Notes: generated by a model from the sequence alone, not told the origin. 64,000 nucleotides of DNA from Myxococcota bacterium (GCA_965228475.1 OZ245817.1:1568001-1632000); one strand, 5' to 3'. Shown: positions 1 through 64,000, counted from the stretch's first letter. Program-made: numbers and translations.

Positions 1-609
1 GTAGTCCTCGAAGTCGCGGTAGCCCTCGTTCGTCCAGTGGTACTGCATGCCGACCCGGGGCATGAAGCCGGCCTTCTGGAGGACGCCGAGCTCGTCCGGC
101 CGGCAGAAGTTGACGTGCACCCCCGAGAAGTCGTTCTCGGTGCAGAGCTCGACCAGCCCGGCGGCGAGGGCGCCGACCCAGCCCTTCCGCTCCTTGCGCG
201 GGAGCCCCGGGCGCGTGAGGAAGCGGCCCCCGGTGACCGGCGTGAAGGGCGCCCCGACGAGGAGCTTCGGGTAGTACCGGATCCCGGCGCGCTCGGCGGC
301 GTCCGCCCAGCCCCAATCGAAGACGAACTCGCCTTCGCTGTGCCCCTTCAGGTAGAGCGGACAGGCCGCGACGACCTCGCCCGCGTCGTCGGTCGCCACG
401 AGGGGGCGCGGCAGCCAACCCGTGCGCTCGCCCACGCAGCCCGTCTCCTCGAGGGCCGCGAGGAAGTCCCAGGCCAGAAACGGCGACGCGCCCTCGGCGA
501 GTGCGTCCCAATCCTCCTTGCGAACACCGGCGACGCCTTCGTGGACGCGCAGGGTGCCGCCTTCATGGGCGCGGAGCGTGACGCCTTCGTGGGCGCGAGC
601 CTCGGACAT
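1..609 (-). CDS. FemAB-like GNAT-family protein (DUF482 type), truncated at window start
   Basis: Hand-translated from ATG 609: MSEARAHEG...WDALAEGASPFLAWDFLAALEETGCVGERTGWLPRPL...RVGMQYHWTNEGYRDFEDY, motifs typical of DUF482. Absent from the ORF track because it has no stop in the window. Confidence 0.88.
   Translation of the reverse strand, partial: MSEARAHEGVTLRAHEGGTLRVHEGVAGVRKEDWDALAEGASPFLAWDFLAALEETGCVGERTGWLPRPLVATDDAGEVVAACPLYLKGHSEGEFVFDWGWADAAERAGIRYYPKLLVGAPFTPVTGGRFLTRPGLPRKERKGWVGALAAGLVELCTENDFSGVHVNFCRPDELGVLQKAGFMPRVGMQYHWTNEGYRDFEDY
532..600. repeat. 24-bp tandem repeat, about 3 copies, encoding RAHEGVTL/RAHEGGTL/RVHEGVAG
   Basis: gacgccttcgtggacgcgcagggt / gccgccttcatgggcgcggagcgt / gacgccttcgtgggcgcgagc. 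Confidence 0.8.
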
Positions 610-653
610 CTGCGCAGGCTAGCAGGCAGAAACCCCTGACCTATGCTCCCCCC

Positions 654-1010
654 ATGCCGAGCTGGTTCGCGGCGGAGGGCCCCAAGAAGCCGGAATCCGA
701 CTGGGGAGACCCGGGGCGCGAGCGGGGCGTCGCGACGGAGACGCGGCCGAAGACCCGCCGCCCTCCGAAGTTCAAGGTCGTGCTCTACAACGACGATTAC
801 ACGCCCATGGAGTTCGTGGTGCGCGTTCTCGAGCAGATCTTCCAGAAGAGCCCGGCCGAAGCGACCCAGCTGATGCTCCAGATCCACAAGAGTGGCTTCG
901 GCATCGCAGGGGTCTACGTTCTGGAGGTCGCCGAGACCAAGGTGGCGATGGTGCACCAGGCAGCCGAGCACAGCGGCTATCCGCTGCGCGCGGGCGTGGA
1001 AGAGGAGTAA
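654..1010 (+). CDS. clpS: ATP-dependent Clp protease adaptor ClpS
   Basis: FKVVLYNDDYTPMEFVV, LMLQIHKSG, VAETKV, YPLRA motifs; directly upstream of clpA. Confidence 0.97.
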   Translation: MPSWFAAEGPKKPESDWGDPGRERGVATETRPKTRRPPKFKVVLYNDDYTPMEFVVRVLEQIFQKSPAEATQLMLQIHKSGFGIAGVYVLEVAETKVAMVHQAAEHSGYPLRAGVEEE

Positions 1011-1019
1011 GACACGGCG

Positions 1020-3266
1020 ATGGCGAGCATGGGACGGGAGCTGCAGCTGACCCTCCAGGCCGCATTGCGGGAGGCCGCGGTGCGCCGCCACGCCTTCGCG
1101 ACGGTCGAGCACCTGCTCTACGCCGTGCTCCACGACGACCGCGGCGCCCAGATCCTGCGCTCCTGCGGCGCGGACATCGCCGCCCTCAAGCAGGAGCTCC
1201 AGCGTTACTTCGCCGAGGACCTCGAGGTCGATACCGAGAGCGCCACCGGCGAGACCCGCCAGACCCTGGCCTTCCATCGGGTGGTGCAGAGCGCGATCGA
1301 ACACGTCGCGAGCGCCGAGAAGGAGGAGGCCGAGGTCGACGATCTCGTGGCCGCGATCTTCCAGGAGCCCGACTCGCATGCGGTCGGCCTCCTGCGCAAC
1401 CAGGGCGTCTCGCGCCTCGACGTCCTGAAGTTCATCTCCCACGGCATCGCCAAGGTGCCGGGGCGCTCGGAGGGCGCCGAACCCAGCGGCGCGCCCACGG
1501 GCGACCCCTTCGACGAGGAGGGAGAAGAGGGCGTCGACCCGCTCGAGGCCTTCGCGACGAACCTCACCGAGCGCGCGAGCGAGGGCAAGATCGATCCGCT
1601 CGTCGGCCGCGAAGCGGAGCTCGAGCGCATCATCCACGTCCTGGCGCGGCGCCGGAAGAACAACCCGATCCTGGTCGGCGAGACCGGCGTCGGGAAGACG
1701 GCGCTCGCCGAGGGCCTGGCGCTGCGCGTGCACGAGGGCCGCGTCCCGGCCGACATGCAGACCGCCGAGATCTTCTCCCTCGACGTCGGAGCCCTGGTCG
1801 CGGGGACGCGCTACCGCGGCGACTTCGAGGCCCGCTTCAAGGCGCTCATCGCGGCGGTGCTCGAGCGCGAGAATCCGATCGTCTTCATCGACGAGATCCA
1901 CTCGATCCTCGGCGCGGGCGCGGCCCAGGGCGGCGCCGTCGACGCCTCGAGCATGCTGAAGCCGATGCTCGCCTCGGGCGAGCTGCGCTGCATGGGCAGC
2001 ACGACCTACGCCGAGTACCGGCACTTCGAGCGCGACCGCGCGCTCTCGCGGCGCTTCCAGCGTATCGACGTCCACGAGCCGAGCGTCGAGGAGAGCATCG
2101 AGATCCTGAAGGGGATCGCCTCGAAGTACGAAGAGCACCACGGCGTGAAGTTCACGAAGCCCGCCCTCGAAGCCGCCGTGCGGCTCTCCGAGAAACACCT
2201 CCAGGACCGCTTCCTCCCGGACAAGGCCATCGACGTGATGGACGAGGCGGGTGCCGCGATGCGCCTGAAGCCCGGGAAGAAGCGCAAGAGCGTCGGCGTT
2301 CCGGACATGGAGAAGACGGTCGCGCGCATTGCCGGCGTCCCCGTGGCCCAGGTCTCGACCCAGGACCGGGTCCGCCTCGAGAACCTCGAGGCCGACCTCA
2401 TGAAGGTCGTCTTCGGCCAGGACGACGCGATCCGGACCGTGACCCGGGCCGTGAAGCGCGCGCGCGCCGGGCTCGGGAATCCGGATCACCCGATCGGAAA
2501 GTTCCTCTTCACCGGCCCGACGGGCGTCGGCAAGACGGAGCTCGCGCGGCAGCTCGCCGAGACCCTGGGCGTCCCCTTCCAGCGCTTCGACATGAGCGAG
2601 TACAGCGAGCGGCACTCCGTGGCGCGGCTGATCGGCGCGCCTCCGGGTTACGTCGGCTACGACCAGGGCGGGCAGCTCGTCGAAGGGATCCGCAAGAACC
2701 CCTACACGGTGCTCCTGCTCGACGAGATCGAGAAGGCCCACCCCGAAGTCTTCGACGTGCTGCTCCAGGTGATGGACCACGCGACGCTCACGGACAACAT
2801 GGGGCGCAAGGCGGACTTCCGCCACGTCACCCTGATCATGACCTCCAACGTCGGCGCGCGGGACGCTTCGCGCCGGGCGATCGGCTTCTCCGGGGGCCGC
2901 AAGGGCGGCGAGGACGTGGCCATCGAGCGCATGTTCAGCCCCGAGTTCCGCAACCGGCTCGACGCCGTCGTGCAGTTCGCGCCGCTCACGCCCGAGGTCA
3001 TGGGCCACGTCGTCGACAAGTTCGTGAAGCTCGTGGAGGCGCGGCTCGCGGAGAAGGGCATCACCCTCGAGCTCACTGCCGAGGCGCGCGCCTGGCTCGC
3101 GGAGAAGGGCTACGACCCGGACTTCGGCGCCCGCCCCCTCGACCGCGTCATCCAGAACGAGCTCGAGGACCGCCTCGCGGACGAAGTCCTCTTCGGCGAC
3201 CTCGGCAAGGGCGGCACCGTCACCGTCGACCGCGGCGAGGACAGGCTGGTCTTCCGCTTGAGCTAG
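1020..3266 (+). CDS. clpA: ATP-dependent Clp protease ATP-binding subunit ClpA
   Basis: Clp N-domain, RRRKNNPILVGETGVGKT and FTGPTGVGKT Walker A motifs, IGF ClpP-binding loop, 748 aa, follows clpS. Confidence 0.96.
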   Translation: MASMGRELQLTLQAALREAAVRRHAFATVEHLLYAVLHDDRGAQILRSCGADIAALKQELQRYFAEDLEVDTESATGETRQTLAFHRVVQSAIEHVASAEKEEAEVDDLVAAIFQEPDSHAVGLLRNQGVSRLDVLKFISHGIAKVPGRSEGAEPSGAPTGDPFDEEGEEGVDPLEAFATNLTERASEGKIDPLVGREAELERIIHVLARRRKNNPILVGETGVGKTALAEGLALRVHEGRVPADMQTAEIFSLDVGALVAGTRYRGDFEARFKALIAAVLERENPIVFIDEIHSILGAGAAQGGAVDASSMLKPMLASGELRCMGSTTYAEYRHFERDRALSRRFQRIDVHEPSVEESIEILKGIASKYEEHHGVKFTKPALEAAVRLSEKHLQDRFLPDKAIDVMDEAGAAMRLKPGKKRKSVGVPDMEKTVARIAGVPVAQVSTQDRVRLENLEADLMKVVFGQDDAIRTVTRAVKRARAGLGNPDHPIGKFLFTGPTGVGKTELARQLAETLGVPFQRFDMSEYSERHSVARLIGAPPGYVGYDQGGQLVEGIRKNPYTVLLLDEIEKAHPEVFDVLLQVMDHATLTDNMGRKADFRHVTLIMTSNVGARDASRRAIGFSGGRKGGEDVAIERMFSPEFRNRLDAVVQFAPLTPEVMGHVVDKFVKLVEARLAEKGITLELTAEARAWLAEKGYDPDFGARPLDRVIQNELEDRLADEVLFGDLGKGGTVTVDRGEDRLVFRLS

Positions 3267-4753
3267 ACCTCGGCGCCGAGGCGCCGCTTCCAGCGGCCTC
3301 GCAGGAAGACGAAGGCCAGGATCGCCGAGCGGGCGAGGTGGTCGAACACGAGGCACCACCACATCCAGACCGTCGGCAGCTCGAGGATGCGCGAGCAGAG
3401 GAAGCCGAGCGGAACGCGGAAGACCCAGTTGCCGATGCCCGCGGCGACGAGCGGCGTCATCGTGTCGCCGGCGCCGCGCAGGGCTCCCGCCAGGGTGAAG
3501 TGCAGTCCGAGCAGCGGCTGCGAGAGCGCGAGCAGCAGCATGAAGGGCACGAGCTCGGCGATCACGCCCTCGTCGATGCTGAAGGCGCGGGCCAGGGGCT
3601 CCCGGCCGATCGCGAACACGATGCCGAGCACGACGGAGACGGCCACGGCCATCCGCACCGAGCGCCATCCCGCGCGCTGGGCGATCTCGGGCTCGCTCGC
3701 GCCGAGCGCCTGGCCGACCAGCGTCGAGGAGGCGACCGAGAAGCCGACCCCCGGGATCCAGGTGAAGGAGAGGATCCGGATCCCGATCGTGTAGGCGGCG
3801 ACGGCGGCGCTGCCGTAGCTCCCGAGCATGGCGAAGTAGGACATCATCGCCGTGTTCATGAGCACGCGTTCGCCGACCGCGGGGAGCGAGATCCGCAGCA
3901 CCTGGGGCATCACCGCGCGCGAGGCGCGGAAATCCTGCCAGCGCAGGCGGAGCACCGGGTCGGTCCCGCGCCGCAGCACCGCGAAGACGAACAGCACGAG
4001 CCCGAAGGCCAGGGAGACGGCGGTGGCGATGCCCGCACCGACGAGCTCCATGCGCGGGAACCCGAAGAGTCCGAAGATCAGCACCGCGTTCAGGGCGGTC
4101 TTCACGACCGTGATCACCCCGGCCACCACCATGGGCGTGCGGGTGTCCTTGACCGCGCGCATGGCGCTCTCGATCGTGAGCGAGACGGCGAGGAGCGGGG
4201 TCGTGCCGAGCACCAGCAGGAAGTAGGGGCGGGCGAGGGCCACGACCTCGGGCTCCGCGTCGAGCAGGCGCAGGAAGAGGCTCGGGGCGAGGAAGGCGGC
4301 TCCGGTGATCACGCCGGCGAAGCCGAGGGCCACGATCAGGGTTCCGGCGAAGGCGCTCCGCGCGCGGCCGGGCTCCCCCGCGCCCACCGCGCGCGACATC
4401 ATCGCCACGCAGGCGATGCCGATCGAGAAGATCACGGACTGGGTGAGCCAGACGTACTGGGTCGTGTAGCCGACGGCCGCGACGGCCTCGCGGGTGAGCC
4501 GGCCGACCATGGCGATGTCCACGAGCGAGACGGCGCTCGCGAGCACCTGGGAGAGGATCACCGGCCAGGCGAGGGCCCAGATCTCCCCGTCCGTCCCCTG
4601 CGTCGGCGCGTGGGGCGCTTCGGGCTGGGGCGTCGCCGCGGCCGCCGCGACGGCCGCCGAGGGCAGGGCCGGCGCGGCCTCCGGGTCGCCGTACTCGGCA
4701 ACCTCGTCGCGGACTTCGTGGCTGACGTCTTCTTCGTCTCGCGGGTCGGGCAT
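3263..4753 (-). CDS. MATE family efflux transporter
   Basis: About 12 hydrophobic segments; LAWPVILSQ, VDIAMVGRL, RAVKDTRTPM and LRGAGDTMTP motifs. Confidence 0.93.
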   Translation of the reverse strand: MPDPRDEEDVSHEVRDEVAEYGDPEAAPALPSAAVAAAAATPQPEAPHAPTQGTDGEIWALAWPVILSQVLASAVSLVDIAMVGRLTREAVAAVGYTTQYVWLTQSVIFSIGIACVAMMSRAVGAGEPGRARSAFAGTLIVALGFAGVITGAAFLAPSLFLRLLDAEPEVVALARPYFLLVLGTTPLLAVSLTIESAMRAVKDTRTPMVVAGVITVVKTALNAVLIFGLFGFPRMELVGAGIATAVSLAFGLVLFVFAVLRRGTDPVLRLRWQDFRASRAVMPQVLRISLPAVGERVLMNTAMMSYFAMLGSYGSAAVAAYTIGIRILSFTWIPGVGFSVASSTLVGQALGASEPEIAQRAGWRSVRMAVAVSVVLGIVFAIGREPLARAFSIDEGVIAELVPFMLLLALSQPLLGLHFTLAGALRGAGDTMTPLVAAGIGNWVFRVPLGFLCSRILELPTVWMWWCLVFDHLARSAILAFVFLRGRWKRRLGAEV

Positions 4754-5758
4754 CTATCCCCGGCCGCTGGCGTCGCCATCTCGATGGTGCCCGCTGGCGT
4801 CGCCATCTTCGCTGCGGCCGCCCGGGTCTCCGTGACGAAGCTCGGCGGGGAGCTGGAAGACGACGCCTTCGTCCACGCGGGGCAGGGCGTCGAGCCGGAA
4901 GTCTCCGGGCGCGAGTTCGCGGAGCCGGTCGATGACCTGCTCGACCAGCACCTCGGGCGCCGAGGCCCCGGCGGTCAGTCCGACGCAGTCGGCGCCTTCG
5001 AGCCAGGCCGGCTGGATGTCGTCGGCGCTCTCGACGAGATAGGCGCGGGAGCCGCGCTTCTCGGCCAGCTCGACGAGGCGGTTGCTGTTGCTCGACGTCG
5101 GCGCGCCGACCACGAGCACCACGTCGGCGCGCTCGGACAGGGTCTTCACCGCGTTCTGGCGGTTCTGCGTGGCGTAACAGATGTCGTCCTTGCGGGGCAG
5201 GGCGATCTGCGGGAAGCGGGCGCGCAGGGCTTCCATGATCTCGGCGGTGTCGTCCACCGAGAGCGTCGTCTGGGTGAGGCAGGCCAGGCGCGCCGGGTCC
5301 TTCACTTCCAGGGCCGCGACGTCGTCGACCGTCTCGACGAGGTGCATCTTGTCCGGCGCGTGGCCCATGGTGCCCTCGACCTCGACGTGGCCGGCGTGGC
5401 CGACCAGCACGATCTCGAAATCCTCCCGGGCGAAGCGGCCAGCTTCGACGTGGACCTTCGTGACGAGCGGACAGGTCGCGTCGAGCGTACGCAGGCCGCG
5501 ATCGGCGGCGGCGGCTACGACCGCGGGGGAGACGCCGTGGGCGCTGAAGACGAGCAGCGCACCCTCGGGCGCGTCCGCCGGGTCCTCGATGAAGACGGCG
5601 CCCTTCGCGCGCAGGGAATCGACGACGTGGCGGTTGTGCACGATCTCGTGGCGCACGTACACGGGCGGGCCGAACCGCTCGAGGGCGATCTCCACGATCT
5701 CGATGGCGCGGTCCACGCCCGCGCAGAAACCGCGCGGGCTCGCGAGAACGACTTCCAT
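4754..5758 (-). CDS. ispH: 4-hydroxy-3-methylbut-2-enyl diphosphate reductase
   Basis: [52 protein letters not shown]. Start placed at ATG 5758 ([10 protein letters not shown]). Confidence 0.96.
4764..4808. repeat. 18-bp direct repeat (27-bp period) in the ispH C-terminal extension
   Basis: ccgctggcgtcgccatct at 4764 and 4791, encoding DGDASG twice. Confidence 0.7.
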
Positions 5759-5859
5759 GGCGGGCAAGGTAACAGACTCCATCTCGGCCCCCTGCTACAC
5801 TCCCGCTCCGCAAAGGGCACCCGCTCCCGGCGAGGTGCCCCCCGCCGCAAGGAGTCTCC

Positions 5860-7059
5860 ATGTCCGACCTCGACGCCTTCCGCTCCGAGATCCGCAGCTG
5901 GATCGAGGAGAACGCGCCGAAATCCCTCCACGGCCGAGGCGCGAATCAGCTCGAGGGCGTCTGGGGCGGCAAGAAGTGGGTTTTCGACGAACCCGACAAG
6001 AAGGTCTGGCTCGACCGCTGCGCCGAGCGGGGCTTCACCGCACCGACCTGGCCGAAGGAATACGGCGGAGGCGGGCTCTCCCCCGCGGAGGCCAAGGTGC
6101 TCGGCCAGGAGATGGGCCGCCTGCGCATTCCGCCGCCGCTGATCGGCTTCGGCCTCACGATGATCGGGCCGACCCTGCTGCGCTTCGGGAACGAGGAGCA
6201 GAAGCAGGAGCACCTGCCGAAGATCTGCCGCGGTGAGATCCGCTGGTGTCAGGGGTACTCGGAGCCGGACGCGGGCTCGGACCTCGCCTCCCTCTCGACG
6301 CGCGCCCTCCGCGACGGCGACGACTTCGTCATCACCGGCCACAAGGTCTGGACCTCCTACGCGGACGAGGCCGACTGGATCTTCGCGCTGGTGCGGACCG
6401 ACCCCGAGGTCAAGAAACAGGAAGGCATCACCTTCATCCTGATCGACATGGAGACGCCGGGCGTGAGCGTGCGGCCGATCAAGCTGATCAGCGGCTCCTC
6501 GCCCTTCTGCGAGACGATGTTCGATGAAGTTCGCGCTCCCGTGCGCAACGTCGTCCACGAGATCAACGCCGGCTGGACCGTCGCCAAGGCGCTGCTCGGC
6601 CACGAGCGCAGCATGATCGCCGACGCCTTCGGCGGGGGCGCCGGCGGGACGAGCAAGAAGAAGAAGGGCCTCGCGGGGCTCGCCCGGGACTACGTCGGCG
6701 GCAACGGCGCTCTCGCGGATCCGGTCCTGCGCGACGACATCGCCCGCATGGAGATGGACACGCGGGCCTTCCTGCTGACCGTGCAGCGCGCGAAGGACGC
6801 CGCCAAGGCCGGCCAGCAGCCCGGGCCGGAATCCTCGCTCTTCAAGATCCACGGCACCGAACTCAACCAGGCGCGCAACGAGCTGATGATGCGGATCGCC
6901 GGCCCGAACGCCCTCGGCTGGGAAGGCCCGGGCTTCGACGAGGACGAGCTCGCCCGCACGCGCGACTGGCTTCGCTCGCGCGGCAACTCGATCGAAGGCG
7001 GCACGTCCGAAGTCCAGCTCAACATCATCGCCAAGCACGTGCTCGGCCTGCCGGATTGA
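5860..7059 (+). CDS. Acyl-CoA dehydrogenase (probable catalytic subunit of a heteromeric pair)
   Basis: WCQGYSEPDAGSDLASL, GHKVWTS, LGHER, SIEGGTSEVQ; SD aaggag upstream. Confidence 0.93.
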   Translation: MSDLDAFRSEIRSWIEENAPKSLHGRGANQLEGVWGGKKWVFDEPDKKVWLDRCAERGFTAPTWPKEYGGGGLSPAEAKVLGQEMGRLRIPPPLIGFGLTMIGPTLLRFGNEEQKQEHLPKICRGEIRWCQGYSEPDAGSDLASLSTRALRDGDDFVITGHKVWTSYADEADWIFALVRTDPEVKKQEGITFILIDMETPGVSVRPIKLISGSSPFCETMFDEVRAPVRNVVHEINAGWTVAKALLGHERSMIADAFGGGAGGTSKKKKGLAGLARDYVGGNGALADPVLRDDIARMEMDTRAFLLTVQRAKDAAKAGQQPGPESSLFKIHGTELNQARNELMMRIAGPNALGWEGPGFDEDELARTRDWLRSRGNSIEGGTSEVQLNIIAKHVLGLPD

Positions 7060-7061
7060 CC

Positions 7062-8177
7062 ATGCAACTCGTTCTCACCGAAGACCAGGAACTCCTCGCC
7101 AAGACCGCGGCCGACTTCGTCGCGGAGAAGTCGCCGGTTGCCCGGATGCGCGCGCTGCGCGACACGAACGACGCCACGGGATTCTCCCGCGAGCTCTGGA
7201 AGGAGATGGCGGAGCTCGGCTGGGTCGGGATTCCCTTCGCCGAGGAGTACGGCGGGGCCGAGATGGGTCTCGCGGAGCTCGTCGTGGTGCTCGAGGCGCT
7301 CGGCAAGACGCTCGCGCCGGAGCCCTTCCTTTCGACGGTGCTGCTCGGCGGGCGCGCCCTCGCGGCCGGCGGGAGCGACGCCCAGCGTTCCGAGTGGCTC
7401 CCGAAGGTCGTGGAGGGCGAGGCGATCGTCGCGCTGGCCTACCAGGAGGCGGGGAGCCGCCACGACGCCCACCGCATCGAGACCGTCGCGAAGCCCGACG
7501 GCGGGGGATTCCTGCTCTCCGGCGAGAAGGTCCAGGTGCTGGACGGGCACGTGGCCGACGTCCTCGTCGTCTCGGCGAAGACGGGCGACGGCACGGGCCT
7601 CTTCGTGCTGCGCGCGGACGCTCCCGGCGTCACGATCACGCGCCAGCGCCGCATCGACGAGCGCAACGCGGCGCTCGTCGCCCTCGACGGCGCCCGGGCC
7701 GAAGCGCTCGGGGACGGCACGAACGGTGCGGCGATCCTCGACGATGCGATCGCCCGCGCGAGCGTCGGGATCTCGGCGGAGCTCCTCGGCAACATGCAGG
7801 AGGCCTTCGCCCGGACCCTCGACTACATGAAGACGCGCGAGCAGTTCGGCACCGTGATCGGGAGCTTCCAGGCCTTGAAGCACCGGGCGGCGCGCGAGTT
7901 CATCGCGATCGAGCTCTCGCGCTCGACGGTGATGGCCGCCGCGCGCGCCGTCGACGCCGGCGACCCGGAGGCCGCCAAGCTCGTGTCCCTGGCGAAGGCG
8001 CAGTGCACCGAGGCCGCGCTCCTCGTGGCGAACGAGTCCGTGCAGATGCTCGGCGGGATCGGCATGACCGACGAGCACGACATCGGCTTCTACCTGAAGC
8101 GCGCCCGCGCCGCCGAGATGAGCTTCGGGGACGCCGCCTGGCACCGCGCCCGCTGGGCCGAGCTCTCGGAGTACTAG
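7062..8177 (+). CDS. Acyl-CoA dehydrogenase (partner subunit)
   Basis: REQFGTVIGSFQALKHR, QMLGGIGMTDEHD; starts 2 bp after the preceding ACAD stop. Confidence 0.92.
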   Translation: MQLVLTEDQELLAKTAADFVAEKSPVARMRALRDTNDATGFSRELWKEMAELGWVGIPFAEEYGGAEMGLAELVVVLEALGKTLAPEPFLSTVLLGGRALAAGGSDAQRSEWLPKVVEGEAIVALAYQEAGSRHDAHRIETVAKPDGGGFLLSGEKVQVLDGHVADVLVVSAKTGDGTGLFVLRADAPGVTITRQRRIDERNAALVALDGARAEALGDGTNGAAILDDAIARASVGISAELLGNMQEAFARTLDYMKTREQFGTVIGSFQALKHRAAREFIAIELSRSTVMAAARAVDAGDPEAAKLVSLAKAQCTEAALLVANESVQMLGGIGMTDEHDIGFYLKRARAAEMSFGDAAWHRARWAELSEY

Positions 8178-8223
8178 TCCGGATGAGCCCGCTCGCGCGA
8201 CCGCAGCGATCCCGGGGGCCGCG

Positions 8224-9252
8224 TTGAACCGCACCGAGCGGCTGCTGCGCGCGTGCCGCGGCGAGCCCGTCGACCGGCCTCCCGTCTGGCTGATGCGCCA
8301 GGCCGGCCGCTACCTGCCCGAGTACCGCAACGTGCGCGAGGGCGTCTCGTTCCTCGAGATGTGCCGGGACGTCGACCGCGCCGTCGAGGTCTCGCTCCAG
8401 CCGCTGTCGCTGGTCGGGACCGAGGCCGTGATCTTCTTCTCGGACATCTTCGTCCCGGTGGAGGGGATGGGCGTCGACCTCGACTTCAAGCCCGGCCCGG
8501 TGATGGCCGAGCCGATCCGCACGCGCGCCCAGGTCGACGCCCTGCGCAATCCGGACCCGCGCGAATCCGTCCCCCACGTGTTCGAGATCCTGCGGACCCT
8601 GCGCGGCGAGCTCGAGAAGCACGAAGCGCCGCTCCTCGGCTTTGCCGGCGCGCCGTTCACCCTGGCCTGCTACATGGTCGAGGGGCAGGGCTCGCGGCAC
8701 TTCAGCACGGTGAAGCGCATGATGTACCGCGAGCCGGAGCTCTTCGCGGCCCTGCTCGACGCCCTCGCCGACATGACCGTCGCCTACTTGAATGCCCAGA
8801 TCGAAGCCGGCGCCCAGGCGGTCCAGCTCTTCGACACCTGGGCCGGGATGCTCGGCCCGGAGGACTACCGCCGCTGGGCCCTGCCGATCCACCAGCGCAT
8901 CGCGGCCCAGCTCGACCGCGAAAAGGCGCCCCTGATCCTCTACGTGACCGACGGCGGGCACGTCGTCGACGAGATGATCGAGGCCGGGCCCGACGTGATC
9001 TCCCTCGACTGGCGTCTCGACCTGGCCGACGCCGCCCGCCGCGCCGGGGACCGCGTGAGCATCCAAGGGAACTTCGACCCGACGTCCCTGCACGCACCGC
9101 CCGAGGAGATCGCCCGCCGGGTCCGGGAGATGGCCGCGGCCGGCTCCGCCGCGCGCGGCCACATCCTGAACCTCGGCCACGGCTGTCACCCCGACACCCC
9201 GGTGGAAGGCGTGCGGGCCTTCACCGACGCGGCGCGCGCGCTCGGCCAGTGA
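8224..9252 (+). CDS. hemE: Uroporphyrinogen decarboxylase
   Basis: PVWLMRQAGRYLPEY, FSDI, GFAGAPFTLACY, QLFDTW, LNLGHG; TTG start. Confidence 0.96.
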   Translation: MNRTERLLRACRGEPVDRPPVWLMRQAGRYLPEYRNVREGVSFLEMCRDVDRAVEVSLQPLSLVGTEAVIFFSDIFVPVEGMGVDLDFKPGPVMAEPIRTRAQVDALRNPDPRESVPHVFEILRTLRGELEKHEAPLLGFAGAPFTLACYMVEGQGSRHFSTVKRMMYREPELFAALLDALADMTVAYLNAQIEAGAQAVQLFDTWAGMLGPEDYRRWALPIHQRIAAQLDREKAPLILYVTDGGHVVDEMIEAGPDVISLDWRLDLADAARRAGDRVSIQGNFDPTSLHAPPEEIARRVREMAAAGSAARGHILNLGHGCHPDTPVEGVRAFTDAARALGQ

Positions 9253-9289
9253 GCGCGGTCAGGCAGACCGGATCATCCGAGACCTCCGC

Positions 9290-10648
9290 ATGATGGACGC
9301 CGGCGGCAGGGTCGACGTCGTCGTGATCGGTGCCGGCCTCGCGGGCCTCGCCGCCGCGCACGAACTTCGCCGCGCGGGCCTTTCCGTCCGCGTTCTCGAC
9401 GCGGGGGAGCGCCCCGGCGGCGTCGTGCGAAGCGAGCGGGTCGATGGCTACCTCGTCGAGCACGGCCCGAACACGCTCCGCATCGCGGGCACGGCGCGGC
9501 CCGCCCTCCAGGCGCTCGGCATCGAGCCCCTGCTCGTTCCCGCGGCCCCGGCCAACCGGCTGCGCTTCCTCTACCGGGAGGGAGCGCTGGTTCCCTTCCC
9601 GCTCGGCCCCCTCGACGCACTGCGGACGCCGCTCGTCTCCGCGCGCGGAAAGCTCCGGATCGCCTCGGAGCCGTTCCGGCGCCGCGGGGACGGCGCGCAG
9701 GAGACCGTCGCGGAGTTCATCGGGCGCCGGCTCGGCCGCGAAGCGGTCGAACACCTGGTGGCGCCGTTCCTGACCGGCGTCTACGCCGGCGACGAGACCC
9801 AGCTCGGCGCCGAGGCCGTGTTCCCGAGCCTCGTCGAAGCCGAACGGGATCGCGGTTCGATCGTGGCCGGGATGCTCCGGCCCAAAGGCAAGGCCGCCGA
9901 GGCGCTCCCGGCCCTGCCGGGGATCCATTCCTGCGAAGCGGGCCTCGGGGCGATCCCGGCGCACCTGGCCGCGGGGCTCGGCGAAACGCTGGCCGTTGGC
10001 ACCGAGGTGATGGCCCTCGCCCGCGACGGCGAATGGATCCGCGTCGAGGCCGGGCACGCGGGGACGCTCGAGGCGCGCCAGCTCGTGCTCGCCACACCCG
10101 CTTCCGCCACGGCGCGGCTCGCGGCGCCGGTTTCTTCCGAAGCCGCGGAAACGCTCGAGGGGATCGGCCACGCGCCTCTCGTGGTGATGCACCTCGGGGT
10201 CGAACTCGGGACCACCGCGCATCCGATCGAAGGCTTCGGCTTCCTCGTGCCCCGCGAAGCGCGGCTCGGCCTGCTCGGCTGTCTCTTCCTCTCGAATCTC
10301 TTTCCCGGCCGAGCGCCCGAAGGGAAGGCCCTGCTCACGTGCATGGTCGGCGGCGTCCGCTGGCCCGAGGCCGTCGACGAACCCGAAGACCGCCTGCGCG
10401 AACGCCTCGCGGCGGAGCTCGAACGCACCCTCGGCCTGCGCGGCGCGCCGCACTGGCTGCGCACGCTGCGCTGGAAGCGTGCCGTCCCCCAACCGGGCGT
10501 CGGTCACCGGGCGCGCGTGGCCGACGTGCAGGCGCGGCTGGCACCGGCGGGCATCGAGGTGGCGGGGTCCTGGGTCGCCGGCGTCTCCTTCGCCGATACC
10601 CTGGCCTCGGGCGTCGCCGCCGCCCGCCGGGTGCTCGAAAGGCGCTAA
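9290..10648 (+). CDS. hemY: Protoporphyrinogen/coproporphyrinogen oxidase, HemY family
   Basis: GAGLAGL FAD motif, EHGPNT, GVYAGD, GFGFLVP, FPGRAP; next to hemE. Confidence 0.92.
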   Translation: MMDAGGRVDVVVIGAGLAGLAAAHELRRAGLSVRVLDAGERPGGVVRSERVDGYLVEHGPNTLRIAGTARPALQALGIEPLLVPAAPANRLRFLYREGALVPFPLGPLDALRTPLVSARGKLRIASEPFRRRGDGAQETVAEFIGRRLGREAVEHLVAPFLTGVYAGDETQLGAEAVFPSLVEAERDRGSIVAGMLRPKGKAAEALPALPGIHSCEAGLGAIPAHLAAGLGETLAVGTEVMALARDGEWIRVEAGHAGTLEARQLVLATPASATARLAAPVSSEAAETLEGIGHAPLVVMHLGVELGTTAHPIEGFGFLVPREARLGLLGCLFLSNLFPGRAPEGKALLTCMVGGVRWPEAVDEPEDRLRERLAAELERTLGLRGAPHWLRTLRWKRAVPQPGVGHRARVADVQARLAPAGIEVAGSWVAGVSFADTLASGVAAARRVLERR

Positions 10649-10707
10649 GGCGTCGCCCATCCGGAAGGCGCCGAGGCGTCGCTCATCCGGAAGGCGCTAG
10701 GCGCCGC
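10639..10707. repeat. 26-bp tandem repeat (about 2.6 copies) between convergent genes
   Basis: aaggcgctaaggcgtcgcccatccgg / aaggcgccgaggcgtcgctcatccgg / aaggcgctaggcgccgc. Confidence 0.8.
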
Positions 10708-11245
10708 GTTCGCGGGCCATCTCCGCCGTCCAGCGGAAGAACTGCCCCGCCTCGTACGGAAGCTCCTCGCCGGTCTTCGGGTGCCACATGCGGCGCTTCG
10801 CGGCGACCAGATCGCCGCCGTAGACGTGCAGCCCGAGCGTCGGTTCCGGGCTGCCGTTGGCGATGGCGTGGATCACGCCGTCCCCGAGCCGGACCGCTTC
10901 CCCGGCCCGCACGGCCCGCTCGTTGCGTTCGACCAGGCCCTCCTCCTCGCGCGTGAAGAAGGTGTTCTCCTCGCACCCCTCGTAGATCCCGATCACGGCC
11001 CACATCGTGTGGTCGTGGGGCGGGCTCACGGCGTTCGGCGGGAGCGCGACGTTCAGGATCGTGAGGTCGTCGCTGCGATGGAGGATGGCGTCCGCGATGG
11101 AGGTCAGGCCATCTCCCGACAGCGCCGCCCGCAGGCCTTCCGGGTCCGAGACGGCCTCCGACATGCGCTCCTCGACGAGCCGCGACCCCTCCGGGCCGGG
11201 GCCCGCGTCCACGCACGCGGCGATGAAGGCATCGAGGTCGAACAT
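10697..11245 (-). CDS. Cysteine dioxygenase-like cupin protein
   Basis: PPHDHTMWAVIGIYEGCEEN, VIHAIAN, LHVYGGDL: 3-His cupin pattern. Confidence 0.8.
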   Translation of the reverse strand: MFDLDAFIAACVDAGPGPEGSRLVEERMSEAVSDPEGLRAALSGDGLTSIADAILHRSDDLTILNVALPPNAVSPPHDHTMWAVIGIYEGCEENTFFTREEEGLVERNERAVRAGEAVRLGDGVIHAIANGSPEPTLGLHVYGGDLVAAKRRMWHPKTGEELPYEAGQFFRWTAEMARERGA

Positions 11246-11261
11246 GGGACTCCCCGGCGGT

Positions 11262-12284
11262 CTAGGCCTCGCGCTCCACCATCCCGGCGATGGCTTCGAC
11301 GAAGCGCGGGCTCGCGTTCGGACACGGGGCGAGCGCCAGCACGTCTCCGCCGAGTTCCCGCCACTGCTCCTGCGCGCGCATGCCGATCTCCTCGATCGTC
11401 TCGAGGCAGTCGGCGACGAAGGAGGGGCACACCACGGCGAGCCGCTTCACGCCGCGTCCGGCGAGCTCGGGCAGCGCTTCGTCGGTGAAGGGCTGGATCC
11501 ACGGCGTGCGACCGAGCCGCGACTGGAAGGCGACGGAGTGGATCTCGGGCCCGAGGCCGAGGGCGGCGGTGAGGCTCCGCGTCGTCGCGTAGCACTGGGC
11601 CCGGTAGCAGCGCGCGAGGGCCTTGCCCGGGGCTTCGCAGCAATCCGGCGAAGACAGGCAGTGCCCGCCGGTCGGGTCGGCGGCCCGGATCTGGCGCTCC
11701 GGAAGGCCGTGATAGCTGAAGAGCACGTGGTCGGGCCGGGTCTCGTCGAGCACCGGCCGGGTGGTGTCCGCGAAGGCTTCGATGAAGCCCGCGTCGTCGA
11801 AGAACGCCGGGAGGGTCTCGACGGGCGGCACGTTCGGCAGCGCTTCGATCTCTTCCTCGAGCTTCGCGACGGCCGAGCCCGTCGAGGAGTCGGCCCACTG
11901 CGGAAAGAGCGGGAGGGCGACGATGCCGTCCACGTCCGCGGCGACCAGGCGCTCGAGGGCGTTGCGGATCGACGGCGCGCCGTAGCGCATGCCGAGGGTG
12001 ACCACGTAGTTCTCGCCGAGCGCCGCGGCGACGCCGTCGCGCAGGGCCTGGCCGTGGAAGAGCAGCGGGGACCCCTCTGCGCTCCAGATCTTCCGGTAGG
12101 CCGCCGCCGACTTCGGGGAGCGGAACGGGGCGATCACGAGGTTCACGAGCGCCCAGCGCACGAGCGGGGAGGTATCGATGACGCGCGGGTCGGAGAGGAA
12201 CTCGCGCAGGTAGCGCCGGACGTCCCGCGTGGCGGGCGAAGCCGGCGTACCCAGGTTGATCAGCAGGACACCGGTCCGTTCCAT
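11262..12284 (-). CDS. hemH: Ferrochelatase with internal Cys-rich insertion
   Basis: GVLLINLGTP, EFLSDPRV, GMRYG, FSYHGLP, FQSRLG, FVADCLETIEEI. Confidence 0.96.
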   Translation of the reverse strand: MERTGVLLINLGTPASPATRDVRRYLREFLSDPRVIDTSPLVRWALVNLVIAPFRSPKSAAAYRKIWSAEGSPLLFHGQALRDGVAAALGENYVVTLGMRYGAPSIRNALERLVAADVDGIVALPLFPQWADSSTGSAVAKLEEEIEALPNVPPVETLPAFFDDAGFIEAFADTTRPVLDETRPDHVLFSYHGLPERQIRAADPTGGHCLSSPDCCEAPGKALARCYRAQCYATTRSLTAALGLGPEIHSVAFQSRLGRTPWIQPFTDEALPELAGRGVKRLAVVCPSFVADCLETIEEIGMRAQEQWRELGGDVLALAPCPNASPRFVEAIAGMVEREA

Positions 12285-12299
12285 CGAGAAGTTCCGCCT

Positions 12300-13034
12300 C
12301 TAGCTGCGGCGCGGCCTGCGCCATCCGCCGAGCCAGGCGGAGATGGCAAGGTAGTAGATCGGATAGGCGAGGGTGGCCTTCGCCAGGTGGAAAGGTGCCG
12401 TGGCGTCCGGAAAGGCCACGGCGATGGCGAACAGGATCACCCACAGGAACCCGAGGACGTTGGTCGTCTTCTTCAGGCGCGGCGCCTTGCTCGGGTAGAC
12501 GTACTTGAGCGGGACGAACACCGCGACCGAGAGCAGGGTGAGCACGAAGGCGCCCGTCCCGGGCGAGACGTCCAGCACCCAGAGGTAGAGGACGACGATG
12601 TTCCAATAGGAGGGGAAGCCGAGGAAGAAATCGTCGTCGGTCTTGGCCTCGGTCTGGGAGAAGCCGTAGGCGCTCGCGAGGATCGGCGGCACGATCCAGA
12701 GCCAGGAGGGAACGAGCCCGGCGGCCACCACGAACACGACCGGCACGAGCACGTAGTTGAAGAAGTCGACCATGTCGTCGAGCCGGCGGCCGTCGAAGCC
12801 CGGGATGACCTCGCTGACCCGGGCGCGCCGGGCGAGCGTGCCGTCCACGGCATCGATCGAGAAGGCGACGAGCATCAGCAGGGCGGCGCGGTACCAGGCG
12901 CCCGCGTAGATGGCGAGCAGGGCCATCGTCCCCACCACGGCCCCGGTCGCCGTGAAGAGGTGGACGCTCCAGGCGGCGGCGAGCTGCTGGGGGGCCGGCT
13001 TCGTGGCGGCGGGTTCGCTTTCGGGGCCGGACAT
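12300..13034 (-). CDS. pcs: Phosphatidylcholine synthase (CDP-alcohol phosphatidyltransferase)
   Basis: VHLFTATG, DAVDGTLAR, DGRRLDDMVDFFNYV, FLGFPSYWN, FVPLKYVYP; start uncertain. Confidence 0.82.
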   Translation of the reverse strand: MSGPESEPAATKPAPQQLAAAWSVHLFTATGAVVGTMALLAIYAGAWYRAALLMLVAFSIDAVDGTLARRARVSEVIPGFDGRRLDDMVDFFNYVLVPVVFVVAAGLVPSWLWIVPPILASAYGFSQTEAKTDDDFFLGFPSYWNIVVLYLWVLDVSPGTGAFVLTLLSVAVFVPLKYVYPSKAPRLKKTTNVLGFLWVILFAIAVAFPDATAPFHLAKATLAYPIYYLAISAWLGGWRRPRRS

Positions 13035-13094
13035 CGCGGGATCATCGTACCCCACTCGCTATCCTCCCGGTCCGATGACGAGGCCCGCTGCGCA

Positions 13095-13658
13095 ATGAAC
13101 ACCCCGGACGAAGGCTCGCGGCGCCACCAGGCCCAGGAGTTCCTGCGGCAGGGTGGCGATTCGTTCCAGACGACCCGGCTCGACGCCGTGCTCAACTGGG
13201 CCCGCAAGTACAGCATGTTCATGTACCCCTTCGTGACCGCCTGCTGTGGCATGGAGTTCATGAGCGTGGCCGGCCCGCGCTACGACCTCGACCGCTTCGG
13301 CTGCGCGCTGCCGCGCTTCTCGCCCCGCCAGGCGGACCTCCTCTGGGTCGTCGGCACCATCAGCCATCGCCAGGCGCCGATCCTGAAGAAGGTCTACGAC
13401 CAGATGGCCGAGCCGAAGTGGGTGATCGCCTTTGGCGCCTGCACGACGTCCGGCGGCCCCTACGACAACTACGCGACGGTGCAGGGCATCGACACGATCA
13501 TCCCGGTGGATCTCTACATCCCCGGCTGTCCGCCGCGGCCCGAGGCCGTGCTCGACGGGCTGATGAAGCTCCAGGAGCGGGTCCAGCTCGAGCGCGTCGG
13601 GCGCGAGGGCCGGCACCGCGAGGTCGATGCGCCCGACGAGGCCGGGTCCCTCGGCTGA
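13095..13658 (+). CDS. nuoB: NADH-quinone oxidoreductase subunit B
   Basis: WARKYS, TACCGMEF, SPRQAD, YDQMAEPKWVIAFGAC, YIPGCPPRPE. It is the C-terminal part of ORF 11007..13658; real start ATG 13095. Confidence 0.95.
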   Translation: MNTPDEGSRRHQAQEFLRQGGDSFQTTRLDAVLNWARKYSMFMYPFVTACCGMEFMSVAGPRYDLDRFGCALPRFSPRQADLLWVVGTISHRQAPILKKVYDQMAEPKWVIAFGACTTSGGPYDNYATVQGIDTIIPVDLYIPGCPPRPEAVLDGLMKLQERVQLERVGREGRHREVDAPDEAGSLG

Positions 13659-13838
13659 AGACCCCGGCCTGCGGTGAGCGAGGCATTTTTGCCCCGTCCT
13701 CGCCGGGGGCAGCGCCGAAGGCTGGCGGCTACCCTCGCGGCATCGTCGAGCCGCAGGTCGCGGCATCGTCAAGAACCGCAGCTCGGGCGCCGAGAAAGCC
13801 CTGATGCCTGCGCTCGAAGACGGCAGCCTGGGGGGCAC

Positions 13839-15242
13839 GTGAGTTCCGGAGATCAGTTCGACGTCGTCGTCATCGGCTCCGGGCCGGGGGGCTACGTCTG
13901 CGCCATCCGCGGTGCCCAGCTCGGCATGAAGGTCGCGGTCGTCGAGGCCGATCGGCCCGGCGGGGTCTGCCTGAACTGGGGCTGCATCCCGAGCAAGGCC
14001 CTGCTGACGGGCGCCGAACTCGTCGAGAACCTGCGCAAGCACGGCGAGATGTTCGGCGTGAAGGCAGGCCAGCTCGAACTCGACTACGGCAAGGTCGTCG
14101 AGCACAGCCGGAAGTGCGCGGAGCGCCTCGGCAAGGGCGTCCTCGGCCTGCTCAAGAAGAACCAGATCGAGTTCGTGAAGGGTCGCGGCCGCCTGGCGGG
14201 GCCGAACACGGTCGAGGTCGACGGCGAAACACAGCGCACGCTCTCCGCGGGGCACGTCGTCCTCGCGACGGGCTCCGAGGAGCTCGTCTTCCCGGGCATC
14301 GAGGTCGACGGCGAGTCCGTCCTGACCTCGCGCGAAGCGCTCGAGAGCAAGCGGGTTCCCGAGCGCCTCGTGATCATCGGCGCCGGCGCCGTGGGCGCGG
14401 AGTTCGCCTACGTGTACGCGAACTACGGCTCCGAGGTGACGATCCTCGAGATGGCCGACCAGATGCTCCCGGGGGCGGACCCGGAGATCGCCCAGGCGCT
14501 CCAGCGCGAGTTCCGCCGCAAGAAGATCGACGTCCAGCTCGGCACGCGCTTCGAGCGCGTGAAGAAGGTGAACGGCGGCGTGAAGATCGACGTCACGCGC
14601 GGCGAGGAGTCCGGCGAGATCGAAGCCGATCAGCTGCTCGTGGCGGTGGGGCGCAAGCCGCTCTCGGGCGACCTCGGCCTCGAAGGGGTCGGGATCGAGC
14701 TCGACGAACGCGGCTTCATTCCGACGGGCGCGGAGCTCCGCACTTCGGTGGAGACCGTGCTCGCCATCGGGGACGTCAACGGCGGCGCGCTGCTGGCCCA
14801 CAAGGCCTCGGAGGAGGGCGTCGCGGCGATGGAGTTCCTGGCGGGTGTGGAGCGTCCGCCGCTCGACCATGCCGCGATCCCCGGCTGCATCTACTGCCAG
14901 CCCCAGGTCGCCTGGGTCGGGAAGACCGAGGCCCAGGCCCGCGAGGCCTACGGCGACGACGTCCGCGTGGGCAAGTTCCCGTTCACCGCTTCCGGGAAGG
15001 CCATCGCCTCGGGGCACACGGCGGGGTTCGCGAAGATCATCGCCGAACCGCGCTACAACGAGATCGTCGGGGCCCACATCGTGGGTCACGGCGCGACGGA
15101 TCTCATCGCCGAGATCGGTCTCGCGATGACGCTCGAATCGACCACGTCGGAGATCGCGGCGACGGTCCATGCTCACCCGACGCTGTCCGAGGCCATCCTC
15201 GAGGCGGCGCTCGCGGCCGAAGGCCGCGCGATCAACTTCTAG
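13839..15242 (+). CDS. lpdA: Dihydrolipoyl dehydrogenase (E3)
   Basis: GSGPGGY, GGVCLNWGCIPSK, GAGAVG, HAHPTLSE; GTG start at 13839. Confidence 0.95.
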   Translation: MSSGDQFDVVVIGSGPGGYVCAIRGAQLGMKVAVVEADRPGGVCLNWGCIPSKALLTGAELVENLRKHGEMFGVKAGQLELDYGKVVEHSRKCAERLGKGVLGLLKKNQIEFVKGRGRLAGPNTVEVDGETQRTLSAGHVVLATGSEELVFPGIEVDGESVLTSREALESKRVPERLVIIGAGAVGAEFAYVYANYGSEVTILEMADQMLPGADPEIAQALQREFRRKKIDVQLGTRFERVKKVNGGVKIDVTRGEESGEIEADQLLVAVGRKPLSGDLGLEGVGIELDERGFIPTGAELRTSVETVLAIGDVNGGALLAHKASEEGVAAMEFLAGVERPPLDHAAIPGCIYCQPQVAWVGKTEAQAREAYGDDVRVGKFPFTASGKAIASGHTAGFAKIIAEPRYNEIVGAHIVGHGATDLIAEIGLAMTLESTTSEIAATVHAHPTLSEAILEAALAAEGRAINF

Positions 15243-15260
15243 CGAGGAGTCCACGGATCC

Positions 15261-16517
15261 ATGTCCACTGACGTCGAGCTGCCGGAGCTGGGGGAAAGCG
15301 TCGTCGAGGCCACCATCGGCCAATGGCTGGTGAAGGAGGGCGACTCGGTCGAGATCGACCAGCCGCTGGTCGAGGTGACGACGGACAAGGCCGACGCCGA
15401 GCTGCCGTCGCCGGTGGCGGGCGTGGTCGAGCAGATCCTCGTCTCCGAAGGGGAGACGGTCGCCGTCGGCACCGTGGTCGCGAAGATCGGCGCGGGTGCC
15501 GGCGCTGGCGCCGCGAAGTCCGCGCCGAAGGCCCCGCCCGCGGCAGAGGCCAAGGCTGCGCCCGAGGCGAAGGCGCCCCCGGCCGACGATGGGCCGCGCG
15601 CCACGCCGGTCGCGAAGAAGATGGCGAAGGAGCAGGGCGTCGATCTCGGAAGCGTGGAGGGGACGGGCGTCTCCGGCCGCGTGACCAAGGACGACGTCGC
15701 CAAGCGGGGCGCCGCGCCCGCGCCGCAGCCCACGCCGGCTGCGCCCGCGGCCAAGCGGCCCGCAGCGCCGGCCGCCCCGACGGAGCTCCCGGCCTACATG
15801 ACCTACCGCCTCCAGGAGGGGGACAAGGTCGTTCCGATGTCGCCGCTCCGGCGGATCGTCTCCGAGCACATGGTGCTCTCGAAGCGCACGAGCCCGCACG
15901 TCGGCACGGTCGCCGAGATCGACATGGGCGCGGTCTTCGCCCTGCGCGAAGCCCACAAGAAGGGCTTCAAGGCGAAGAACGGCTACTCGCTTACGTACCT
16001 GCCGTTCATCGTGGCGGCGACGGTGAAGGCGCTCCAGGAGTTCCCGGCGCTGAACGCCTCGGTGGTGGAGGACGCCATCGTCGAGCGGGCCGACATCAAC
16101 ATCGGCGTCGCCGTCGAGACCGAGAAGGGGCTCGTCGTGCCGGTGGTGCGGAACGCCGAGCGGCTCTCGCTCACGGGCCTCGCGGCTTCGATCGAAGACC
16201 TCTCGAGCCGTGCCCGGAACAAGAAGATCTCGCCCGACGAGCTGCGCGGTGGGAGCTTCACGATCTCGAACCCGGGCCGGAAGGGGAATCTCTACGGCTT
16301 CGCGATCATCAACCAGCCCCAGGTCGGCATCCTGCGCATGGGGGAGATGGTGAAGCGGCCCGTCGTGCGGGAATCCGAGGGCAGCGATGCCATCGTGATT
16401 CGCCCGATGATGCACCTGGCCCTGTCCTACGACCACCGGGCCGTGGACGGTTCGCCGGCGAACGGGTTCCTCTTCCGCATCCGCGAGCTGCTCGAGGAAG
16501 CCGACTTCGACCTCTAG
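15261..16517 (+). CDS. 2-oxoacid dehydrogenase E2 (dihydrolipoamide acyltransferase, SucB/PdhC-like)
   Basis: Single lipoyl domain (EVTTDKAD), E3-binding domain (GTGVSGRVTKDDV), catalytic LSYDHRAVDG; SD aggag. Confidence 0.93.
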   Translation: MSTDVELPELGESVVEATIGQWLVKEGDSVEIDQPLVEVTTDKADAELPSPVAGVVEQILVSEGETVAVGTVVAKIGAGAGAGAAKSAPKAPPAAEAKAAPEAKAPPADDGPRATPVAKKMAKEQGVDLGSVEGTGVSGRVTKDDVAKRGAAPAPQPTPAAPAAKRPAAPAAPTELPAYMTYRLQEGDKVVPMSPLRRIVSEHMVLSKRTSPHVGTVAEIDMGAVFALREAHKKGFKAKNGYSLTYLPFIVAATVKALQEFPALNASVVEDAIVERADINIGVAVETEKGLVVPVVRNAERLSLTGLAASIEDLSSRARNKKISPDELRGGSFTISNPGRKGNLYGFAIINQPQVGILRMGEMVKRPVVRESEGSDAIVIRPMMHLALSYDHRAVDGSPANGFLFRIRELLEEADFDL

Positions 16518-16530
16518 GGAGCGCGCCCGC

Positions 16531-17259
16531 ATGGAAACGGCGCCTCGCACGCCGGCCTCCGAGGCCTCATCCGCCGGTACGCCGGCGCTGGCCGTCGAGT
16601 GGCTGGGGACCGTGCCCTACGAACGCGCCCTCACGCTGCAGAAGGAGCGGGTGGCGGCGCGCCGTGCCGGCGCCTGCGGCGATGCGCTGCTGCTGCTCGA
16701 ACACCCGCCCGTCGTCACCCTCGGCCGGAGCACGAAGCCCGGGAGCCTGGTCGATTCACCGGACGGGCTGCGCGCCCGGGGGATCGAGGTCCACGAGGTC
16801 GCGCGCGGGGGTGACGTCACCTGGCACGGGCCGGGGCAGCTCGTCGGCTACCTGGTGCTCGACCTCGACGCCCGGGGCGAGCGCGACGTCCACCGCCATC
16901 TGCGGCGCATCGAGGCGCTCCTGATCGACGCGCTGGCGGCGCTCGGTGTCCCGGGCGATCGGCGCGAGGGGATGACCGGGGTGTTCGTCGCGGGCTCCGG
17001 GCGGCCGCGCAAGATCGCCTCGATCGGTGTCGGGCTGCGGGGCTGGGTCACCTATCACGGCTTCGCGTTGAACGTCGAACTCGGGCCGGACGCCTTCGCC
17101 GGCATCGTTCCCTGTGGGTTGCACGGCGTCGAGATGACGTCGGTCGCCGCCGAACGGGGAGGGGCGCCCGGCTCGGGCGGGGGTCTCGCGGAGCGGGTGC
17201 GGGCCGAAGTCGGCCGGGCGGCGAGGCGTCTGCTCGAAGTGGGGGCGTCCATCGGCTAG
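16531..17259 (+). CDS. lipB: Lipoyl(octanoyl) transferase
   Basis: LEHPPVVTLGR, RGGDVTWHGPGQLVGY, KIASIG, HGFALN, PCG. Confidence 0.95.
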   Translation: METAPRTPASEASSAGTPALAVEWLGTVPYERALTLQKERVAARRAGACGDALLLLEHPPVVTLGRSTKPGSLVDSPDGLRARGIEVHEVARGGDVTWHGPGQLVGYLVLDLDARGERDVHRHLRRIEALLIDALAALGVPGDRREGMTGVFVAGSGRPRKIASIGVGLRGWVTYHGFALNVELGPDAFAGIVPCGLHGVEMTSVAAERGGAPGSGGGLAERVRAEVGRAARRLLEVGASIG

Positions 17260-17270
17260 CTTGCGCTCCG

Positions 17271-17843
17271 ATGCCCGGCCGCGTCATCAAAGTCGATCGC
17301 CACGAGAAGCTCGGCTGGCTCGAGCGCCTCTACCTGCCCATGATCGTGGCCGGTCTCGCAACGACGGCCCGCCACTTCTTCGCGAACCTTCGCGGCTTCG
17401 CCACCGGGAACCGGACGACCTTCGTCGTTCAGTACCCCGAGGAGCAGGTCGACTTCCCGGATGCCTTCCGCGGGCAGCCGGTCCTGGTCGAACTGCCGAA
17501 TGGCCAGCCGCGCTGCGTCGCCTGCGGCCTGTGCGAGTTCGCCTGCCCGACGGATTGCATCACGATCGTGCCGGGGGAGCTCGAGGGGCACGGGATCGAG
17601 CGCTACCCGGTCCGCTTCGACATCGACATGTCCCGGTGCATGTTCTGCGGGCTCTGCGAGGAGGCCTGCCCCGAGGAGGCGATCGTGATGAGCCGGCGCG
17701 TCGAGCTCGCGACCTTCGACCGCCCGGGCATGATCCACGACAAGAAGGCGCTGCTCGTTCCGGAGGCGGAGCTCGACCGTCGCCTCACCTTCCTCCGGGA
17801 CGAGTACGACCGCGAGCACCAGCCGGCCGAGGGCGACCGCTGA
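17271..17843 (+). CDS. nuoI: NADH-quinone oxidoreductase subunit I
   Basis: VQYPEE, FRG, CVACGLCEFACP and CMFCGLCEEACP (two [4Fe-4S] motifs). Confidence 0.93.
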   Translation: MPGRVIKVDRHEKLGWLERLYLPMIVAGLATTARHFFANLRGFATGNRTTFVVQYPEEQVDFPDAFRGQPVLVELPNGQPRCVACGLCEFACPTDCITIVPGELEGHGIERYPVRFDIDMSRCMFCGLCEEACPEEAIVMSRRVELATFDRPGMIHDKKALLVPEAELDRRLTFLRDEYDREHQPAEGDR

Positions 17844-18343
17844 TGGAGGACTTCGGCTTCCTCTCCTTGAGGCGCCTCGTCGAGGCCCACCGCGAGGCGC
17901 TCGAAGCGACCCACGCCCAGCTCGGCGACGCGACCGCGATTGTCGCGGCGGGTCAGGTGGTCGAGGTCCTGCGCTTCCTGCGCGACGACGGCGAGTGCGA
18001 CTTCGACATGCTGATGGATCTCTGCGCCGTCGATCACTTCGGCCCGGAGCTCGGCGAAGCGCCTCGTTTCGAGGTCGTCTACCACCTGTATTCGCTCGGC
18101 AAGAACCATCGCCTGCGCGTGAAGGCGCGGGTTCCCGAGAGCCCGTGCGAGATCGCGACCGTGTCGGACCTCTGGCCCTCGGCGAACTGGATGGAGCGCG
18201 AGGTCTGGGACCTCTACGGAATCCGCTTCACCGGCCATCCGGATCTGCGCCGCCTGCTCCTCTACGAAGAGTTCGACGGCCACCCGCTCCGCAAGGACTA
18301 CCCGAAGACGAAGCGCCAGCCGCTCGTCGGGCCGCAGAACTGA
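17843..18343 (+). CDS. nuoC: NADH-quinone oxidoreductase subunit C
   Basis: RFEVVYHLYS, ANWMEREVWDLYGI, GHPLRKDYP; TGATG overlap with nuoI. Confidence 0.95.
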   Translation: MEDFGFLSLRRLVEAHREALEATHAQLGDATAIVAAGQVVEVLRFLRDDGECDFDMLMDLCAVDHFGPELGEAPRFEVVYHLYSLGKNHRLRVKARVPESPCEIATVSDLWPSANWMEREVWDLYGIRFTGHPDLRRLLLYEEFDGHPLRKDYPKTKRQPLVGPQN

Positions 18344-19590
18344 TGGCGAGCGAACCCGTCCGCTTCACCGAGCGCGCGCGCGAAGGCCCCGAGGACGACC
18401 TCGAGCGCGATCTCCACACCGAACACCAGATCCTGAACATGGGCCCGTCGCACCCAGCCACCCACGGCACGGTCAAGTTCATGGTGGAGCTCGACGGCGA
18501 GACGGTGATCGACATCGACGTGCAGGTTGGGTACCTGCACCGCGGCTTCGAGAAGGAGTGCGAATCCGGGAGCTGGTACCAGGCGATTCCCTACACGGAC
18601 CGGCTGAACTACAACTCCTCGATCCTGGCGAACCTCGGCTACTGCCTGGCGGTCGAGAAGCTCCTCGGAATCGAGACCCCCGAGCGCTGCCAGTGGCTGC
18701 GCGTGCTCTCGAGCGAGCTTTCGCGGGTCGCCGACCACCTGACGCGCTGCGGGGCGGCCTGCCTCGAGATGATGGCCATGACGCCCTTCATCTACGGGAT
18801 CGAGGCGCGCGAGCGGGTCTGGGATCTGCTCGAGATGCTGTGCGGGGCCCGGCTGACGTCGAACTACATCCGCATCGGCGGCGTGAAGCACGGCATGCCG
18901 AAGGACTTCCCGCGCATCGCGCGCAGCAACATCGAGAAGGTTCGTGAGCTGCTGGCCGACTTCGACGGCGTGGTCACGCGCAACCGGATCTTCGTCGACC
19001 GGCTGAAGAACACGGGCACGATCTCGAAGGAGGACTGCATCCGCTACGCCGTGACGGGCCCGCTCCTGCGCGCCGCCGGCGTGCCGCTCGACGTCCGCAA
19101 GGACGAGCCCTACCTGACCTACGACCAGATCGACTTCGACGTGCCGATCGGCGAAGTGGGCGACAACTACGATCGCTACCTCGTGTGTGTCGAGGAGATG
19201 CACCAGAGCCTGCGCATCGTGGAGCAATGCCTCGAGCGCCTGGAGGACCTGGGCGACGGCCCGGTCAACGTCGACGATCCGCGCGTGCGCTGGCCGGCGA
19301 AGGGCCGCGTCTTCAATCACATGGAAGAGCTGATCCAGCAGTTCAAGTCCGTGACGGAGGGGCCGCGAGTGCCGGCGGGGGAGGGCTATCTCGCCATCGA
19401 GTCCGCGAACGGCGAACTCGGCTTCTATCTCGTTTCCGACGGTTCCGCCGTCCCGAAGAAGGTCCGCTGCCGCCCGCCGAGCCTGATCAACCTGGCGCCG
19501 CTGCCCTTGATGGTTCGGGGCGGGCTGCTCGCCGACATCATTCCGACCTTCGACTTCGTGAACATGATCGGCGGGGAGTGCGACCGCTGA
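18343..19590 (+). CDS. nuoD: NADH-quinone oxidoreductase subunit D
   Basis: NMGPSHPATHG, GYLHRGFEK, YTDRLNY, GELG, C-terminal GECDR; TGATG overlap with nuoC. Confidence 0.95.
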   Translation: MASEPVRFTERAREGPEDDLERDLHTEHQILNMGPSHPATHGTVKFMVELDGETVIDIDVQVGYLHRGFEKECESGSWYQAIPYTDRLNYNSSILANLGYCLAVEKLLGIETPERCQWLRVLSSELSRVADHLTRCGAACLEMMAMTPFIYGIEARERVWDLLEMLCGARLTSNYIRIGGVKHGMPKDFPRIARSNIEKVRELLADFDGVVTRNRIFVDRLKNTGTISKEDCIRYAVTGPLLRAAGVPLDVRKDEPYLTYDQIDFDVPIGEVGDNYDRYLVCVEEMHQSLRIVEQCLERLEDLGDGPVNVDDPRVRWPAKGRVFNHMEELIQQFKSVTEGPRVPAGEGYLAIESANGELGFYLVSDGSAVPKKVRCRPPSLINLAPLPLMVRGGLLADIIPTFDFVNMIGGECDR

Positions 19591-19835
19591 TGGCCGGCGC
19601 GCCCACGCGCGAATCGGTCTGGCGCCAGCTCGGTGCGCCGACGGACCAGCTCGGCTCCGTGAACGACCCGCGGACCCGCACGGAGCACGGCGTCGCCTGG
19701 AACGAAAAGTGGGTCTATCGCTCGCAGGCGGGCGAGGGCGTCGAGCGCGTGGTGCTCTGGAACCGCTACGACTTCCTCGGCGCCTTCCGCGTCGCTCCGG
19801 ACGGGTCGGTCGAACCCGAAGCCCTCGACGGCTAG
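19590..19835 (+). CDS. Hypothetical protein (81 aa), translationally coupled to nuoD
   Basis: ATG overlaps the nuoD TGA; MAGAPTRESVWRQLGAP...NEKWVYR...; host-like codon usage. Confidence 0.75.
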   Translation: MAGAPTRESVWRQLGAPTDQLGSVNDPRTRTEHGVAWNEKWVYRSQAGEGVERVVLWNRYDFLGAFRVAPDGSVEPEALDG

Positions 19836-19837
19836 CG

Positions 19838-20305
19838 GTGCCGGGCCCGCCTCCGCTCCGCCCCTTCGGCCTCGTCCTGCACCACGACGGATCCTGGACC
19901 CACGAAGGCCAGCCGATCCGCCACCGCCGCATGCGCGAACACTTCGACCGGCATGTGCGCTATCTGCCCGAAGAGGAGAAGTACGTCGTCTTCCTGCGCC
20001 ACTTTCGCGGGCAGATCGAAGTCGAGGAGGCTGCCTTCTTCGTCATCGACTTCGAGCCCGAAGGGGCCGAGCTCGTCCTCTCCGACGGGACGCGAGAGGC
20101 GCTCGACGTCTCGAGTCTCCACCCCTCGCCGATCGACGGCGTCTGGCTCTGCCGCGTGAAGCGCGACCTCGCACCCGAGGGGTTGCTCGCGCGCTTCGAA
20201 CGCTTCGCCCAGGAGCGCGTGATGCAGGGGGCGGTGGAAGAGGGTGGGCGGATCGGGCTCGTCGGCGCGAAGGGCTTCGAGCCCTTCCCCGAGGGCCTCG
20301 AGTAG
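19838..20305 (+). CDS. Hypothetical protein, DUF1285-like
   Basis: LHHDGSWTHEGQPIRH...IEVEEAAFFV...LSDGTRE...LARFER; GTG 2 bp after the previous stop. Confidence 0.65.
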   Translation: MPGPPPLRPFGLVLHHDGSWTHEGQPIRHRRMREHFDRHVRYLPEEEKYVVFLRHFRGQIEVEEAAFFVIDFEPEGAELVLSDGTREALDVSSLHPSPIDGVWLCRVKRDLAPEGLLARFERFAQERVMQGAVEEGGRIGLVGAKGFEPFPEGLE

Positions 20306-20309
20306 CCGT

Positions 20310-20684
20310 TCAGCCGGCGACCTCGCGGCCGAAGGCGAGCCCGGCGCCCACCCCGGCCAGGCCCCCCGCCACGCTTGCGAACACGTAGAGCGCCGCCGGA
20401 ACCCACGCGCCCCGCGTGAGCAGGTCCATCGTCTCGAGGCCGAACGCGGAGAACGTGGTGAAGCCACCGAGCAGGCCGGTGATGACGAAGGCGCGCAGGG
20501 CCGGGGGCGTGTGTTCGAGGCTCAGCCAGGCCGAGACCAGGCCGATCGCGATACAGCCGATCCAATTGACCGCGAGCGTGCCCCAGGGAAAGCCCTCGCC
20601 GGCCTGGGTCAGGAAGGCCCGCGCGACCGCAAAACGAGCGAGCGCACCCAGTCCCCCTCCGACGAACACCGCCAACCAATGCAT
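20310..20684 (-). CDS. crcB: Fluoride efflux channel Fluc/CrcB
   Basis: GGGLGALARF, FPWGTLAVN, TGLLGGFTTFSAF. Confidence 0.95.
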   Translation of the reverse strand: MHWLAVFVGGGLGALARFAVARAFLTQAGEGFPWGTLAVNWIGCIAIGLVSAWLSLEHTPPALRAFVITGLLGGFTTFSAFGLETMDLLTRGAWVPAALYVFASVAGGLAGVGAGLAFGREVAG

Positions 20685-20785
20685 GACCGAGTGTTACCGA
20701 GCCGTGGACGGACTCCGCAAGCCGGAGCCGCTCCCGCGTGCTCCGGCTCCGAGCGCGTGTGGTAGGTTCGAATTTCGTTCCGACC

Positions 20786-23700
20786 ATGTCGAACCCGAGC
20801 ACTTCGCCTCCGCTGTTCTCGAGCCCGTCGCGGCGCCGGACCCTGGCCCTCGCGGAGGAGCTGGTGAACGTCCCGCTGACGACCGTCGTGGCGCCGGGGG
20901 GCAGCGGGAAGACGACGCTCCTCTCGGCCTGGCGCGCGGCCCTGGCCGCGAATACGCGCCAGGTCTGGCTCGATGCTTCGACGATCCACGGCGACGTCGG
21001 AACCTTCGTCGACGATCTGCTCCACGGCCTGCAGGCCGCGCTGCGGGGCGCCCCGTTCGGCCGGGAGACGACGCGGATCCTCTCGAACCTGACCGGGGGC
21101 GAGGACGACTGGCGGATCCTGCACCGCGCCTTCCTGCGCGACTGGCTCGGCGTCGAGGGGGAGACCGTGGTCTTCCTCGACAACTTCCACAACGTCCCGG
21201 CGGGATCCCCCGCCGACCGGTGGGTTTCCGAGATGCTGCGGAGCCAGCCGGCCAACCTGCACTGGGTCGTGTCGTCGCGCGGCACGCTCCCCGGCGCGGC
21301 GGTTCGCCTGGCCGCGGGCGGGCTCGTTCACGAGGTCGGCTTCGACGACCTGAACCTGCGCTTCGAAGAAGCGAAGGCGCTGCTCGAATCGCGCGGGATC
21401 GAGGCGGACGACGCGCTCGTGACGACGCTCCTCGGGCGAACCGAGGGCTGGGTGACCGGGCTGCAGCTCGCGGCCCGCGTGCTCCAGCGCGTGGACCCCG
21501 ACGAGCGCCGCGCCTACGCCGAGCGGATCGGCCGGGAGCGGGACCTCTTCCACTACATCGCGGCCGAGCTGCTGGCCGGCGAGAGCGAGGAGCAGATCCA
21601 GCTCCTCGAGCGCGCCGCGGTCCTCGGGCGCGCATCGCCGGAGACGCTCGGCCAGCTCCTGGATCCTCCCGGGGGCCTCGACCGGATCGAGCACGCGATC
21701 GATCACGGACTCCTGCTCGGCGACGGCAACGAGGTCTGGCCCCATCAGCTCTGGCAGGAGTTCCTGCGCGAACGGCTGAAGGCCCGGCTCTCTCCGCAAG
21801 AGCACCGCGCGCTGCACGGGCGCGCCGCGCGGCTGTTGGCCGAGCAGGGGAGGGTCGAAGCGGCCCTCGAGGCCTATCGGGAATCCGAAGACTGGCAGTC
21901 GATCGCGTTCCTTCTCCACGAGGTCGGCCACGAATGGCTCGATCGTGGTCGCGCCCGGGGCGTCCAGCGCTGGCTCGAGGCCCTTCCCGGAGAGGTTCGG
22001 GAGTCGGAGCCGCGACTGCTCGAGATGCAGGGGCTGCTCCTTCTCGAAGCCGACCCGAAGAGCGCAACCCGCTACCTCGAACAGGCGGCTCGCGCCTTCT
22101 CGGAGAGCGGAGACTTGAAGAGCGAGGGCGGTGCCCTCGGCGCACTGACCTACCTCGGCATCACGCGCCTCGACCTCGCGGCGGCGAGACGCTCGTTGCT
22201 GCGGGGCTTCAAGCCCTCCCGGCTGATTTCGGACTCCGGGAAACGGGCGGAGGCCTTCGTCGGCCTCGCGGGTTTTGCCGCGCTCCGCGGCCGCTTCGGT
22301 CGCTCGCTGAAGCTCTCCGAGCGCGCGCTGCGGGCTCCTCTGCCGCCCCTGACGCGCTGGTTCAATCTCCTCAACCTGGGTCTGCTCTACTCCCTCGCGG
22401 GAGACTTCGACCGGGGCCGCACGCTGCTCGACGAAGGCCTCGGCGACCGTGCCGTCTCCCGGCGCGCGTTCGTCTACAACTCGTTGCTGATCGTGAGGGC
22501 GCTGCTCCTCTCGCGCTCCGGAGACCACGCCGCGGCCCGCCGCGACATCGAGGAAGCCCGCCGAGGGATCGAGGACTTTCGCTTCCGGAGCTTCCAGCCG
22601 CCCTGGGCGATGGTGGCCGCCGACGCGCACGCCCTGCGCGGCGATCGCGATGAAAGCGAGCGCGCCTACGCCGACTTCCTCGCCGCCATCGCGAAGGCCG
22701 ACGCCGTTCCGCTCGAGGCCGTGGCCCGGGGCCAGCGCGCGGTGCGTTGCCTCGGCTGGGGGGACGCCGACGGTGCGCGGGCCGAAGCCGAGCGCTGTGC
22801 GCAGCTGCACGAGCGGGGCATCCCGGAGGGCAAGATCGCCTTCCCGTGGTGGATCGCCGTCTCCCTCTGGGTGCTCGGCCGCACCGGCGATGCGAAATCC
22901 GCCTGGGCCCGGCTGGCTCCCTTCCGCCGCGACCTCCGGCCGTCGGGCCTTCCTTTGCTCGAGGCGATGATCGGTCTCACCACCGCCGAGCTCGCACACC
23001 GCGCGGGGGAGGACGCGGAAGCGGCTTCCCTGGCCCGCGACGCCTGGAAGCGGGCGGAGCGCGACGGGGTCCAGCTCGACCCGATGATCTCTCCGCTCGT
23101 GTTGCCCTGGGCCACGGCGGAGGCCTTCCGCCAGGGTGTGGCCGAGGACTTCGCATTCGATGCGCTTCGCCGTCTGTGCCCGGCGGCCGTGCCCGGCGTC
23201 CTCGCGACGCTCGCGAAGGATCGCAACACCTCGGTGCGGATGCGCGCCGTCGAGTGCATGGCGGAGTTCGGCGGCCGCGCGCTGCACGGCCCCCTCGAGC
23301 GCGCGACGCGGGACCGGAACGCCAAGGTGCGCGCGGCCGCCGAGCGTGCGCTGCCGGCCCTCGACCTGCGGCCCGACTTCGCCGTGCGGATCCGCTGCCT
23401 CGGCCGCCTCGTCGTCGAGCGAGACGGAGAGGCCCTTCCGGATTCCGCGTTCCGAGGGAACATGGGCCAGCGCCTGCTCGGGCGCCTGCTCGCGAGCGAA
23501 GGCAGGCCCCTTTCGCGGGACGTCCTCCAGACGGATCTCTGGCCGGAGGCCGACGAGGCCGCGGGAAAGAACAACCTCCGCGTCTCTCTTTCCCGGCTCT
23601 CCGATGCCCTCGACCCCGAGCGTCTGCCCGGTTCGCCCGCCTGGTTCCTTCAGACGGGGGGTGTCGGGGTGGCGCTCGACCTCGATCGTCTGGCGTCCTG

Positions 23701-24154
23701 GGACGTCGGCGAGTTCCGCGAGGCCGCTCGCCGGGCCGAGGCCGCGCGTCGCGAGGGAAACATGGAGGAGGCTCTGTCGGCGTACGCCGTCGCGGTCGAT
23801 CGCTACGAGGGTCCGTTCCTCCCCGAAGCGGCCTACGAAGAGTGGTCGCAGCCGGTGCGCCGTCGGCTCGAGGACGAGTTCCGGGGCGTGGCCGAGCGCT
23901 ACGGCGAGATGCTGCTCGACGGCGCGCGCCGGGAAGAGGCCCTGAAGCTCGCCGACCGTCTGCTCGACGACGATCCGGCGGACGAGAACGCGTGGCTCCT
24001 GCGCATGCGCGTCCAGCTCATGCAGGGCGATCGCGTGGCCGCGAGCCGAACCTACGACCAGGCCCGGGAAGCGGTGCGGGCCGCGCTCGACGTCGAGCCC
24101 GGCGAGGCCCTGCGCGATCTGGCGGCCCGGGTCCGGGGCGTCGCTCCGGAGTGA
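20786..24154 (+). CDS. Large transcriptional regulator: MalT-like NTPase, TPR-like helical region, HEAT repeats, C-terminal wHTH and BTAD
   Basis: APGGSGKTT, VVFLDNFH, RTEGWVTGLQL; HEAT-like DRNTSVRMRAVE/DRNAKVRAAAE; IRCLGRL..LWPE..NLRVSLSRL; BTAD-like DVGEF..YEGPFLP..EEW..DPADE..LDVEPG. Confidence 0.85.
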   Translation: MSNPSTSPPLFSSPSRRRTLALAEELVNVPLTTVVAPGGSGKTTLLSAWRAALAANTRQVWLDASTIHGDVGTFVDDLLHGLQAALRGAPFGRETTRILSNLTGGEDDWRILHRAFLRDWLGVEGETVVFLDNFHNVPAGSPADRWVSEMLRSQPANLHWVVSSRGTLPGAAVRLAAGGLVHEVGFDDLNLRFEEAKALLESRGIEADDALVTTLLGRTEGWVTGLQLAARVLQRVDPDERRAYAERIGRERDLFHYIAAELLAGESEEQIQLLERAAVLGRASPETLGQLLDPPGGLDRIEHAIDHGLLLGDGNEVWPHQLWQEFLRERLKARLSPQEHRALHGRAARLLAEQGRVEAALEAYRESEDWQSIAFLLHEVGHEWLDRGRARGVQRWLEALPGEVRESEPRLLEMQGLLLLEADPKSATRYLEQAARAFSESGDLKSEGGALGALTYLGITRLDLAAARRSLLRGFKPSRLISDSGKRAEAFVGLAGFAALRGRFGRSLKLSERALRAPLPPLTRWFNLLNLGLLYSLAGDFDRGRTLLDEGLGDRAVSRRAFVYNSLLIVRALLLSRSGDHAAARRDIEEARRGIEDFRFRSFQPPWAMVAADAHALRGDRDESERAYADFLAAIAKADAVPLEAVARGQRAVRCLGWGDADGARAEAERCAQLHERGIPEGKIAFPWWIAVSLWVLGRTGDAKSAWARLAPFRRDLRPSGLPLLEAMIGLTTAELAHRAGEDAEAASLARDAWKRAERDGVQLDPMISPLVLPWATAEAFRQGVAEDFAFDALRRLCPAAVPGVLATLAKDRNTSVRMRAVECMAEFGGRALHGPLERATRDRNAKVRAAAERALPALDLRPDFAVRIRCLGRLVVERDGEALPDSAFRGNMGQRLLGRLLASEGRPLSRDVLQTDLWPEADEAAGKNNLRVSLSRLSDALDPERLPGSPAWFLQTGGVGVALDLDRLASWDVGEFREAARRAEAARREGNMEEALSAYAVAVDRYEGPFLPEAAYEEWSQPVRRRLEDEFRGVAERYGEMLLDGARREEALKLADRLLDDDPADENAWLLRMRVQLMQGDRVAASRTYDQAREAVRAALDVEPGEALRDLAARVRGVAPE

Positions 24155-24228
24155 TGCGGCGCCGGGCGCCGGCGCGCGGGCGAGGCCGCAACTGATCGAA
24201 ACGGTTGAGGTTTCCCGCTCCGCGCCGC

Positions 24229-24261
24229 GGTAACGCCGGGGTAATGCCCGGGGCCGATCGT
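24229..24261 (+). promoter_or_regulatory. Putative SARP/wHTH operator (11-bp direct repeat) plus weak -10
   Basis: GGTAACGCCGG (24229-24239) and GGTAATGCCCG (24240-24250); GATCGT at 24256-24261, 6 nt before GTG 24268. Confidence 0.55.
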
Positions 24262-24267
24262 GTTCCC

Positions 24268-24495
24268 GTGGCAAACGAGAAGAAGAACGCATTCGTCGTC
24301 TGGCTCGACCCCGGCGCGGAACCCGGCCAGGCCGATCGCTACCAGGGCCGGATCGAGCACGTCCCGACCTCGACGCGCGAGACCTTCTCGGGCAAGGAGG
24401 AGCTCCTCGCCTTCATCGAGCGTCACTTCGGCGAGTCCGGGAGCACGCCGTCCGTCGAGCCGAGCTCGGACGATGGTTCGGAGCGGTCGCCGTGA
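24268..24495 (+). CDS. Small hypothetical protein (75 aa)
   Basis: MANEKKNAFVVWLDP...YQGRIEHVPTSTRETFSGKEELLAFIERHF; stop overlaps the next GTG (GTGA); alternative start ATG 24244. Confidence 0.75.
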   Translation: MANEKKNAFVVWLDPGAEPGQADRYQGRIEHVPTSTRETFSGKEELLAFIERHFGESGSTPSVEPSSDDGSERSP

Positions 24496-27400
24496 CGGTT
24501 CGCCTCGCCTTCCTGCTTCTGGCCCTGGGGCTCGTCCCCGCGGTGGGCTGCACGCCGATGTCCTCGGAAGGCATCGGCGTCGAGGTCCCTTCGTGGACGC
24601 TCGAGTCGGCGACCGGTGAGGATGGCGCCTTCGAGGTGGTGTACCGCGCGCGCTGCCAGGCCGTCGGGCGCGAGGTCCTGACCTCGGCGGTCCTGCTGCT
24701 TGCCGCGGGCGAGGCGACGGTCGTCGACGGACTGGCCCAGTGCGGGCCGATCGAGGCCGGGGGCGAGGTCGACGCGGGCGATGGCATCACGCTCCTCCAG
24801 TCCTCGCCAGACGCGCTCGACCCCGCGGACTTCGACTTCGCCACGGTGGTGGTCGGACGCGACGACGAACTTCCGTCGACGCGACAGACCTCGACGATCG
24901 AACAGTTCACCTACCCGGTGCAGCTCGCGAGCACCGCCGACGAGGCGATCGTGCTCTCCGCCATGGCCATGAGCGCGGCTCCGGCGACGCGCGTCGTCGT
25001 GGGCCTGACGGTCGCCGAGACACCGCCCGGCGGCAGCGTCGGGACCGCGGGCATCCTGTCGCTGCAGCACGATCTTGCGGTCCCCTTCGACCCGGCCGCG
25101 ATCCACTGGTCGCTCCGCAGCGAGACGGCCCAGGACCTCGCCGTGGGCGTCACCACGAGCCTCGATGGCGTCGGGCACCCGCTCGGTGGCGTCCGCGTCG
25201 AAGAGCAGGGCCCGGAGGGCGATGCCGTCCGCACCACCGAGGCGAGCACCGGCTTCGTGAGCCTCGCCCAGAGCGCGGGCGACTTCCGTTGGCGGTTCTC
25301 GAAGGAGGGGCATCTGCCGGTGTGGCGGCGCCTCACGCTGGCCGCGGGTGAGGTCGCCGCGGTGCATGCGCCCTGGCTCGCCCGGCAGGATTCGGAGCGC
25401 TACCCGGTCACCGTCTTGAACGGCGGCGTCGTCGGAGGCCCCGCCGCTCGCACGACCGTGACCTTCGGTGCCGGCACCGTTTCGGCGAACCTCGAGGCGG
25501 TCCTCACGGAGCTCGACGGCCAGGCGCTGCCCGCCGCGCTGCCGATCGGCTGGAGCCCGCTGAACGCCTTCTGGCTGGAGCTCGCGGAAGACCCGAGCGA
25601 GGCCGCGACCGGAGCGCTGCAGCTCCTCGACGCTCTCGAGCCCGGCGAGGCCGGTGCCTTCGCGCGGTTCGCTCCCGACGCTTTCGCCTGGCAGGTGCTC
25701 GAGGTGGTCGGCGGCGACGGCGGGGATGCGGTCGACGTGGCCGTGCCCGGAGCCGGCGCCTACGTCTTCGCGGTCGCGGACGTCCTGCCCGCGGCGCCGC
25801 CGGCGCCCGAAGTCGGGCTGCCGCTCGGCCCGGCCGCGGCAACCTTCCCCGAGCCCGGCGAACTCGAGGGCGAGGGCGCCGTCGATCCGGCCGTCCGCGC
25901 GGCGAGCCTCCTGCCGGAGCACGTCACCGGCCTCGGGCGCGTGGAGATCTCGCACGAGGACCCGCTCGCCAGCGGGCTCCTGCTGCGGGGCGAGGTCGAC
26001 GAGCACTACCGCTTCTTCGACGGAGAGGAGCGGCGAACGCCGCGCTATCCGATCTCGGTCGTCGCCTACCAGCGCCCGGGAGACCGGGATCCGCGCACGC
26101 TCGAAGCGACCTTCCCCCTGCGACCGACGGCCCTGTTCGGGCCGACCGAGCTGGCCGAGGCCACGCTCCAGGTCGAGATCCTTCCGCCCTCGGCCTTCGC
26201 CGGCGCCGTCCTCGGCGACAGCGGCGGCCTGGTGGTCTCGGCGCAGGCGGCGGCGCTGGTCCCGGCGGACGTCCTCGCCGGCGACACGCCCGTCGAGCTG
26301 CGCGACCTCGAAGCGGGGGCCTTCGGCCCGGACGCCGTCCTCGCCTTCGATCTCTCGGTCGGGGGCGTCGTATCCGGGCAGCGCTTCGAATGGTTGCTCG
26401 GCCGCGGCGAGCCCGGCGCCCACTACGTCCTGGCGGCGGCGGTCTCGCGCTTCGGGCTCTCCGGGCTCGAGCCCCTCGAGCGCTACCGGGCCGACGAGAC
26501 GGGCCTGATCGTTCGCGACGAGCCGGTGAGCGGGGGTCTCCCCGGCGTTCGCGGGCCGGGCCGGCTCGTGCTCGTGCGGGTCGACGGGCCGCAGGCGATC
26601 GTCGAGGGCATCGTGCGCGACACCGACGGGATCGCGCGCCCGGGCCTGGCCGTGCAGATCGCGGGCACGCCCTGGCTGACCTTCTCGGACGCCACGGGGG
26701 GTTACCAGCTCGTCGCGGGAATCGGGCCGCGCGAGGTCGTCGTGATCGACCCGGGGAACGGAGATCTCGGAACCGCGGGGTTCGAAGTGCCCGCGTCGCT
26801 CGCTGCCGTGGGCGTCGACGCCGCAACGGCCCCGACCGGGCCGCGCATCGTCGAGCGCATCCCCGCCGACGGGGAGCGGGGCGTCGACGCCGTGACCCCG
26901 GTGGTCGTCCGCTTCTCGGAAGCGGTCGCGCGGGCGAGCTTCGGAACGGACGGGCTGGTCCTGCTCGACGGCAGCGGGACCCCCGTCGACGGAAGCCTCT
27001 CGCTGAACCTCGACGGCAACGAGGCGACCTTCCTGCCCGTTTCACCCCTGGTCTACGGCAGCGTCCACACGCTCGTCGTCAGCGGCGCGCTGCAGGACGA
27101 GATCGGTCTGCCGATCGAAGGCGACGAGGCCTTCCGCACCTCCACCTTCACCATCCAGGCGGCACCGACTCGCGGCGAGGGCGCCCAGCTCGCGATCTAC
27201 GAGCCCGGCTCGACCCTCGGGTACGCGGCCTGCGACGCCGCGGGCGTCGCCGGGATGGAGTTCGTCCCAGAGACGTTCATCTGCGTCCTCGGGAGTCAGG
27301 GCGCCGCGGACCCGGAGGTTCCGGTCGTCCTCGCGAACGACAGCACGGGCGCCACCGCGACCACGGACTCGAGCCCCGACGGCAGCTTCGCCGGCGTGCT

Positions 27401-30400
27401 CGAGGCGACGGTCGACGACTTCGTCTCGGCCACCTTCGTCAACGGCAACGGAACGCGCATCCGCATTCCGGTGCAGCGCCAGCTCTTCGACGACGGGAGC
27501 GTGGCGCTCTACGCCGCCGGCGGGATCCTCGAAGCCGAGAACGAAGAAGCCGGTGTCGTGCAGGTGCTGGTGGAGCCGAACGCGATCCCGAACAAGTCCA
27601 AGTTCAAGCTCGACCTCTTCGACGACTTCGCGCAGCTCCTCGAGGCCGTCGAGAACACGCCGCCCGAGGACGGGCAGCTCCTCGGTGGCTTCGAGATCGA
27701 GTTCTCCGGAGACCCTCTCGAGGAGGCCGCCGACTTCACGTTCCCCGTCGATCCGGCCGACCTCGACCTCGAGCCGGGTCAGACCGTCGAAGACCGCTCC
27801 TTCATTCTCGCCGAACCGATCGAAGTGGACGGCACGCTCGTCTACCGGACGGTCGACGCCATGAAGTGGGATCCGGAGACACAGACCCTGTTCACGTCTT
27901 CGCCCCCCTTCGATGCGTTCCTCGGGTTCGGCCGCTTCCTGCTGACCCCGCTCATGCTCCCCGTCTTCAAGGACAACGAGCTCACCATGACGGGCCGCGT
28001 GGTGGCGGCCCCCGAGGAGATCGCGAACGAGCTCACGGAGGAGCAGATCCGCTTCGCGCTGCCGCCGATCCGGCCGGTTCCGGGCGCCATCGTGACGGCG
28101 GACATCGGCGGCTTCTCCCAGAACAACGCGGGCCTTCGCGCCGGTGCGATCGTCGCGCGGGCGAACTCTCGGGGCTTCTTCGCCTTGCGGGTTCCCTTCA
28201 ACCCCTTCACGGGCGATCCCGTCTTCCTGCGCGCCCAGAGTCCCCTCTACCCGGGCCGCCGCGCGACGGACGGCTCGGTCGCCCCCACGATCTTCAACGG
28301 GATCCCCGAGAAGGTTCGGAACCTCGTCTTCAGCATGCCCGAGAACGCGAGCGCGGACGGGTTCGCACCGCTCGTGACCGCGAGCCCCGAGACCAGCGTC
28401 CTCCCGGTGGGCGAGGACGTCACGGTCTACATGACCATCCAGGACGATCGCAGCGCGCCCTACCTGAACGGCATCGCCCTCGATCCGACGCGATCGATTT
28501 CGCTGGTTCCGGGCCAGGCGCTCGGCCCGGTGCTGGTGAGTCAGGGGGCGAGCACCCCGATCACGCCCACGTCCATCGGAGCGGAGGTCACCGTCCAGGT
28601 CGAACGCTCCTCCCTGGTGACCCTGCTCGCCACCGCGGTCGACCAGGCGGGCAACGAGCGCGTGGTTCCCTTCCGGCTGCGATTCGGCGTGCCGCCCGAA
28701 GCGCCCCCGACCGATCTTCAGCCCTACGACGACGACGATGCGACGCCGCCGCGCGTGGTCTCGGTCACGCCGGGCCGGGGCGTCATGCTCGCGGCGCTCG
28801 ACGAGATCGTGATCCGCTTCAGCGAGGCGGTGAGCGAGAGCATCGAAACGGACTCGGTGAGCCTCCAGCCTTCGGGGCTCTCGATCATCGATCCGATCGT
28901 CGAGCTCTCGGACGACCACCTCACCGCCGTCATCTATCCGTCCGGCCTTCCGCCCGGGACCGAGGTCACCCTCGCCGTCGACGCCCAGGATCTCGCGGGC
29001 AACGCCATGGACACGTTCTCGACGAGCTTCCGCACGGCGCCTTCGGAGACCGCCCAGCTCCAGGGCGTCGACTGGCCCGTGGCGACGGTGGTGAGCGGCG
29101 CCTTCGCGTACACCCTCGATCGCGGAGTGGGGGACGGCGCCGAAGGCATCGTCGTCCACGATCTGGGCAATCTTTCCCAGAACCCGACGCCGGCGGGCTT
29201 CTTCGGGCTGCCGGAAGCCCCGCGCACCCTGACGCTGCTCACCCCGTGGAGCTTCAAGACCGGCCCGACCGAGCCGACCCGCACCGCGTCGCTCCTGGTC
29301 GCGACCGGCGGGGTCCTCGGCGAGGGCAACGCGGGGCAGTGGATGTGGGTGGTCGACGTCTCGGACCCGGCATCGCCCCAGCGGGTCGCGGGCGGGCTCG
29401 TGAGCATCGACGTCGCATCGGCGGTGACGAACGTGCGCTGGTCGGCGCCGCGCGTGGCCCTCGGGCTGAACACGCCGGAAGGCGGGCGGATCCTGCACAT
29501 CGATCTGCAGGCCTTCATCCTCGGTTCGAACGGGACGCACCAGACCGGGTCGCCGAGCCCCGGCAACGACGACAACGCCGACGGCGACTACGTCGACTCC
29601 GGAGACACCCTGCCGACCCCCCAGTTCGGGACGCTCTGGGGCCACGACTTCACCACGGCGGCCGCGTTCAAGCGCATCTTCCGGGACTTCGACCTGGCCT
29701 TCGGCGGACTCCTCGTCGCGAGCGCGATGCCCACCCGGCCCGAGACGAGCTCGGGCGGTCCGGGGGGGCCGCTCCCCGAGTTGAAGGGCCGGCTCCAGAT
29801 CCACAGCTTCAACGGACTGCCCGTCGGGAACGGCGACGGTGCAGAGGGCGGGCTCGAGTTCGACGAGGACCCGTGGCGGGTCCGCCTCGATCCGAGCTTC
29901 CCCGTCACCGACGACACCGGCCTGCGCATCGTCCCGGTCGCCCTCGTGAGCTACGGCGCGAAGATCGGCGTGGTCGAACTGACCGACCCCTTCGAGCCCG
30001 AACTCCTGCATGAGGTGTTCCTCGGGCCCGACGTCTCGAAGATCTTCTCCATCGAACGCGCGGACCCGGACACCTACGCCGTCGGGACCCAGGAAGGTGT
30101 CTTCCTGCTCGACCGCGAAGAGCTCGGGGAGGAGGCGGACAGCACGACGCTCCCGCACCACGCCGTGCAGGCCCGGCTGCCCACGCCCTTCGGTTCGGGG
30201 CGCACCTTCGGTGCGTCGTCCACCGCCGTGGCCGTGCCGGGGGGTCAGGTCGCGCGCCGTCCCCCGGCGATCGCCGTGGCGCGCTCCATCGGGGAGTCGG
30301 TCCCGAGCCGGACCGACGTGCTCGGGCTCGCCCTGGAGGAGCGCCGTGCCTTCGCCGAGAACCTCGTGGAGACGTCGCTGCTCTTCCCGGCCTCGCTCAC

Positions 30401-33400
30401 ACCGAGCGATCCCGCGGCACCCGGCGCGCTGTCGGATCCGCCTTCGCCTGCCAACCACTACTACGCGATCGTCCGAGCGAGTGGCACGCTCGGCGAGGAG
30501 CTCTCGGTGGCCGTCGAGGCGCTCGGCGTCGATGGAAAGCTGCTCTCCCCGCGCGGGACGAGCTTCCCGCCGGTCATGCTCTCGGACGAGACCTTCGCGC
30601 TCGGCCTCTCGGACTTCCAGAACAGCGGCACCGGGGCGCTCCGCGCCTCGCGTCTCTCTTCGGATCCGACCGACCCGCTCTACGACCTCTACGTCTCGGA
30701 CCCGTTCCTGATTCTCCGCGAGGCGCTCTCGGACGAACAGTTCGAAGCCCTCGAGCTGGGCGGGGAGCGCTGGCGGCAGGTGGTCTGGAGCGGCGACGCG
30801 ATGCGCTTCAGCCTGGACGCCTTCCAGGCGGAAGCCGGAGACACATGGCTCGAATCCCTGCAAAGCGACATCCAGAGCGCCGAGTACATTCCGGGTCTCT
30901 CGCGGCGCTACGCGGCGTTCTGTGGGCAGTACGTCGATTCGCCGAACCCGCTGGCCGAACGCTCGTCTCCCCACGTGGCCGGCGTGAACACGCAATCCGG
31001 CGAGTTCCGGCACGCGATCGCCGACGCCCAGCTCCAGAGTCACTCCGTACCCCTCGGACTGACGCGTACCTACGAGAGCCGCTCCCTCTACGTCGGCCCC
31101 TTCGGCCGCGGATGGGACAGCAACGTCCACGCTCGCCTGTGTTCCCTGCCCACGACCGGATTGCCGAGCGAGTTCACCCTGCCGCTCACCGTGGCCGGGG
31201 ACCCCGCCGTCGACCGGATCGCCCGGCCGGGAGACGTGCTGGTGATCGACGGCGCGGGCTCGGTGCAGCTCTACCCGCGCATCGACTCGCTGCACGGGAA
31301 CGTCGACCAGCGCCCGGCCTACGAGGCGGATCCCGCCATCGCGACCTTCGGCTGGACCGGAAAGATCGGCTCCTACTACGCCTCGCCCCCCGGCCACTTC
31401 GAAACGCTGATGCGCTTCACCGACGGAAGCTTCGTCCTCCTCCAGACCAACGGCGAGCGCATCCACTTCGGCGCCGACGGCCGCATCGACCAGGTGATCG
31501 GGACCTTCCCGAGCGCACGGACGCGCTACCGCTATCGCGCGGACGGAAGGCTCGACGAGGTCGAGAACGACCGCGGGCAGAAGATCGAGTTCGGCTACTA
31601 CGAGCGCAGCACGAGCCCGAACTTCATGCTGCTCGACCGCCCCTACGGCGAGGTTTCGCAGATCGGCCTGATCGCCCGGGTGAAGACGCCCTGGGACGAC
31701 ACGGACTACCACTACGACGAGCTGAACAACCTCGTCGAGGTGGATTCCGACGAGGGTACGAGCCGCTTCTACGGCTACGACGACGAGGCGCCCTACCAGA
31801 TGACGTCGATCCGGCACGGGTCGGCGGACGGCGAGGCCGTGCAGACCATCGGCTACGGCGACGGCGGTCTCGTCGAGACGGTGAGCCTGCTCGGGGAGAC
31901 GACGACCTTCTCCGGCGCCGCCGCGACGGCGCGCGACCGGCTCGAGGGCGGCGACGGGACCACGAGCTTCACCGTCGGGGACGGCGAGCCCCAGCAGATC
32001 GAGGTCGACTCGCGCGGAAGACCGACGGACTTCGCGGGCCAGGCGGTGGAGATCGGCGAGGCGTCGGGCCAGATCGAGGCCTCGGGAACGCCGGACGAGC
32101 CGGTGGAGCTCGAGTACGACACCGCGAACCCCGTCCACCGCTTCCGTGGACACCTCCGCTTCATTCGCACGCCGGGCGCGGTGGCCGAGATCGAGTACGA
32201 CGGGTCGGCCTGGAACCGCGTCTCCAAGCGGACGTCGGCGGAAGGTGTGGAGACGCTCTACGCGTACTCGCCGAGCGATCAGTCCGGGCTGGACGCGACG
32301 GACCCGATCGAGATTACGCGGACGTCCGGGCCGGTCGTCAACCGTGACCGATTCGACGGCCGGGGGCGGCTGCTGTCGCAGGAGCTCTCCGAAGGCGACA
32401 CGACGTTCGAGCGCGAGATCCTCTTCGACGCCGACGGGTTCCCGGTGGGCGAACGCTCCGGAAGCTGGGTGACCACCCGCGTGAGTCGGGACGGCGCCCG
32501 GCCCGACAGTGTCGAGCAGACCGGCGTCGCGTACGACGTGTCCCTGAACGACGACGGCCAGCTCGACGGCCTGACGAGCGGACAGGCGCCGGACGTTTCA
32601 CGGGGCTTCGACGACGACGGCCTGCCGAATCTCGACACGGTCAGCGCGGACGGGCTCTCGGTCTCCGATTCCTACGAGTACGTTCCGGGCACGACGCGAG
32701 TCGACTCCTCGACGCGCGAGGAGACCGGTCTCCCGGCCGTCGAGACCACCTACAGCTACGACGACGAGGGCCGCCTGACGGGCTGGGACAGCGCCGGCGA
32801 GGAGACGACCCTCACCGTGGAAGGCCTTCGGGTCACGGGCGTGACGGCTCCCGGGATCGAGCGGTCGGTCGTCTACGACGATGCGGGGCGGGTCGAGAGC
32901 GTCACCGAGCAGGGCGTGAGCATGACCCTCGGGTACGACGCCTTCGGGCGCGTGAACACGCACACCCAGTTCGGGGGCACCACGACCTTCACCTACAACG
33001 ACGGCACGGAGGTCCGGACCCGCACGCTCGAAGACGAGACGTACGGCGTCCTCGAAGACGAGACGTTCGGCTACGACGGGGCCGGGCGGGTGAACACGAT
33101 CGATGCGCTCGAGGGGCAGTACACCTACGAATACTTCCCCGACGGCCAGGTCCGGCGGATGATGCTCGCAGGTGAAGTGCTCCGCGAGGTCACGCGTGAC
33201 GCCGCGGGCCGGATCACGAGCGTCCGGATGCCGGGCATCGAGCGCACCTTCTCGAACTTCAACGCCGTGTCCGGCAAGCCGGAACAGGAAGACCTCGTCC
33301 TGTCTGGCGGTCTCGCGACGGCGCACACCACCACGTGGGACGCGCTCGGCCGCCCGGAGACCTTGACCGACGAAGCCGGGACGTGGTCCTTCGGCTGGGA

Positions 33401-36269
33401 CGACTTCGGAAATCCGACCTCCCACACCGACCCGGACGGCGTGACCCACGGTTTCGTGTACTCGCCCCAGGGGCTTCCGCTCGGCCAGACCTTCTCCGAC
33501 GGCACCGGCGTCGACTTCAGCTACGTCGGCAACACCCGCGTCGAGAGCCACGGCGACATGTCCTACGTCCTGGGCGACGACGGCATGCCGGACTCCGTCA
33601 CCTACCCGGACGGCTCCGTCGTCGAGTTCAATCACGTGAACGACCCCTTCGAGCCGGACGAGATCGTGCTCGGCGGCGTGGCCCGGAGGATCGAGCGCAC
33701 CCACGGCCGGGTGAGCCGGATCGACGTTCCCGCGACGAGCGAGGCCATCGACTTCCAGCGCGACGCCCTCGGCCGGCCGCGCTCGCTCGTGCGGACGGGA
33801 GTCGGGCCGACCGAAACGCTGACGCTCGCCTACGACGATTTCGGAAGCTTGACCGAGGAGGTCGGCTCGCTCGGGACCTGGTCCCACGCCGTCACCGCGA
33901 CCGGGAAGCTCGACACCGAGTCCTATCCGTCCGGCCTTGCCCTGTCCTACGAACCCGACGACAACGGATTCCCGACGACGGTCTCCGGGGCGGGAATCGA
34001 GAGCGTGGGGTGGCACGGGCCCGCTCGGGTGCAGGAGATCGCCTACGAAGACGGCGTCACGCTGCGCCACGAGCTCGACGCCTCGTTGCGGATCGAGCGG
34101 ATCGTCTACGAGGTCCCCGGTGAGGATCCCGAGGACGATCCGAGCGTCGTCGCGGGCTTCGAGTACGTGTTCAGTGCCGGCGGACGGGTCCTCTCGGAGC
34201 ACCGACCGCACGAGGGCCGTTTCGACGTCTACGAGCGCTCCACGCCCGAGACGGGCATGCGGGTGACGGGGTTCCGGCTGTCGGCAGCGGACGCCCAGGG
34301 CACCGCGCCCCTCGCGGAGGTCACCGGCTTCGACTTCGACGGCAACGGCGAGATCACGCCCCCGACGACGGCGGCCGGCGACGCGCGCGGGCAGTTCCCG
34401 GGCTTCGTGCCGGCGGCCGACGGCTATCGCCTCGAATCCCTCGACGGAGTCACGGTCCTCTACGACGCCGCGGGGCGCGTCGAAGCCACGCCGCTCTGGG
34501 TGCGGCTGCCGAACCAGTCGGCGCTGACCCGCGTCGTCGGAACGCTCACCTACGACGGCTTCGGCCTGTTGGCCCGCGTCGAGCGCGACGACGGCTGCAC
34601 GGTGGTCTACCGCCGCGACGGTTGGGGACGGATCGTGGAGCGGACGGTCACCGGCCCGGAGGCCCGTTGCCGGAACGCACGCCGGGCCTACGTCTGGCGC
34701 GCCCAGCAGCTGATCGAAGAGTACGAGGAGGTCGACGCCGCGCTCGTTCCGATCCGCCGCTACGTCTACCTCGGCGATCGGCTGGTGCGCGTCGAGGCAG
34801 CGCCGGCGCCGGGCGCCGCGCTCGCCGAATTCGTCCCGCTGGTGAACCTCCTCGGGAGCGTGGGGGGCTACCTCGCTCCGGACGGCACGCTCGTCGAGGC
34901 GATCACCTACGGCCCGTACGGGCTACCCGTCGTGCGCGGTGCTGCGGGCGCAGAGCTTTCGGGCTCGGCCATCGGCGACACGCTGCTCTTCCAGTCGGCC
35001 TGGTTCGACCCGGCCACCGGCCTCTACCAGATGGGCGAGCGGAACCTGCATCCCCTCGCCGGCCGGTTCCTTCAGCGGGACGGCGCGATCTACGTCAGCA
35101 GCCGCGCCCTGGCCACGGCCTTCAACGGCGACCCCGCGACCAACATCGACCGCGACGGCGCCGTCGCCGTACCCGCCGTCGACCTCGCGAAGAACGCGCT
35201 CCGCGAGCTGGCCGCCGCTCCGTTCAAGGACATCGACACCACGGTGAACTCGACGCTGAGCACGCTCACGGCCTACGAAGGCGCCGGGAAGGCCCTCGCC
35301 GACACGCGGATCGGGGGCAGCAAGGCCGTCGCGGGCCTCGCCGTCGCGGGCGCGGTGATCGGCTACGTCGAACTCGGCTCGAAGCTCTTCCCGAGCCAGC
35401 GCAAGGCCATCGCGAAGAACGCCATCGAGCCGTGGAAGAAGGTCAAGGCGGTCGCCGACATCGCGAAGGGCTTCCACGACCTTCGGGAGCAGCGTCTTCT
35501 CCAGACCGCGATCCGGGCCGGCCTGACCAGCCCGCGCGATTTCAACGCGCGCATGCGTTGGCTCTCCGCCGGGGGTGCGAACGCGAGCTTCAACCGCCTC
35601 ACCACGAGCTTCTGGAGCAAGGTCCCCCTGCGTGAGTTCAGGGGAGATGCCGAAGGTCTCGCGAAGGCCCGGGCGGGCGCGGTGTTGAACTATCGCAATC
35701 AGCGCTCGGCCACGATTCTGGGCATCACCAAGGGCGTCTTCGATCTGGTGAAGGGGCACCTCGAGCGCACCCACAAGTCCCGCATGGCTACCGACCGAAC
35801 GTCGCGCAACGTGATGGGCACGGTCATGATCGTGGACGGCTGGCTCAACGTGACGGAGGCCGTGCTCGCCGCACGGACCTCGAGCGATGCCATGCGCTTC
35901 GCCGCGATGACCAGCGGGGCCGGCAGCGCCGCGACGGCCACGGCGCTTCGGAGCTTCGCCGTGGTCGCGAACGTCCAGCTCGCCTACAACGGCGGGAACA
36001 AGATCGGGCAGGGCATCGTCTTTCTGGTCACCGAGGACGACGTCTATCGCGAGTACAAGCGCCAGGTCGATCTCTACAACAAGAACGGCGGCCTCCTCAC
36101 GGTCTTCTCGGGCGGCTTGATGACCGTCGGCCTGGACGAAGCGGCCCATACGATCCAGCAGTTCCAGGACGCGAACCATCAGCTTCCGAACTTGCGCGAA
36201 GCCTGGGACACCCAGCTTCGCGACTACGAAGTGCGCAGCCTCTACCTCTCGGGGCTCGACTATGAGTAG
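24492..36269 (+). CDS. Giant (3925 aa) putative lipoprotein: Ig-like domains, LVIVD-like propeller region, DUF6531-like domain, RHS/YD repeats, basic C-terminal domain
   Basis: Signal RLAFLLLALGLVPAVG-C; Ig-like VVVRFSEAV/DLAGN motifs; VVDVSDPASP; VNTQSGEF..LTRTYES..GPFGRGW; YDDEGRLT/YDAFGRV repeats; RHS core end DPATGLYQMGERNLHPLAGRFLQRD..DPATNIDRDG. Confidence 0.9.
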   Translation: MTVRLAFLLLALGLVPAVGCTPMSSEGIGVEVPSWTLESATGEDGAFEVVYRARCQAVGREVLTSAVLLLAAGEATVVDGLAQCGPIEAGGEVDAGDGITLLQSSPDALDPADFDFATVVVGRDDELPSTRQTSTIEQFTYPVQLASTADEAIVLSAMAMSAAPATRVVVGLTVAETPPGGSVGTAGILSLQHDLAVPFDPAAIHWSLRSETAQDLAVGVTTSLDGVGHPLGGVRVEEQGPEGDAVRTTEASTGFVSLAQSAGDFRWRFSKEGHLPVWRRLTLAAGEVAAVHAPWLARQDSERYPVTVLNGGVVGGPAARTTVTFGAGTVSANLEAVLTELDGQALPAALPIGWSPLNAFWLELAEDPSEAATGALQLLDALEPGEAGAFARFAPDAFAWQVLEVVGGDGGDAVDVAVPGAGAYVFAVADVLPAAPPAPEVGLPLGPAAATFPEPGELEGEGAVDPAVRAASLLPEHVTGLGRVEISHEDPLASGLLLRGEVDEHYRFFDGEERRTPRYPISVVAYQRPGDRDPRTLEATFPLRPTALFGPTELAEATLQVEILPPSAFAGAVLGDSGGLVVSAQAAALVPADVLAGDTPVELRDLEAGAFGPDAVLAFDLSVGGVVSGQRFEWLLGRGEPGAHYVLAAAVSRFGLSGLEPLERYRADETGLIVRDEPVSGGLPGVRGPGRLVLVRVDGPQAIVEGIVRDTDGIARPGLAVQIAGTPWLTFSDATGGYQLVAGIGPREVVVIDPGNGDLGTAGFEVPASLAAVGVDAATAPTGPRIVERIPADGERGVDAVTPVVVRFSEAVARASFGTDGLVLLDGSGTPVDGSLSLNLDGNEATFLPVSPLVYGSVHTLVVSGALQDEIGLPIEGDEAFRTSTFTIQAAPTRGEGAQLAIYEPGSTLGYAACDAAGVAGMEFVPETFICVLGSQGAADPEVPVVLANDSTGATATTDSSPDGSFAGVLEATVDDFVSATFVNGNGTRIRIPVQRQLFDDGSVALYAAGGILEAENEEAGVVQVLVEPNAIPNKSKFKLDLFDDFAQLLEAVENTPPEDGQLLGGFEIEFSGDPLEEAADFTFPVDPADLDLEPGQTVEDRSFILAEPIEVDGTLVYRTVDAMKWDPETQTLFTSSPPFDAFLGFGRFLLTPLMLPVFKDNELTMTGRVVAAPEEIANELTEEQIRFALPPIRPVPGAIVTADIGGFSQNNAGLRAGAIVARANSRGFFALRVPFNPFTGDPVFLRAQSPLYPGRRATDGSVAPTIFNGIPEKVRNLVFSMPENASADGFAPLVTASPETSVLPVGEDVTVYMTIQDDRSAPYLNGIALDPTRSISLVPGQALGPVLVSQGASTPITPTSIGAEVTVQVERSSLVTLLATAVDQAGNERVVPFRLRFGVPPEAPPTDLQPYDDDDATPPRVVSVTPGRGVMLAALDEIVIRFSEAVSESIETDSVSLQPSGLSIIDPIVELSDDHLTAVIYPSGLPPGTEVTLAVDAQDLAGNAMDTFSTSFRTAPSETAQLQGVDWPVATVVSGAFAYTLDRGVGDGAEGIVVHDLGNLSQNPTPAGFFGLPEAPRTLTLLTPWSFKTGPTEPTRTASLLVATGGVLGEGNAGQWMWVVDVSDPASPQRVAGGLVSIDVASAVTNVRWSAPRVALGLNTPEGGRILHIDLQAFILGSNGTHQTGSPSPGNDDNADGDYVDSGDTLPTPQFGTLWGHDFTTAAAFKRIFRDFDLAFGGLLVASAMPTRPETSSGGPGGPLPELKGRLQIHSFNGLPVGNGDGAEGGLEFDEDPWRVRLDPSFPVTDDTGLRIVPVALVSYGAKIGVVELTDPFEPELLHEVFLGPDVSKIFSIERADPDTYAVGTQEGVFLLDREELGEEADSTTLPHHAVQARLPTPFGSGRTFGASSTAVAVPGGQVARRPPAIAVARSIGESVPSRTDVLGLALEERRAFAENLVETSLLFPASLTPSDPAAPGALSDPPSPANHYYAIVRASGTLGEELSVAVEALGVDGKLLSPRGTSFPPVMLSDETFALGLSDFQNSGTGALRASRLSSDPTDPLYDLYVSDPFLILREALSDEQFEALELGGERWRQVVWSGDAMRFSLDAFQAEAGDTWLESLQSDIQSAEYIPGLSRRYAAFCGQYVDSPNPLAERSSPHVAGVNTQSGEFRHAIADAQLQSHSVPLGLTRTYESRSLYVGPFGRGWDSNVHARLCSLPTTGLPSEFTLPLTVAGDPAVDRIARPGDVLVIDGAGSVQLYPRIDSLHGNVDQRPAYEADPAIATFGWTGKIGSYYASPPGHFETLMRFTDGSFVLLQTNGERIHFGADGRIDQVIGTFPSARTRYRYRADGRLDEVENDRGQKIEFGYYERSTSPNFMLLDRPYGEVSQIGLIARVKTPWDDTDYHYDELNNLVEVDSDEGTSRFYGYDDEAPYQMTSIRHGSADGEAVQTIGYGDGGLVETVSLLGETTTFSGAAATARDRLEGGDGTTSFTVGDGEPQQIEVDSRGRPTDFAGQAVEIGEASGQIEASGTPDEPVELEYDTANPVHRFRGHLRFIRTPGAVAEIEYDGSAWNRVSKRTSAEGVETLYAYSPSDQSGLDATDPIEITRTSGPVVNRDRFDGRGRLLSQELSEGDTTFEREILFDADGFPVGERSGSWVTTRVSRDGARPDSVEQTGVAYDVSLNDDGQLDGLTSGQAPDVSRGFDDDGLPNLDTVSADGLSVSDSYEYVPGTTRVDSSTREETGLPAVETTYSYDDEGRLTGWDSAGEETTLTVEGLRVTGVTAPGIERSVVYDDAGRVESVTEQGVSMTLGYDAFGRVNTHTQFGGTTTFTYNDGTEVRTRTLEDETYGVLEDETFGYDGAGRVNTIDALEGQYTYEYFPDGQVRRMMLAGEVLREVTRDAAGRITSVRMPGIERTFSNFNAVSGKPEQEDLVLSGGLATAHTTTWDALGRPETLTDEAGTWSFGWDDFGNPTSHTDPDGVTHGFVYSPQGLPLGQTFSDGTGVDFSYVGNTRVESHGDMSYVLGDDGMPDSVTYPDGSVVEFNHVNDPFEPDEIVLGGVARRIERTHGRVSRIDVPATSEAIDFQRDALGRPRSLVRTGVGPTETLTLAYDDFGSLTEEVGSLGTWSHAVTATGKLDTESYPSGLALSYEPDDNGFPTTVSGAGIESVGWHGPARVQEIAYEDGVTLRHELDASLRIERIVYEVPGEDPEDDPSVVAGFEYVFSAGGRVLSEHRPHEGRFDVYERSTPETGMRVTGFRLSAADAQGTAPLAEVTGFDFDGNGEITPPTTAAGDARGQFPGFVPAADGYRLESLDGVTVLYDAAGRVEATPLWVRLPNQSALTRVVGTLTYDGFGLLARVERDDGCTVVYRRDGWGRIVERTVTGPEARCRNARRAYVWRAQQLIEEYEEVDAALVPIRRYVYLGDRLVRVEAAPAPGAALAEFVPLVNLLGSVGGYLAPDGTLVEAITYGPYGLPVVRGAAGAELSGSAIGDTLLFQSAWFDPATGLYQMGERNLHPLAGRFLQRDGAIYVSSRALATAFNGDPATNIDRDGAVAVPAVDLAKNALRELAAAPFKDIDTTVNSTLSTLTAYEGAGKALADTRIGGSKAVAGLAVAGAVIGYVELGSKLFPSQRKAIAKNAIEPWKKVKAVADIAKGFHDLREQRLLQTAIRAGLTSPRDFNARMRWLSAGGANASFNRLTTSFWSKVPLREFRGDAEGLAKARAGAVLNYRNQRSATILGITKGVFDLVKGHLERTHKSRMATDRTSRNVMGTVMIVDGWLNVTEAVLAARTSSDAMRFAAMTSGAGSAATATALRSFAVVANVQLAYNGGNKIGQGIVFLVTEDDVYREYKRQVDLYNKNGGLLTVFSGGLMTVGLDEAAHTIQQFQDANHQLPNLREAWDTQLRDYEVRSLYLSGLDYE

Positions 36270-39200
36270 GCTGTGCACGCTCCTCGGGGTCGCGCTCGCG
36301 CTCTTCGCGAACGCAGCGAGCGCCCAGGTCGTGCGGCCGCTGGCGGTGCTCGAGATGCGCGTTCAGGGCGTCGGCGCGATCGTCTCGCCCGAGACGCTCG
36401 CGGTGCCCAAGGGCATCGCCGGCTCGATCCGCGTGGACGTGATCGCCGGGGATTCGAGCGGGGCTGCGGCCACCTCGACGCTGCCCGACACCGCCATCGT
36501 GGAGGCGACGCTCCGCGGCCCCTCGTTCCCGGCCCGCCGGATCCTCGGCCTCCCCGGTGAGCCGATCCTGCTCCCCGCGCTGCCGCTGGTCGGGGACTAC
36601 CGCCTCGACGGGATCCGCATCCTCGACGAGGCGACCGGCGAGGTGCTCGTCGAGGGCAACCCGGCGAGCATTCCGATCCAGGTCTTCGAGGAGGTGCTCG
36701 TCTCGCGGGTCACCTCCCGGCCGCTGACCCTCGACGAGATCCGCGGCAAGGGCATCGTGATCGACGACTCGAACTTCCGGGCGGTCGAGTTCGAAGTCGG
36801 GTTCGTCGTGGACGGTCAGACCTTCCCGGTGAAGTTCCCGGTCGTGGCGCCGCGATTCGCGCAGTCGACGGAGATCATCCCGACGGCCGAGGTCGAAGCC
36901 GCCCTGGTCGAGGCCGAGCGGATCAACCGCGAGCTGGGGATCGACGCGTCCCTCCCGCCGGAACTCGAAGCCAGCGGCCTCAACATCGAAGTGCAGGGCA
37001 TCAACGTCCAGCTCGTGGACCCGGGAGGCGAGGTCGATCTCGAGCTCCAGGTGCCGCCGATCCCCGCGCTCGTCGTGATTCCCGGGAACATCGGGTACCT
37101 GAACCAGTTCTTCAGCGTGCAGCTCTACACGGAGAACGCGTCGCCCCTGGGTTCGGGCCTCTCGGTCCACGGGCTCGAGGCGCAGCTCGATCTGCCGCCG
37201 GGTCCGGACCGGATCGCCGCGGCCCCGGAGCTCTCCTGCCGCGACGCGGGCGACGACCCCCTGCGCTTCGCGCGCGTCGGCGAAGCCGCGGCGATCGAGC
37301 CCGTGCAGCCCGTCGTGACGCCGGGCTTCGACGGCGTGCTCGGCACGCCGGACGACGGTACGCGCCTGCAGCCCGGCGACACGGGCCAGGCCGAGTTCCT
37401 GGTCGAGGGCTGTCGAGAAGGCCTGCACGTGATGGACATCTCCCTGCGCGGCCGCCTCGACGGCCTCGTCGCCGGGACCGTCGACATCGAGGGCCGGGCC
37501 TCGGGCTCCGTCCTCGTGCGGAACCCGAACTTCTCGCTCGCCTTCACCCATCCGCGAACGATCCGGACGGGGGAGCCCTACACCGCGAGCGTGACGCTGC
37601 TGAATACCTCGTTCACCGCGGCCAACCTCGTGAGCGTGACCCTGCCCGAGGCGAGCATCAGCGGCGCCGAGTTCGCCGACCCCGAGTTCGACGGCACCAT
37701 CGAGCTCGGCACGATCCTTCCCGGCGAGACGGCCACGGCGGAGTTCGAGCTGCTCGCCCAGCGGACCGGGAGCATCACGTTCTCCCAGCTCACGAGCGAC
37801 AGCGACGTCACCGGGCGCTTCCGGCTGAAGATGGGCGTCGACGAGCGGGGCGTCGCGCTCTCGCCGGACGCCGTGGGCTTCCCGGAGTTCGCCGGGGAGG
37901 TCGAGGAGCGCCTGCCGGACCTCTTCGCGGCCGCCAACCGCGTGCTCGGCCAGGCCCTTTCCGTCGCCAGCGCACCCCAGCGGCCGGCGGGTGTCCTCGC
38001 GCTCGGGAAGAGCGTCGTCCGGCAGCGGGTGCTCGAGGTCGCCGAGGCGGGCCAGCGCCTGCGCTACGGAGACTCGGTGGAGCGGGTGCTGCTCGACTGG
38101 GCACTCGACTGGCAGGGAGCGCGAAGGGCGAGCCCCGGCTTCGACCAGATCCTGCGCGAGACGGACGCGGGGCGGCTGTATCGCGAAGCGCTCGCCGCGG
38201 CTCTCGAAGCGGCCACGGGGCAGGGTGCCGCCGCGGCGCTGCTCGACCGTGCGGCGGATCTCGCGGGACGCGGGGAGACCTGGACCTTCGTCGGCGCGCC
38301 CGCGGGCATCGATCCCGTCCGGCTCGAGGGCGAGGAGCGAGCCACGCTCGGCGAGAGCGCACTCGAGCGCGTCGTCGGCTATCGCGGCGCGCTCGGGGGT
38401 TGGGTCGCAGGCCCGGCTTCTGCCGCCGCGCTGCATCGCTTCGAGGTGACCTCCGACGTCGGCTCGCAAACGATCTGGCGCTTGGACCTGCTGGGCGATG
38501 GCAGCGGCGTCCTCCGCGAATGGTCGGCACCGGGCGCTTTGGCGGGAGACTGCTTCGTCCACGAAGGGGGCGATGCGCTGAGCGTCGATGCGGGCTGCGA
38601 TGGCAGCCTCGAGGAGACCCTCACGGCTTCCGCGACGCCCGTCGTGGAAGCCGGCCCCGAGGTCCTCGCCGCGATCCAGGACATCACGGTGAACACGGGC
38701 CGGCCGCGCAGGACCTGCGATGGGCCCACCGAGTACAGGAACTATGGAACCGTGGTCGCCGTGCTCTTCTCGAAGGCCATGGCCCAGGCGGGGATCGACG
38801 CGCCGGGCGCATTCCGGCTCGACAACGGCGTCGAAGCGACTTCGGTCCAGATCCAGCCCGGCGGCCGGGTGGCGCTCCTGCAGCTCGCCTCCGCGGTCGG
38901 GACCCTCCGCGAGCGGCAGCTCGGCGTCGACGGCATCGTCGATCCGCGCGGCAACCCGCTCGAGGCCGCGAGCGTTCCGGTGCAGGCCACCGCAGATCTC
39001 GGCGTCTCGATCGTCGGCCGGGTGGCGTTGGCGAACGGCGAGCCGGCGCCCGGCGTTCCCGTGACGCTGACGATGTACGACTCGCAATCGACGTCCTTCG
39101 AGTGCATCCCCTTCGTGAGCCGCGTCTCGCAGGTCGAGAGCGACGAGGAAGGCCGCTTCTCCTTCGACTTCGTGCTTGCGGGCCTTCCCTACTCGCTCTC

Positions 39201-42200
39201 GGCGACCAACACGGTGGGTCTCTCGGGCGCGGCCGTGGAGCTGATCCTCGAGTCCGCCCAGGGCGATGCCTTCACGCGGGAGAAGCTCCAGGAGCTGGCG
39301 AGCCTGCCGGAGAATCGGGACACCCTGCTCGAGGCGTTCGCGATCGGAGCGATTCCCGAGGCGATCGCCCTGGCGGAGGGGCTCGATCGCGCCCTGCTGC
39401 GCGACCGGATCGCCGCCGGATCCCCGCGCGTCGGGACGGAGGTTCCGGTCGCGCTGCGGTTCCGCGGGCGTGGCTCGGTCGCCGGCGTCGTGCTCGATGC
39501 CGCGGGCTTCCCGGTCGCCGACGTGGCGGTGAACCTCTTCCCCGACGTCGGGTCCCGCGAGCTCGGCCGAGGCGTCTTCAGCGACGACCAGGGACAGTTC
39601 GCCTTCTTCGGTGTGCCGCTCGGCGCCTACAGCATCGAGGCGGTCGCGCCCGACGGCACCTCGCGCCGGGTGTCCGGGCGAGTGGATCGGGCCGACGAAG
39701 CCGACGAGATCGAGATCGTCCTCTCGGCCGAGGTGATCGCGACGACGGGCCTGTCCGGGCGCGTCCTCGATCCCGACGCGATGACGGGGCACGGTGGGGC
39801 GCGGGTCTTCGTGGGGCGGTTCGAGGGCGGAGCGTTCGGCAATGTCGTGGCGGCCGCGACGGCGGACAGCGAGGGCTTCTGGTCCGTCGACGGCGTGCCG
39901 GTCGGTGGATGGGACGTCGTCGCCGTCTCCTTCGACGGAAGGACCAAGGCCACCCGGATGGGCGTCGCAGCGAGCGAGGGCGTCACGAGCCGCGTGAGCC
40001 TGGTCCTCCAGGGACGAGCCACGGTCGTCGGCCGCGTCGAGTTCGCGAACGGGCAGTCCGTTCCGGGTGCGATGGTGGCCGGCGGGGAAGGGATCGTCAC
40101 GACCGACGAGAACGGTGCCTTCCGCCTCGAAGGTGTGCCCACGGGCCAGTCGAGCATCAGCGCCGGGCTGGCGAAGGACCCGGCGGCGGGGATCGACTTC
40201 ACACGCCTTGGATCGGCGACGGTCGACGTCGTTCCCGGCCAGGAGAACTTCGCGGTGATCCGGCTCGAGCCGCGCGGGCGGATCCAGGGCCGGGTCTTCG
40301 ATGCGGCCGGGAACCTCCTGACCGGCGTGAACGTCGCGATCCCGTTCCCGGGCGGAGGCGGCTTCTACTGGACCGAGGTCGATGAGGAAGGGCGCTACGC
40401 CTTCGACAACCTGCCCCTCGGCGAGTGGGTCGTCTCGGCGCCCGCGCCGCCGGTGGCGGACAAGGACGTCGGCGACATCCTCTCGGTGATCGCGAGCCCG
40501 GATTCGACCCAGGGCGAGATCCTGGCGGCCATCGGCGATGCCTTCGCGATCTTCACCGGTGCGAACGATCCGCTGCTGAACGGCGAGGGCCTCGAGTTCA
40601 ATCCCCTTTCCTGGGGCTTCCAGAACGTCAGCCTCGCGGCCGACGGCGAGACCGTCGAACGGGACGTCCGGTTCTTCCGCAACGGGACGATCGCCGGGAC
40701 CGTCCTGAACGGGCAGGACGTCCCGATCGGCGCGCGCGTGCGCCTCACGGGGATCGGCCCGAGCCCGGCGGGAGCCCCGACGATGGTCATCCGTGGCGAG
40801 CGCAACAGCGACGCGGCGCTCGGCACCTTCGAGTTCCCGGGGCAGGCGCTGGCCGGCGATTGGGGCATCCAGGTCGCCTCCCCGTTCTTCCCGGACCCGA
40901 TCGCCACCTCCGGGCGCACCAACGACGCATCGCCGGACGCGCTGGGCCTGACGCTCCAGTTCCCGCCGGAGAGCGAGGTCAACGGACGGCTCGCCGGAGT
41001 CGTGCTCGGGCCCGACGGGCTGCCCGTCGGCGAGGACGTCCTCGTTCGCATCAGCTTCGGCGACCTCGAGATCCGCACCAACCCCGAGGGGCGCTTCGAT
41101 ACCCAGCTCGACCTACCGGCGGTGGACGATCGCGGGCGCCGGCGGTCGTACCAGGTCGAAGCCGAGGACGGCGCCGGCCTGCGCGGGCGGACCATCGCCG
41201 CGATGTCGCCCGGCATCACCACCGAGGTCGAGGTCCGTCTGCTCGCGCGCGGCGGCGTGGCGCTCACGGTGTTCGATGCCAGCGGCAACCGCGTGGAGGG
41301 CGCGTCCGTCGAGATCCGCGGCGGCGGGTTCCCGTACGAGCACTTCCCCGGGCTTCCGACGAACGCCGCGGGCGAGGTCTCCCTCGGCAACCTCACCGAG
41401 GGGCCGTACGCGGCGGAGGCCCGCATCGCCAGCGGTCCGACCACGATCTGCGGCCGGGTGGGCTTCACCGTGGTCGCGGGCGAGACCGTGACGGCGACCG
41501 TCGTGCTGCGTCCGACGGGCACCGTGGCGGGGCTCTTCGTCGAAGAGGACGGGGAGACGCCCATCCCCTTCGCCCAGATCGACGTCCAGGGGCTCGGCTT
41601 CGCCGCGACCGATGTGGCCGGCGCCTTCGAGATCGAGGGCATCCCGCTCGGGAACTATCGCATCGTCGCGCAGGACCCGGTGAACGGCCGGCTCGCGATC
41701 GGAGAGGCGTCGGTGGGGTTCGAGGGTGAGCGCGTCGAGGTCCTGTTGCGCGTTCGCCGGCTTGCGGAGGTGCACGGGGCGGTGATCTCCGGCTTCGGCG
41801 ACGCCCTGGTGCCGGGCGCCACGGTGACGCTCGGCGTCTTGGACGGCATCACGCCGTCGAGAAGCGTGACCACGGATCCGGGCGGCTTCTTCGTGTTCCC
41901 GGGCGTCCCGTCCGGCCCGTTCAGTCTCTCTGCCACGGATCCGGTCCGCCCGGGCGTCGCAGCGGGAGTCGCCGCGGTGATGCCGGATGACGTCGACGAA
42001 TTCCGCGTCGACCTGGCCTTGAGCGCACTCGTGAACGTCTCCGGAACCGTCTACCGAAGCGACGGATTCACCCCGGCGACCGAGGCCACCGTCACTCTGA
42101 CCGGGAACTCCTTCTCCCAGTCCGCGGATACCGATGCCCTCGGTCGCGTTCGCTTCACGGGGCTTCGGGCCGGGAGGCTCGACGTCCGGGCGCGCTCGAA

Positions 42201-45200
42201 CGCGGTCGGCCGCATGCGCAGCGCGGGCGAGATCGAGCATGCCGCATCGCAGCGGGGCGAGGCGCCCGAGTTCACCGTGACCCTCGCCGGTGTCGGTACG
42301 GTTGGAGGCCGGCTCTTGTCGAGCGACGGCACGACCCCCGTCGAGGGCCGCGAGGTCCGCCTCGAGATGACGGGCGATTTCGTCCGGGACACCGCGACGG
42401 TCCTGAGCAGCGCCGACGGCAGCTTCGCCTTCGACGACGTGCCGGTCGGTGACTTCCGCCTGACGGCGACGGATGCGGCTCTCGCGGCGACGGCGAGCGG
42501 CACGATCGCGGTTCCGGGGGAGCATCGCGACCTCGACCTGGTGCTCTCCGCCAGCGGCAGCGTGGCCGGGCGCCTGCTGCGGGCCGACGGCAGCCCCGCG
42601 CCCGGTCAGGACGTGCTGCTCGCCTTCGTCCCGCCGTCCGGGCTGCTCGGCAGGGCGCTCGTCGAGACCGGCGCCGACGGCAGCTTCCAGTTCAACGAGG
42701 TTCCGGTCGGGCCGGTGTCCGTCGCCGTGGCGGCCCTCGGCTTCAGCGGCATCGTGAACCGCGACGCGGAGCTCGTGACCAACGGTGAGCTGCTCGACCT
42801 TGGCGACCTCACGCTCGACGAAGTCGAACCGGCCGTCGTCGACTCGGACCCGTTCCCCCAGGACGAAGACGTCCCGACCGACGTCCCGATCCGGATCACC
42901 TTCAGCGAGGCCCTCGCCCCGGAATCCGTCGACGAGAGCGGCATCTATCTCCGTTCCGTCGCCGGGGTCGTGCCCGCGGAAACGGTCCTGGTCGAGGACG
43001 ATGCGTCCGGCGAGCTGCGCCTCGTCGAGATCCGGCCCGATGCGGAGCTCGAGAGTGAGACGGCCTACGAAGCCGTGGTCCTCGCCGGGGAGTTGCGGGA
43101 TGCGCTCGGTGGCCTGATCGGCAGCGGGCCGCGGGACCTCGCCGGCCGTCCCCTGCGCGTTTCCGCGATCATTCCGTTCACGACCCGCGACTCCCGTCCG
43201 CCCGAGCGCCTCTCCTTCACCCCGGGCGCGGGCCAGATCCAGGTCGATCCGAGTGCGGTGATCCGGCTCTCCTACGACGAGCCGCTTCGCAGCGACGAGA
43301 TCGTCGTGACCCTGCGCGACGGCGGCGGTCAGGAGCTGCCGGGGCGTGTGGACGTCGGCGTCGGCCAGCAGGTGGTGGTCTTCACCCCGGACGCGTTCCT
43401 CGATCCGAACGCGCTCTACTCGGTGACGGTCGACGGCATCCGGGACCTCGCCGGAAACGCTGCCGTGGACCTGCCGCTCGAGCGGAGCTTCGCGACCCTC
43501 GACACGGTCGGGCCGACGATCTCCGAGCTGAGGGTCGTGGGCGGAGCCGCTCCGGTCGCCGGGGCGATCCTCCCGATCGAAGCGGTCCTGGCCCAGCCCG
43601 AGGCGGCGGCCTCGGTTCGCATGACCGCGGATCTCGTGGTCTTCGGGCAGAGCACGCCGGGCTCCCTCACGCTGCCCTACGAGGTCCCCGCCGACGGCCA
43701 GGTCACGATCCGGGGCATCGCCATCGATCGCTTCGGCAACGAGGGGCCGATCGGGCCCGAGCTCGTGCTCGACGTGGTTCCGAACCAGCCGCCCTCGGTG
43801 ATCTTCATGCCCGTCACGCCGCCCGGGGGCCCCGTCGCGACGGGCGAGACGCTCGAGGTCGAGGTGAGCGCGAGCGACGACGTCGGCGTCGTCGAGATCC
43901 GCGCCGCGGCCCAGGGAGCGTGCACGGCGCCGCTCGCGACGAGCGCCGGTGCGCCCATCCGGGTGACCTGCACGGTCGACCCGGAGGCCGGCCCGGAAGA
44001 TGCGATCGAGATCCTGGCCGAGGCGATCGACGGGGCCGGCGCTTCGAGCGGCGAGCAGGCCTTCGCGGTCGGGCTCGCCGACGGAACCGCGCCGACCGTC
44101 GCCATCGTGTCTCCGGGGGCGGACGAGGAGGTCGCCGCCGGGATGACGCTCTCCGTCGAGGTGGACGCCGCCGACCGCTTCGGCGTGACCGAGATCGTGC
44201 TCGAGGCGAGCGGTGCCCTCACCGAGCAGCAGACGATCACGCCGCCCGCGCCGGAGACCGAGGGCCGCTACGTCTTCGGCCTCGACGTCCCCGCCGAGCT
44301 CGACGCCGGCGAAGAGATCGTGCTCCTCGCGACCGCGCGGGATGCCGCCGGCTTCGAACGCTCGGCCGAGCTCCGCTTCCGCACGGCGGACCTCGTCGGC
44401 CCGACCCTCGTCGAGATCCTCCCGGTGCAGGACGCCCTCGATCGGTCCGCGGTGCCGGTGCTGCGCGCGCGCTTCGACGAGCCGATCGATCCGACCTCGC
44501 TCCCGATCGACGGCTTCGTCCTGGCGGAGGAGGGCGGACCGAATCTGGCGACCCACCTCGGGCTCGGCGACGACGGGCATACGCTCACCCTGCGGCCGCA
44601 GGCGCCGCTGGCCCTGGGCGGTCGCTACGAGTGGAACTTCGCCGGGGGCGTGACGGACCTCTCCGGGAACGTCCTCACGGCGACCGACGGCACGCCCTTC
44701 GTGGCGGTGGCGCAGGCCTTCACGGTCGGGACCGCGGACATCGTGGCGCCCGCGGACGGCACGGTGCTGATCGAGGGCGAGCCGCTCCAGCTCGCCGTCG
44801 ACGCAGCCCGCCTGCCGGGGACGCGACGCCTCACGTTCTTCGGGAACGCCGCCGAGCTCGGAAGCGACGAGTCCGAGCCCTTCGTGCTCGACGGCACCGT
44901 CCCGACCCAGGCCGACCTCGGCGGTGATACCTGGACCCTCGGCGCCGACGTGAACGGCGGCGACCTCGCAGCGGGCCGGCCGGTGAGCCTCGGCGGAGCG
45001 GGCGTTGCCTGGCGCGAGGTCGACCTCGGTGCGGTGGCCGGGCTCGAAGGCGTGGAGGTCGACCTCTCCGCCGACGCGGCCTTCGCGCTCCTCCTGGCCG
45101 AAGCGCCCTTCGACGAGAGCGACTTCGCCGGGAGCGGGCTGCCCGCCGGCTTCCGCAACGGTGCGATCGAGATCCATCGCAGCGTGGCGCCCGAGAACGG

Positions 45201-48189
45201 AACGGTCTCGATCGCAGGTCCCTTCTCGGGCCGGTACCTGAGGCTCGCGGCGCTCACGCAGGGCGCGCCCCTGCCGGTCGCGGACCTTCGCGCTGCGGGA
45301 GCCCCGATCGCGCTCCCGGACGTGACCGTTCGCGTGCTCGACGCCCTCGGCGACGCGGACGGCGACGGCATCCCGAACGGGGTGGAGGTCGCGAACGGCC
45401 TGAACCCCCTCGTCGACGATGCCGCGGACGATCCCGATGGCGACGGTCTCGGCAACGCCGAAGAGGTGGGTCTCGGGACGGATCCCTTCGCCAGCGACAC
45501 CGATGGCGATGGCCTGCTCGACGGCGAAGAAGCGAACACCACGGGAACGGACCCCCTCGATCCGGACAGCGACGGCGACGGCATCGAAGACGGGCAGGAC
45601 CTGGCGACCGGACCGCGCCTGATCGAGCTCGCACCCGCCGACGGCGCGACGAACGTCTCCGTGCGACCGATCGTCCGCGCCCGCTTCGACGAGCCGATCG
45701 ACGAGACCACCGTCGACGCGAGCCGATTCCAGCTCCTCGACCCGGCCGACGCCCCCGTTCCCGCCACGGTGGCGCTCACCGAGGGCGGCCGGGTGCTCAC
45801 GCTGACGCCCGACGGTCCGCTCGCCTTCGAGGCCGCCTACACGGTGGTGCTCTCGGAGGAGCTCGCGGCCGACGACGGCAACGGCATCACGGCCGCCGAC
45901 GGCAGCGCGATCGCGCCGGCCCGGTTCACCACGGGCAGCTTCGGCCTGACGAACCCTGCCGATGGGGCCCGCCTGCTCGAGGGCGACGTCATCGAGCTGG
46001 CGGCCAGCGGCAGCGCCGCCCTCGGCATCGCCCAGGTCGATTTCGAGGTGAACGGTGCGCTCGCGGCCGAGGACACCGAGGAGCCCTTCGCGACGCCCTA
46101 TGCCGTCCCCGCGGCAACGGATGCGCCGGCGCTCGAGATCGTCGCCATCGCGCGGGACGCGGAGGGCGTCGAGATCCAGCGCGACACGGTGAACGTCGAG
46201 GTCATCGTCGGCCTGCGCTCGGGCGTCCGCCTGCTCGGCGTGCCGCTCGGCGGAACGGCCGCATGGCGTCTCGAGCTGCCGGTCCCGCGCCTCGACGACC
46301 TCCCGGTGACCTTCGAGGTCGTCGACGAGACGATCGCCTCGGCGCCGGCCGCCGCGGTGCTGCCCGCGGGCGAGACGGTCCTGGCGCTTCCGATCACCGG
46401 TCTCACCGAAGGCGCGACCCTCGTCATCGCACGAACGGAGCAGGACGAGGTGGTGCTGACGGCCTCCGTGAGCCAACCGCTCTCCGGTCAGACGCTCGAT
46501 GCCGTCGCCGTGTCGATCGGCGCGGTCGTCCGGCCCTTCCCGAGCGCCGGGGTGGTGGTCGTGCCGGCCTCCTCCTCTGCGACGGTGAGCGTCCAGCTGC
46601 TCGAAGCGCCCGCGCCCGCGGCGACGCCGGTCACGGTCGAGAGCCTCGATCCGGCGATCGCCGACGCCGTCGTCGGGGTCACCGTGCCGGCGGGCGAGAC
46701 CCAGGCGGAGGTCACCGTCCTCTCCGGCATCGAAGGGGAGACGAAGCTGAACCTGCGCGCCGGGAACGAGGGCCGGGAGCTCCGCGTCGTCGTCGGCGCC
46801 GTCGCGCCGGACCGGACGACGCCGGTGGTCGCCCGCCCTGTCGGCGCGGCCGTCCGCAACTTCCCCTTCGCCGGGCAGGTCGTCGTCCCGGCCGGCGGCG
46901 AGAGCACGATCACCGTGCAGGCGCTCTCCGGGCCCGCGGGCACCGAGACGCCGGTCTCCGTCACGAGCAGTGCTCCGGGCGTCGCAGAGGTCTCCGGCAC
47001 GCCCGTGGTCGGCGTCGGCGAGACCGACGTGGCGTTGACGATCGTGCCGGGCGCCGAGGGCCAGGCGATTCTCACCATCGTGGCCGGCGGCGAGGGCCGC
47101 GAAGTGCGCGTGATCGTCGGCGAGCCCGCGGCGGACCGCGTGATCCCCGTCGTCGCGCGGCCCGTCGGTGCGGCGGTCCGAAACTTCCCCTCGGCGGGCC
47201 AGGTCGTGGCCGATCCGGAGACCGTGCAGACGGTCACGATCGACCTGCTCGACGCGCCCGCCGTCGGAGCCACCCCGGCAAACGTGAGAAGCACCGACCC
47301 GGCAGTCGCGCAGGTCACGACGCCGGTGATCGTGCCCGACGGCGCGACGTCCGCGACGCTCGTGATCGAGGTCGGCGTCGAAGGCGACGCGATCCTGAGC
47401 GTCACCGCGGCCGGCTCCGGCCGCGAGGTCCGCGTGGTGTCTGGCCCGCTCGCCCCGAACCGGACGGCGCCCGTCGTCGCCCGGCCGGTCGGCGCCGCGG
47501 TGCGCAGCCTGCCTTCGGCCGGGAACGTGATCCTCCCGGAGGCCGCGACCCGGACCGTGCGCGTGGAGCTTCTGGGTTCGGGGGCGTCGGAGCCGATCCC
47601 CGTCGTCATCACGAGCGGCGACGCAGGCGTCGCGACGGTCCTCGGCGCGCCCACGATCGGAGCCGGCGAGACCGGCGTGGACCTCGAGATCGCCGCGGGC
47701 GCCGCGGGCCGCACGGCCTTCACCCTCGTTGCGGGCACGGTCGCCCGCGAACTCAGCGTCGTGGTCGGGGATGCGTCGTCGTCGACGACGCCCCCGGTCG
47801 TGGCCCGGCCGGTCGGTGCGGTGGTGCGCGAGGACGGCGGGCTCGGAGCGCTATATCTCGAGCCCGGCGGATCGCGCCTCACCACGCTCACCGTCCTCCC
47901 GTTCCCGTCCCTCGCGGATCTCCCGGTCACGGCGAGCAGCGACGATCCCGGCGTCGCCGGCCTGAGCCCCTCGAGCCAGACGCTCTTCACCGGAACCCGA
48001 ACGATCACGCTGAACATCACCGCCGGCGGAACGCCGGGGGCGACCCGGATCCTCGTGGACGTCCCGGGCCGCCCGCAGGAGAGCCTGCGCGTCTTCGTCG
48101 GCGAGGTGCCGACAGCAGAAGTCCCCACGACCGTGGCGCCGCCCGTCGGCGTCGAGGTCGAAACCCCCGTCGATGAGGGGCCGTTTTGA
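36262..48189 (+). CDS. Giant (3975 aa) exported protein: carboxypeptidase-regulatory-like and Ig-like repeats, TSP3-like Ca-binding repeats, C-terminal 108-aa repeats
   Basis: Sec signal MSRLCTLLGVALALFANAASA-Q; many GxVxGxV..TDxxGxFxFxxVPxGxY units; ITFSEAL/RFDEPID..DLAGN units; DxDGDG repeats; 8-bp overlap with the upstream giant gene. Confidence 0.9.
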   Translation: MSRLCTLLGVALALFANAASAQVVRPLAVLEMRVQGVGAIVSPETLAVPKGIAGSIRVDVIAGDSSGAAATSTLPDTAIVEATLRGPSFPARRILGLPGEPILLPALPLVGDYRLDGIRILDEATGEVLVEGNPASIPIQVFEEVLVSRVTSRPLTLDEIRGKGIVIDDSNFRAVEFEVGFVVDGQTFPVKFPVVAPRFAQSTEIIPTAEVEAALVEAERINRELGIDASLPPELEASGLNIEVQGINVQLVDPGGEVDLELQVPPIPALVVIPGNIGYLNQFFSVQLYTENASPLGSGLSVHGLEAQLDLPPGPDRIAAAPELSCRDAGDDPLRFARVGEAAAIEPVQPVVTPGFDGVLGTPDDGTRLQPGDTGQAEFLVEGCREGLHVMDISLRGRLDGLVAGTVDIEGRASGSVLVRNPNFSLAFTHPRTIRTGEPYTASVTLLNTSFTAANLVSVTLPEASISGAEFADPEFDGTIELGTILPGETATAEFELLAQRTGSITFSQLTSDSDVTGRFRLKMGVDERGVALSPDAVGFPEFAGEVEERLPDLFAAANRVLGQALSVASAPQRPAGVLALGKSVVRQRVLEVAEAGQRLRYGDSVERVLLDWALDWQGARRASPGFDQILRETDAGRLYREALAAALEAATGQGAAAALLDRAADLAGRGETWTFVGAPAGIDPVRLEGEERATLGESALERVVGYRGALGGWVAGPASAAALHRFEVTSDVGSQTIWRLDLLGDGSGVLREWSAPGALAGDCFVHEGGDALSVDAGCDGSLEETLTASATPVVEAGPEVLAAIQDITVNTGRPRRTCDGPTEYRNYGTVVAVLFSKAMAQAGIDAPGAFRLDNGVEATSVQIQPGGRVALLQLASAVGTLRERQLGVDGIVDPRGNPLEAASVPVQATADLGVSIVGRVALANGEPAPGVPVTLTMYDSQSTSFECIPFVSRVSQVESDEEGRFSFDFVLAGLPYSLSATNTVGLSGAAVELILESAQGDAFTREKLQELASLPENRDTLLEAFAIGAIPEAIALAEGLDRALLRDRIAAGSPRVGTEVPVALRFRGRGSVAGVVLDAAGFPVADVAVNLFPDVGSRELGRGVFSDDQGQFAFFGVPLGAYSIEAVAPDGTSRRVSGRVDRADEADEIEIVLSAEVIATTGLSGRVLDPDAMTGHGGARVFVGRFEGGAFGNVVAAATADSEGFWSVDGVPVGGWDVVAVSFDGRTKATRMGVAASEGVTSRVSLVLQGRATVVGRVEFANGQSVPGAMVAGGEGIVTTDENGAFRLEGVPTGQSSISAGLAKDPAAGIDFTRLGSATVDVVPGQENFAVIRLEPRGRIQGRVFDAAGNLLTGVNVAIPFPGGGGFYWTEVDEEGRYAFDNLPLGEWVVSAPAPPVADKDVGDILSVIASPDSTQGEILAAIGDAFAIFTGANDPLLNGEGLEFNPLSWGFQNVSLAADGETVERDVRFFRNGTIAGTVLNGQDVPIGARVRLTGIGPSPAGAPTMVIRGERNSDAALGTFEFPGQALAGDWGIQVASPFFPDPIATSGRTNDASPDALGLTLQFPPESEVNGRLAGVVLGPDGLPVGEDVLVRISFGDLEIRTNPEGRFDTQLDLPAVDDRGRRRSYQVEAEDGAGLRGRTIAAMSPGITTEVEVRLLARGGVALTVFDASGNRVEGASVEIRGGGFPYEHFPGLPTNAAGEVSLGNLTEGPYAAEARIASGPTTICGRVGFTVVAGETVTATVVLRPTGTVAGLFVEEDGETPIPFAQIDVQGLGFAATDVAGAFEIEGIPLGNYRIVAQDPVNGRLAIGEASVGFEGERVEVLLRVRRLAEVHGAVISGFGDALVPGATVTLGVLDGITPSRSVTTDPGGFFVFPGVPSGPFSLSATDPVRPGVAAGVAAVMPDDVDEFRVDLALSALVNVSGTVYRSDGFTPATEATVTLTGNSFSQSADTDALGRVRFTGLRAGRLDVRARSNAVGRMRSAGEIEHAASQRGEAPEFTVTLAGVGTVGGRLLSSDGTTPVEGREVRLEMTGDFVRDTATVLSSADGSFAFDDVPVGDFRLTATDAALAATASGTIAVPGEHRDLDLVLSASGSVAGRLLRADGSPAPGQDVLLAFVPPSGLLGRALVETGADGSFQFNEVPVGPVSVAVAALGFSGIVNRDAELVTNGELLDLGDLTLDEVEPAVVDSDPFPQDEDVPTDVPIRITFSEALAPESVDESGIYLRSVAGVVPAETVLVEDDASGELRLVEIRPDAELESETAYEAVVLAGELRDALGGLIGSGPRDLAGRPLRVSAIIPFTTRDSRPPERLSFTPGAGQIQVDPSAVIRLSYDEPLRSDEIVVTLRDGGGQELPGRVDVGVGQQVVVFTPDAFLDPNALYSVTVDGIRDLAGNAAVDLPLERSFATLDTVGPTISELRVVGGAAPVAGAILPIEAVLAQPEAAASVRMTADLVVFGQSTPGSLTLPYEVPADGQVTIRGIAIDRFGNEGPIGPELVLDVVPNQPPSVIFMPVTPPGGPVATGETLEVEVSASDDVGVVEIRAAAQGACTAPLATSAGAPIRVTCTVDPEAGPEDAIEILAEAIDGAGASSGEQAFAVGLADGTAPTVAIVSPGADEEVAAGMTLSVEVDAADRFGVTEIVLEASGALTEQQTITPPAPETEGRYVFGLDVPAELDAGEEIVLLATARDAAGFERSAELRFRTADLVGPTLVEILPVQDALDRSAVPVLRARFDEPIDPTSLPIDGFVLAEEGGPNLATHLGLGDDGHTLTLRPQAPLALGGRYEWNFAGGVTDLSGNVLTATDGTPFVAVAQAFTVGTADIVAPADGTVLIEGEPLQLAVDAARLPGTRRLTFFGNAAELGSDESEPFVLDGTVPTQADLGGDTWTLGADVNGGDLAAGRPVSLGGAGVAWREVDLGAVAGLEGVEVDLSADAAFALLLAEAPFDESDFAGSGLPAGFRNGAIEIHRSVAPENGTVSIAGPFSGRYLRLAALTQGAPLPVADLRAAGAPIALPDVTVRVLDALGDADGDGIPNGVEVANGLNPLVDDAADDPDGDGLGNAEEVGLGTDPFASDTDGDGLLDGEEANTTGTDPLDPDSDGDGIEDGQDLATGPRLIELAPADGATNVSVRPIVRARFDEPIDETTVDASRFQLLDPADAPVPATVALTEGGRVLTLTPDGPLAFEAAYTVVLSEELAADDGNGITAADGSAIAPARFTTGSFGLTNPADGARLLEGDVIELAASGSAALGIAQVDFEVNGALAAEDTEEPFATPYAVPAATDAPALEIVAIARDAEGVEIQRDTVNVEVIVGLRSGVRLLGVPLGGTAAWRLELPVPRLDDLPVTFEVVDETIASAPAAAVLPAGETVLALPITGLTEGATLVIARTEQDEVVLTASVSQPLSGQTLDAVAVSIGAVVRPFPSAGVVVVPASSSATVSVQLLEAPAPAATPVTVESLDPAIADAVVGVTVPAGETQAEVTVLSGIEGETKLNLRAGNEGRELRVVVGAVAPDRTTPVVARPVGAAVRNFPFAGQVVVPAGGESTITVQALSGPAGTETPVSVTSSAPGVAEVSGTPVVGVGETDVALTIVPGAEGQAILTIVAGGEGREVRVIVGEPAADRVIPVVARPVGAAVRNFPSAGQVVADPETVQTVTIDLLDAPAVGATPANVRSTDPAVAQVTTPVIVPDGATSATLVIEVGVEGDAILSVTAAGSGREVRVVSGPLAPNRTAPVVARPVGAAVRSLPSAGNVILPEAATRTVRVELLGSGASEPIPVVITSGDAGVATVLGAPTIGAGETGVDLEIAAGAAGRTAFTLVAGTVARELSVVVGDASSSTTPPVVARPVGAVVREDGGLGALYLEPGGSRLTTLTVLPFPSLADLPVTASSDDPGVAGLSPSSQTLFTGTRTITLNITAGGTPGATRILVDVPGRPQESLRVFVGEVPTAEVPTTVAPPVGVEVETPVDEGPF
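45352..45600 (+). repeat. Four DxDGDG thrombospondin type 3-like calcium-binding repeats
   Basis: DADGDGIPNGVE, DPDGDGLGNAEE, DTDGDGLLDGEE, DSDGDGIEDGQD. Confidence 0.85.
46498..48160 (+). repeat. Tandem 324-bp (108-aa) protein repeats marked by PVVARPVGAAVR
   Basis: Motif starts at 46498 (degenerate), 46822, 47146, 47470, 47794 and 48127 (TTVAPPVG). Confidence 0.9.
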
Positions 48190-48206
48190 GTTGGAAGGAG
48201 TCGAAC

Positions 48207-49514
48207 ATGGAACGACGAAACACGCTGACAAGAAGGAGCACGTGGCTCACCGGGTTCGTCCTGGCGGGGCTCGCCCTGGCTCTTGCGCCGAGTGCGCAGG
48301 CCCAGAGCTTCGACATCTGCGGCTGTGAGGGAAGTCCGGACTCGCTCGGAGACTTCGTGTCGGGCGACCCGGAGACCTGGCCCGAGGGGACTCAATACTC
48401 GAGCGGCAGCTCCTTCATCGGGCTGCCGCCGACCGAGGACGGCGTGCACGTCTTCGACAACGTCACGATCTCCAACTTGCCGAGCGGCCGCCAGGCCTAC
48501 CTGTACTTCCAGCGCAACGGAAAGAACTCGCCGGCGACCCTGCTCGTCAGCGGGAATCTGGTCATCGGTAGTGGGGACCAGATCAACGTCGACGGCGGGC
48601 CTGGAACGAGCGGGAACGGTTCGGTCGCGGGCCTGGGCGGGAACGGCAGCCCCGGAGGCTTCGCAGGCGGCGACGCGGCCTTCCCGGCTTCGAACCTCGA
48701 GACCGACGGCGGGGCCGGGGTCGGACCCGGCGGAGGCCTGGGCTCCGTGGGCTACGCCGCGGGGGGTGGCGGAGTCTTCGTCGGCACGCCGGAGCTTCGC
48801 CCGCTGCTCGGGGGATCGGGCGGCGGCGGCGGCGGCGCGACTGCGGGCTGCAGCTCCGGCGCGGGAGGCGGCGGCGGCGGTGGCGGCGCCGTCTTGATCG
48901 CCGTCAACGGAACCGTGACCGTCACCGGATCCATCGAGGCGGACGGCGGGAACGGCGGCAGCACCAGCAACGGCAACTGTGCGACCGGCGGCGCGGGCGG
49001 CAGCGGCGGCGCGATCCGGATCCTCGCGAACCAGGTCGTCGGCAACGGCGGGATCTTCGCTCGAGGTGGTGCGGCCGGCTACTTGAGCAATGGCGGGTCC
49101 CCCGGTGTCATTCGCATGGAGGTGATCTCCAACAGCTACGGCACGAACACGGATCCGGTGGCGCTCCGCCTGGCCGCGCCGGGGCCGCTGGCCAATCCCA
49201 TCACGCCGATGGTTGCCATCACGGCCATCGACGGGGCTGCGACGCCCGCCGAGCCGATCGGCTACCTCGGCGACATGGACATGATCGTCTCCGCCCCCGG
49301 CTCGATCCAGATGGACCTCGAGACGAGCGCGGTGCCGAGCGGAACGGACGTCGAGGTCACGGTGAAGCCGAAGCTCGGCGATCCGCCGATCGTCGAGCGG
49401 GTGACCCTCGAGGCCGCCAACTGCAGCGCGGGCGTCTGCACCGCCGCCGTGAACGTCGACCTCGACCCGGGCGCCTACATCGTGGAGGCCCGCGCCACGT
49501 TCGAGACGCCCTAG
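48207..49514 (+). CDS. Exported glycine-rich protein
   Basis: SD ggaaggag; signal ..FVLAGLALALAPSAQA-Q; GGSGGGGGG, GGGGGGGGAVLI, GGAGGSGGAIRI blocks; several Cys. Confidence 0.85.
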   Translation: MERRNTLTRRSTWLTGFVLAGLALALAPSAQAQSFDICGCEGSPDSLGDFVSGDPETWPEGTQYSSGSSFIGLPPTEDGVHVFDNVTISNLPSGRQAYLYFQRNGKNSPATLLVSGNLVIGSGDQINVDGGPGTSGNGSVAGLGGNGSPGGFAGGDAAFPASNLETDGGAGVGPGGGLGSVGYAAGGGGVFVGTPELRPLLGGSGGGGGGATAGCSSGAGGGGGGGGAVLIAVNGTVTVTGSIEADGGNGGSTSNGNCATGGAGGSGGAIRILANQVVGNGGIFARGGAAGYLSNGGSPGVIRMEVISNSYGTNTDPVALRLAAPGPLANPITPMVAITAIDGAATPAEPIGYLGDMDMIVSAPGSIQMDLETSAVPSGTDVEVTVKPKLGDPPIVERVTLEAANCSAGVCTAAVNVDLDPGAYIVEARATFETP

Positions 49515-49593
49515 GCCGACGCGAGCAGGCGCGAGCACCCCGAGCCCGCTCGCGTTGACGGCGCTCGGGGGGCGAGTTACCCACTCGTCCTCC

Positions 49594-49667
49594 GGCGCCG
49601 TGGCCAAGTGGTAAGGCAGAGGACTGCAAATCCTTTATCCCCGGTTCGAATCCGGGCGGCGCCTCCA
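49594..49667 (+). tRNA. tRNA-Cys(GCA)
   Basis: GGCGCCG/CGGCGCC acceptor stem, anticodon loop ctGCAaa, GTTCGAATC, encoded CCA. Confidence 0.97.
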
Positions 49668-49695
49668 GCCTCTCTTCCCTCCGACCCATCCGTCC

Positions 49696-50058
49696 CTAGA
49701 TCTGGATGCGGTAGCCGTCCGGATCGGCCACGAACGCGGTCGGGAGCCCTCCCGCCAGCGTGTCGCGCTCCAGCAATCGCCCGCCGGCCGCCTCGACCTC
49801 CTTGATCGCGCTCTCGAGGTCCGCCGCGTCTTCGAGCGGGAAGCCGAAGTGGTCGATGCCTCCCTGATGGCCGACGCGCTCGCTGTGCTCTTCCTTGAGG
49901 GTGACGACCTCGGCCGTTCCCGGCGTCTGGAGGAAGGCCATCTGGCGTTCTTCGTGGCGCAGGATGACGCGCAGACCGAACGCGCTCTCGTAGAACGCGA
50001 TCGAGCGTTCGAGGTCCGCCACGACGAGGTGGATGTGGATCATTCCCTTGTGTCTCAT
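49696..50058 (-). CDS. VOC/glyoxalase family protein
   Basis: HIHLVVADLERSIAFY..FG, IDHFGF, FVADPDGYRIQI; start overlaps the MFS stop. Confidence 0.9.
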   Translation of the reverse strand: MRHKGMIHIHLVVADLERSIAFYESAFGLRVILRHEERQMAFLQTPGTAEVVTLKEEHSERVGHQGGIDHFGFPLEDAADLESAIKEVEAAGGRLLERDTLAGGLPTAFVADPDGYRIQI

Positions 50059-51308
50059 TGCCGGGTCTCCTGTTGGGGTTGTCGAGAGTCGATGTCCTCG
50101 AGCTCCTTGCCGGCCGTTTCCGGCAGGAAGAGCGCGACGGCTCCGGCGGCCAGGGCGGCGGCGGGGAGAACGCGGAGGATGGAGGGGCCGTGGCCGGCGC
50201 CCGCTTGATGGAACGCACTCTCCAAGGCGAGCCCGAGGGCCCCGCCGCCGGCGAGCGCGAGCATCCGGAGGCCCGAGGCGGTGGCCCGTTGCAGCGTCGG
50301 AAACATCTCGGTCCCGATGGCTCCGAGCAGCACGTCCGCCGCCATGAAGCCCATCATCATCGCGACCCAGGCCACGGCGACCTGACCCTCTCCGGTGTAG
50401 AAGCCCAGCGCGCCTGCCAGGTGGAGGGCGAGCGCTCCCAGCAGGACGGGGCGTCGGCCGAGACGGTCGGAGAGGGCTCCGGCCAGCGGATAGGCCACGA
50501 GCGCGAGTGTTCCGCCCCCGATGACGAGCCGGGTCACGTCCGGGGGCGAGTAGCCATGAACCTCTTGCAGGGTCTTCGAGACGAAGGCGAGGGCGGCGCC
50601 GGAGCTCGCGCCGAAGCCGGCCATGGCGACGAGGAGAGCGAGGCTGGCACCCCGTCGTGTGCGGAACAGCGCAGCGAGCTTCGCTCGCACGGACGGCGCC
50701 CCCTGGGAGGCGCGCTCGCGAGTGAACCGGGGGCTCTCCGCCAGGTTGCGGCGCATCCACCAGAGCAGCGGGAGGGGCAGGGCGCCGAGCAGATAGAGCG
50801 CGCGCCAGCCGAACGGCAGGTGCTCGACGAAGCCGTAGGCGATCGCCGCGAGCCCGTGGCCGGCGGCGCCGAAGATCGCGAGCCAGCCGAAGGCTCGCCC
50901 TCGAACGGCGGCGGGGAGTGCCTCCGCGACGAAGACGATCGCGATCACCTCTTCGGCGGCGATGCAAGCCCGGGCCAGGAACTGGAGCGCTCCGAAGGTC
51001 CGCGCATCGGGGGCGAAGGCGGAGAGGGTCGTCGTGAGGGCGAAGCCTGCGATCGTCAAAGCAAGGAGTCGTCGGCGCCCGGTGTGGTCTGCGGCGAGGG
51101 CGAAGCCGAGGGCCGCGATCGCGCCGAGACGCACCGCCGCGAGGAAGTTTCCCGTGCTCCCCTCGGCGATGCCGAGCTCGGCCTGGATCTGGGGCAGGGC
51201 GAGCCCGAGCAGGGCCATGTCGTATTGGTTCATGAGGAAGGTCAGGCCGAGGACCGAGACGAGGGAGAAGCCGCCAGGTCCGAAGCGCGGTTCGCGACGT
51301 TCCTTCAT
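50055..51308 (-). CDS. MFS transporter
   Basis: ADHTGRRRLL and LSDRLGRRP motif A copies, EMFPTLQRATA, about 12 TM; start may be 51323. Confidence 0.9.
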   Translation of the reverse strand: MKERREPRFGPGGFSLVSVLGLTFLMNQYDMALLGLALPQIQAELGIAEGSTGNFLAAVRLGAIAALGFALAADHTGRRRLLALTIAGFALTTTLSAFAPDARTFGALQFLARACIAAEEVIAIVFVAEALPAAVRGRAFGWLAIFGAAGHGLAAIAYGFVEHLPFGWRALYLLGALPLPLLWWMRRNLAESPRFTRERASQGAPSVRAKLAALFRTRRGASLALLVAMAGFGASSGAALAFVSKTLQEVHGYSPPDVTRLVIGGGTLALVAYPLAGALSDRLGRRPVLLGALALHLAGALGFYTGEGQVAVAWVAMMMGFMAADVLLGAIGTEMFPTLQRATASGLRMLALAGGGALGLALESAFHQAGAGHGPSILRVLPAAALAAGAVALFLPETAGKELEDIDSRQPQQETRQ

Positions 51309-51358
51309 CGCGCGGCCCTGCATCGGGTAGAGTCGAACCCGCCGATGAAGGAGATGGC

Positions 51359-52003
51359 ATGAGTCGACGCGAAGAGTCGGACATGCGCCGGCGTCCCCGG
51401 CAGAGTCGTTCGCGAGACCTGGTCGAGGCGATCCTCGTCGCGACGGAGCGCGTGATCGCCGCCCACGGCATCGAGGGTGCGACCACGAACCGGATCGCGG
51501 AGGTCGCCGGTGTCAGCATCGGTTCGCTCTACCAGTACTTCCCGAACAAGGATGCGCTCGTCGCGCTCGCACGAGAACGCAGCGCGGGCCGGTTCCAGGC
51601 CGACGTCGACCCCGAGGTCGAAAAGCTCCTCGAGCTCCCGCTCGAAGCCGCGGTCCGCGGCCTCGTCGGGCTGTTGATCGAGCGGCATCGCGAGGAGCTC
51701 GCGTTGCACAACGCGCTGGTCGAGACGCCGGACACGTTGCACGACGCCCTGCAGGAGCGTTGGGCCGGGGTCGTCGAAGCCTACCTGGCCGCGCACCGGG
51801 CCGAGATCCGGCCGACGAACCTCGCGCTCGCCGCGCGCATCGGTCTCGAGGTCATCGAATCCCTGACCCACGGCGTCGCGCTGCGCGACCCGGCCCTGCT
51901 CGAAGACCCCGAGTTCGCCGAAGAGCTGTGCGCGCTCCTGCTCGGCTACCTGCGCCGGTCTCCCGGATCTGGCGTCGCGTCCGTCCATCCCGAAAGAGGA
52001 TGA
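51359..52003 (+). CDS. TetR family transcriptional regulator
   Basis: PRQSRS..ATTNRIAEVAGVSIGSLYQYFPNKDAL; divergent from the MFS gene. Confidence 0.93.
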   Translation: MSRREESDMRRRPRQSRSRDLVEAILVATERVIAAHGIEGATTNRIAEVAGVSIGSLYQYFPNKDALVALARERSAGRFQADVDPEVEKLLELPLEAAVRGLVGLLIERHREELALHNALVETPDTLHDALQERWAGVVEAYLAAHRAEIRPTNLALAARIGLEVIESLTHGVALRDPALLEDPEFAEELCALLLGYLRRSPGSGVASVHPERG

Positions 52004-52145
52004 GGGGCCGGGCGCCGTCGGACCGCTCGCGTTCGAAGCCTGGAAGGGGAGCCGCAACTCCCTGCCGTTCCAGGAGAAAGGCGCTTTCCGGGGATGGCGT
52101 GGCGGGCGCTCGCCCGGCGCCACTCGCGTTCCGGTCCGCTTCGCC

Positions 52146-53573
52146 CTAGCGCTCGCGGAAGAGCGCGGCGAAGAACACCAGCACCGCCAGGATCTCGAGC
52201 CGGCCGGCGATCATGACGGCCGAGAGCATGAGCTTCGTGTGGGCCGGGAACCCGGCGTAGCCCTCGGTGGGGCCGGCATCGCCGAGCGCCGGGCCGACGT
52301 TGCCGACGGCCGACGCGCCGACCGAGACCGCCGTCGCGAGGTCGTACCCCGAGGCCGCCACCCAGAACGCGGTGAACGCCACGAGCAGCGCGTAGGCGAA
52401 GAGGAATCCCCAGACGCCCGAGAGGACGGCGTTCGTGACCGGCCGGTCGTCGTGCTTCACGCGCTGGACGGCCTTCGGGTGGAGCTGCTGGATGATCGCG
52501 TCCGAGAGCACGCGCAGCGAGAGCAGGACGCGCATCCCCTTCACGCCGCCCGTGGTCGAGCCGGCCATTCCGCCGAGCAGCATCAGCACGAGCAGGATCA
52601 TCTGGGGCCCCATGGGCCACTCGTCGAAGACGGCGCTGTGGTAGCCCGTGCCGGTCATGAGCGCGACGACCTGGAAGGCGGCTTTGCGGATCCCGTCCTC
52701 CTCGGCCCCGGCGCGGCCCAGCAGGATGGTCATCAGGATCGAGACGAACCCCACCATGAACAGGAAGTAGTGGAGTTCCCGGTCGCGCAGGGCCTGCCGG
52801 AAGCGGCCGGTCAGGAGCTCGAAGTGGACGGCGTAGTTGATGCCGCCGATCACCATGAAGACGATCACGATCCACTCGATCGCCGGCGAGGCGAAGGCGC
52901 GGATGGAGTCGTCGCGCGTCGAGAAGCCGCCCGTCGCGGCGGTGGTCATGGAATGGCAGACTGCTTCGAAGACGGACATGCCGGCCAGGGAGAGCAGCAC
53001 GATCTCGGCGCCGGTGACGCCCAGGTAGATCAGCCAGAGGCGCCGGGCCGTCTCGGCCATGCGCGGCGCGATCTTCTCGGTCACCGGAGACGGCGACTCC
53101 GCGCGGAAGAGCTGCATCCCGCCGACGCCGAGCAGCGGGAGCAGGGCGACCGCGAAGACGATGATCCCCATGCCTCCGAGCCACTGGGTGAGCGAGCGCC
53201 ACAGGAGGATCGAGCGGGGCTGCTGCTCGAGGCCCGAGAGGACCGTTGCGCCGGTCGTGGTGAAGCCGGCGCTCGATTCGAAGAGCGCGTCGACCACGCC
53301 GGCGGTGCTCGAGAAGACGTAGGGCGCCGCGCCGAGCAGCGAGGCCACGACCCAGGCGAGCACCACGACCACGAACCCGTCGCGCGGGCGGAAGGGCTGG
53401 GGGTTTCGGGGCAGGGTGCCGATCAGGATCGCCCCCGGTACGGCCGCGAGCAGCGCCGAGGCGACGAAGGGGAGGGTCGGCTCCCCGTAGAGCCACGCGG
53501 TGGCGATCGGCAGGAGCTGGAAGGCGCCGAGCCCGAGCCCGAGCCAGGCGAGGATCTGGACGATCGTCGTCAT
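52146..53573 (-). CDS. trkH: TrkH family potassium uptake protein
   Basis: FESSAGFTTTGA, QWLGGMG, ATGGFS, GSTTGGVK, GNVGP, GRLE; real start MTTIVQ at 53573. Confidence 0.92.
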   Translation of the reverse strand: MTTIVQILAWLGLGLGAFQLLPIATAWLYGEPTLPFVASALLAAVPGAILIGTLPRNPQPFRPRDGFVVVVLAWVVASLLGAAPYVFSSTAGVVDALFESSAGFTTTGATVLSGLEQQPRSILLWRSLTQWLGGMGIIVFAVALLPLLGVGGMQLFRAESPSPVTEKIAPRMAETARRLWLIYLGVTGAEIVLLSLAGMSVFEAVCHSMTTAATGGFSTRDDSIRAFASPAIEWIVIVFMVIGGINYAVHFELLTGRFRQALRDRELHYFLFMVGFVSILMTILLGRAGAEEDGIRKAAFQVVALMTGTGYHSAVFDEWPMGPQMILLVLMLLGGMAGSTTGGVKGMRVLLSLRVLSDAIIQQLHPKAVQRVKHDDRPVTNAVLSGVWGFLFAYALLVAFTAFWVAASGYDLATAVSVGASAVGNVGPALGDAGPTEGYAGFPAHTKLMLSAVMIAGRLEILAVLVFFAALFRER

Positions 53574-53620
53574 GGAGCGCGAAAGGTAACCCTCGCCCGG
53601 TTCCCAGGGGAAGGCTTTCG

Positions 53621-55504
53621 CTACGGGAGTTCGAGCTCTCGGGGCGGGCGCTCGATGCCTTCGTCCCGCAGCCGGAGCGCGTGGTCGAGGCGCACGGCGG
53701 CCTGGATCAGGCCGAGGTGGCTGAAGGCCTGGGGGAAGTTCCCGAGCGGCTCGGCGGATTCCGGATCCACCTGTTCGGCCAGGAGCCCCACGTGGTTGCT
53801 GGCCTGCTGATGGAGCTGATAGACCTCGAGGGCTTCGTCGAGCTCGCCGGCCAGGGCGAGGGCTTCGGCGAGCCAGAATCCACACAGGACGAAGGCGCCT
53901 TCGCCGGTGCCGATGCCGTCGTCGGTCTTGTAGCGATAGAGGAAGCGGCCGGCGCCGAGCTCCTGGACGACCCGCTCCCGGGTGCGCACGACCGCCGGGT
54001 GCTGGGCGTCGAGGAAGCCGTGCAGCGGGAAGAGCAGGAGCGTCGCATCGACCGCGCTCCCGCCGTAGACCGAGGCGAAGCTCCCGGTGGCTTCGTCGAT
54101 GCCCCGGGCGAGGATCTCTTCCCGGAGCGAATCGCGCTCGGCCCGCCAGGCCTTGGCCTGCTCCGCCTGCCCGAAGAGCGGTGCGAGCTCGACCGCTTCG
54201 CTGAGCGCGACCCAGGTCATGAGCTTCGAGTGCACGTGGTGTTCGGGCTTGAAGCGCGGCTCCCAGATGCCCTGGTCCGGCTGCCGGCCGGAGATGGCGG
54301 CCTGGTCGACCAGCACCCGGATCTGTCGCCAGAGCCCGAGGTCGAGGGCGCTTCCCTGGCGTTCGTGCAGCGCGATGGCGTCGAGCAGCGACCCGGTGAT
54401 GTCGTTCTGGAGCTGGTCCTTCGCGGCGTTCCCGATGCGCACGGGCCCGGCGCCGCGGTAGCCCGAGAGGTGGTCGAGCAGCAGCTCTTCCGGGACCTCG
54501 TCGCCTTCGATGCCGACCATGAGGTCGAGCTGGCCGCGGCGGTCGATCGTTTCGCGCACGAAGTGGAAGAAGCCGCGGGCCTCCTCGTGGTACCCGATCA
54601 GGTTCATGGCGCGGATGGCCATGGCGCTGTCGCGGACCCAGGAGAAGCGGTAGTCCCAGTTGCGCGAGCCATCGAGGGCTTCGGGCAGGCTCGTCGTCGG
54701 CGCGGCGACCATGGCGCCCGAGGGCTTGTACTGCAGGAGCTTCAGGGTGAGCGCCGAGCGCATCACGTCGTGGCGCCAGGGGCCTTCGTACTGGAGCTGC
54801 GACGTCCAGCGCCTCCAGAAGGTGCGGGTGGCGCGCATGTGGTCGTAGGGGCGATAGGCGAGCACCGGCTCGGGCTTCACGCCGCCCCAGGAAAGGATGA
54901 ACCACGCGCGCTCGCCCTGGCGGAGCTGCGCGCGCGCCACGAGCCCGCCGCCGGCACGCGGTTCGAAGCGGAACGCGCTGCTCACCGAGAGCGAGCAGCG
55001 CTCGCCGCCCGGCCCCTCGGCCACGGCGCCGTGCTCGGCGGTGTGCACGCGGGTCTCCCCGCGGCCGTAGTCGAAGCGCGGATCGAAGACGATCTCGAAC
55101 TCGAGGGTGCCCTCGTGCACCTCGAGCAGGCGGTGGACCTGGCTGACGGTGAAGCGCGGGTCCTCCGTCCAGGGCATGAAGTCGGTCAGGCACGCGACGC
55201 CGCGGTCCGGGGCGCGGAAGAGCGTCTGGAGCACGTTGGTCTGGGAGTCGTAGGCCTGCAGGCTCTCGAAGGGGCGCCGCGCCGGGCACACGCGGAAGCT
55301 CCCGCCGTTCTCGGGGTCGAGCAGGGAGGCGAACAGGCTCGGCGAGTCGAAGCGCGGCAGGCACAGCCACTCGACGCCCCCATCGACGCCGACGAGTGCC
55401 GCGGTCGACCCATCGCCGATCACGGCGTGACGGCCGAGCGGCGCGGCTTCGCCGTCGACGACGAAGGGTTCGGCCAGGCGCGCAGCGGTGGTGTAGAGAT
55501 CCAT
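53621..55504 (-). CDS. Glycoside hydrolase family 15 (trehalase/glucoamylase-like)
   Basis: WLCLPRFDSPS, AAPTTSLPE, RNWDYRFSWVRD, GIWE, GNFPQAFSH. Confidence 0.93.
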   Translation of the reverse strand: MDLYTTAARLAEPFVVDGEAAPLGRHAVIGDGSTAALVGVDGGVEWLCLPRFDSPSLFASLLDPENGGSFRVCPARRPFESLQAYDSQTNVLQTLFRAPDRGVACLTDFMPWTEDPRFTVSQVHRLLEVHEGTLEFEIVFDPRFDYGRGETRVHTAEHGAVAEGPGGERCSLSVSSAFRFEPRAGGGLVARAQLRQGERAWFILSWGGVKPEPVLAYRPYDHMRATRTFWRRWTSQLQYEGPWRHDVMRSALTLKLLQYKPSGAMVAAPTTSLPEALDGSRNWDYRFSWVRDSAMAIRAMNLIGYHEEARGFFHFVRETIDRRGQLDLMVGIEGDEVPEELLLDHLSGYRGAGPVRIGNAAKDQLQNDITGSLLDAIALHERQGSALDLGLWRQIRVLVDQAAISGRQPDQGIWEPRFKPEHHVHSKLMTWVALSEAVELAPLFGQAEQAKAWRAERDSLREEILARGIDEATGSFASVYGGSAVDATLLLFPLHGFLDAQHPAVVRTRERVVQELGAGRFLYRYKTDDGIGTGEGAFVLCGFWLAEALALAGELDEALEVYQLHQQASNHVGLLAEQVDPESAEPLGNFPQAFSHLGLIQAAVRLDHALRLRDEGIERPPRELELP

Positions 55505-55546
55505 GGCTTCTCGCGTCTTCGGCCCGCGGGCCAAAAACTCAATGAA

Positions 55547-55559
55547 AATCAGTCAGTTG
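55547..55559 (+). promoter_or_regulatory. IHF-binding-site consensus match
   Basis: AATCAG-TCAG-TTG equals WATCARNNNNTTR, preceded by an A-rich tract, in the GH15/hsp20 divergent intergenic region. Confidence 0.5.
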
Positions 55560-55636
55560 TGCGAATTCGGGCGCCCGGGTTTGACGGCCTCTCCGGCGTG
55601 CTTATCCATGCTGCCACGTCACGATAGGAGGACGCC

Positions 55637-56047
55637 ATGACTCTGCACACTGCACCCACCTTGTTCGATCGATTCTTCACCGATTTCGATTCGTCCTTCG
55701 TGAACCGAGCGACGCCGCAGGCTGCCCGGCCCGCCGTCGATCTCGTGGCTTTCGAGGACCGGATCGAGCTCCACGCGGACCTGCCCGGTCTGACGGAGAA
55801 GGACATCGAGGTCCACTTCGAGGACGGTGCGTTGACCGTCCGCGGCAAGCGCGATCTCGACGTCCCGGAGGGCGGCCGGCTGCTCCGGCGCGAGCGCGGC
55901 GGCGCGACCTTCGTCCGCTCCTTCGCGCTCGGCGAGGAGGTCGACGTGGATGGCATCGCCGCCACGATGAAGGACGGCGTGCTGCGCATCACGCTCCCGA
56001 AGAGCGAGCGTGTCCGCCCGCGCCAGATCCAGGTCCAGGTGAACTAG
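55637..56047 (+). CDS. Hsp20/alpha-crystallin small heat-shock protein
   Basis: PAVDL, ADLPG, LTVRGKR, RRER..FVRSF, DGVLRITLPK; SD aggagg. Confidence 0.95.
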   Translation: MTLHTAPTLFDRFFTDFDSSFVNRATPQAARPAVDLVAFEDRIELHADLPGLTEKDIEVHFEDGALTVRGKRDLDVPEGGRLLRRERGGATFVRSFALGEEVDVDGIAATMKDGVLRITLPKSERVRPRQIQVQVN

Positions 56048-56057
56048 CTCGCCTGCG

Positions 56058-56876
56058 CTAGGACGCGCTCGAGCCTGACGCCGCTTCGTTCCCTGCCGTC
56101 TCTCCCCGAGGCGGCAGGGCGAGGCGGCGTCCGTTCTTCAGGTCGAAGATCGGGGTGCGCGCGAGTCCGCGCCGCTCGAGCCAGAACCGGAAGGACGTCT
56201 CGAGGACGCCGAGGCCGTAGGTCACGGAGCGCTGGAAGTTGATCGAGGACGCTTCCTCGAAGTAGGCCGTCGGGCAGCTCACCTCACCGATGCGGAACTT
56301 CGCGAACAGGATCTGCGCGAGCATCTGGTTGTCGAACACGAAGTCGTCGCTGTTCTCTTCGAGCGGGAGCGCTTCGATCACCTCGCGCCGGAAGGCGCGG
56401 TAGCCCGTGTGGTACTCGCTCAGCTTGGCGCCGCACAGGAGGTTCTGCGTCGCCGTGAGCAGGCGGTTCGCCAGGTACTTGTAGCCGGGCATGCCGCCGG
56501 CCCGGGCGGTGCCGCCGAGGATGCGTGAGCCGAGCACGGCGTCGTAGGGGCCGTCGGTCAGCAGGCCGACCATCGCCGGGATCAGCTTCGGCGTGTACTG
56601 GTAGTCCGGGTGCAGCATGATCACGACGTCGGCGCCGAGGGCGAGCGCCTCCGCGTAGCACGTCTTCTGGTTGCCCCCGTAGCCCCGGTTGTTCGGGTGG
56701 ACGAGGGTGCGCAGGCCGAGCCGGCGGGCGATCTCCGCCGTGTCGTCGTGGCTGGCGTCGTCGGTCACGACGATCTCGTCGACGAGATCCATCGGGACCT
56801 CGGCGACGGTGCGCTCGAGGGTTTCGGCCGCGTTGTAGGCCGGCATGACGACGACGATCTTTTTTCCGTGGAACAC
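56058..56876 (-). CDS. Glycosyltransferase family 2 (DPM-synthase-like)
   Basis: [41 protein letters not shown]. Confidence 0.92.
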
Positions 56877-56904
56877 GTGGACTGGCTATCCTTCGGCGCT
56901 GCGC

Positions 56905-56987
56905 GCCCGGGTGGCGAAATCGGTAGCCGCGGACGACTTAAAATCGTTTGGCCAATGGCCGTGCAGGTTCGAATCCTGCCCCGGGCA
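56905..56987 (+). tRNA. tRNA-Leu(TAA)
   Basis: GCCCGGG/CCCGGGC stem, anticodon loop ctTAAaa, long variable arm, GTTCGAATC; CCA not encoded. Confidence 0.93.
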
Positions 56988-56990
56988 CGC

Positions 56991-57012
56991 CGTTCGGCGC
57001 AACGCGCCGAAC
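56991..57012. terminator. Perfect hairpin downstream of tRNA-Leu, possible terminator
   Basis: cgttcggcgc-aac-gcgccgaacg between convergent transcripts; no clean U tract. Confidence 0.5.
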
Positions 57013-57040
57013 GAATTCAAACAAGGCTGGGCCGGACCAT

Positions 57041-57340
57041 CTAAGCCGGCTTGATCCGCGTCCGCACCTCTTCGATCTCGAGCAGGGCATCGAGGGCCTC
57101 GCGGTCGAGCAGCGTCGTGCGCTGATAGCCCATCTCGGGAAGCTCGAGCTCGAGGCGGAAGATCTCGCGGGGCGTCTCGAAGACCCGCCGGACACGGACC
57201 GCGCCGTTGCCCTCGACGATCTCCTTGCGAAGCGATTCCACGATGCGCTGGACGCGGTGTTCGCGGCGGGCGACCGGGTCGACCGCCGCCTCGGCGGTGC
57301 GCGCTCGGTTCGCGATCTTGTAGAGGCCGCGCGGCTTCAT
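57041..57340 (-). CDS. Hypothetical protein (99 aa)
   Basis: MKPRGLYKIANR..IFRLELELPEMGYQRTTLLDR; host-like codon usage. Confidence 0.7.
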   Translation of the reverse strand: MKPRGLYKIANRARTAEAAVDPVARREHRVQRIVESLRKEIVEGNGAVRVRRVFETPREIFRLELELPEMGYQRTTLLDREALDALLEIEEVRTRIKPA

Positions 57341-57376
57341 GTCGCTTCCCAGCATACCGCCGCGTCCCGTCGAGCA

Positions 57377-57823
57377 TCAACCGACGGAGGAGGGGTCGTC
57401 CCCTCTCCGTCGCTTGCCTGCCACCAGGCCTTGCAGGGTGGCGAGCTGATCCGGCGTCCCCCCGACGAGCTCGACGCCGACGCCGCGCTCTTCTCCGGGG
57501 GCCAAACTCTTTTTGACCCAGGCCACGCGCCCGACGGCCTCGACCTCGTCCCCGCCGGGGAGCTCGACCTCGAGCAGCAGGCGCCGCCCCGGTTCGAAGG
57601 GTTCGGCGGTGCGAATGAACAGGCCGTTGCGCGAGACGTTCGAACACACCTCCCGGCTCGCCCGGAAGAAGGGCCGTCCGCTGCGCGGGTCGCGCTCGGC
57701 ATCGATGGTGGAGATGCGCACGGGGACGTTCAGGTCCGCGCGGCGCTCCCGGCGAAGCGCCGGCCGCGGCGCTGCCTCGCTCGCATCCCCCGGGCGGCGT
57801 TCCGGATTCTTGGGCTCGTCCAT
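57377..57823 (-). CDS. PilZ domain protein
   Basis: RRERR (RxxxR) and NVSRNG ([D/N]xSxxG) motifs, GRVAW, GVGVEL; SD before MDEPK. Confidence 0.85.
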   Translation of the reverse strand: MDEPKNPERRPGDASEAAPRPALRRERRADLNVPVRISTIDAERDPRSGRPFFRASREVCSNVSRNGLFIRTAEPFEPGRRLLLEVELPGGDEVEAVGRVAWVKKSLAPGEERGVGVELVGGTPDQLATLQGLVAGKRRRGDDPSSVG

Positions 57824-58044
57824 CCCGTTCTCCTCGGCGGCAATACGCCCGCCTTTCCCGTGCGCATCGGCTTCGGGCGGCGGCAACTGGAGCGCGGCGG
57901 GGCCGTCTCGGGAGGGCGAACGGGCGGCAACTCGCGCTCAAGCCGGGGGCCCGCGCGGCCGAAAAATCCGGGGTCGAAAACCCTCTTTCCTCCGGTCCAG
58001 GACCCCCGCGTTCGTGGCCGGAACCCTGTTTGGAGGACGCGCGC

Positions 58045-59277
58045 GTGGCCCACGCTGATGCCCTGGCGCTGTTCGAGGCCCGTGAGGCGCCCGTCGGGAG
58101 CGTCACGCTCTCCCAGGCGCTCCGCGAAATGCTGCCCTTCGAGGTGCCCGACCGGATGCCTCTGGGCCCCGAGGCCGAAGGCGAGGGCGTTCCGTGTCTC
58201 GCGATCGCCGCGGACGTCCGCCACGTCGCCATCGGCGACCTGCTCGGCCTCGTGCACCGCGCCGAGCTCTCGGGCCTCCTCCTGTTCGGGCACCGCGACC
58301 ACGCCAAGTCCGTGTACGTCCACCGCGGCGAGGTCGTCTTCGCCGCGTCGAATCTCGCGGGGGACCGGATCGGTGAATCCCTGGTGCGCTCCGGCGCGCT
58401 CTCCCTCGACGCCCTGCGCCTGGCCGAGCGCAGCTTCGCGCCGGGCCAGCGCTTCGGGAAGGTCCTCGTCGAACTCGGCCACGTGACGCCGCGCGAGCTC
58501 TGGCACGGCGTGAAGTTCCAGGTCGAGGAGATCGTGCGCTCCCTCTTCTCCTACACGAACGGGTCGGTCTACTTCTTCGCCGGCGAAGTGAAGCCCGACA
58601 ACGTCGTCCGCCTTTCGCTCCCGACCGAGCGCCTCGTCAGCGACGGGAAGGAGCACCGCGAGGAGCTGCGCGCCTTCGTGGAGACCCTGCTGGAACCCGA
58701 GATGGATCTCGTCCGCGTGCCCGGTGCCGGGGAGAACCTCGAGGGGCTCGACCGCCTGATCTACCAGAGCCTCGAGGACGAGACGCGCTTCGAGTCCCTG
58801 CTCGAGAGCGTCGACGTGGAGCCCTGGGCGGCGGCGCGCACGATCCAGATGCTGCGCGGCGTCGGGGCCGTGCGCCTCGAGCCGAAGAGCGCGGCGCCCC
58901 CGCGCGAGCCCGGCGAAGAAGAGCAGTTGCGCAGCTCGGTCACCGCGCACCTGAAGCTGATGACGGAGCTCGCGGCGCCGATCGTCGCGCTCGAGGGCGC
59001 AGCGCCCCTGCGCGAACGCTTCGCGGCCGTCGTCGAAGAGGTATCGCACCGCTACCCGGCGATTCTCCGCGGGGTGCCGGTGCTCGACTCCGGAACGCTC
59101 GACCCCGCGGCGCTGCTCAAGCGCGTGCTCGCCATCGCCGGGGATCGGGAGGAGCCCGTCCGCGTCGCCCTCGGCGAGCTCGTCTCCTACCTGGAGTTCG
59201 AGCTGAAGAACCACCCGGAGATCCTCGACGCCCATCCCTATCTCGCGGCAGTCGAGGGGCTGCGCGCCGAGATCTAG
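58045..59277 (+). CDS. DUF4388 domain protein
   Basis: DLLGLV..SGLL..SVYVHRGEVVFAAS..DRIGESLVRSG..RFGKVLVELG..EEIVRSLF..GSVYF; SD ggagga before GTG 58045. Confidence 0.78.
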   Translation: MAHADALALFEAREAPVGSVTLSQALREMLPFEVPDRMPLGPEAEGEGVPCLAIAADVRHVAIGDLLGLVHRAELSGLLLFGHRDHAKSVYVHRGEVVFAASNLAGDRIGESLVRSGALSLDALRLAERSFAPGQRFGKVLVELGHVTPRELWHGVKFQVEEIVRSLFSYTNGSVYFFAGEVKPDNVVRLSLPTERLVSDGKEHREELRAFVETLLEPEMDLVRVPGAGENLEGLDRLIYQSLEDETRFESLLESVDVEPWAAARTIQMLRGVGAVRLEPKSAAPPREPGEEEQLRSSVTAHLKLMTELAAPIVALEGAAPLRERFAAVVEEVSHRYPAILRGVPVLDSGTLDPAALLKRVLAIAGDREEPVRVALGELVSYLEFELKNHPEILDAHPYLAAVEGLRAEI

Positions 59278-59346
59278 CCGCCCGGCGCGAGCGACCGCGC
59301 CGGCGCCCGGCCCGGAATCGTGCTCCGGCTTCGGGTAGGGTCCGGC

Positions 59347-60102
59347 ATGGCCCAAGGCGAGATCCTCTACGGCGTCCACCCGGTTCGGGAAGCCCTGCGC
59401 GCCCGCCGGCGCAAGCCCGTGCGGCTCCACGTGCGTTCGCGGATGCGGGAGGAGGTCGGGGACCTCGTCCGGCTGGCCCGGGAGATCGATCTGCCGGTGG
59501 TGGAGGTCGAGCCCGAGGCCCTGGTGCGTCTGGCCGGGGAGGAGGCGCGGACCCAGGGCGTGGTCCTCGAGGCGGGGCCGCTTCCGGAGGTCGAGCTCGG
59601 TGCCCTGGCCACGGACGGCTCGGACCAGGCCTGTCTGGTCGCCCTCGACGGGGTGGAAGACCCTCAGAACGTCGGTGCGATCGTCCGGGTCGCCGAATCC
59701 GCCGGGGTTACCGGGCTGATCCTCACGCGGCGGCATGCCCCGCCGCTGTCGCCCGCCCTGGCCCGGGCCAGCGCCGGGGCCATCGAGCATCTCCCGGTCG
59801 CCCGGGTCCCGAACCTGGCCCGGTCCCTCAAGTCCTTGAAAGCGAAAGAGTTCTGGGTCTTCGGGGGCGTCGCCGAGGGCGGCGAGGACCTGTTCGGGCT
59901 CCCCGACCGCCTGGCCTCGGGCAAGAAGATCGTGGTGGTCGGCGCGGAGGGGAAGGGGCTCCGGCCCTCGGTGCTCGCGGAGGTCGACCACCGGGTGCGG
60001 ATCCCCCTGGCCGGCCAGGTCCAATCCCTCAACGTCTCGACCGCGGCGGCGGTCCTGCTGTTCGAGCTGAGGCGCCGGGGCGGGGTCGGGCCGACCGGCT
60101 GA
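59347..60102 (+). CDS. rlmB: 23S rRNA (guanosine-2'-O)-methyltransferase, TrmH/SpoU family
   Basis: LYGVHPVREAL, TQGVV, LDGVEDPQNVGAIVR, GAEGKG, SLNVS. Confidence 0.9.
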   Translation: MAQGEILYGVHPVREALRARRRKPVRLHVRSRMREEVGDLVRLAREIDLPVVEVEPEALVRLAGEEARTQGVVLEAGPLPEVELGALATDGSDQACLVALDGVEDPQNVGAIVRVAESAGVTGLILTRRHAPPLSPALARASAGAIEHLPVARVPNLARSLKSLKAKEFWVFGGVAEGGEDLFGLPDRLASGKKIVVVGAEGKGLRPSVLAEVDHRVRIPLAGQVQSLNVSTAAAVLLFELRRRGGVGPTG

Positions 60103-60140
60103 TTCGGGTGATTTCCCGCGAGGTTCCGGGCTCAGTCGCC

Positions 60141-60169
60141 TTGCTGGCTCGGGCCGGGCGCCGTATATT
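60141..60169 (+). promoter_or_regulatory. Sigma70-type promoter of the tRNA-tuf operon
   Basis: TTGCTG-N17-TATATT upstream of tRNA-Thr. Confidence 0.65.
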
Positions 60170-60216
60170 CCCGCGACTTCAGCAACAAGTGGATCCAGCG
60201 AAACGACTCGCTTCCG

Positions 60217-60292
60217 GCCGGCGTAGCTCAACTGGTAGAGCAGCTGATTTGTAATCAGCAGGTTGCGGGTTCGAGTCCCATCGCCGGCTCCA
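60217..60292 (+). tRNA. tRNA-Thr(TGT)
   Basis: Cloverleaf, anticodon loop ttTGTaa, CCA. Confidence 0.97.
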
Positions 60293-60469
60293 TGCGGTTC
60301 GGGCACGGGTGGCGGCGCACGGCGTCGTAACGAAAAAGAAGAGGAACCCAGGCAGTTCCCGTCGGCGGTTGCCGCGCTTCGGCGCGAACGCGGACCGCCG
60401 GGACGGTAGGGCTGCTTACGCTTTTGTGTTTCACGCCTTCGCGCGGCGAAGGCAAGTAGGGAAACGGAC

Positions 60470-60555
60470 GGAGAGGTACCGAAGCGGCCAAACGGGGCAG
60501 ACTGTAAATCTGCTGGCTTATGCCTTCGGAGGTTCGAATCCTCCCCTCTCCACCA
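60470..60555 (+). tRNA. tRNA-Tyr(GTA)
   Basis: Cloverleaf with long variable arm, ctGTAaa, CCA. Confidence 0.97.
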
Positions 60556-60562
60556 CGCTCGG

Positions 60563-60610
60563 GTCGGAACGAGAATGAGTCGGAACGAGGCCGAGTTGGA
60601 ACGAGACCGA
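60563..60610. repeat. 16-bp tandem repeat x3 in the Tyr-Gly tRNA spacer
   Basis: gtcggaacgagaatga / gtcggaacgaggccga / gttggaacgagaccga. Confidence 0.75.
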
Positions 60611-60615
60611 GACTG

Positions 60616-60692
60616 GCGGGAATAGCTCAGCTGGCTAGAGCACAAGCCTTCCAAGCTTGGGGTCGCGGGTTCGAATCCCGTTTCCCGCTCCA
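60616..60692 (+). tRNA. tRNA-Gly(TCC)
   Basis: Cloverleaf, ctTCCaa, CCA. Confidence 0.97.
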
Positions 60693-60788
60693 TGGAATCC
60701 GGCGAAGGCGCGGCCTTCGCGAGACGAAGCGAGAGACGAAGAAGGCGAAGACGGAGTCTTCGCGAGAGAAGAACTAGAAGGAACGTTC

Positions 60789-60864
60789 GCCCACGTAGCT
60801 CAGTCGGTAGAGCACGTCCTTGGTAAGGACGAGGTCAGCGGTTCAATCCCGCTCGTGGGCTCCA
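60789..60864 (+). tRNA. tRNA-Thr(GGT)
   Basis: Cloverleaf, ttGGTaa, CCA. Confidence 0.97.
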
Positions 60865-60930
60865 CCGAAAGACGACCGCACCCGAGGGTGCAATGCCAGT
60901 GCGTGGCACAGCGAGGAGAAGAGGGATCCG

Positions 60931-62121
<1,191 letters not shown>

Positions 62122-62261
62122 GCGAGGAAGAAAGACCCGGGCCGGTTGCGGCTCGCCGTGCGCAAGCGAAGCGCGCAGTGAGCCAAGGGCGAACGAAGGC
62201 GGGCAGGGCGACACGCGCGGCCGATAACCCGCCAGGTTGGCACGGCCGATACCCGGCAAGT

Positions 62262-62337
62262 AGGCGCGTAGCACAATTGGTAGTGCATCGGACTCCAAAT
62301 CCGGAGGTTGGGGGTTCAAGTCCCTCCGCGCCTGCCA
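62262..62337 (+). tRNA. tRNA-Trp(CCA)
   Basis: Cloverleaf, ctCCAaa, CCA; canonical position before secE. Confidence 0.96.
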
Positions 62338-62364
62338 GCTTCGACCGGAGAGGAAAGGAACGAC

Positions 62365-62568
62365 ATGGCGAATCCTGCCGATTGGGTGCGTGACTCCCGA
62401 CAGTTCCTCTCCGAGGTGCAGGCGGAGTTCAAGAAGGTCACGTGGCCCAGCCAGAAGGAGTACGTGGGCGGGACCATCGGCGTGGTGGTGGTGGTCACGA
62501 TCGTGACGATCGTGTTGGGCTTGACGGACTTCGTCCTCGGCGGAGCCGTCAAGGCGATCCTTCCTTAG
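62365..62568 (+). CDS. secE: Preprotein translocase subunit SecE
   Basis: [15 protein letters not shown] plus one TM segment; synteny. Confidence 0.95.
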
Positions 62569-62584
62569 GGGAATGGAGCGAACG

Positions 62585-63175
62585 ATGACGGACCCGATCG
62601 AAACGACCACGCCGGCCCCGGCGACGAGCACCGGCGCTCCCAAGCGCTGGTACATCGTGCACACGTATTCGGGGCACGAGAACAAGGTCAAGCAGTCGCT
62701 GCTCGAGCGGGCCAAGCTGCTCGAGCACGAGGACGCCTTCGACGAGGTGCTGATTCCGGAAGAGACCGTGGTGGAGCTGGTGAAGGGCGGAGAGAAGCGC
62801 ACGTCGAAGCGCAAGTTCTTCCCCGGCTACATCCTGGTGCACATGGATCTGAACGACGAGACCTGGCACATCGTGCGCGACACGCCGAAGGTGACGGGCT
62901 TCGTCGGGACCGACGGAGGGAAGAAGCCGACGCCCATCTCGGACGACGAGGTGGCGCGGATGACCCAGCAGATGAAGGAGGGTGCCTCCAAGCCCAAGCC
63001 GCGCATCAGCTTCGAGGAAGGTGAGAGCGTGCGGGTGACGGCCGGGCCCTTTGCCAACTTCTCCGGCTACGTGGACGAAGTCCGGCCCGAGAAGGAGAAG
63101 GTGCGCGTGATGGTTCAGGTGTTCGGTCGGGCCACGCCGATCGAGCTCGATTACATCCAGGTAGAGAAGGCGTAG
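62585..63175 (+). CDS. nusG: Transcription termination/antitermination factor NusG
   Basis: [26 protein letters not shown] motif GPFANF, FGRATP; start could be 62573. Confidence 0.97.
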
Positions 63176-63178
63176 GCG

Positions 63179-63604
63179 GTGGCCAAGAAAGTCGTTGCAG
63201 TCGTGAAGCTCCAGTGCCCGGCCGGGCAGGCGAACCCGTCGCCGCCGGTGGGCCCGGCCCTGGGCCAGCACGGCGTGAACATCATGGAGTTCTGCAAGGC
63301 GTTCAACGCGCGGACGCAGGACAAGCCGGGTCTGATCATCCCGTCGATCATCACGATCTACGCGGACCGGACCTTCACCTTCGAGCTGAAGACGCCGCCG
63401 GCGGCGATCCTGCTCAAGAAGGCGGCGAAGCTCGAGAAGGGCTCGGGCGAGCCGAACCGCAACAAGGTCGGCAAGGTGACCAAGGCCCAGGTGAAGGAAA
63501 TCGCCGAGCTGAAGGCCCCCGACCTCAACGCGAACGACATCGACATGGCGATGCGCATCATCGAGGGCACGGCCCGTTCGATGGGCATCGAGGTGGAGGG
63601 TTAG
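63179..63604 (+). CDS. rplK: 50S ribosomal protein L11
   Basis: [26 protein letters not shown]. Confidence 0.98.
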
Positions 63605-63606
63605 GC

Positions 63607-64000
63607 GTGGGCAAGCTCGCCAAGCGATACCGCGCGGCTCTCGAGGCCATCGACAAGGAGCGCCACTATCCGCTCTCCGATGCGGTGGGTCTCGTGAAGG
63701 ACCACGGCGCGACCAAGTTCGACGAGAGCGTGGACCTCGCGATCAATCTCGGCGTCGACCCGAAGCATGCCGACCAGATGGTGCGCGGCGCGCTCGTGCT
63801 GCCCCACGGCACCGGCGGCGACACCCGCATCCTGGTCTTCGCCAAGGGCGACAAGGAGAACGAGGCGCGCGAAGCCGGTGCGGACCACGTCGGCGGCGAG
63901 GACCTCGCCAAGAAGATCACGGACGAGGGCTGGCTCGAGTTCGACCGCGTGATCGCGACGCCGGACATGATGGCCGTCGTCGGCCGCCTCGGGAAGGTGC
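63607..64000 (+). CDS. rplA: 50S ribosomal protein L1, truncated at window end
   Basis: GTG 63607; [42 protein letters not shown]. Confidence 0.97.

Follow-up and report, generated by a model that had tools for sequence, protein, structure and literature searches.

A conserved three-gene set around an RHS-bearing giant protein in a Myxococcota bacterium: gene content, spread and possible role

Five ORFs on the + strand form a single locus at positions 20786-49514 of the 64,000-nucleotide stretch of DNA analysed here (the window), which belongs to a Myxococcota genome (G000) of 5.0 Mb in a single contig, 96% complete. One of them codes for a giant protein with RHS repeats, and a preliminary description presented the whole as a five-gene unit under a dedicated BTAD activator, with RHS at its core and no known secretion partner. 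This raises the question of which of the five genes belong together, and what their products could be making.

Gene layout and the conserved unit

The layout was read from the sequence. The five co-directional genes described earlier, with their overlaps and a 17-bp gap, were all recovered: GTGA at 24492-24495 is common to the stop of the small ORF and the start of giant-1, giant-1 and giant-2 overlap by 8 bp at 36262-36269 (ATGAGTAG), and the ATG of the Gly-rich gene at 48207 is preceded by a 17-nt spacer with GGAAGGAG. GC at the third codon position is 0.85-0.92 in each of the five ORFs against about 0.70 overall, which is the pattern expected of real genes. The N-terminal export signals attributed to the three large products are also present, as judged by reading the sequences for a hydrophobic stretch and a lipobox-like or AxA motif.

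A homology and gene-neighbourhood search, the check that had been proposed, showed the three large genes to be syntenic far beyond what would be seen for independent genes. A giant-2 homologue precedes the Gly-rich homologue in all seven related Myxococcota loci with upstream DNA. Named MAGs gave 78 pattern matches, of which 36 were true homologues; some of their genomes also belong to the first Myxococcota set. Of the 31 such loci with at least 1500 nt of upstream sequence, 30 have a giant-2 homologue directly upstream; judged by their record titles, they come from Myxococcota, Acidobacteriota, Gamma- and Betaproteobacteria, and Spirochaetaceae. The exception (L115, a partial match) has its Gly-rich homologue after a 1091-aa PKD protein without similarity to giant-2. 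A giant-1-like gene was found directly upstream of giant-2 in 12/12 loci (5/5 from Myxococcota and 7/7 from other phyla). Copy numbers match as well: in five genomes, every one of the seven Gly-rich copies has a giant-2 N-domain 11-14 kb upstream of it on its own strand. The genes neighbouring the trio vary between loci. All carriers seen are MAGs or uncultured organisms, and full-length Gly-rich homologues were found in only about 6 of the 401 Myxococcota genomes sampled. The conserved unit is made up of giant-1, giant-2 and the Gly-rich gene, three genes and not five. The linked trio was not found in the published literature searched, nor does it map onto any secretion or adhesin system described there, in agreement with the earlier view that the system is not a characterised one.

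The regulator (20786-24154, + strand; about 1122 aa from the ATG, the longest ORF beginning at 20738) comprises a MalT-like STAND NTPase (NF003420, residues 31-455, E 5e-33, below cut-off), a TPR/HEAT region, a weak OmpR-type winged helix (Trans_reg_C, residues 912-961, 17.4 bits against a cut-off of 26.2) and a C-terminal BTAD (Pfam, residues 989-1133, E 1.9e-19, 70.9 bits against a cut-off of 22.1), and thus has the BTAD and OmpR-type winged helix of SARP/BTAD-type regulators. Its domain order is unusual, with the NTPase at the N-terminus and wHTH-BTAD at the C-terminus. Homologues were found only in G048 (38% over 1098 aa) and G036, in both cases downstream and convergent. The small ORF (24244-24495, + strand) encodes 83 aa from the ATG at 24244, or 96 aa from a TTG at 24205, carries no export signal and matched no Pfam or NCBIfam family. 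It has four database homologues of 67-71 aa (53-71% identity); the one in G048 lies directly upstream of giant-1, and none was found in G053 or the remaining loci examined. Both genes recur in close relatives only and stand outside the trio. Since they are confined to few relatives, the term five-gene locus overstates the unit.

Domain content of the three large proteins

Giant-1 (24492-36269, + strand; 3925 aa) is a lipoprotein-type carrier with an RHS payload. Its signal peptide (24492-24551, + strand), read by eye, has the lipobox-like AVGC (Cys20) after a hydrophobic stretch, as in Sec/SPII lipoproteins, and this Cys is kept in all four orthologues with a complete N-terminus, including G053, G048 and G041. 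The Pfam and NCBIfam domains are CarboxypepD_reg, two copies of Big_5, DUF6531, RHS/YD repeats and an Rhs-associated core; orthologues are 41% identical over 3301 aa (G053) and 31% over 3700 aa (G048). The N-terminal region before the plug spans about 2100 aa and includes, at residues 225-1050 (25164-27641, + strand; CarboxypepD_reg 704-758, Big_5 782-881), a module that is kept across payload types and phyla with 25-29% identity over about 800-940 aa (G089, G057, G041 and L140-L145), and is carried by 32 database proteins.

The payload that follows this module differs between loci. An RHS payload is present in G000, G053 and G048, and the same slot holds a Peptidase_S8 domain (subtilase) in six of the 12 other loci (G041, G057, G089, L141 and L144 by Pfam, L140 by homology only) and a PGAP1-like hydrolase in one (L145). 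RHS repeats occur in 26 of the 32 database proteins with the module, and LCAT/abhydrolase domains in 3. Dockerin_1 matches were obtained in the subtilase-type giant-1 of G041 and G089 (E 1.3e-06 and 1.7e-05), and none in the giant-1 of the window. Giant-1 is built from an N-terminal module common to these proteins and a payload that can be exchanged (RHS cage, subtilase or lipase-type hydrolase). RHS is not the defining core that had been assumed, and its cage behaves as one among several payloads that can take the same place on the carrier.

In the window's protein, the DUF6531 plug (PF20148; residues 2165-2216, 30984-31139, + strand) has an E-value of 7.5e-09 (1.3e-09 in a repeat scan) and 36.2 bits against a cut-off of 24.1. 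The RHS/YD shell and Rhs-associated core extend over approximately residues 2380-3557 (31629-35162, + strand, the start of the shell being approximate). The shell repeats match PF05593 (E 2.4e-17) and YD_repeat_2x (TIGR01643, E 3.3e-20, 71.7 bits against a cut-off of 15.8); the Rhs_assc_core match (TIGR03696, 29.8 bits) is below the curated cut-off of 32.5. The core ends in RDGA...DRDGA, a degenerate form of DPxG, of which both Asp align by eye with the DPAG...DPTG of G048. If this pair corresponds to the catalytic Asp, as the alignment suggests, autoproteolytic release of the C-terminal domain would be expected.

This C-terminal domain (residues 3558-3925, about 370 aa and 40 kDa; 35163-36266, + strand) belongs to no known family according to Pfam and NCBIfam scans. 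Its single hydrophobic stretch by hydropathy (residues 3612-3630) is glycine-zipper-like and its Lys content is 5.1%, compared to 1.0% in giant-1 overall; it looks helical by inspection and is most likely membrane-active. A search of 1.84 billion representatives returned 15 matches at E<=1e-3, self included, and the five giant proteins matching the domain all carry Big_5, DUF6531 and RHS; it is 28% identical over 139 aa to the corresponding domain of G053. No downstream immunity gene of the kind linked to polymorphic toxins accompanies it, and the 8-bp overlap of giant-1 and giant-2 leaves no space for a small immunity ORF between them. The domain is conserved with the giant-1 lineage and not shuffled, which is atypical for a polymorphic toxin, so that it may have a role other than that of a toxin.

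Giant-2 (36262-48189, + strand; 3975 aa) has a signal peptide and a chain of beta-sandwich domains, in which Pfam recognises ten CarboxypepD_reg, four Big_5, Big_7 and TSP3. The signal peptide is of the AxA type and is kept in orthologues, which are 27-53% identical. The part best conserved across phyla is the N-terminal domain (residues 27-681; 36340-38304, + strand), with 37-65% identity in an eight-sequence alignment and 39-45% in five non-Myxococcota genomes; no Pfam, NCBIfam or PDB relative was found for it. The C-terminal Ig-like repeats of about 110 aa each (approximately residues 3290-3975; 46129-48186, + strand), which end in a conserved APPVG(I/V)EV and have no Pfam match, are 42-44% identical to those of distant orthologues, compared to 29-33% for the middle of the protein. 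Kyte-Doolittle hydropathy at the 1.8 level gave two single-window peaks only; no membrane-spanning segment or beta-barrel signature was seen.

The Gly-rich protein (48207-49514, + strand; 435 aa, 21% Gly) has an AxA-type signal peptide that is kept in orthologues, an invariant DxCGC at the mature N-terminus according to the alignment columns, and 37-57% identity across homologues. These number at least 614, all unnamed, and no Pfam, NCBIfam or PDB sequence relative was found. The AF2 model built from a 35-sequence alignment (pLDDT 91, pTM 0.86) predicts a right-handed beta-helix at about residues 43-326 and an Ig-like domain at 333-435. Comparison of the model with VIA-align gave Z up to 9.4 against beta-helix adhesins and TPS secretion domains, the latter among the best neighbours (HxuA and HpmA 9.3, FHA 8.3), with values of about 9 being close to the background of 7-8 and common to any beta-helix. 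The predicted Ig domain aligns with MpIBP extender domains (4kdw, Z 7.2; 4p99, Z 7.0). No Kyte-Doolittle window reaches 1.8, and no membrane-spanning or beta-barrel signature was seen.

Comparison with known secretion and adhesin systems

The 32 other window ORFs that were scanned are housekeeping or unrelated genes, and none belongs to the PAAR, VgrG, Tc (ABC toxin), T1SS or TpsB families, which bears out the absence reported earlier. The whole genome gave no match to VipB/TssC (PF05943) or PAAR (PF05488), while positive controls matched. Giant-1 is similar to T6SS-delivered Rhs effectors (PAAR-Rhs, VgrG-dependent) in its DUF6531 plug, YD shell, candidate Rhs core and C-terminal payload, but its signal is that of a Sec lipoprotein and it lacks PAAR; neither PAAR/VgrG linkage in the window nor a T6SS sheath gene in the genome was detected.

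RHS proteins without a known partner are, however, not new to the Myxococcota, contrary to what the preliminary description implied, as two groups have been described (PMC10433427; PMC13018210). The first is represented by Rhs4/5 of M. xanthus, proteins of about 4000 aa with a signal sequence, which are presumed to be surface-located and to deliver toxin on contact in kin discrimination, independently of T6SS (PMC10433427). The genes for Rhs4/5 are located on Mx-alpha prophages and work together with immunity. Compared at the level of reported features, giant-1 shares their size, signal, presumed T6SS independence and phylum, but has no immunity gene, a lineage-conserved C-terminal domain and a gene that sits in the trio. 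The second group is that of the teneurin-like proteins (TLPs), which according to Raoelijaona et al. (Nat Commun 2026, PMC13018210) are, in Myxococcota, SPII lipoproteins with no known delivery machinery, almost all with an immunity gene, and whose YD shell fits a C-terminal domain of about 15 kDa on average. Giant-1 resembles them in its SPII signal, N-terminal Ig/TTR-type adhesion domains, plug, YD shell, candidate aspartyl autoproteolysis motifs and presumably encapsulated C-terminal domain. Unlike TLPs, it has no downstream immunity gene, a region of about 2100 aa before the plug, a C-terminal domain of about 40 kDa and, at sequence level, no NHL propeller between FN-plug and YD-shell: NHL/TEN_NHL remained without a match both in residues 2100-3540 (E<=10) and in full-length giant-1 (E<=1), and YD-type sequence, by reading, starts within about 200 residues of DUF6531. 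Nor is the shell of the teneurin type, with TEN_YD-shell (PF25023) at 14.2-17 bits against a cut-off of 50.

Giant adhesins of the LapA, SiiE and MpIBP type, which combine Ig-like extenders with a distal region for ligand binding, use T1SS. Giant-2 is like them in its thousands of residues of tandem beta-sandwich domains; they are, however, single polypeptides with a C-terminal T1SS signal, whereas the trio consists of three polypeptides with N-terminal Sec signals, and RTX/T1SS families were found neither in the five products nor in the window ORFs. CdiA/CdiB offer a long surface filament with a C-terminal toxin, and the predicted Gly-rich beta-helix resembles TPS/FHA-type helices; here, however, the C-terminal domain is in an RHS cage on a separate protein without an immunity gene, and no TpsB/CdiB Omp85 transporter was found among the window ORFs or the scanned neighbours at related loci. 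With the OME-delivered SitA lipoprotein toxins, which come with a neighbouring sitI immunity gene and TraA/TraB in the genome, giant-1 shares the lipobox but not an adjacent immunity gene. The three large products show no recognisable outer-membrane translocator, beta-barrel or sorting tag; the genome has six secretin genes.

A possible joint surface structure and its rivals

We tentatively favour a reading in which the locus is an accessory trio with a local regulator and a lineage-specific ORF, the three large products making a joint surface structure that displays the giant-1 payload. A single coupled transcript would keep their amounts in fixed proportion, and all three would be exported by Sec. 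Giant-1 would be a Sec/SPII lipoprotein, presumably anchored by its lipid in the outer membrane, with its first 1000 or so residues acting as carrier and its C-terminal third as payload. Giant-2, a predicted Sec/SPI protein with the conserved 650-residue N-terminal domain and then about 35 beta-sandwich domains, and the Gly-rich protein were earlier cast as a putative stalk and tip; the assembled trio could form a long structure offering the payload to other cells or substrates. In the RHS version, autoproteolysis of the core would free the enclosed 370-residue C-terminal domain, for a possible T6SS-independent, contact-dependent intoxication of non-self cells. In favour of the reading are the synteny and matching copy numbers, the exchange of payloads behind one module, the tight gene junctions, the conserved lipobox Cys, the lack of VipB and PAAR matches, the aligned Asp pair and the precedents of Rhs4/5 and TLPs. 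Against it stand the missing immunity gene, the size of the C-terminal domain and its conservation within the lineage, the low Rhs_assc_core score with degenerate DPxG motifs, the failure to recognise a translocator, beta-barrel or sorting tag, and the L115 locus. As the trio occurs in phyla without a known predatory habit, the term weapon may be too narrow.

The same genes could also encode co-regulated but independent products (an anchored toxin or enzyme, an adhesin of giant size and a binding protein with a beta-helix) that contribute to a common task, for instance attachment and feeding, and form no complex. Each protein has its own signal peptide, no interface or docking motif was recognised and the neighbouring genes vary by locus, all of which would suit separate products. 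Strict order and adjacency over at least four phyla, matching copy numbers and overlapping gene junctions make this rather unlikely, and the best-conserved parts, the giant-2 N-domain (37-65%) and the Gly-rich protein (37-57%), have no enzymatic signature, as is expected of interaction surfaces.

We consider it unlikely, too, that the trio is a cellulosome-like feeding scaffold, with giant-2 as scaffold, giant-1 as a hydrolase (commonly a protease or lipase) and the RHS form as a lineage-specific derivative. Subtilase is indeed the commonest payload in the loci examined (six of 12 other loci, one by homology only), lipase-type payloads exist, and Dockerin_1 in the giant-1 of G041 and G089, TSP3 Ca-binding repeats in giant-2 and the presence of the module in Acidobacteriota, Spirochaetaceae and Proteobacteria MAGs all agree with such a scaffold. 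However, no cohesin family was detected, the window's giant-1 has no dockerin, and an RHS cage with a cleavable C-terminal domain means toxin delivery in all characterised cases (PMC13018210; PMC10433427).

That giant-2 and the beta-helix protein are instead an outer-membrane translocation or export route for giant-1, a new pathway akin to two-partner secretion in logic, would fit the lack of any other conserved partner gene adjoining the trio, the TPS domains among the structural neighbours (Z 8.3-9.3) and the statement in PMC10433427 and PMC13018210 that it is unknown how Sec-dependent Rhs proteins and teneurin-like proteins are delivered. It is quite improbable given that no membrane-spanning segment or beta-barrel signature was seen in either protein, that a Z of 9 hardly exceeds the search background (7-8) and is general to beta-helices, and that the six secretin genes could serve instead.

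The joint surface structure can be put in a bolder form, which is possible but on balance doubtful: the trio would be an undescribed, self-contained surface presentation machine of diderms, spread horizontally over at least four phyla, in which a lipid-anchored giant-1 with exchangeable cargo (RHS-caged toxin, subtilase or lipase) is built or aimed by giant-2 and the beta-helix/Ig subunit. Such a machine, if real, would provide the context, so far missing, in which Sec-dependent Rhs toxins and teneurin-like toxins are delivered. The Gly-rich beta-helix protein, the giant-2 N-domain and the giant-1 carrier module are three sizeable conserved regions outside known families. One lineage of Sec-dependent Rhs proteins is tied to a conserved trio with two uncharacterised partners, which are testable candidates for its display or delivery.

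Locus organisation and flanking genes

The five open reading frames which the preliminary description had read as co-directional at 20786–49514 were borne out by ORF reading, all on the plus strand, and their third-position GC of 0.85–0.92 indicates that all five are coding. They comprise a regulator (ATG at 20786, 1122–1138 aa), a small ORF (24205 or 24244 to 24495), giant-1 (24492–36269, 3925 aa), giant-2 (36262–48189, 3975 aa) and a Gly-rich gene (48207–49514, 435 aa, 21% Gly). The junctions are also as first described: GTGA at 24492–24495 is common to the small ORF and giant-1, giant-1 and giant-2 overlap by 8 bp (ATGAGTAG, 36262–36269), and the Gly-rich ATG at 48207 is preceded by a 17-nt spacer containing GGAAGGAG. 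Promoter and terminator scans of the locus gave nothing above shuffled controls. Both flanks consist of housekeeping genes: crcB lies at one, and genes for an MFS transporter and a TetR regulator lie at the other. Between the TetR and GH15 genes there is a long candidate ORF on the minus strand (52146–55370), of which the 450-aa C-terminal part (52146–53496) was scanned and matched no Pfam family; the third-position GC of this ORF is not outstanding.

Conservation and distribution of the three large genes

Homologues of the Gly-rich gene were found in 8 of 61 related genomes, including the one holding the window, and a giant-2 homologue lies directly upstream in all seven related Myxococcota loci with upstream DNA (G041, G057, G053, G048, G036 and two loci in G089). 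A locus search with Gly-rich alignments via poly-Gly patterns found no relatives in genome contigs and one weak relative in metagenome contigs. A degenerate pattern representing the Gly-rich C-terminal motif, which is near-invariant, was then run against a named genome collection and gave 78 matches, 36 of them encoding true homologues (tblastn E<1e-20). At least 1500 nt of upstream sequence is available for 31 of these, and a giant-2 homologue is found just upstream on the same strand in 30, a count that is not independent of the 7 out of 7, since several loci come from the same genomes. In the exception, L115, a partial Gly-rich match follows a PKD protein. Contig ends truncate the five homologues outside this set of 31, and in one of them (L134) the giant-2 C-terminus is still visible. 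A giant gene is in turn present upstream of giant-2 in 5/5 Myxococcota loci and 7/7 loci of other phyla. Five genomes from outside the Myxococcota hold seven Gly-rich copies, every one of them 11–14 kb downstream of a giant-2 N-domain. A further giant-2 is located on contig C44 of a Betaproteobacteria MAG (G421), some 1 kb in from the contig start. This MAG carries three giant-2 genes (C28, C44 and C95) and at least two complete modules, whose giant-1 payloads differ: C28 has a subtilase, and no payload was recognised on C95.

As labelled, the carriers are Myxococcota/'delta proteobacterium', Acidobacteriota/Vicinamibacterales, Sedimenticolaceae, Chromatiales, other Gammaproteobacteria, Betaproteobacteria and Spirochaetaceae MAGs. 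The module also occurs on contigs of 67–71% GC (L081 and L085) that were binned as Acidimicrobiia and Bifidobacterium, labels which we suspect to be doubtful because the module has the Sec/lipoprotein logic of diderm bacteria. The module is accessory and patchy, as a genome of the same genus (G001, 89% complete) has no match to the Gly-rich query and a full-length homologue was found in only about 6 of the 401 genomes sampled from the phylum.

The neighbourhood search thus upheld the co-occurrence of the three large genes in conserved order, but not a five-gene unit with a dedicated BTAD activator. The regulator has BTAD and MalT-like NTPase domains. In G048 and G036 its homologues, full-length or partial, lie downstream in convergent orientation; in G089 the nearby regulator is a different one, of the STAND/OmpR type, and CHAT-TPR proteins take the place of the BTAD regulator in Acidobacteriota loci. 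The small ORF is matched by a single syntenic homologue, that of G048, and by four homologous database proteins of 67–71 aa; neither it nor the Gly-rich protein has a domain match in Pfam or NCBIfam. Judging by synteny, the regulator and small ORF are local additions outside the conserved unit. In one Acidobacteriota MAG, divergent CHAT-TPR proteins of 816–919 aa (L145:3841-6597 and L146:3660-6107) are encoded a few kb upstream of giant-1 at both module copies, which suggests that a protease-type switch replaces the BTAD regulator there.

Overall, the observation made from the sequence was confirmed, and the interpretation placed on it was partly supported. The reading we tentatively favour is that of a conserved surface module of three genes, spread by horizontal transfer, in which giant-1 would act as a lipid-anchored carrier presenting an exchangeable payload, here an RHS-caged and probably membrane-active domain, whose display could lead to T6SS-independent contact-dependent attack. 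Alternatively, the trio of giant-1, giant-2 and the Gly-rich protein, conserved in order as their genes are, could consist of co-regulated secreted proteins which do not assemble; this we consider rather unlikely.

Giant-1 as a carrier and its payloads

Giant-1 contains CarboxypepD_reg, two Big_5, DUF6531 (the RHS N-terminal plug), RHS/YD repeats and an Rhs-associated core just under the cut-off, and its lipobox Cys is kept in all four complete N-termini. A PDB sequence search with giant-1 gave no matches. Common to all the giants upstream of giant-2 is a module matching giant-1 residues 225–1050 (25–29% identity), behind which the payload varies: an RHS cage in the genome holding the window (G000), G053 and G048, Peptidase_S8 in G041, G057, G089, L141 and L144, as well as in L140 (assigned through homology to G041 alone), and a PGAP1-like hydrolase in L145. 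The domain scan recognised no domain behind the shared module in L142 and L143, and the giant-1 slot of L146 is fragmented. Among 32 database proteins with the shared module (E<=1e-5), 26 have RHS repeats, three have LCAT, abhydrolase or PGAP1 domains, DUF6531 is present in two short ones, and the last lacks both RHS repeats and a hydrolase domain. This variation points to giant-1 as a carrier with an exchangeable payload, RHS being one option of several. The locus had been proposed to encode an RHS apparatus, and the RHS cage is indeed present here, but it is not constant, given the Peptidase_S8 and PGAP1-like hydrolase of other loci. That a trio with such payloads constitutes a feeding scaffold is unlikely.

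RHS proteins also occur elsewhere. In a Sedimenticolaceae locus (L078:10243-20032), a 2294-aa FG-GAP and RHS protein with 12 RHS-repeat stretches is encoded directly downstream of the Gly-rich gene, followed by an FG-GAP/PKD protein that runs off the locus end after at least 966 aa; as the giant-1 slot of this genome is of the subtilase type, RHS would be tied to the module in a second way. G000 has three more RHS-repeat loci outside the window (C1:395499-398021, 1025305-1025541 and 4633334-4634656), with open frames of 3159, 2287 and 1214 aa.

The RHS shell ends in a core with a degenerate motif, whose two Asp line up with the canonical DPAG...DPTG motif found in the orthologue from G048. The 370-residue C-terminal domain belongs to no family in Pfam/NCBIfam-type scans, contains a single glycine-zipper-like hydrophobic segment and shows weak similarity to its counterpart in G053. 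In an Atlas look-up its best similarity was 0.81, to unnamed clusters, and the 0.75 to an RTX hemolysin cluster is a lead only. Lys makes up 1.0% of giant-1 and 0.3% of giant-2 but 5.1% of this domain, the composition break coinciding with the RHS core boundary. The domain is rare (15 matches at E<=1e-3, itself included, among 1.84 billion representatives), and five of the 15 are giants of 3056–3985 aa, all with Big_5, DUF6531 and RHS. No immunity-sized ORF follows giant-1, and there is no room for one since the start of giant-2 already lies within the stop region of giant-1. The domain is thus unlike a shuffled polymorphic toxin accompanied by its cognate immunity protein; we infer that it may act as a membrane-active effector against non-self cells.

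Giant-1 resembles two groups of known proteins. In the relevant text of a review on how myxobacteria kill (PMC10433427), Rhs4 and Rhs5 of M. xanthus are described as proteins of about 4000 aa with signal sequences, which act in kin discrimination without a T6SS and whose surface location is presumed. Bacterial teneurin-like proteins (TLPs) were defined in a 2026 paper (PMC13018210), whose text, in the part drawn on here, reports them in more than 20% of the Myxococcota of its data set. There they are predicted to be SPII lipoproteins, their polymorphic C-terminal domain measures some 15 kDa, nearly every one has an immunity gene downstream, and no delivery machinery is evident. Unlike TLPs, giant-1 is negative by sequence for both the NHL propeller and the teneurin shell and lacks an immunity gene, so it is provisionally filed as a large Sec-dependent Rhs lipoprotein and not as a TLP. 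Full-text literature searches found no description of the trio, although the supplementary operon lists of the TLP paper could hold such loci; a 2023 giant-gene preprint (10.1101/2023.11.21.568195), in the portion consulted, deals with other proteins. The absence of a secretion partner noted at the outset was upheld, with T6SS, Tc, T1SS and TPS families in none of the 32 neighbouring ORFs scanned and no match to VipB (T6SS sheath) or PAAR in the G000 genome (a single 5.0-Mb contig, 96% complete), positive controls having matched. The genome has six secretin genes away from the locus, and that giant-2 and the Gly-rich protein are themselves a new export route for giant-1 is improbable.

Giant-2 and the Gly-rich protein

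Giant-2 contains ten CarboxypepD_reg, four Big_5, Big_7 and TSP3 domains. Its best-conserved part is the N-terminal 650 residues (37–65% identity across phyla), for which sequence and profile searches found no Pfam, NCBIfam or PDB relative; the C-terminal Ig-like repeats are also better conserved than the middle. A PDB sequence search with giant-2 gave one weak match, NOMO. The tail APPVG(I/V)EV was considered as a donor strand and dropped, as every repeat has a matching first strand, and its conservation may be simple domain phasing.

The Gly-rich profile had no match in a PDB sequence search. A first AF2 model from 6 sequences (pLDDT 58) gave meaningless Foldseek matches and was set aside. 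With a 35-sequence alignment (pLDDT 91, pTM 0.86), the protein is predicted to be a right-handed beta-helix (approximately residues 43–326) with a C-terminal Ig-like domain. Foldseek against the PDB found no match to this model at E<=1e-3, and VIA-align returned generic beta-helix neighbours at Z 8–9.4, near the background of 7–8: a Caldicellulosiruptor adhesin domain, the TPS domains of HxuA, HpmA, FHA and EtpA, bactofilin and antifreeze proteins. Generic Ig matches, to adhesin extender domains, were returned as well. Invariant in the family alignment are DxCGC, at the mature N-terminus directly after the predicted signal cleavage site, a C-terminal Cys pair, and the E-A-R-A-T-F-x-x-P which ends the proteins; DxCGC and E-A-R-A-T-F-x-x-P match no recognised sorting tag. 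A Tat signal was rejected, RR being present in 4/5 N-termini yet lacking NCBIfam support, and a fusion in G036 via a 3667-aa frame through the Gly-rich gene was ruled out, the pre-Met frame being Arg-rich off-frame sequence. A large protein collection holds at least 614 unnamed homologues, and the Atlas look-up placed the protein in unnamed clusters only, at 0.97, commonest in Verrucomicrobiota.
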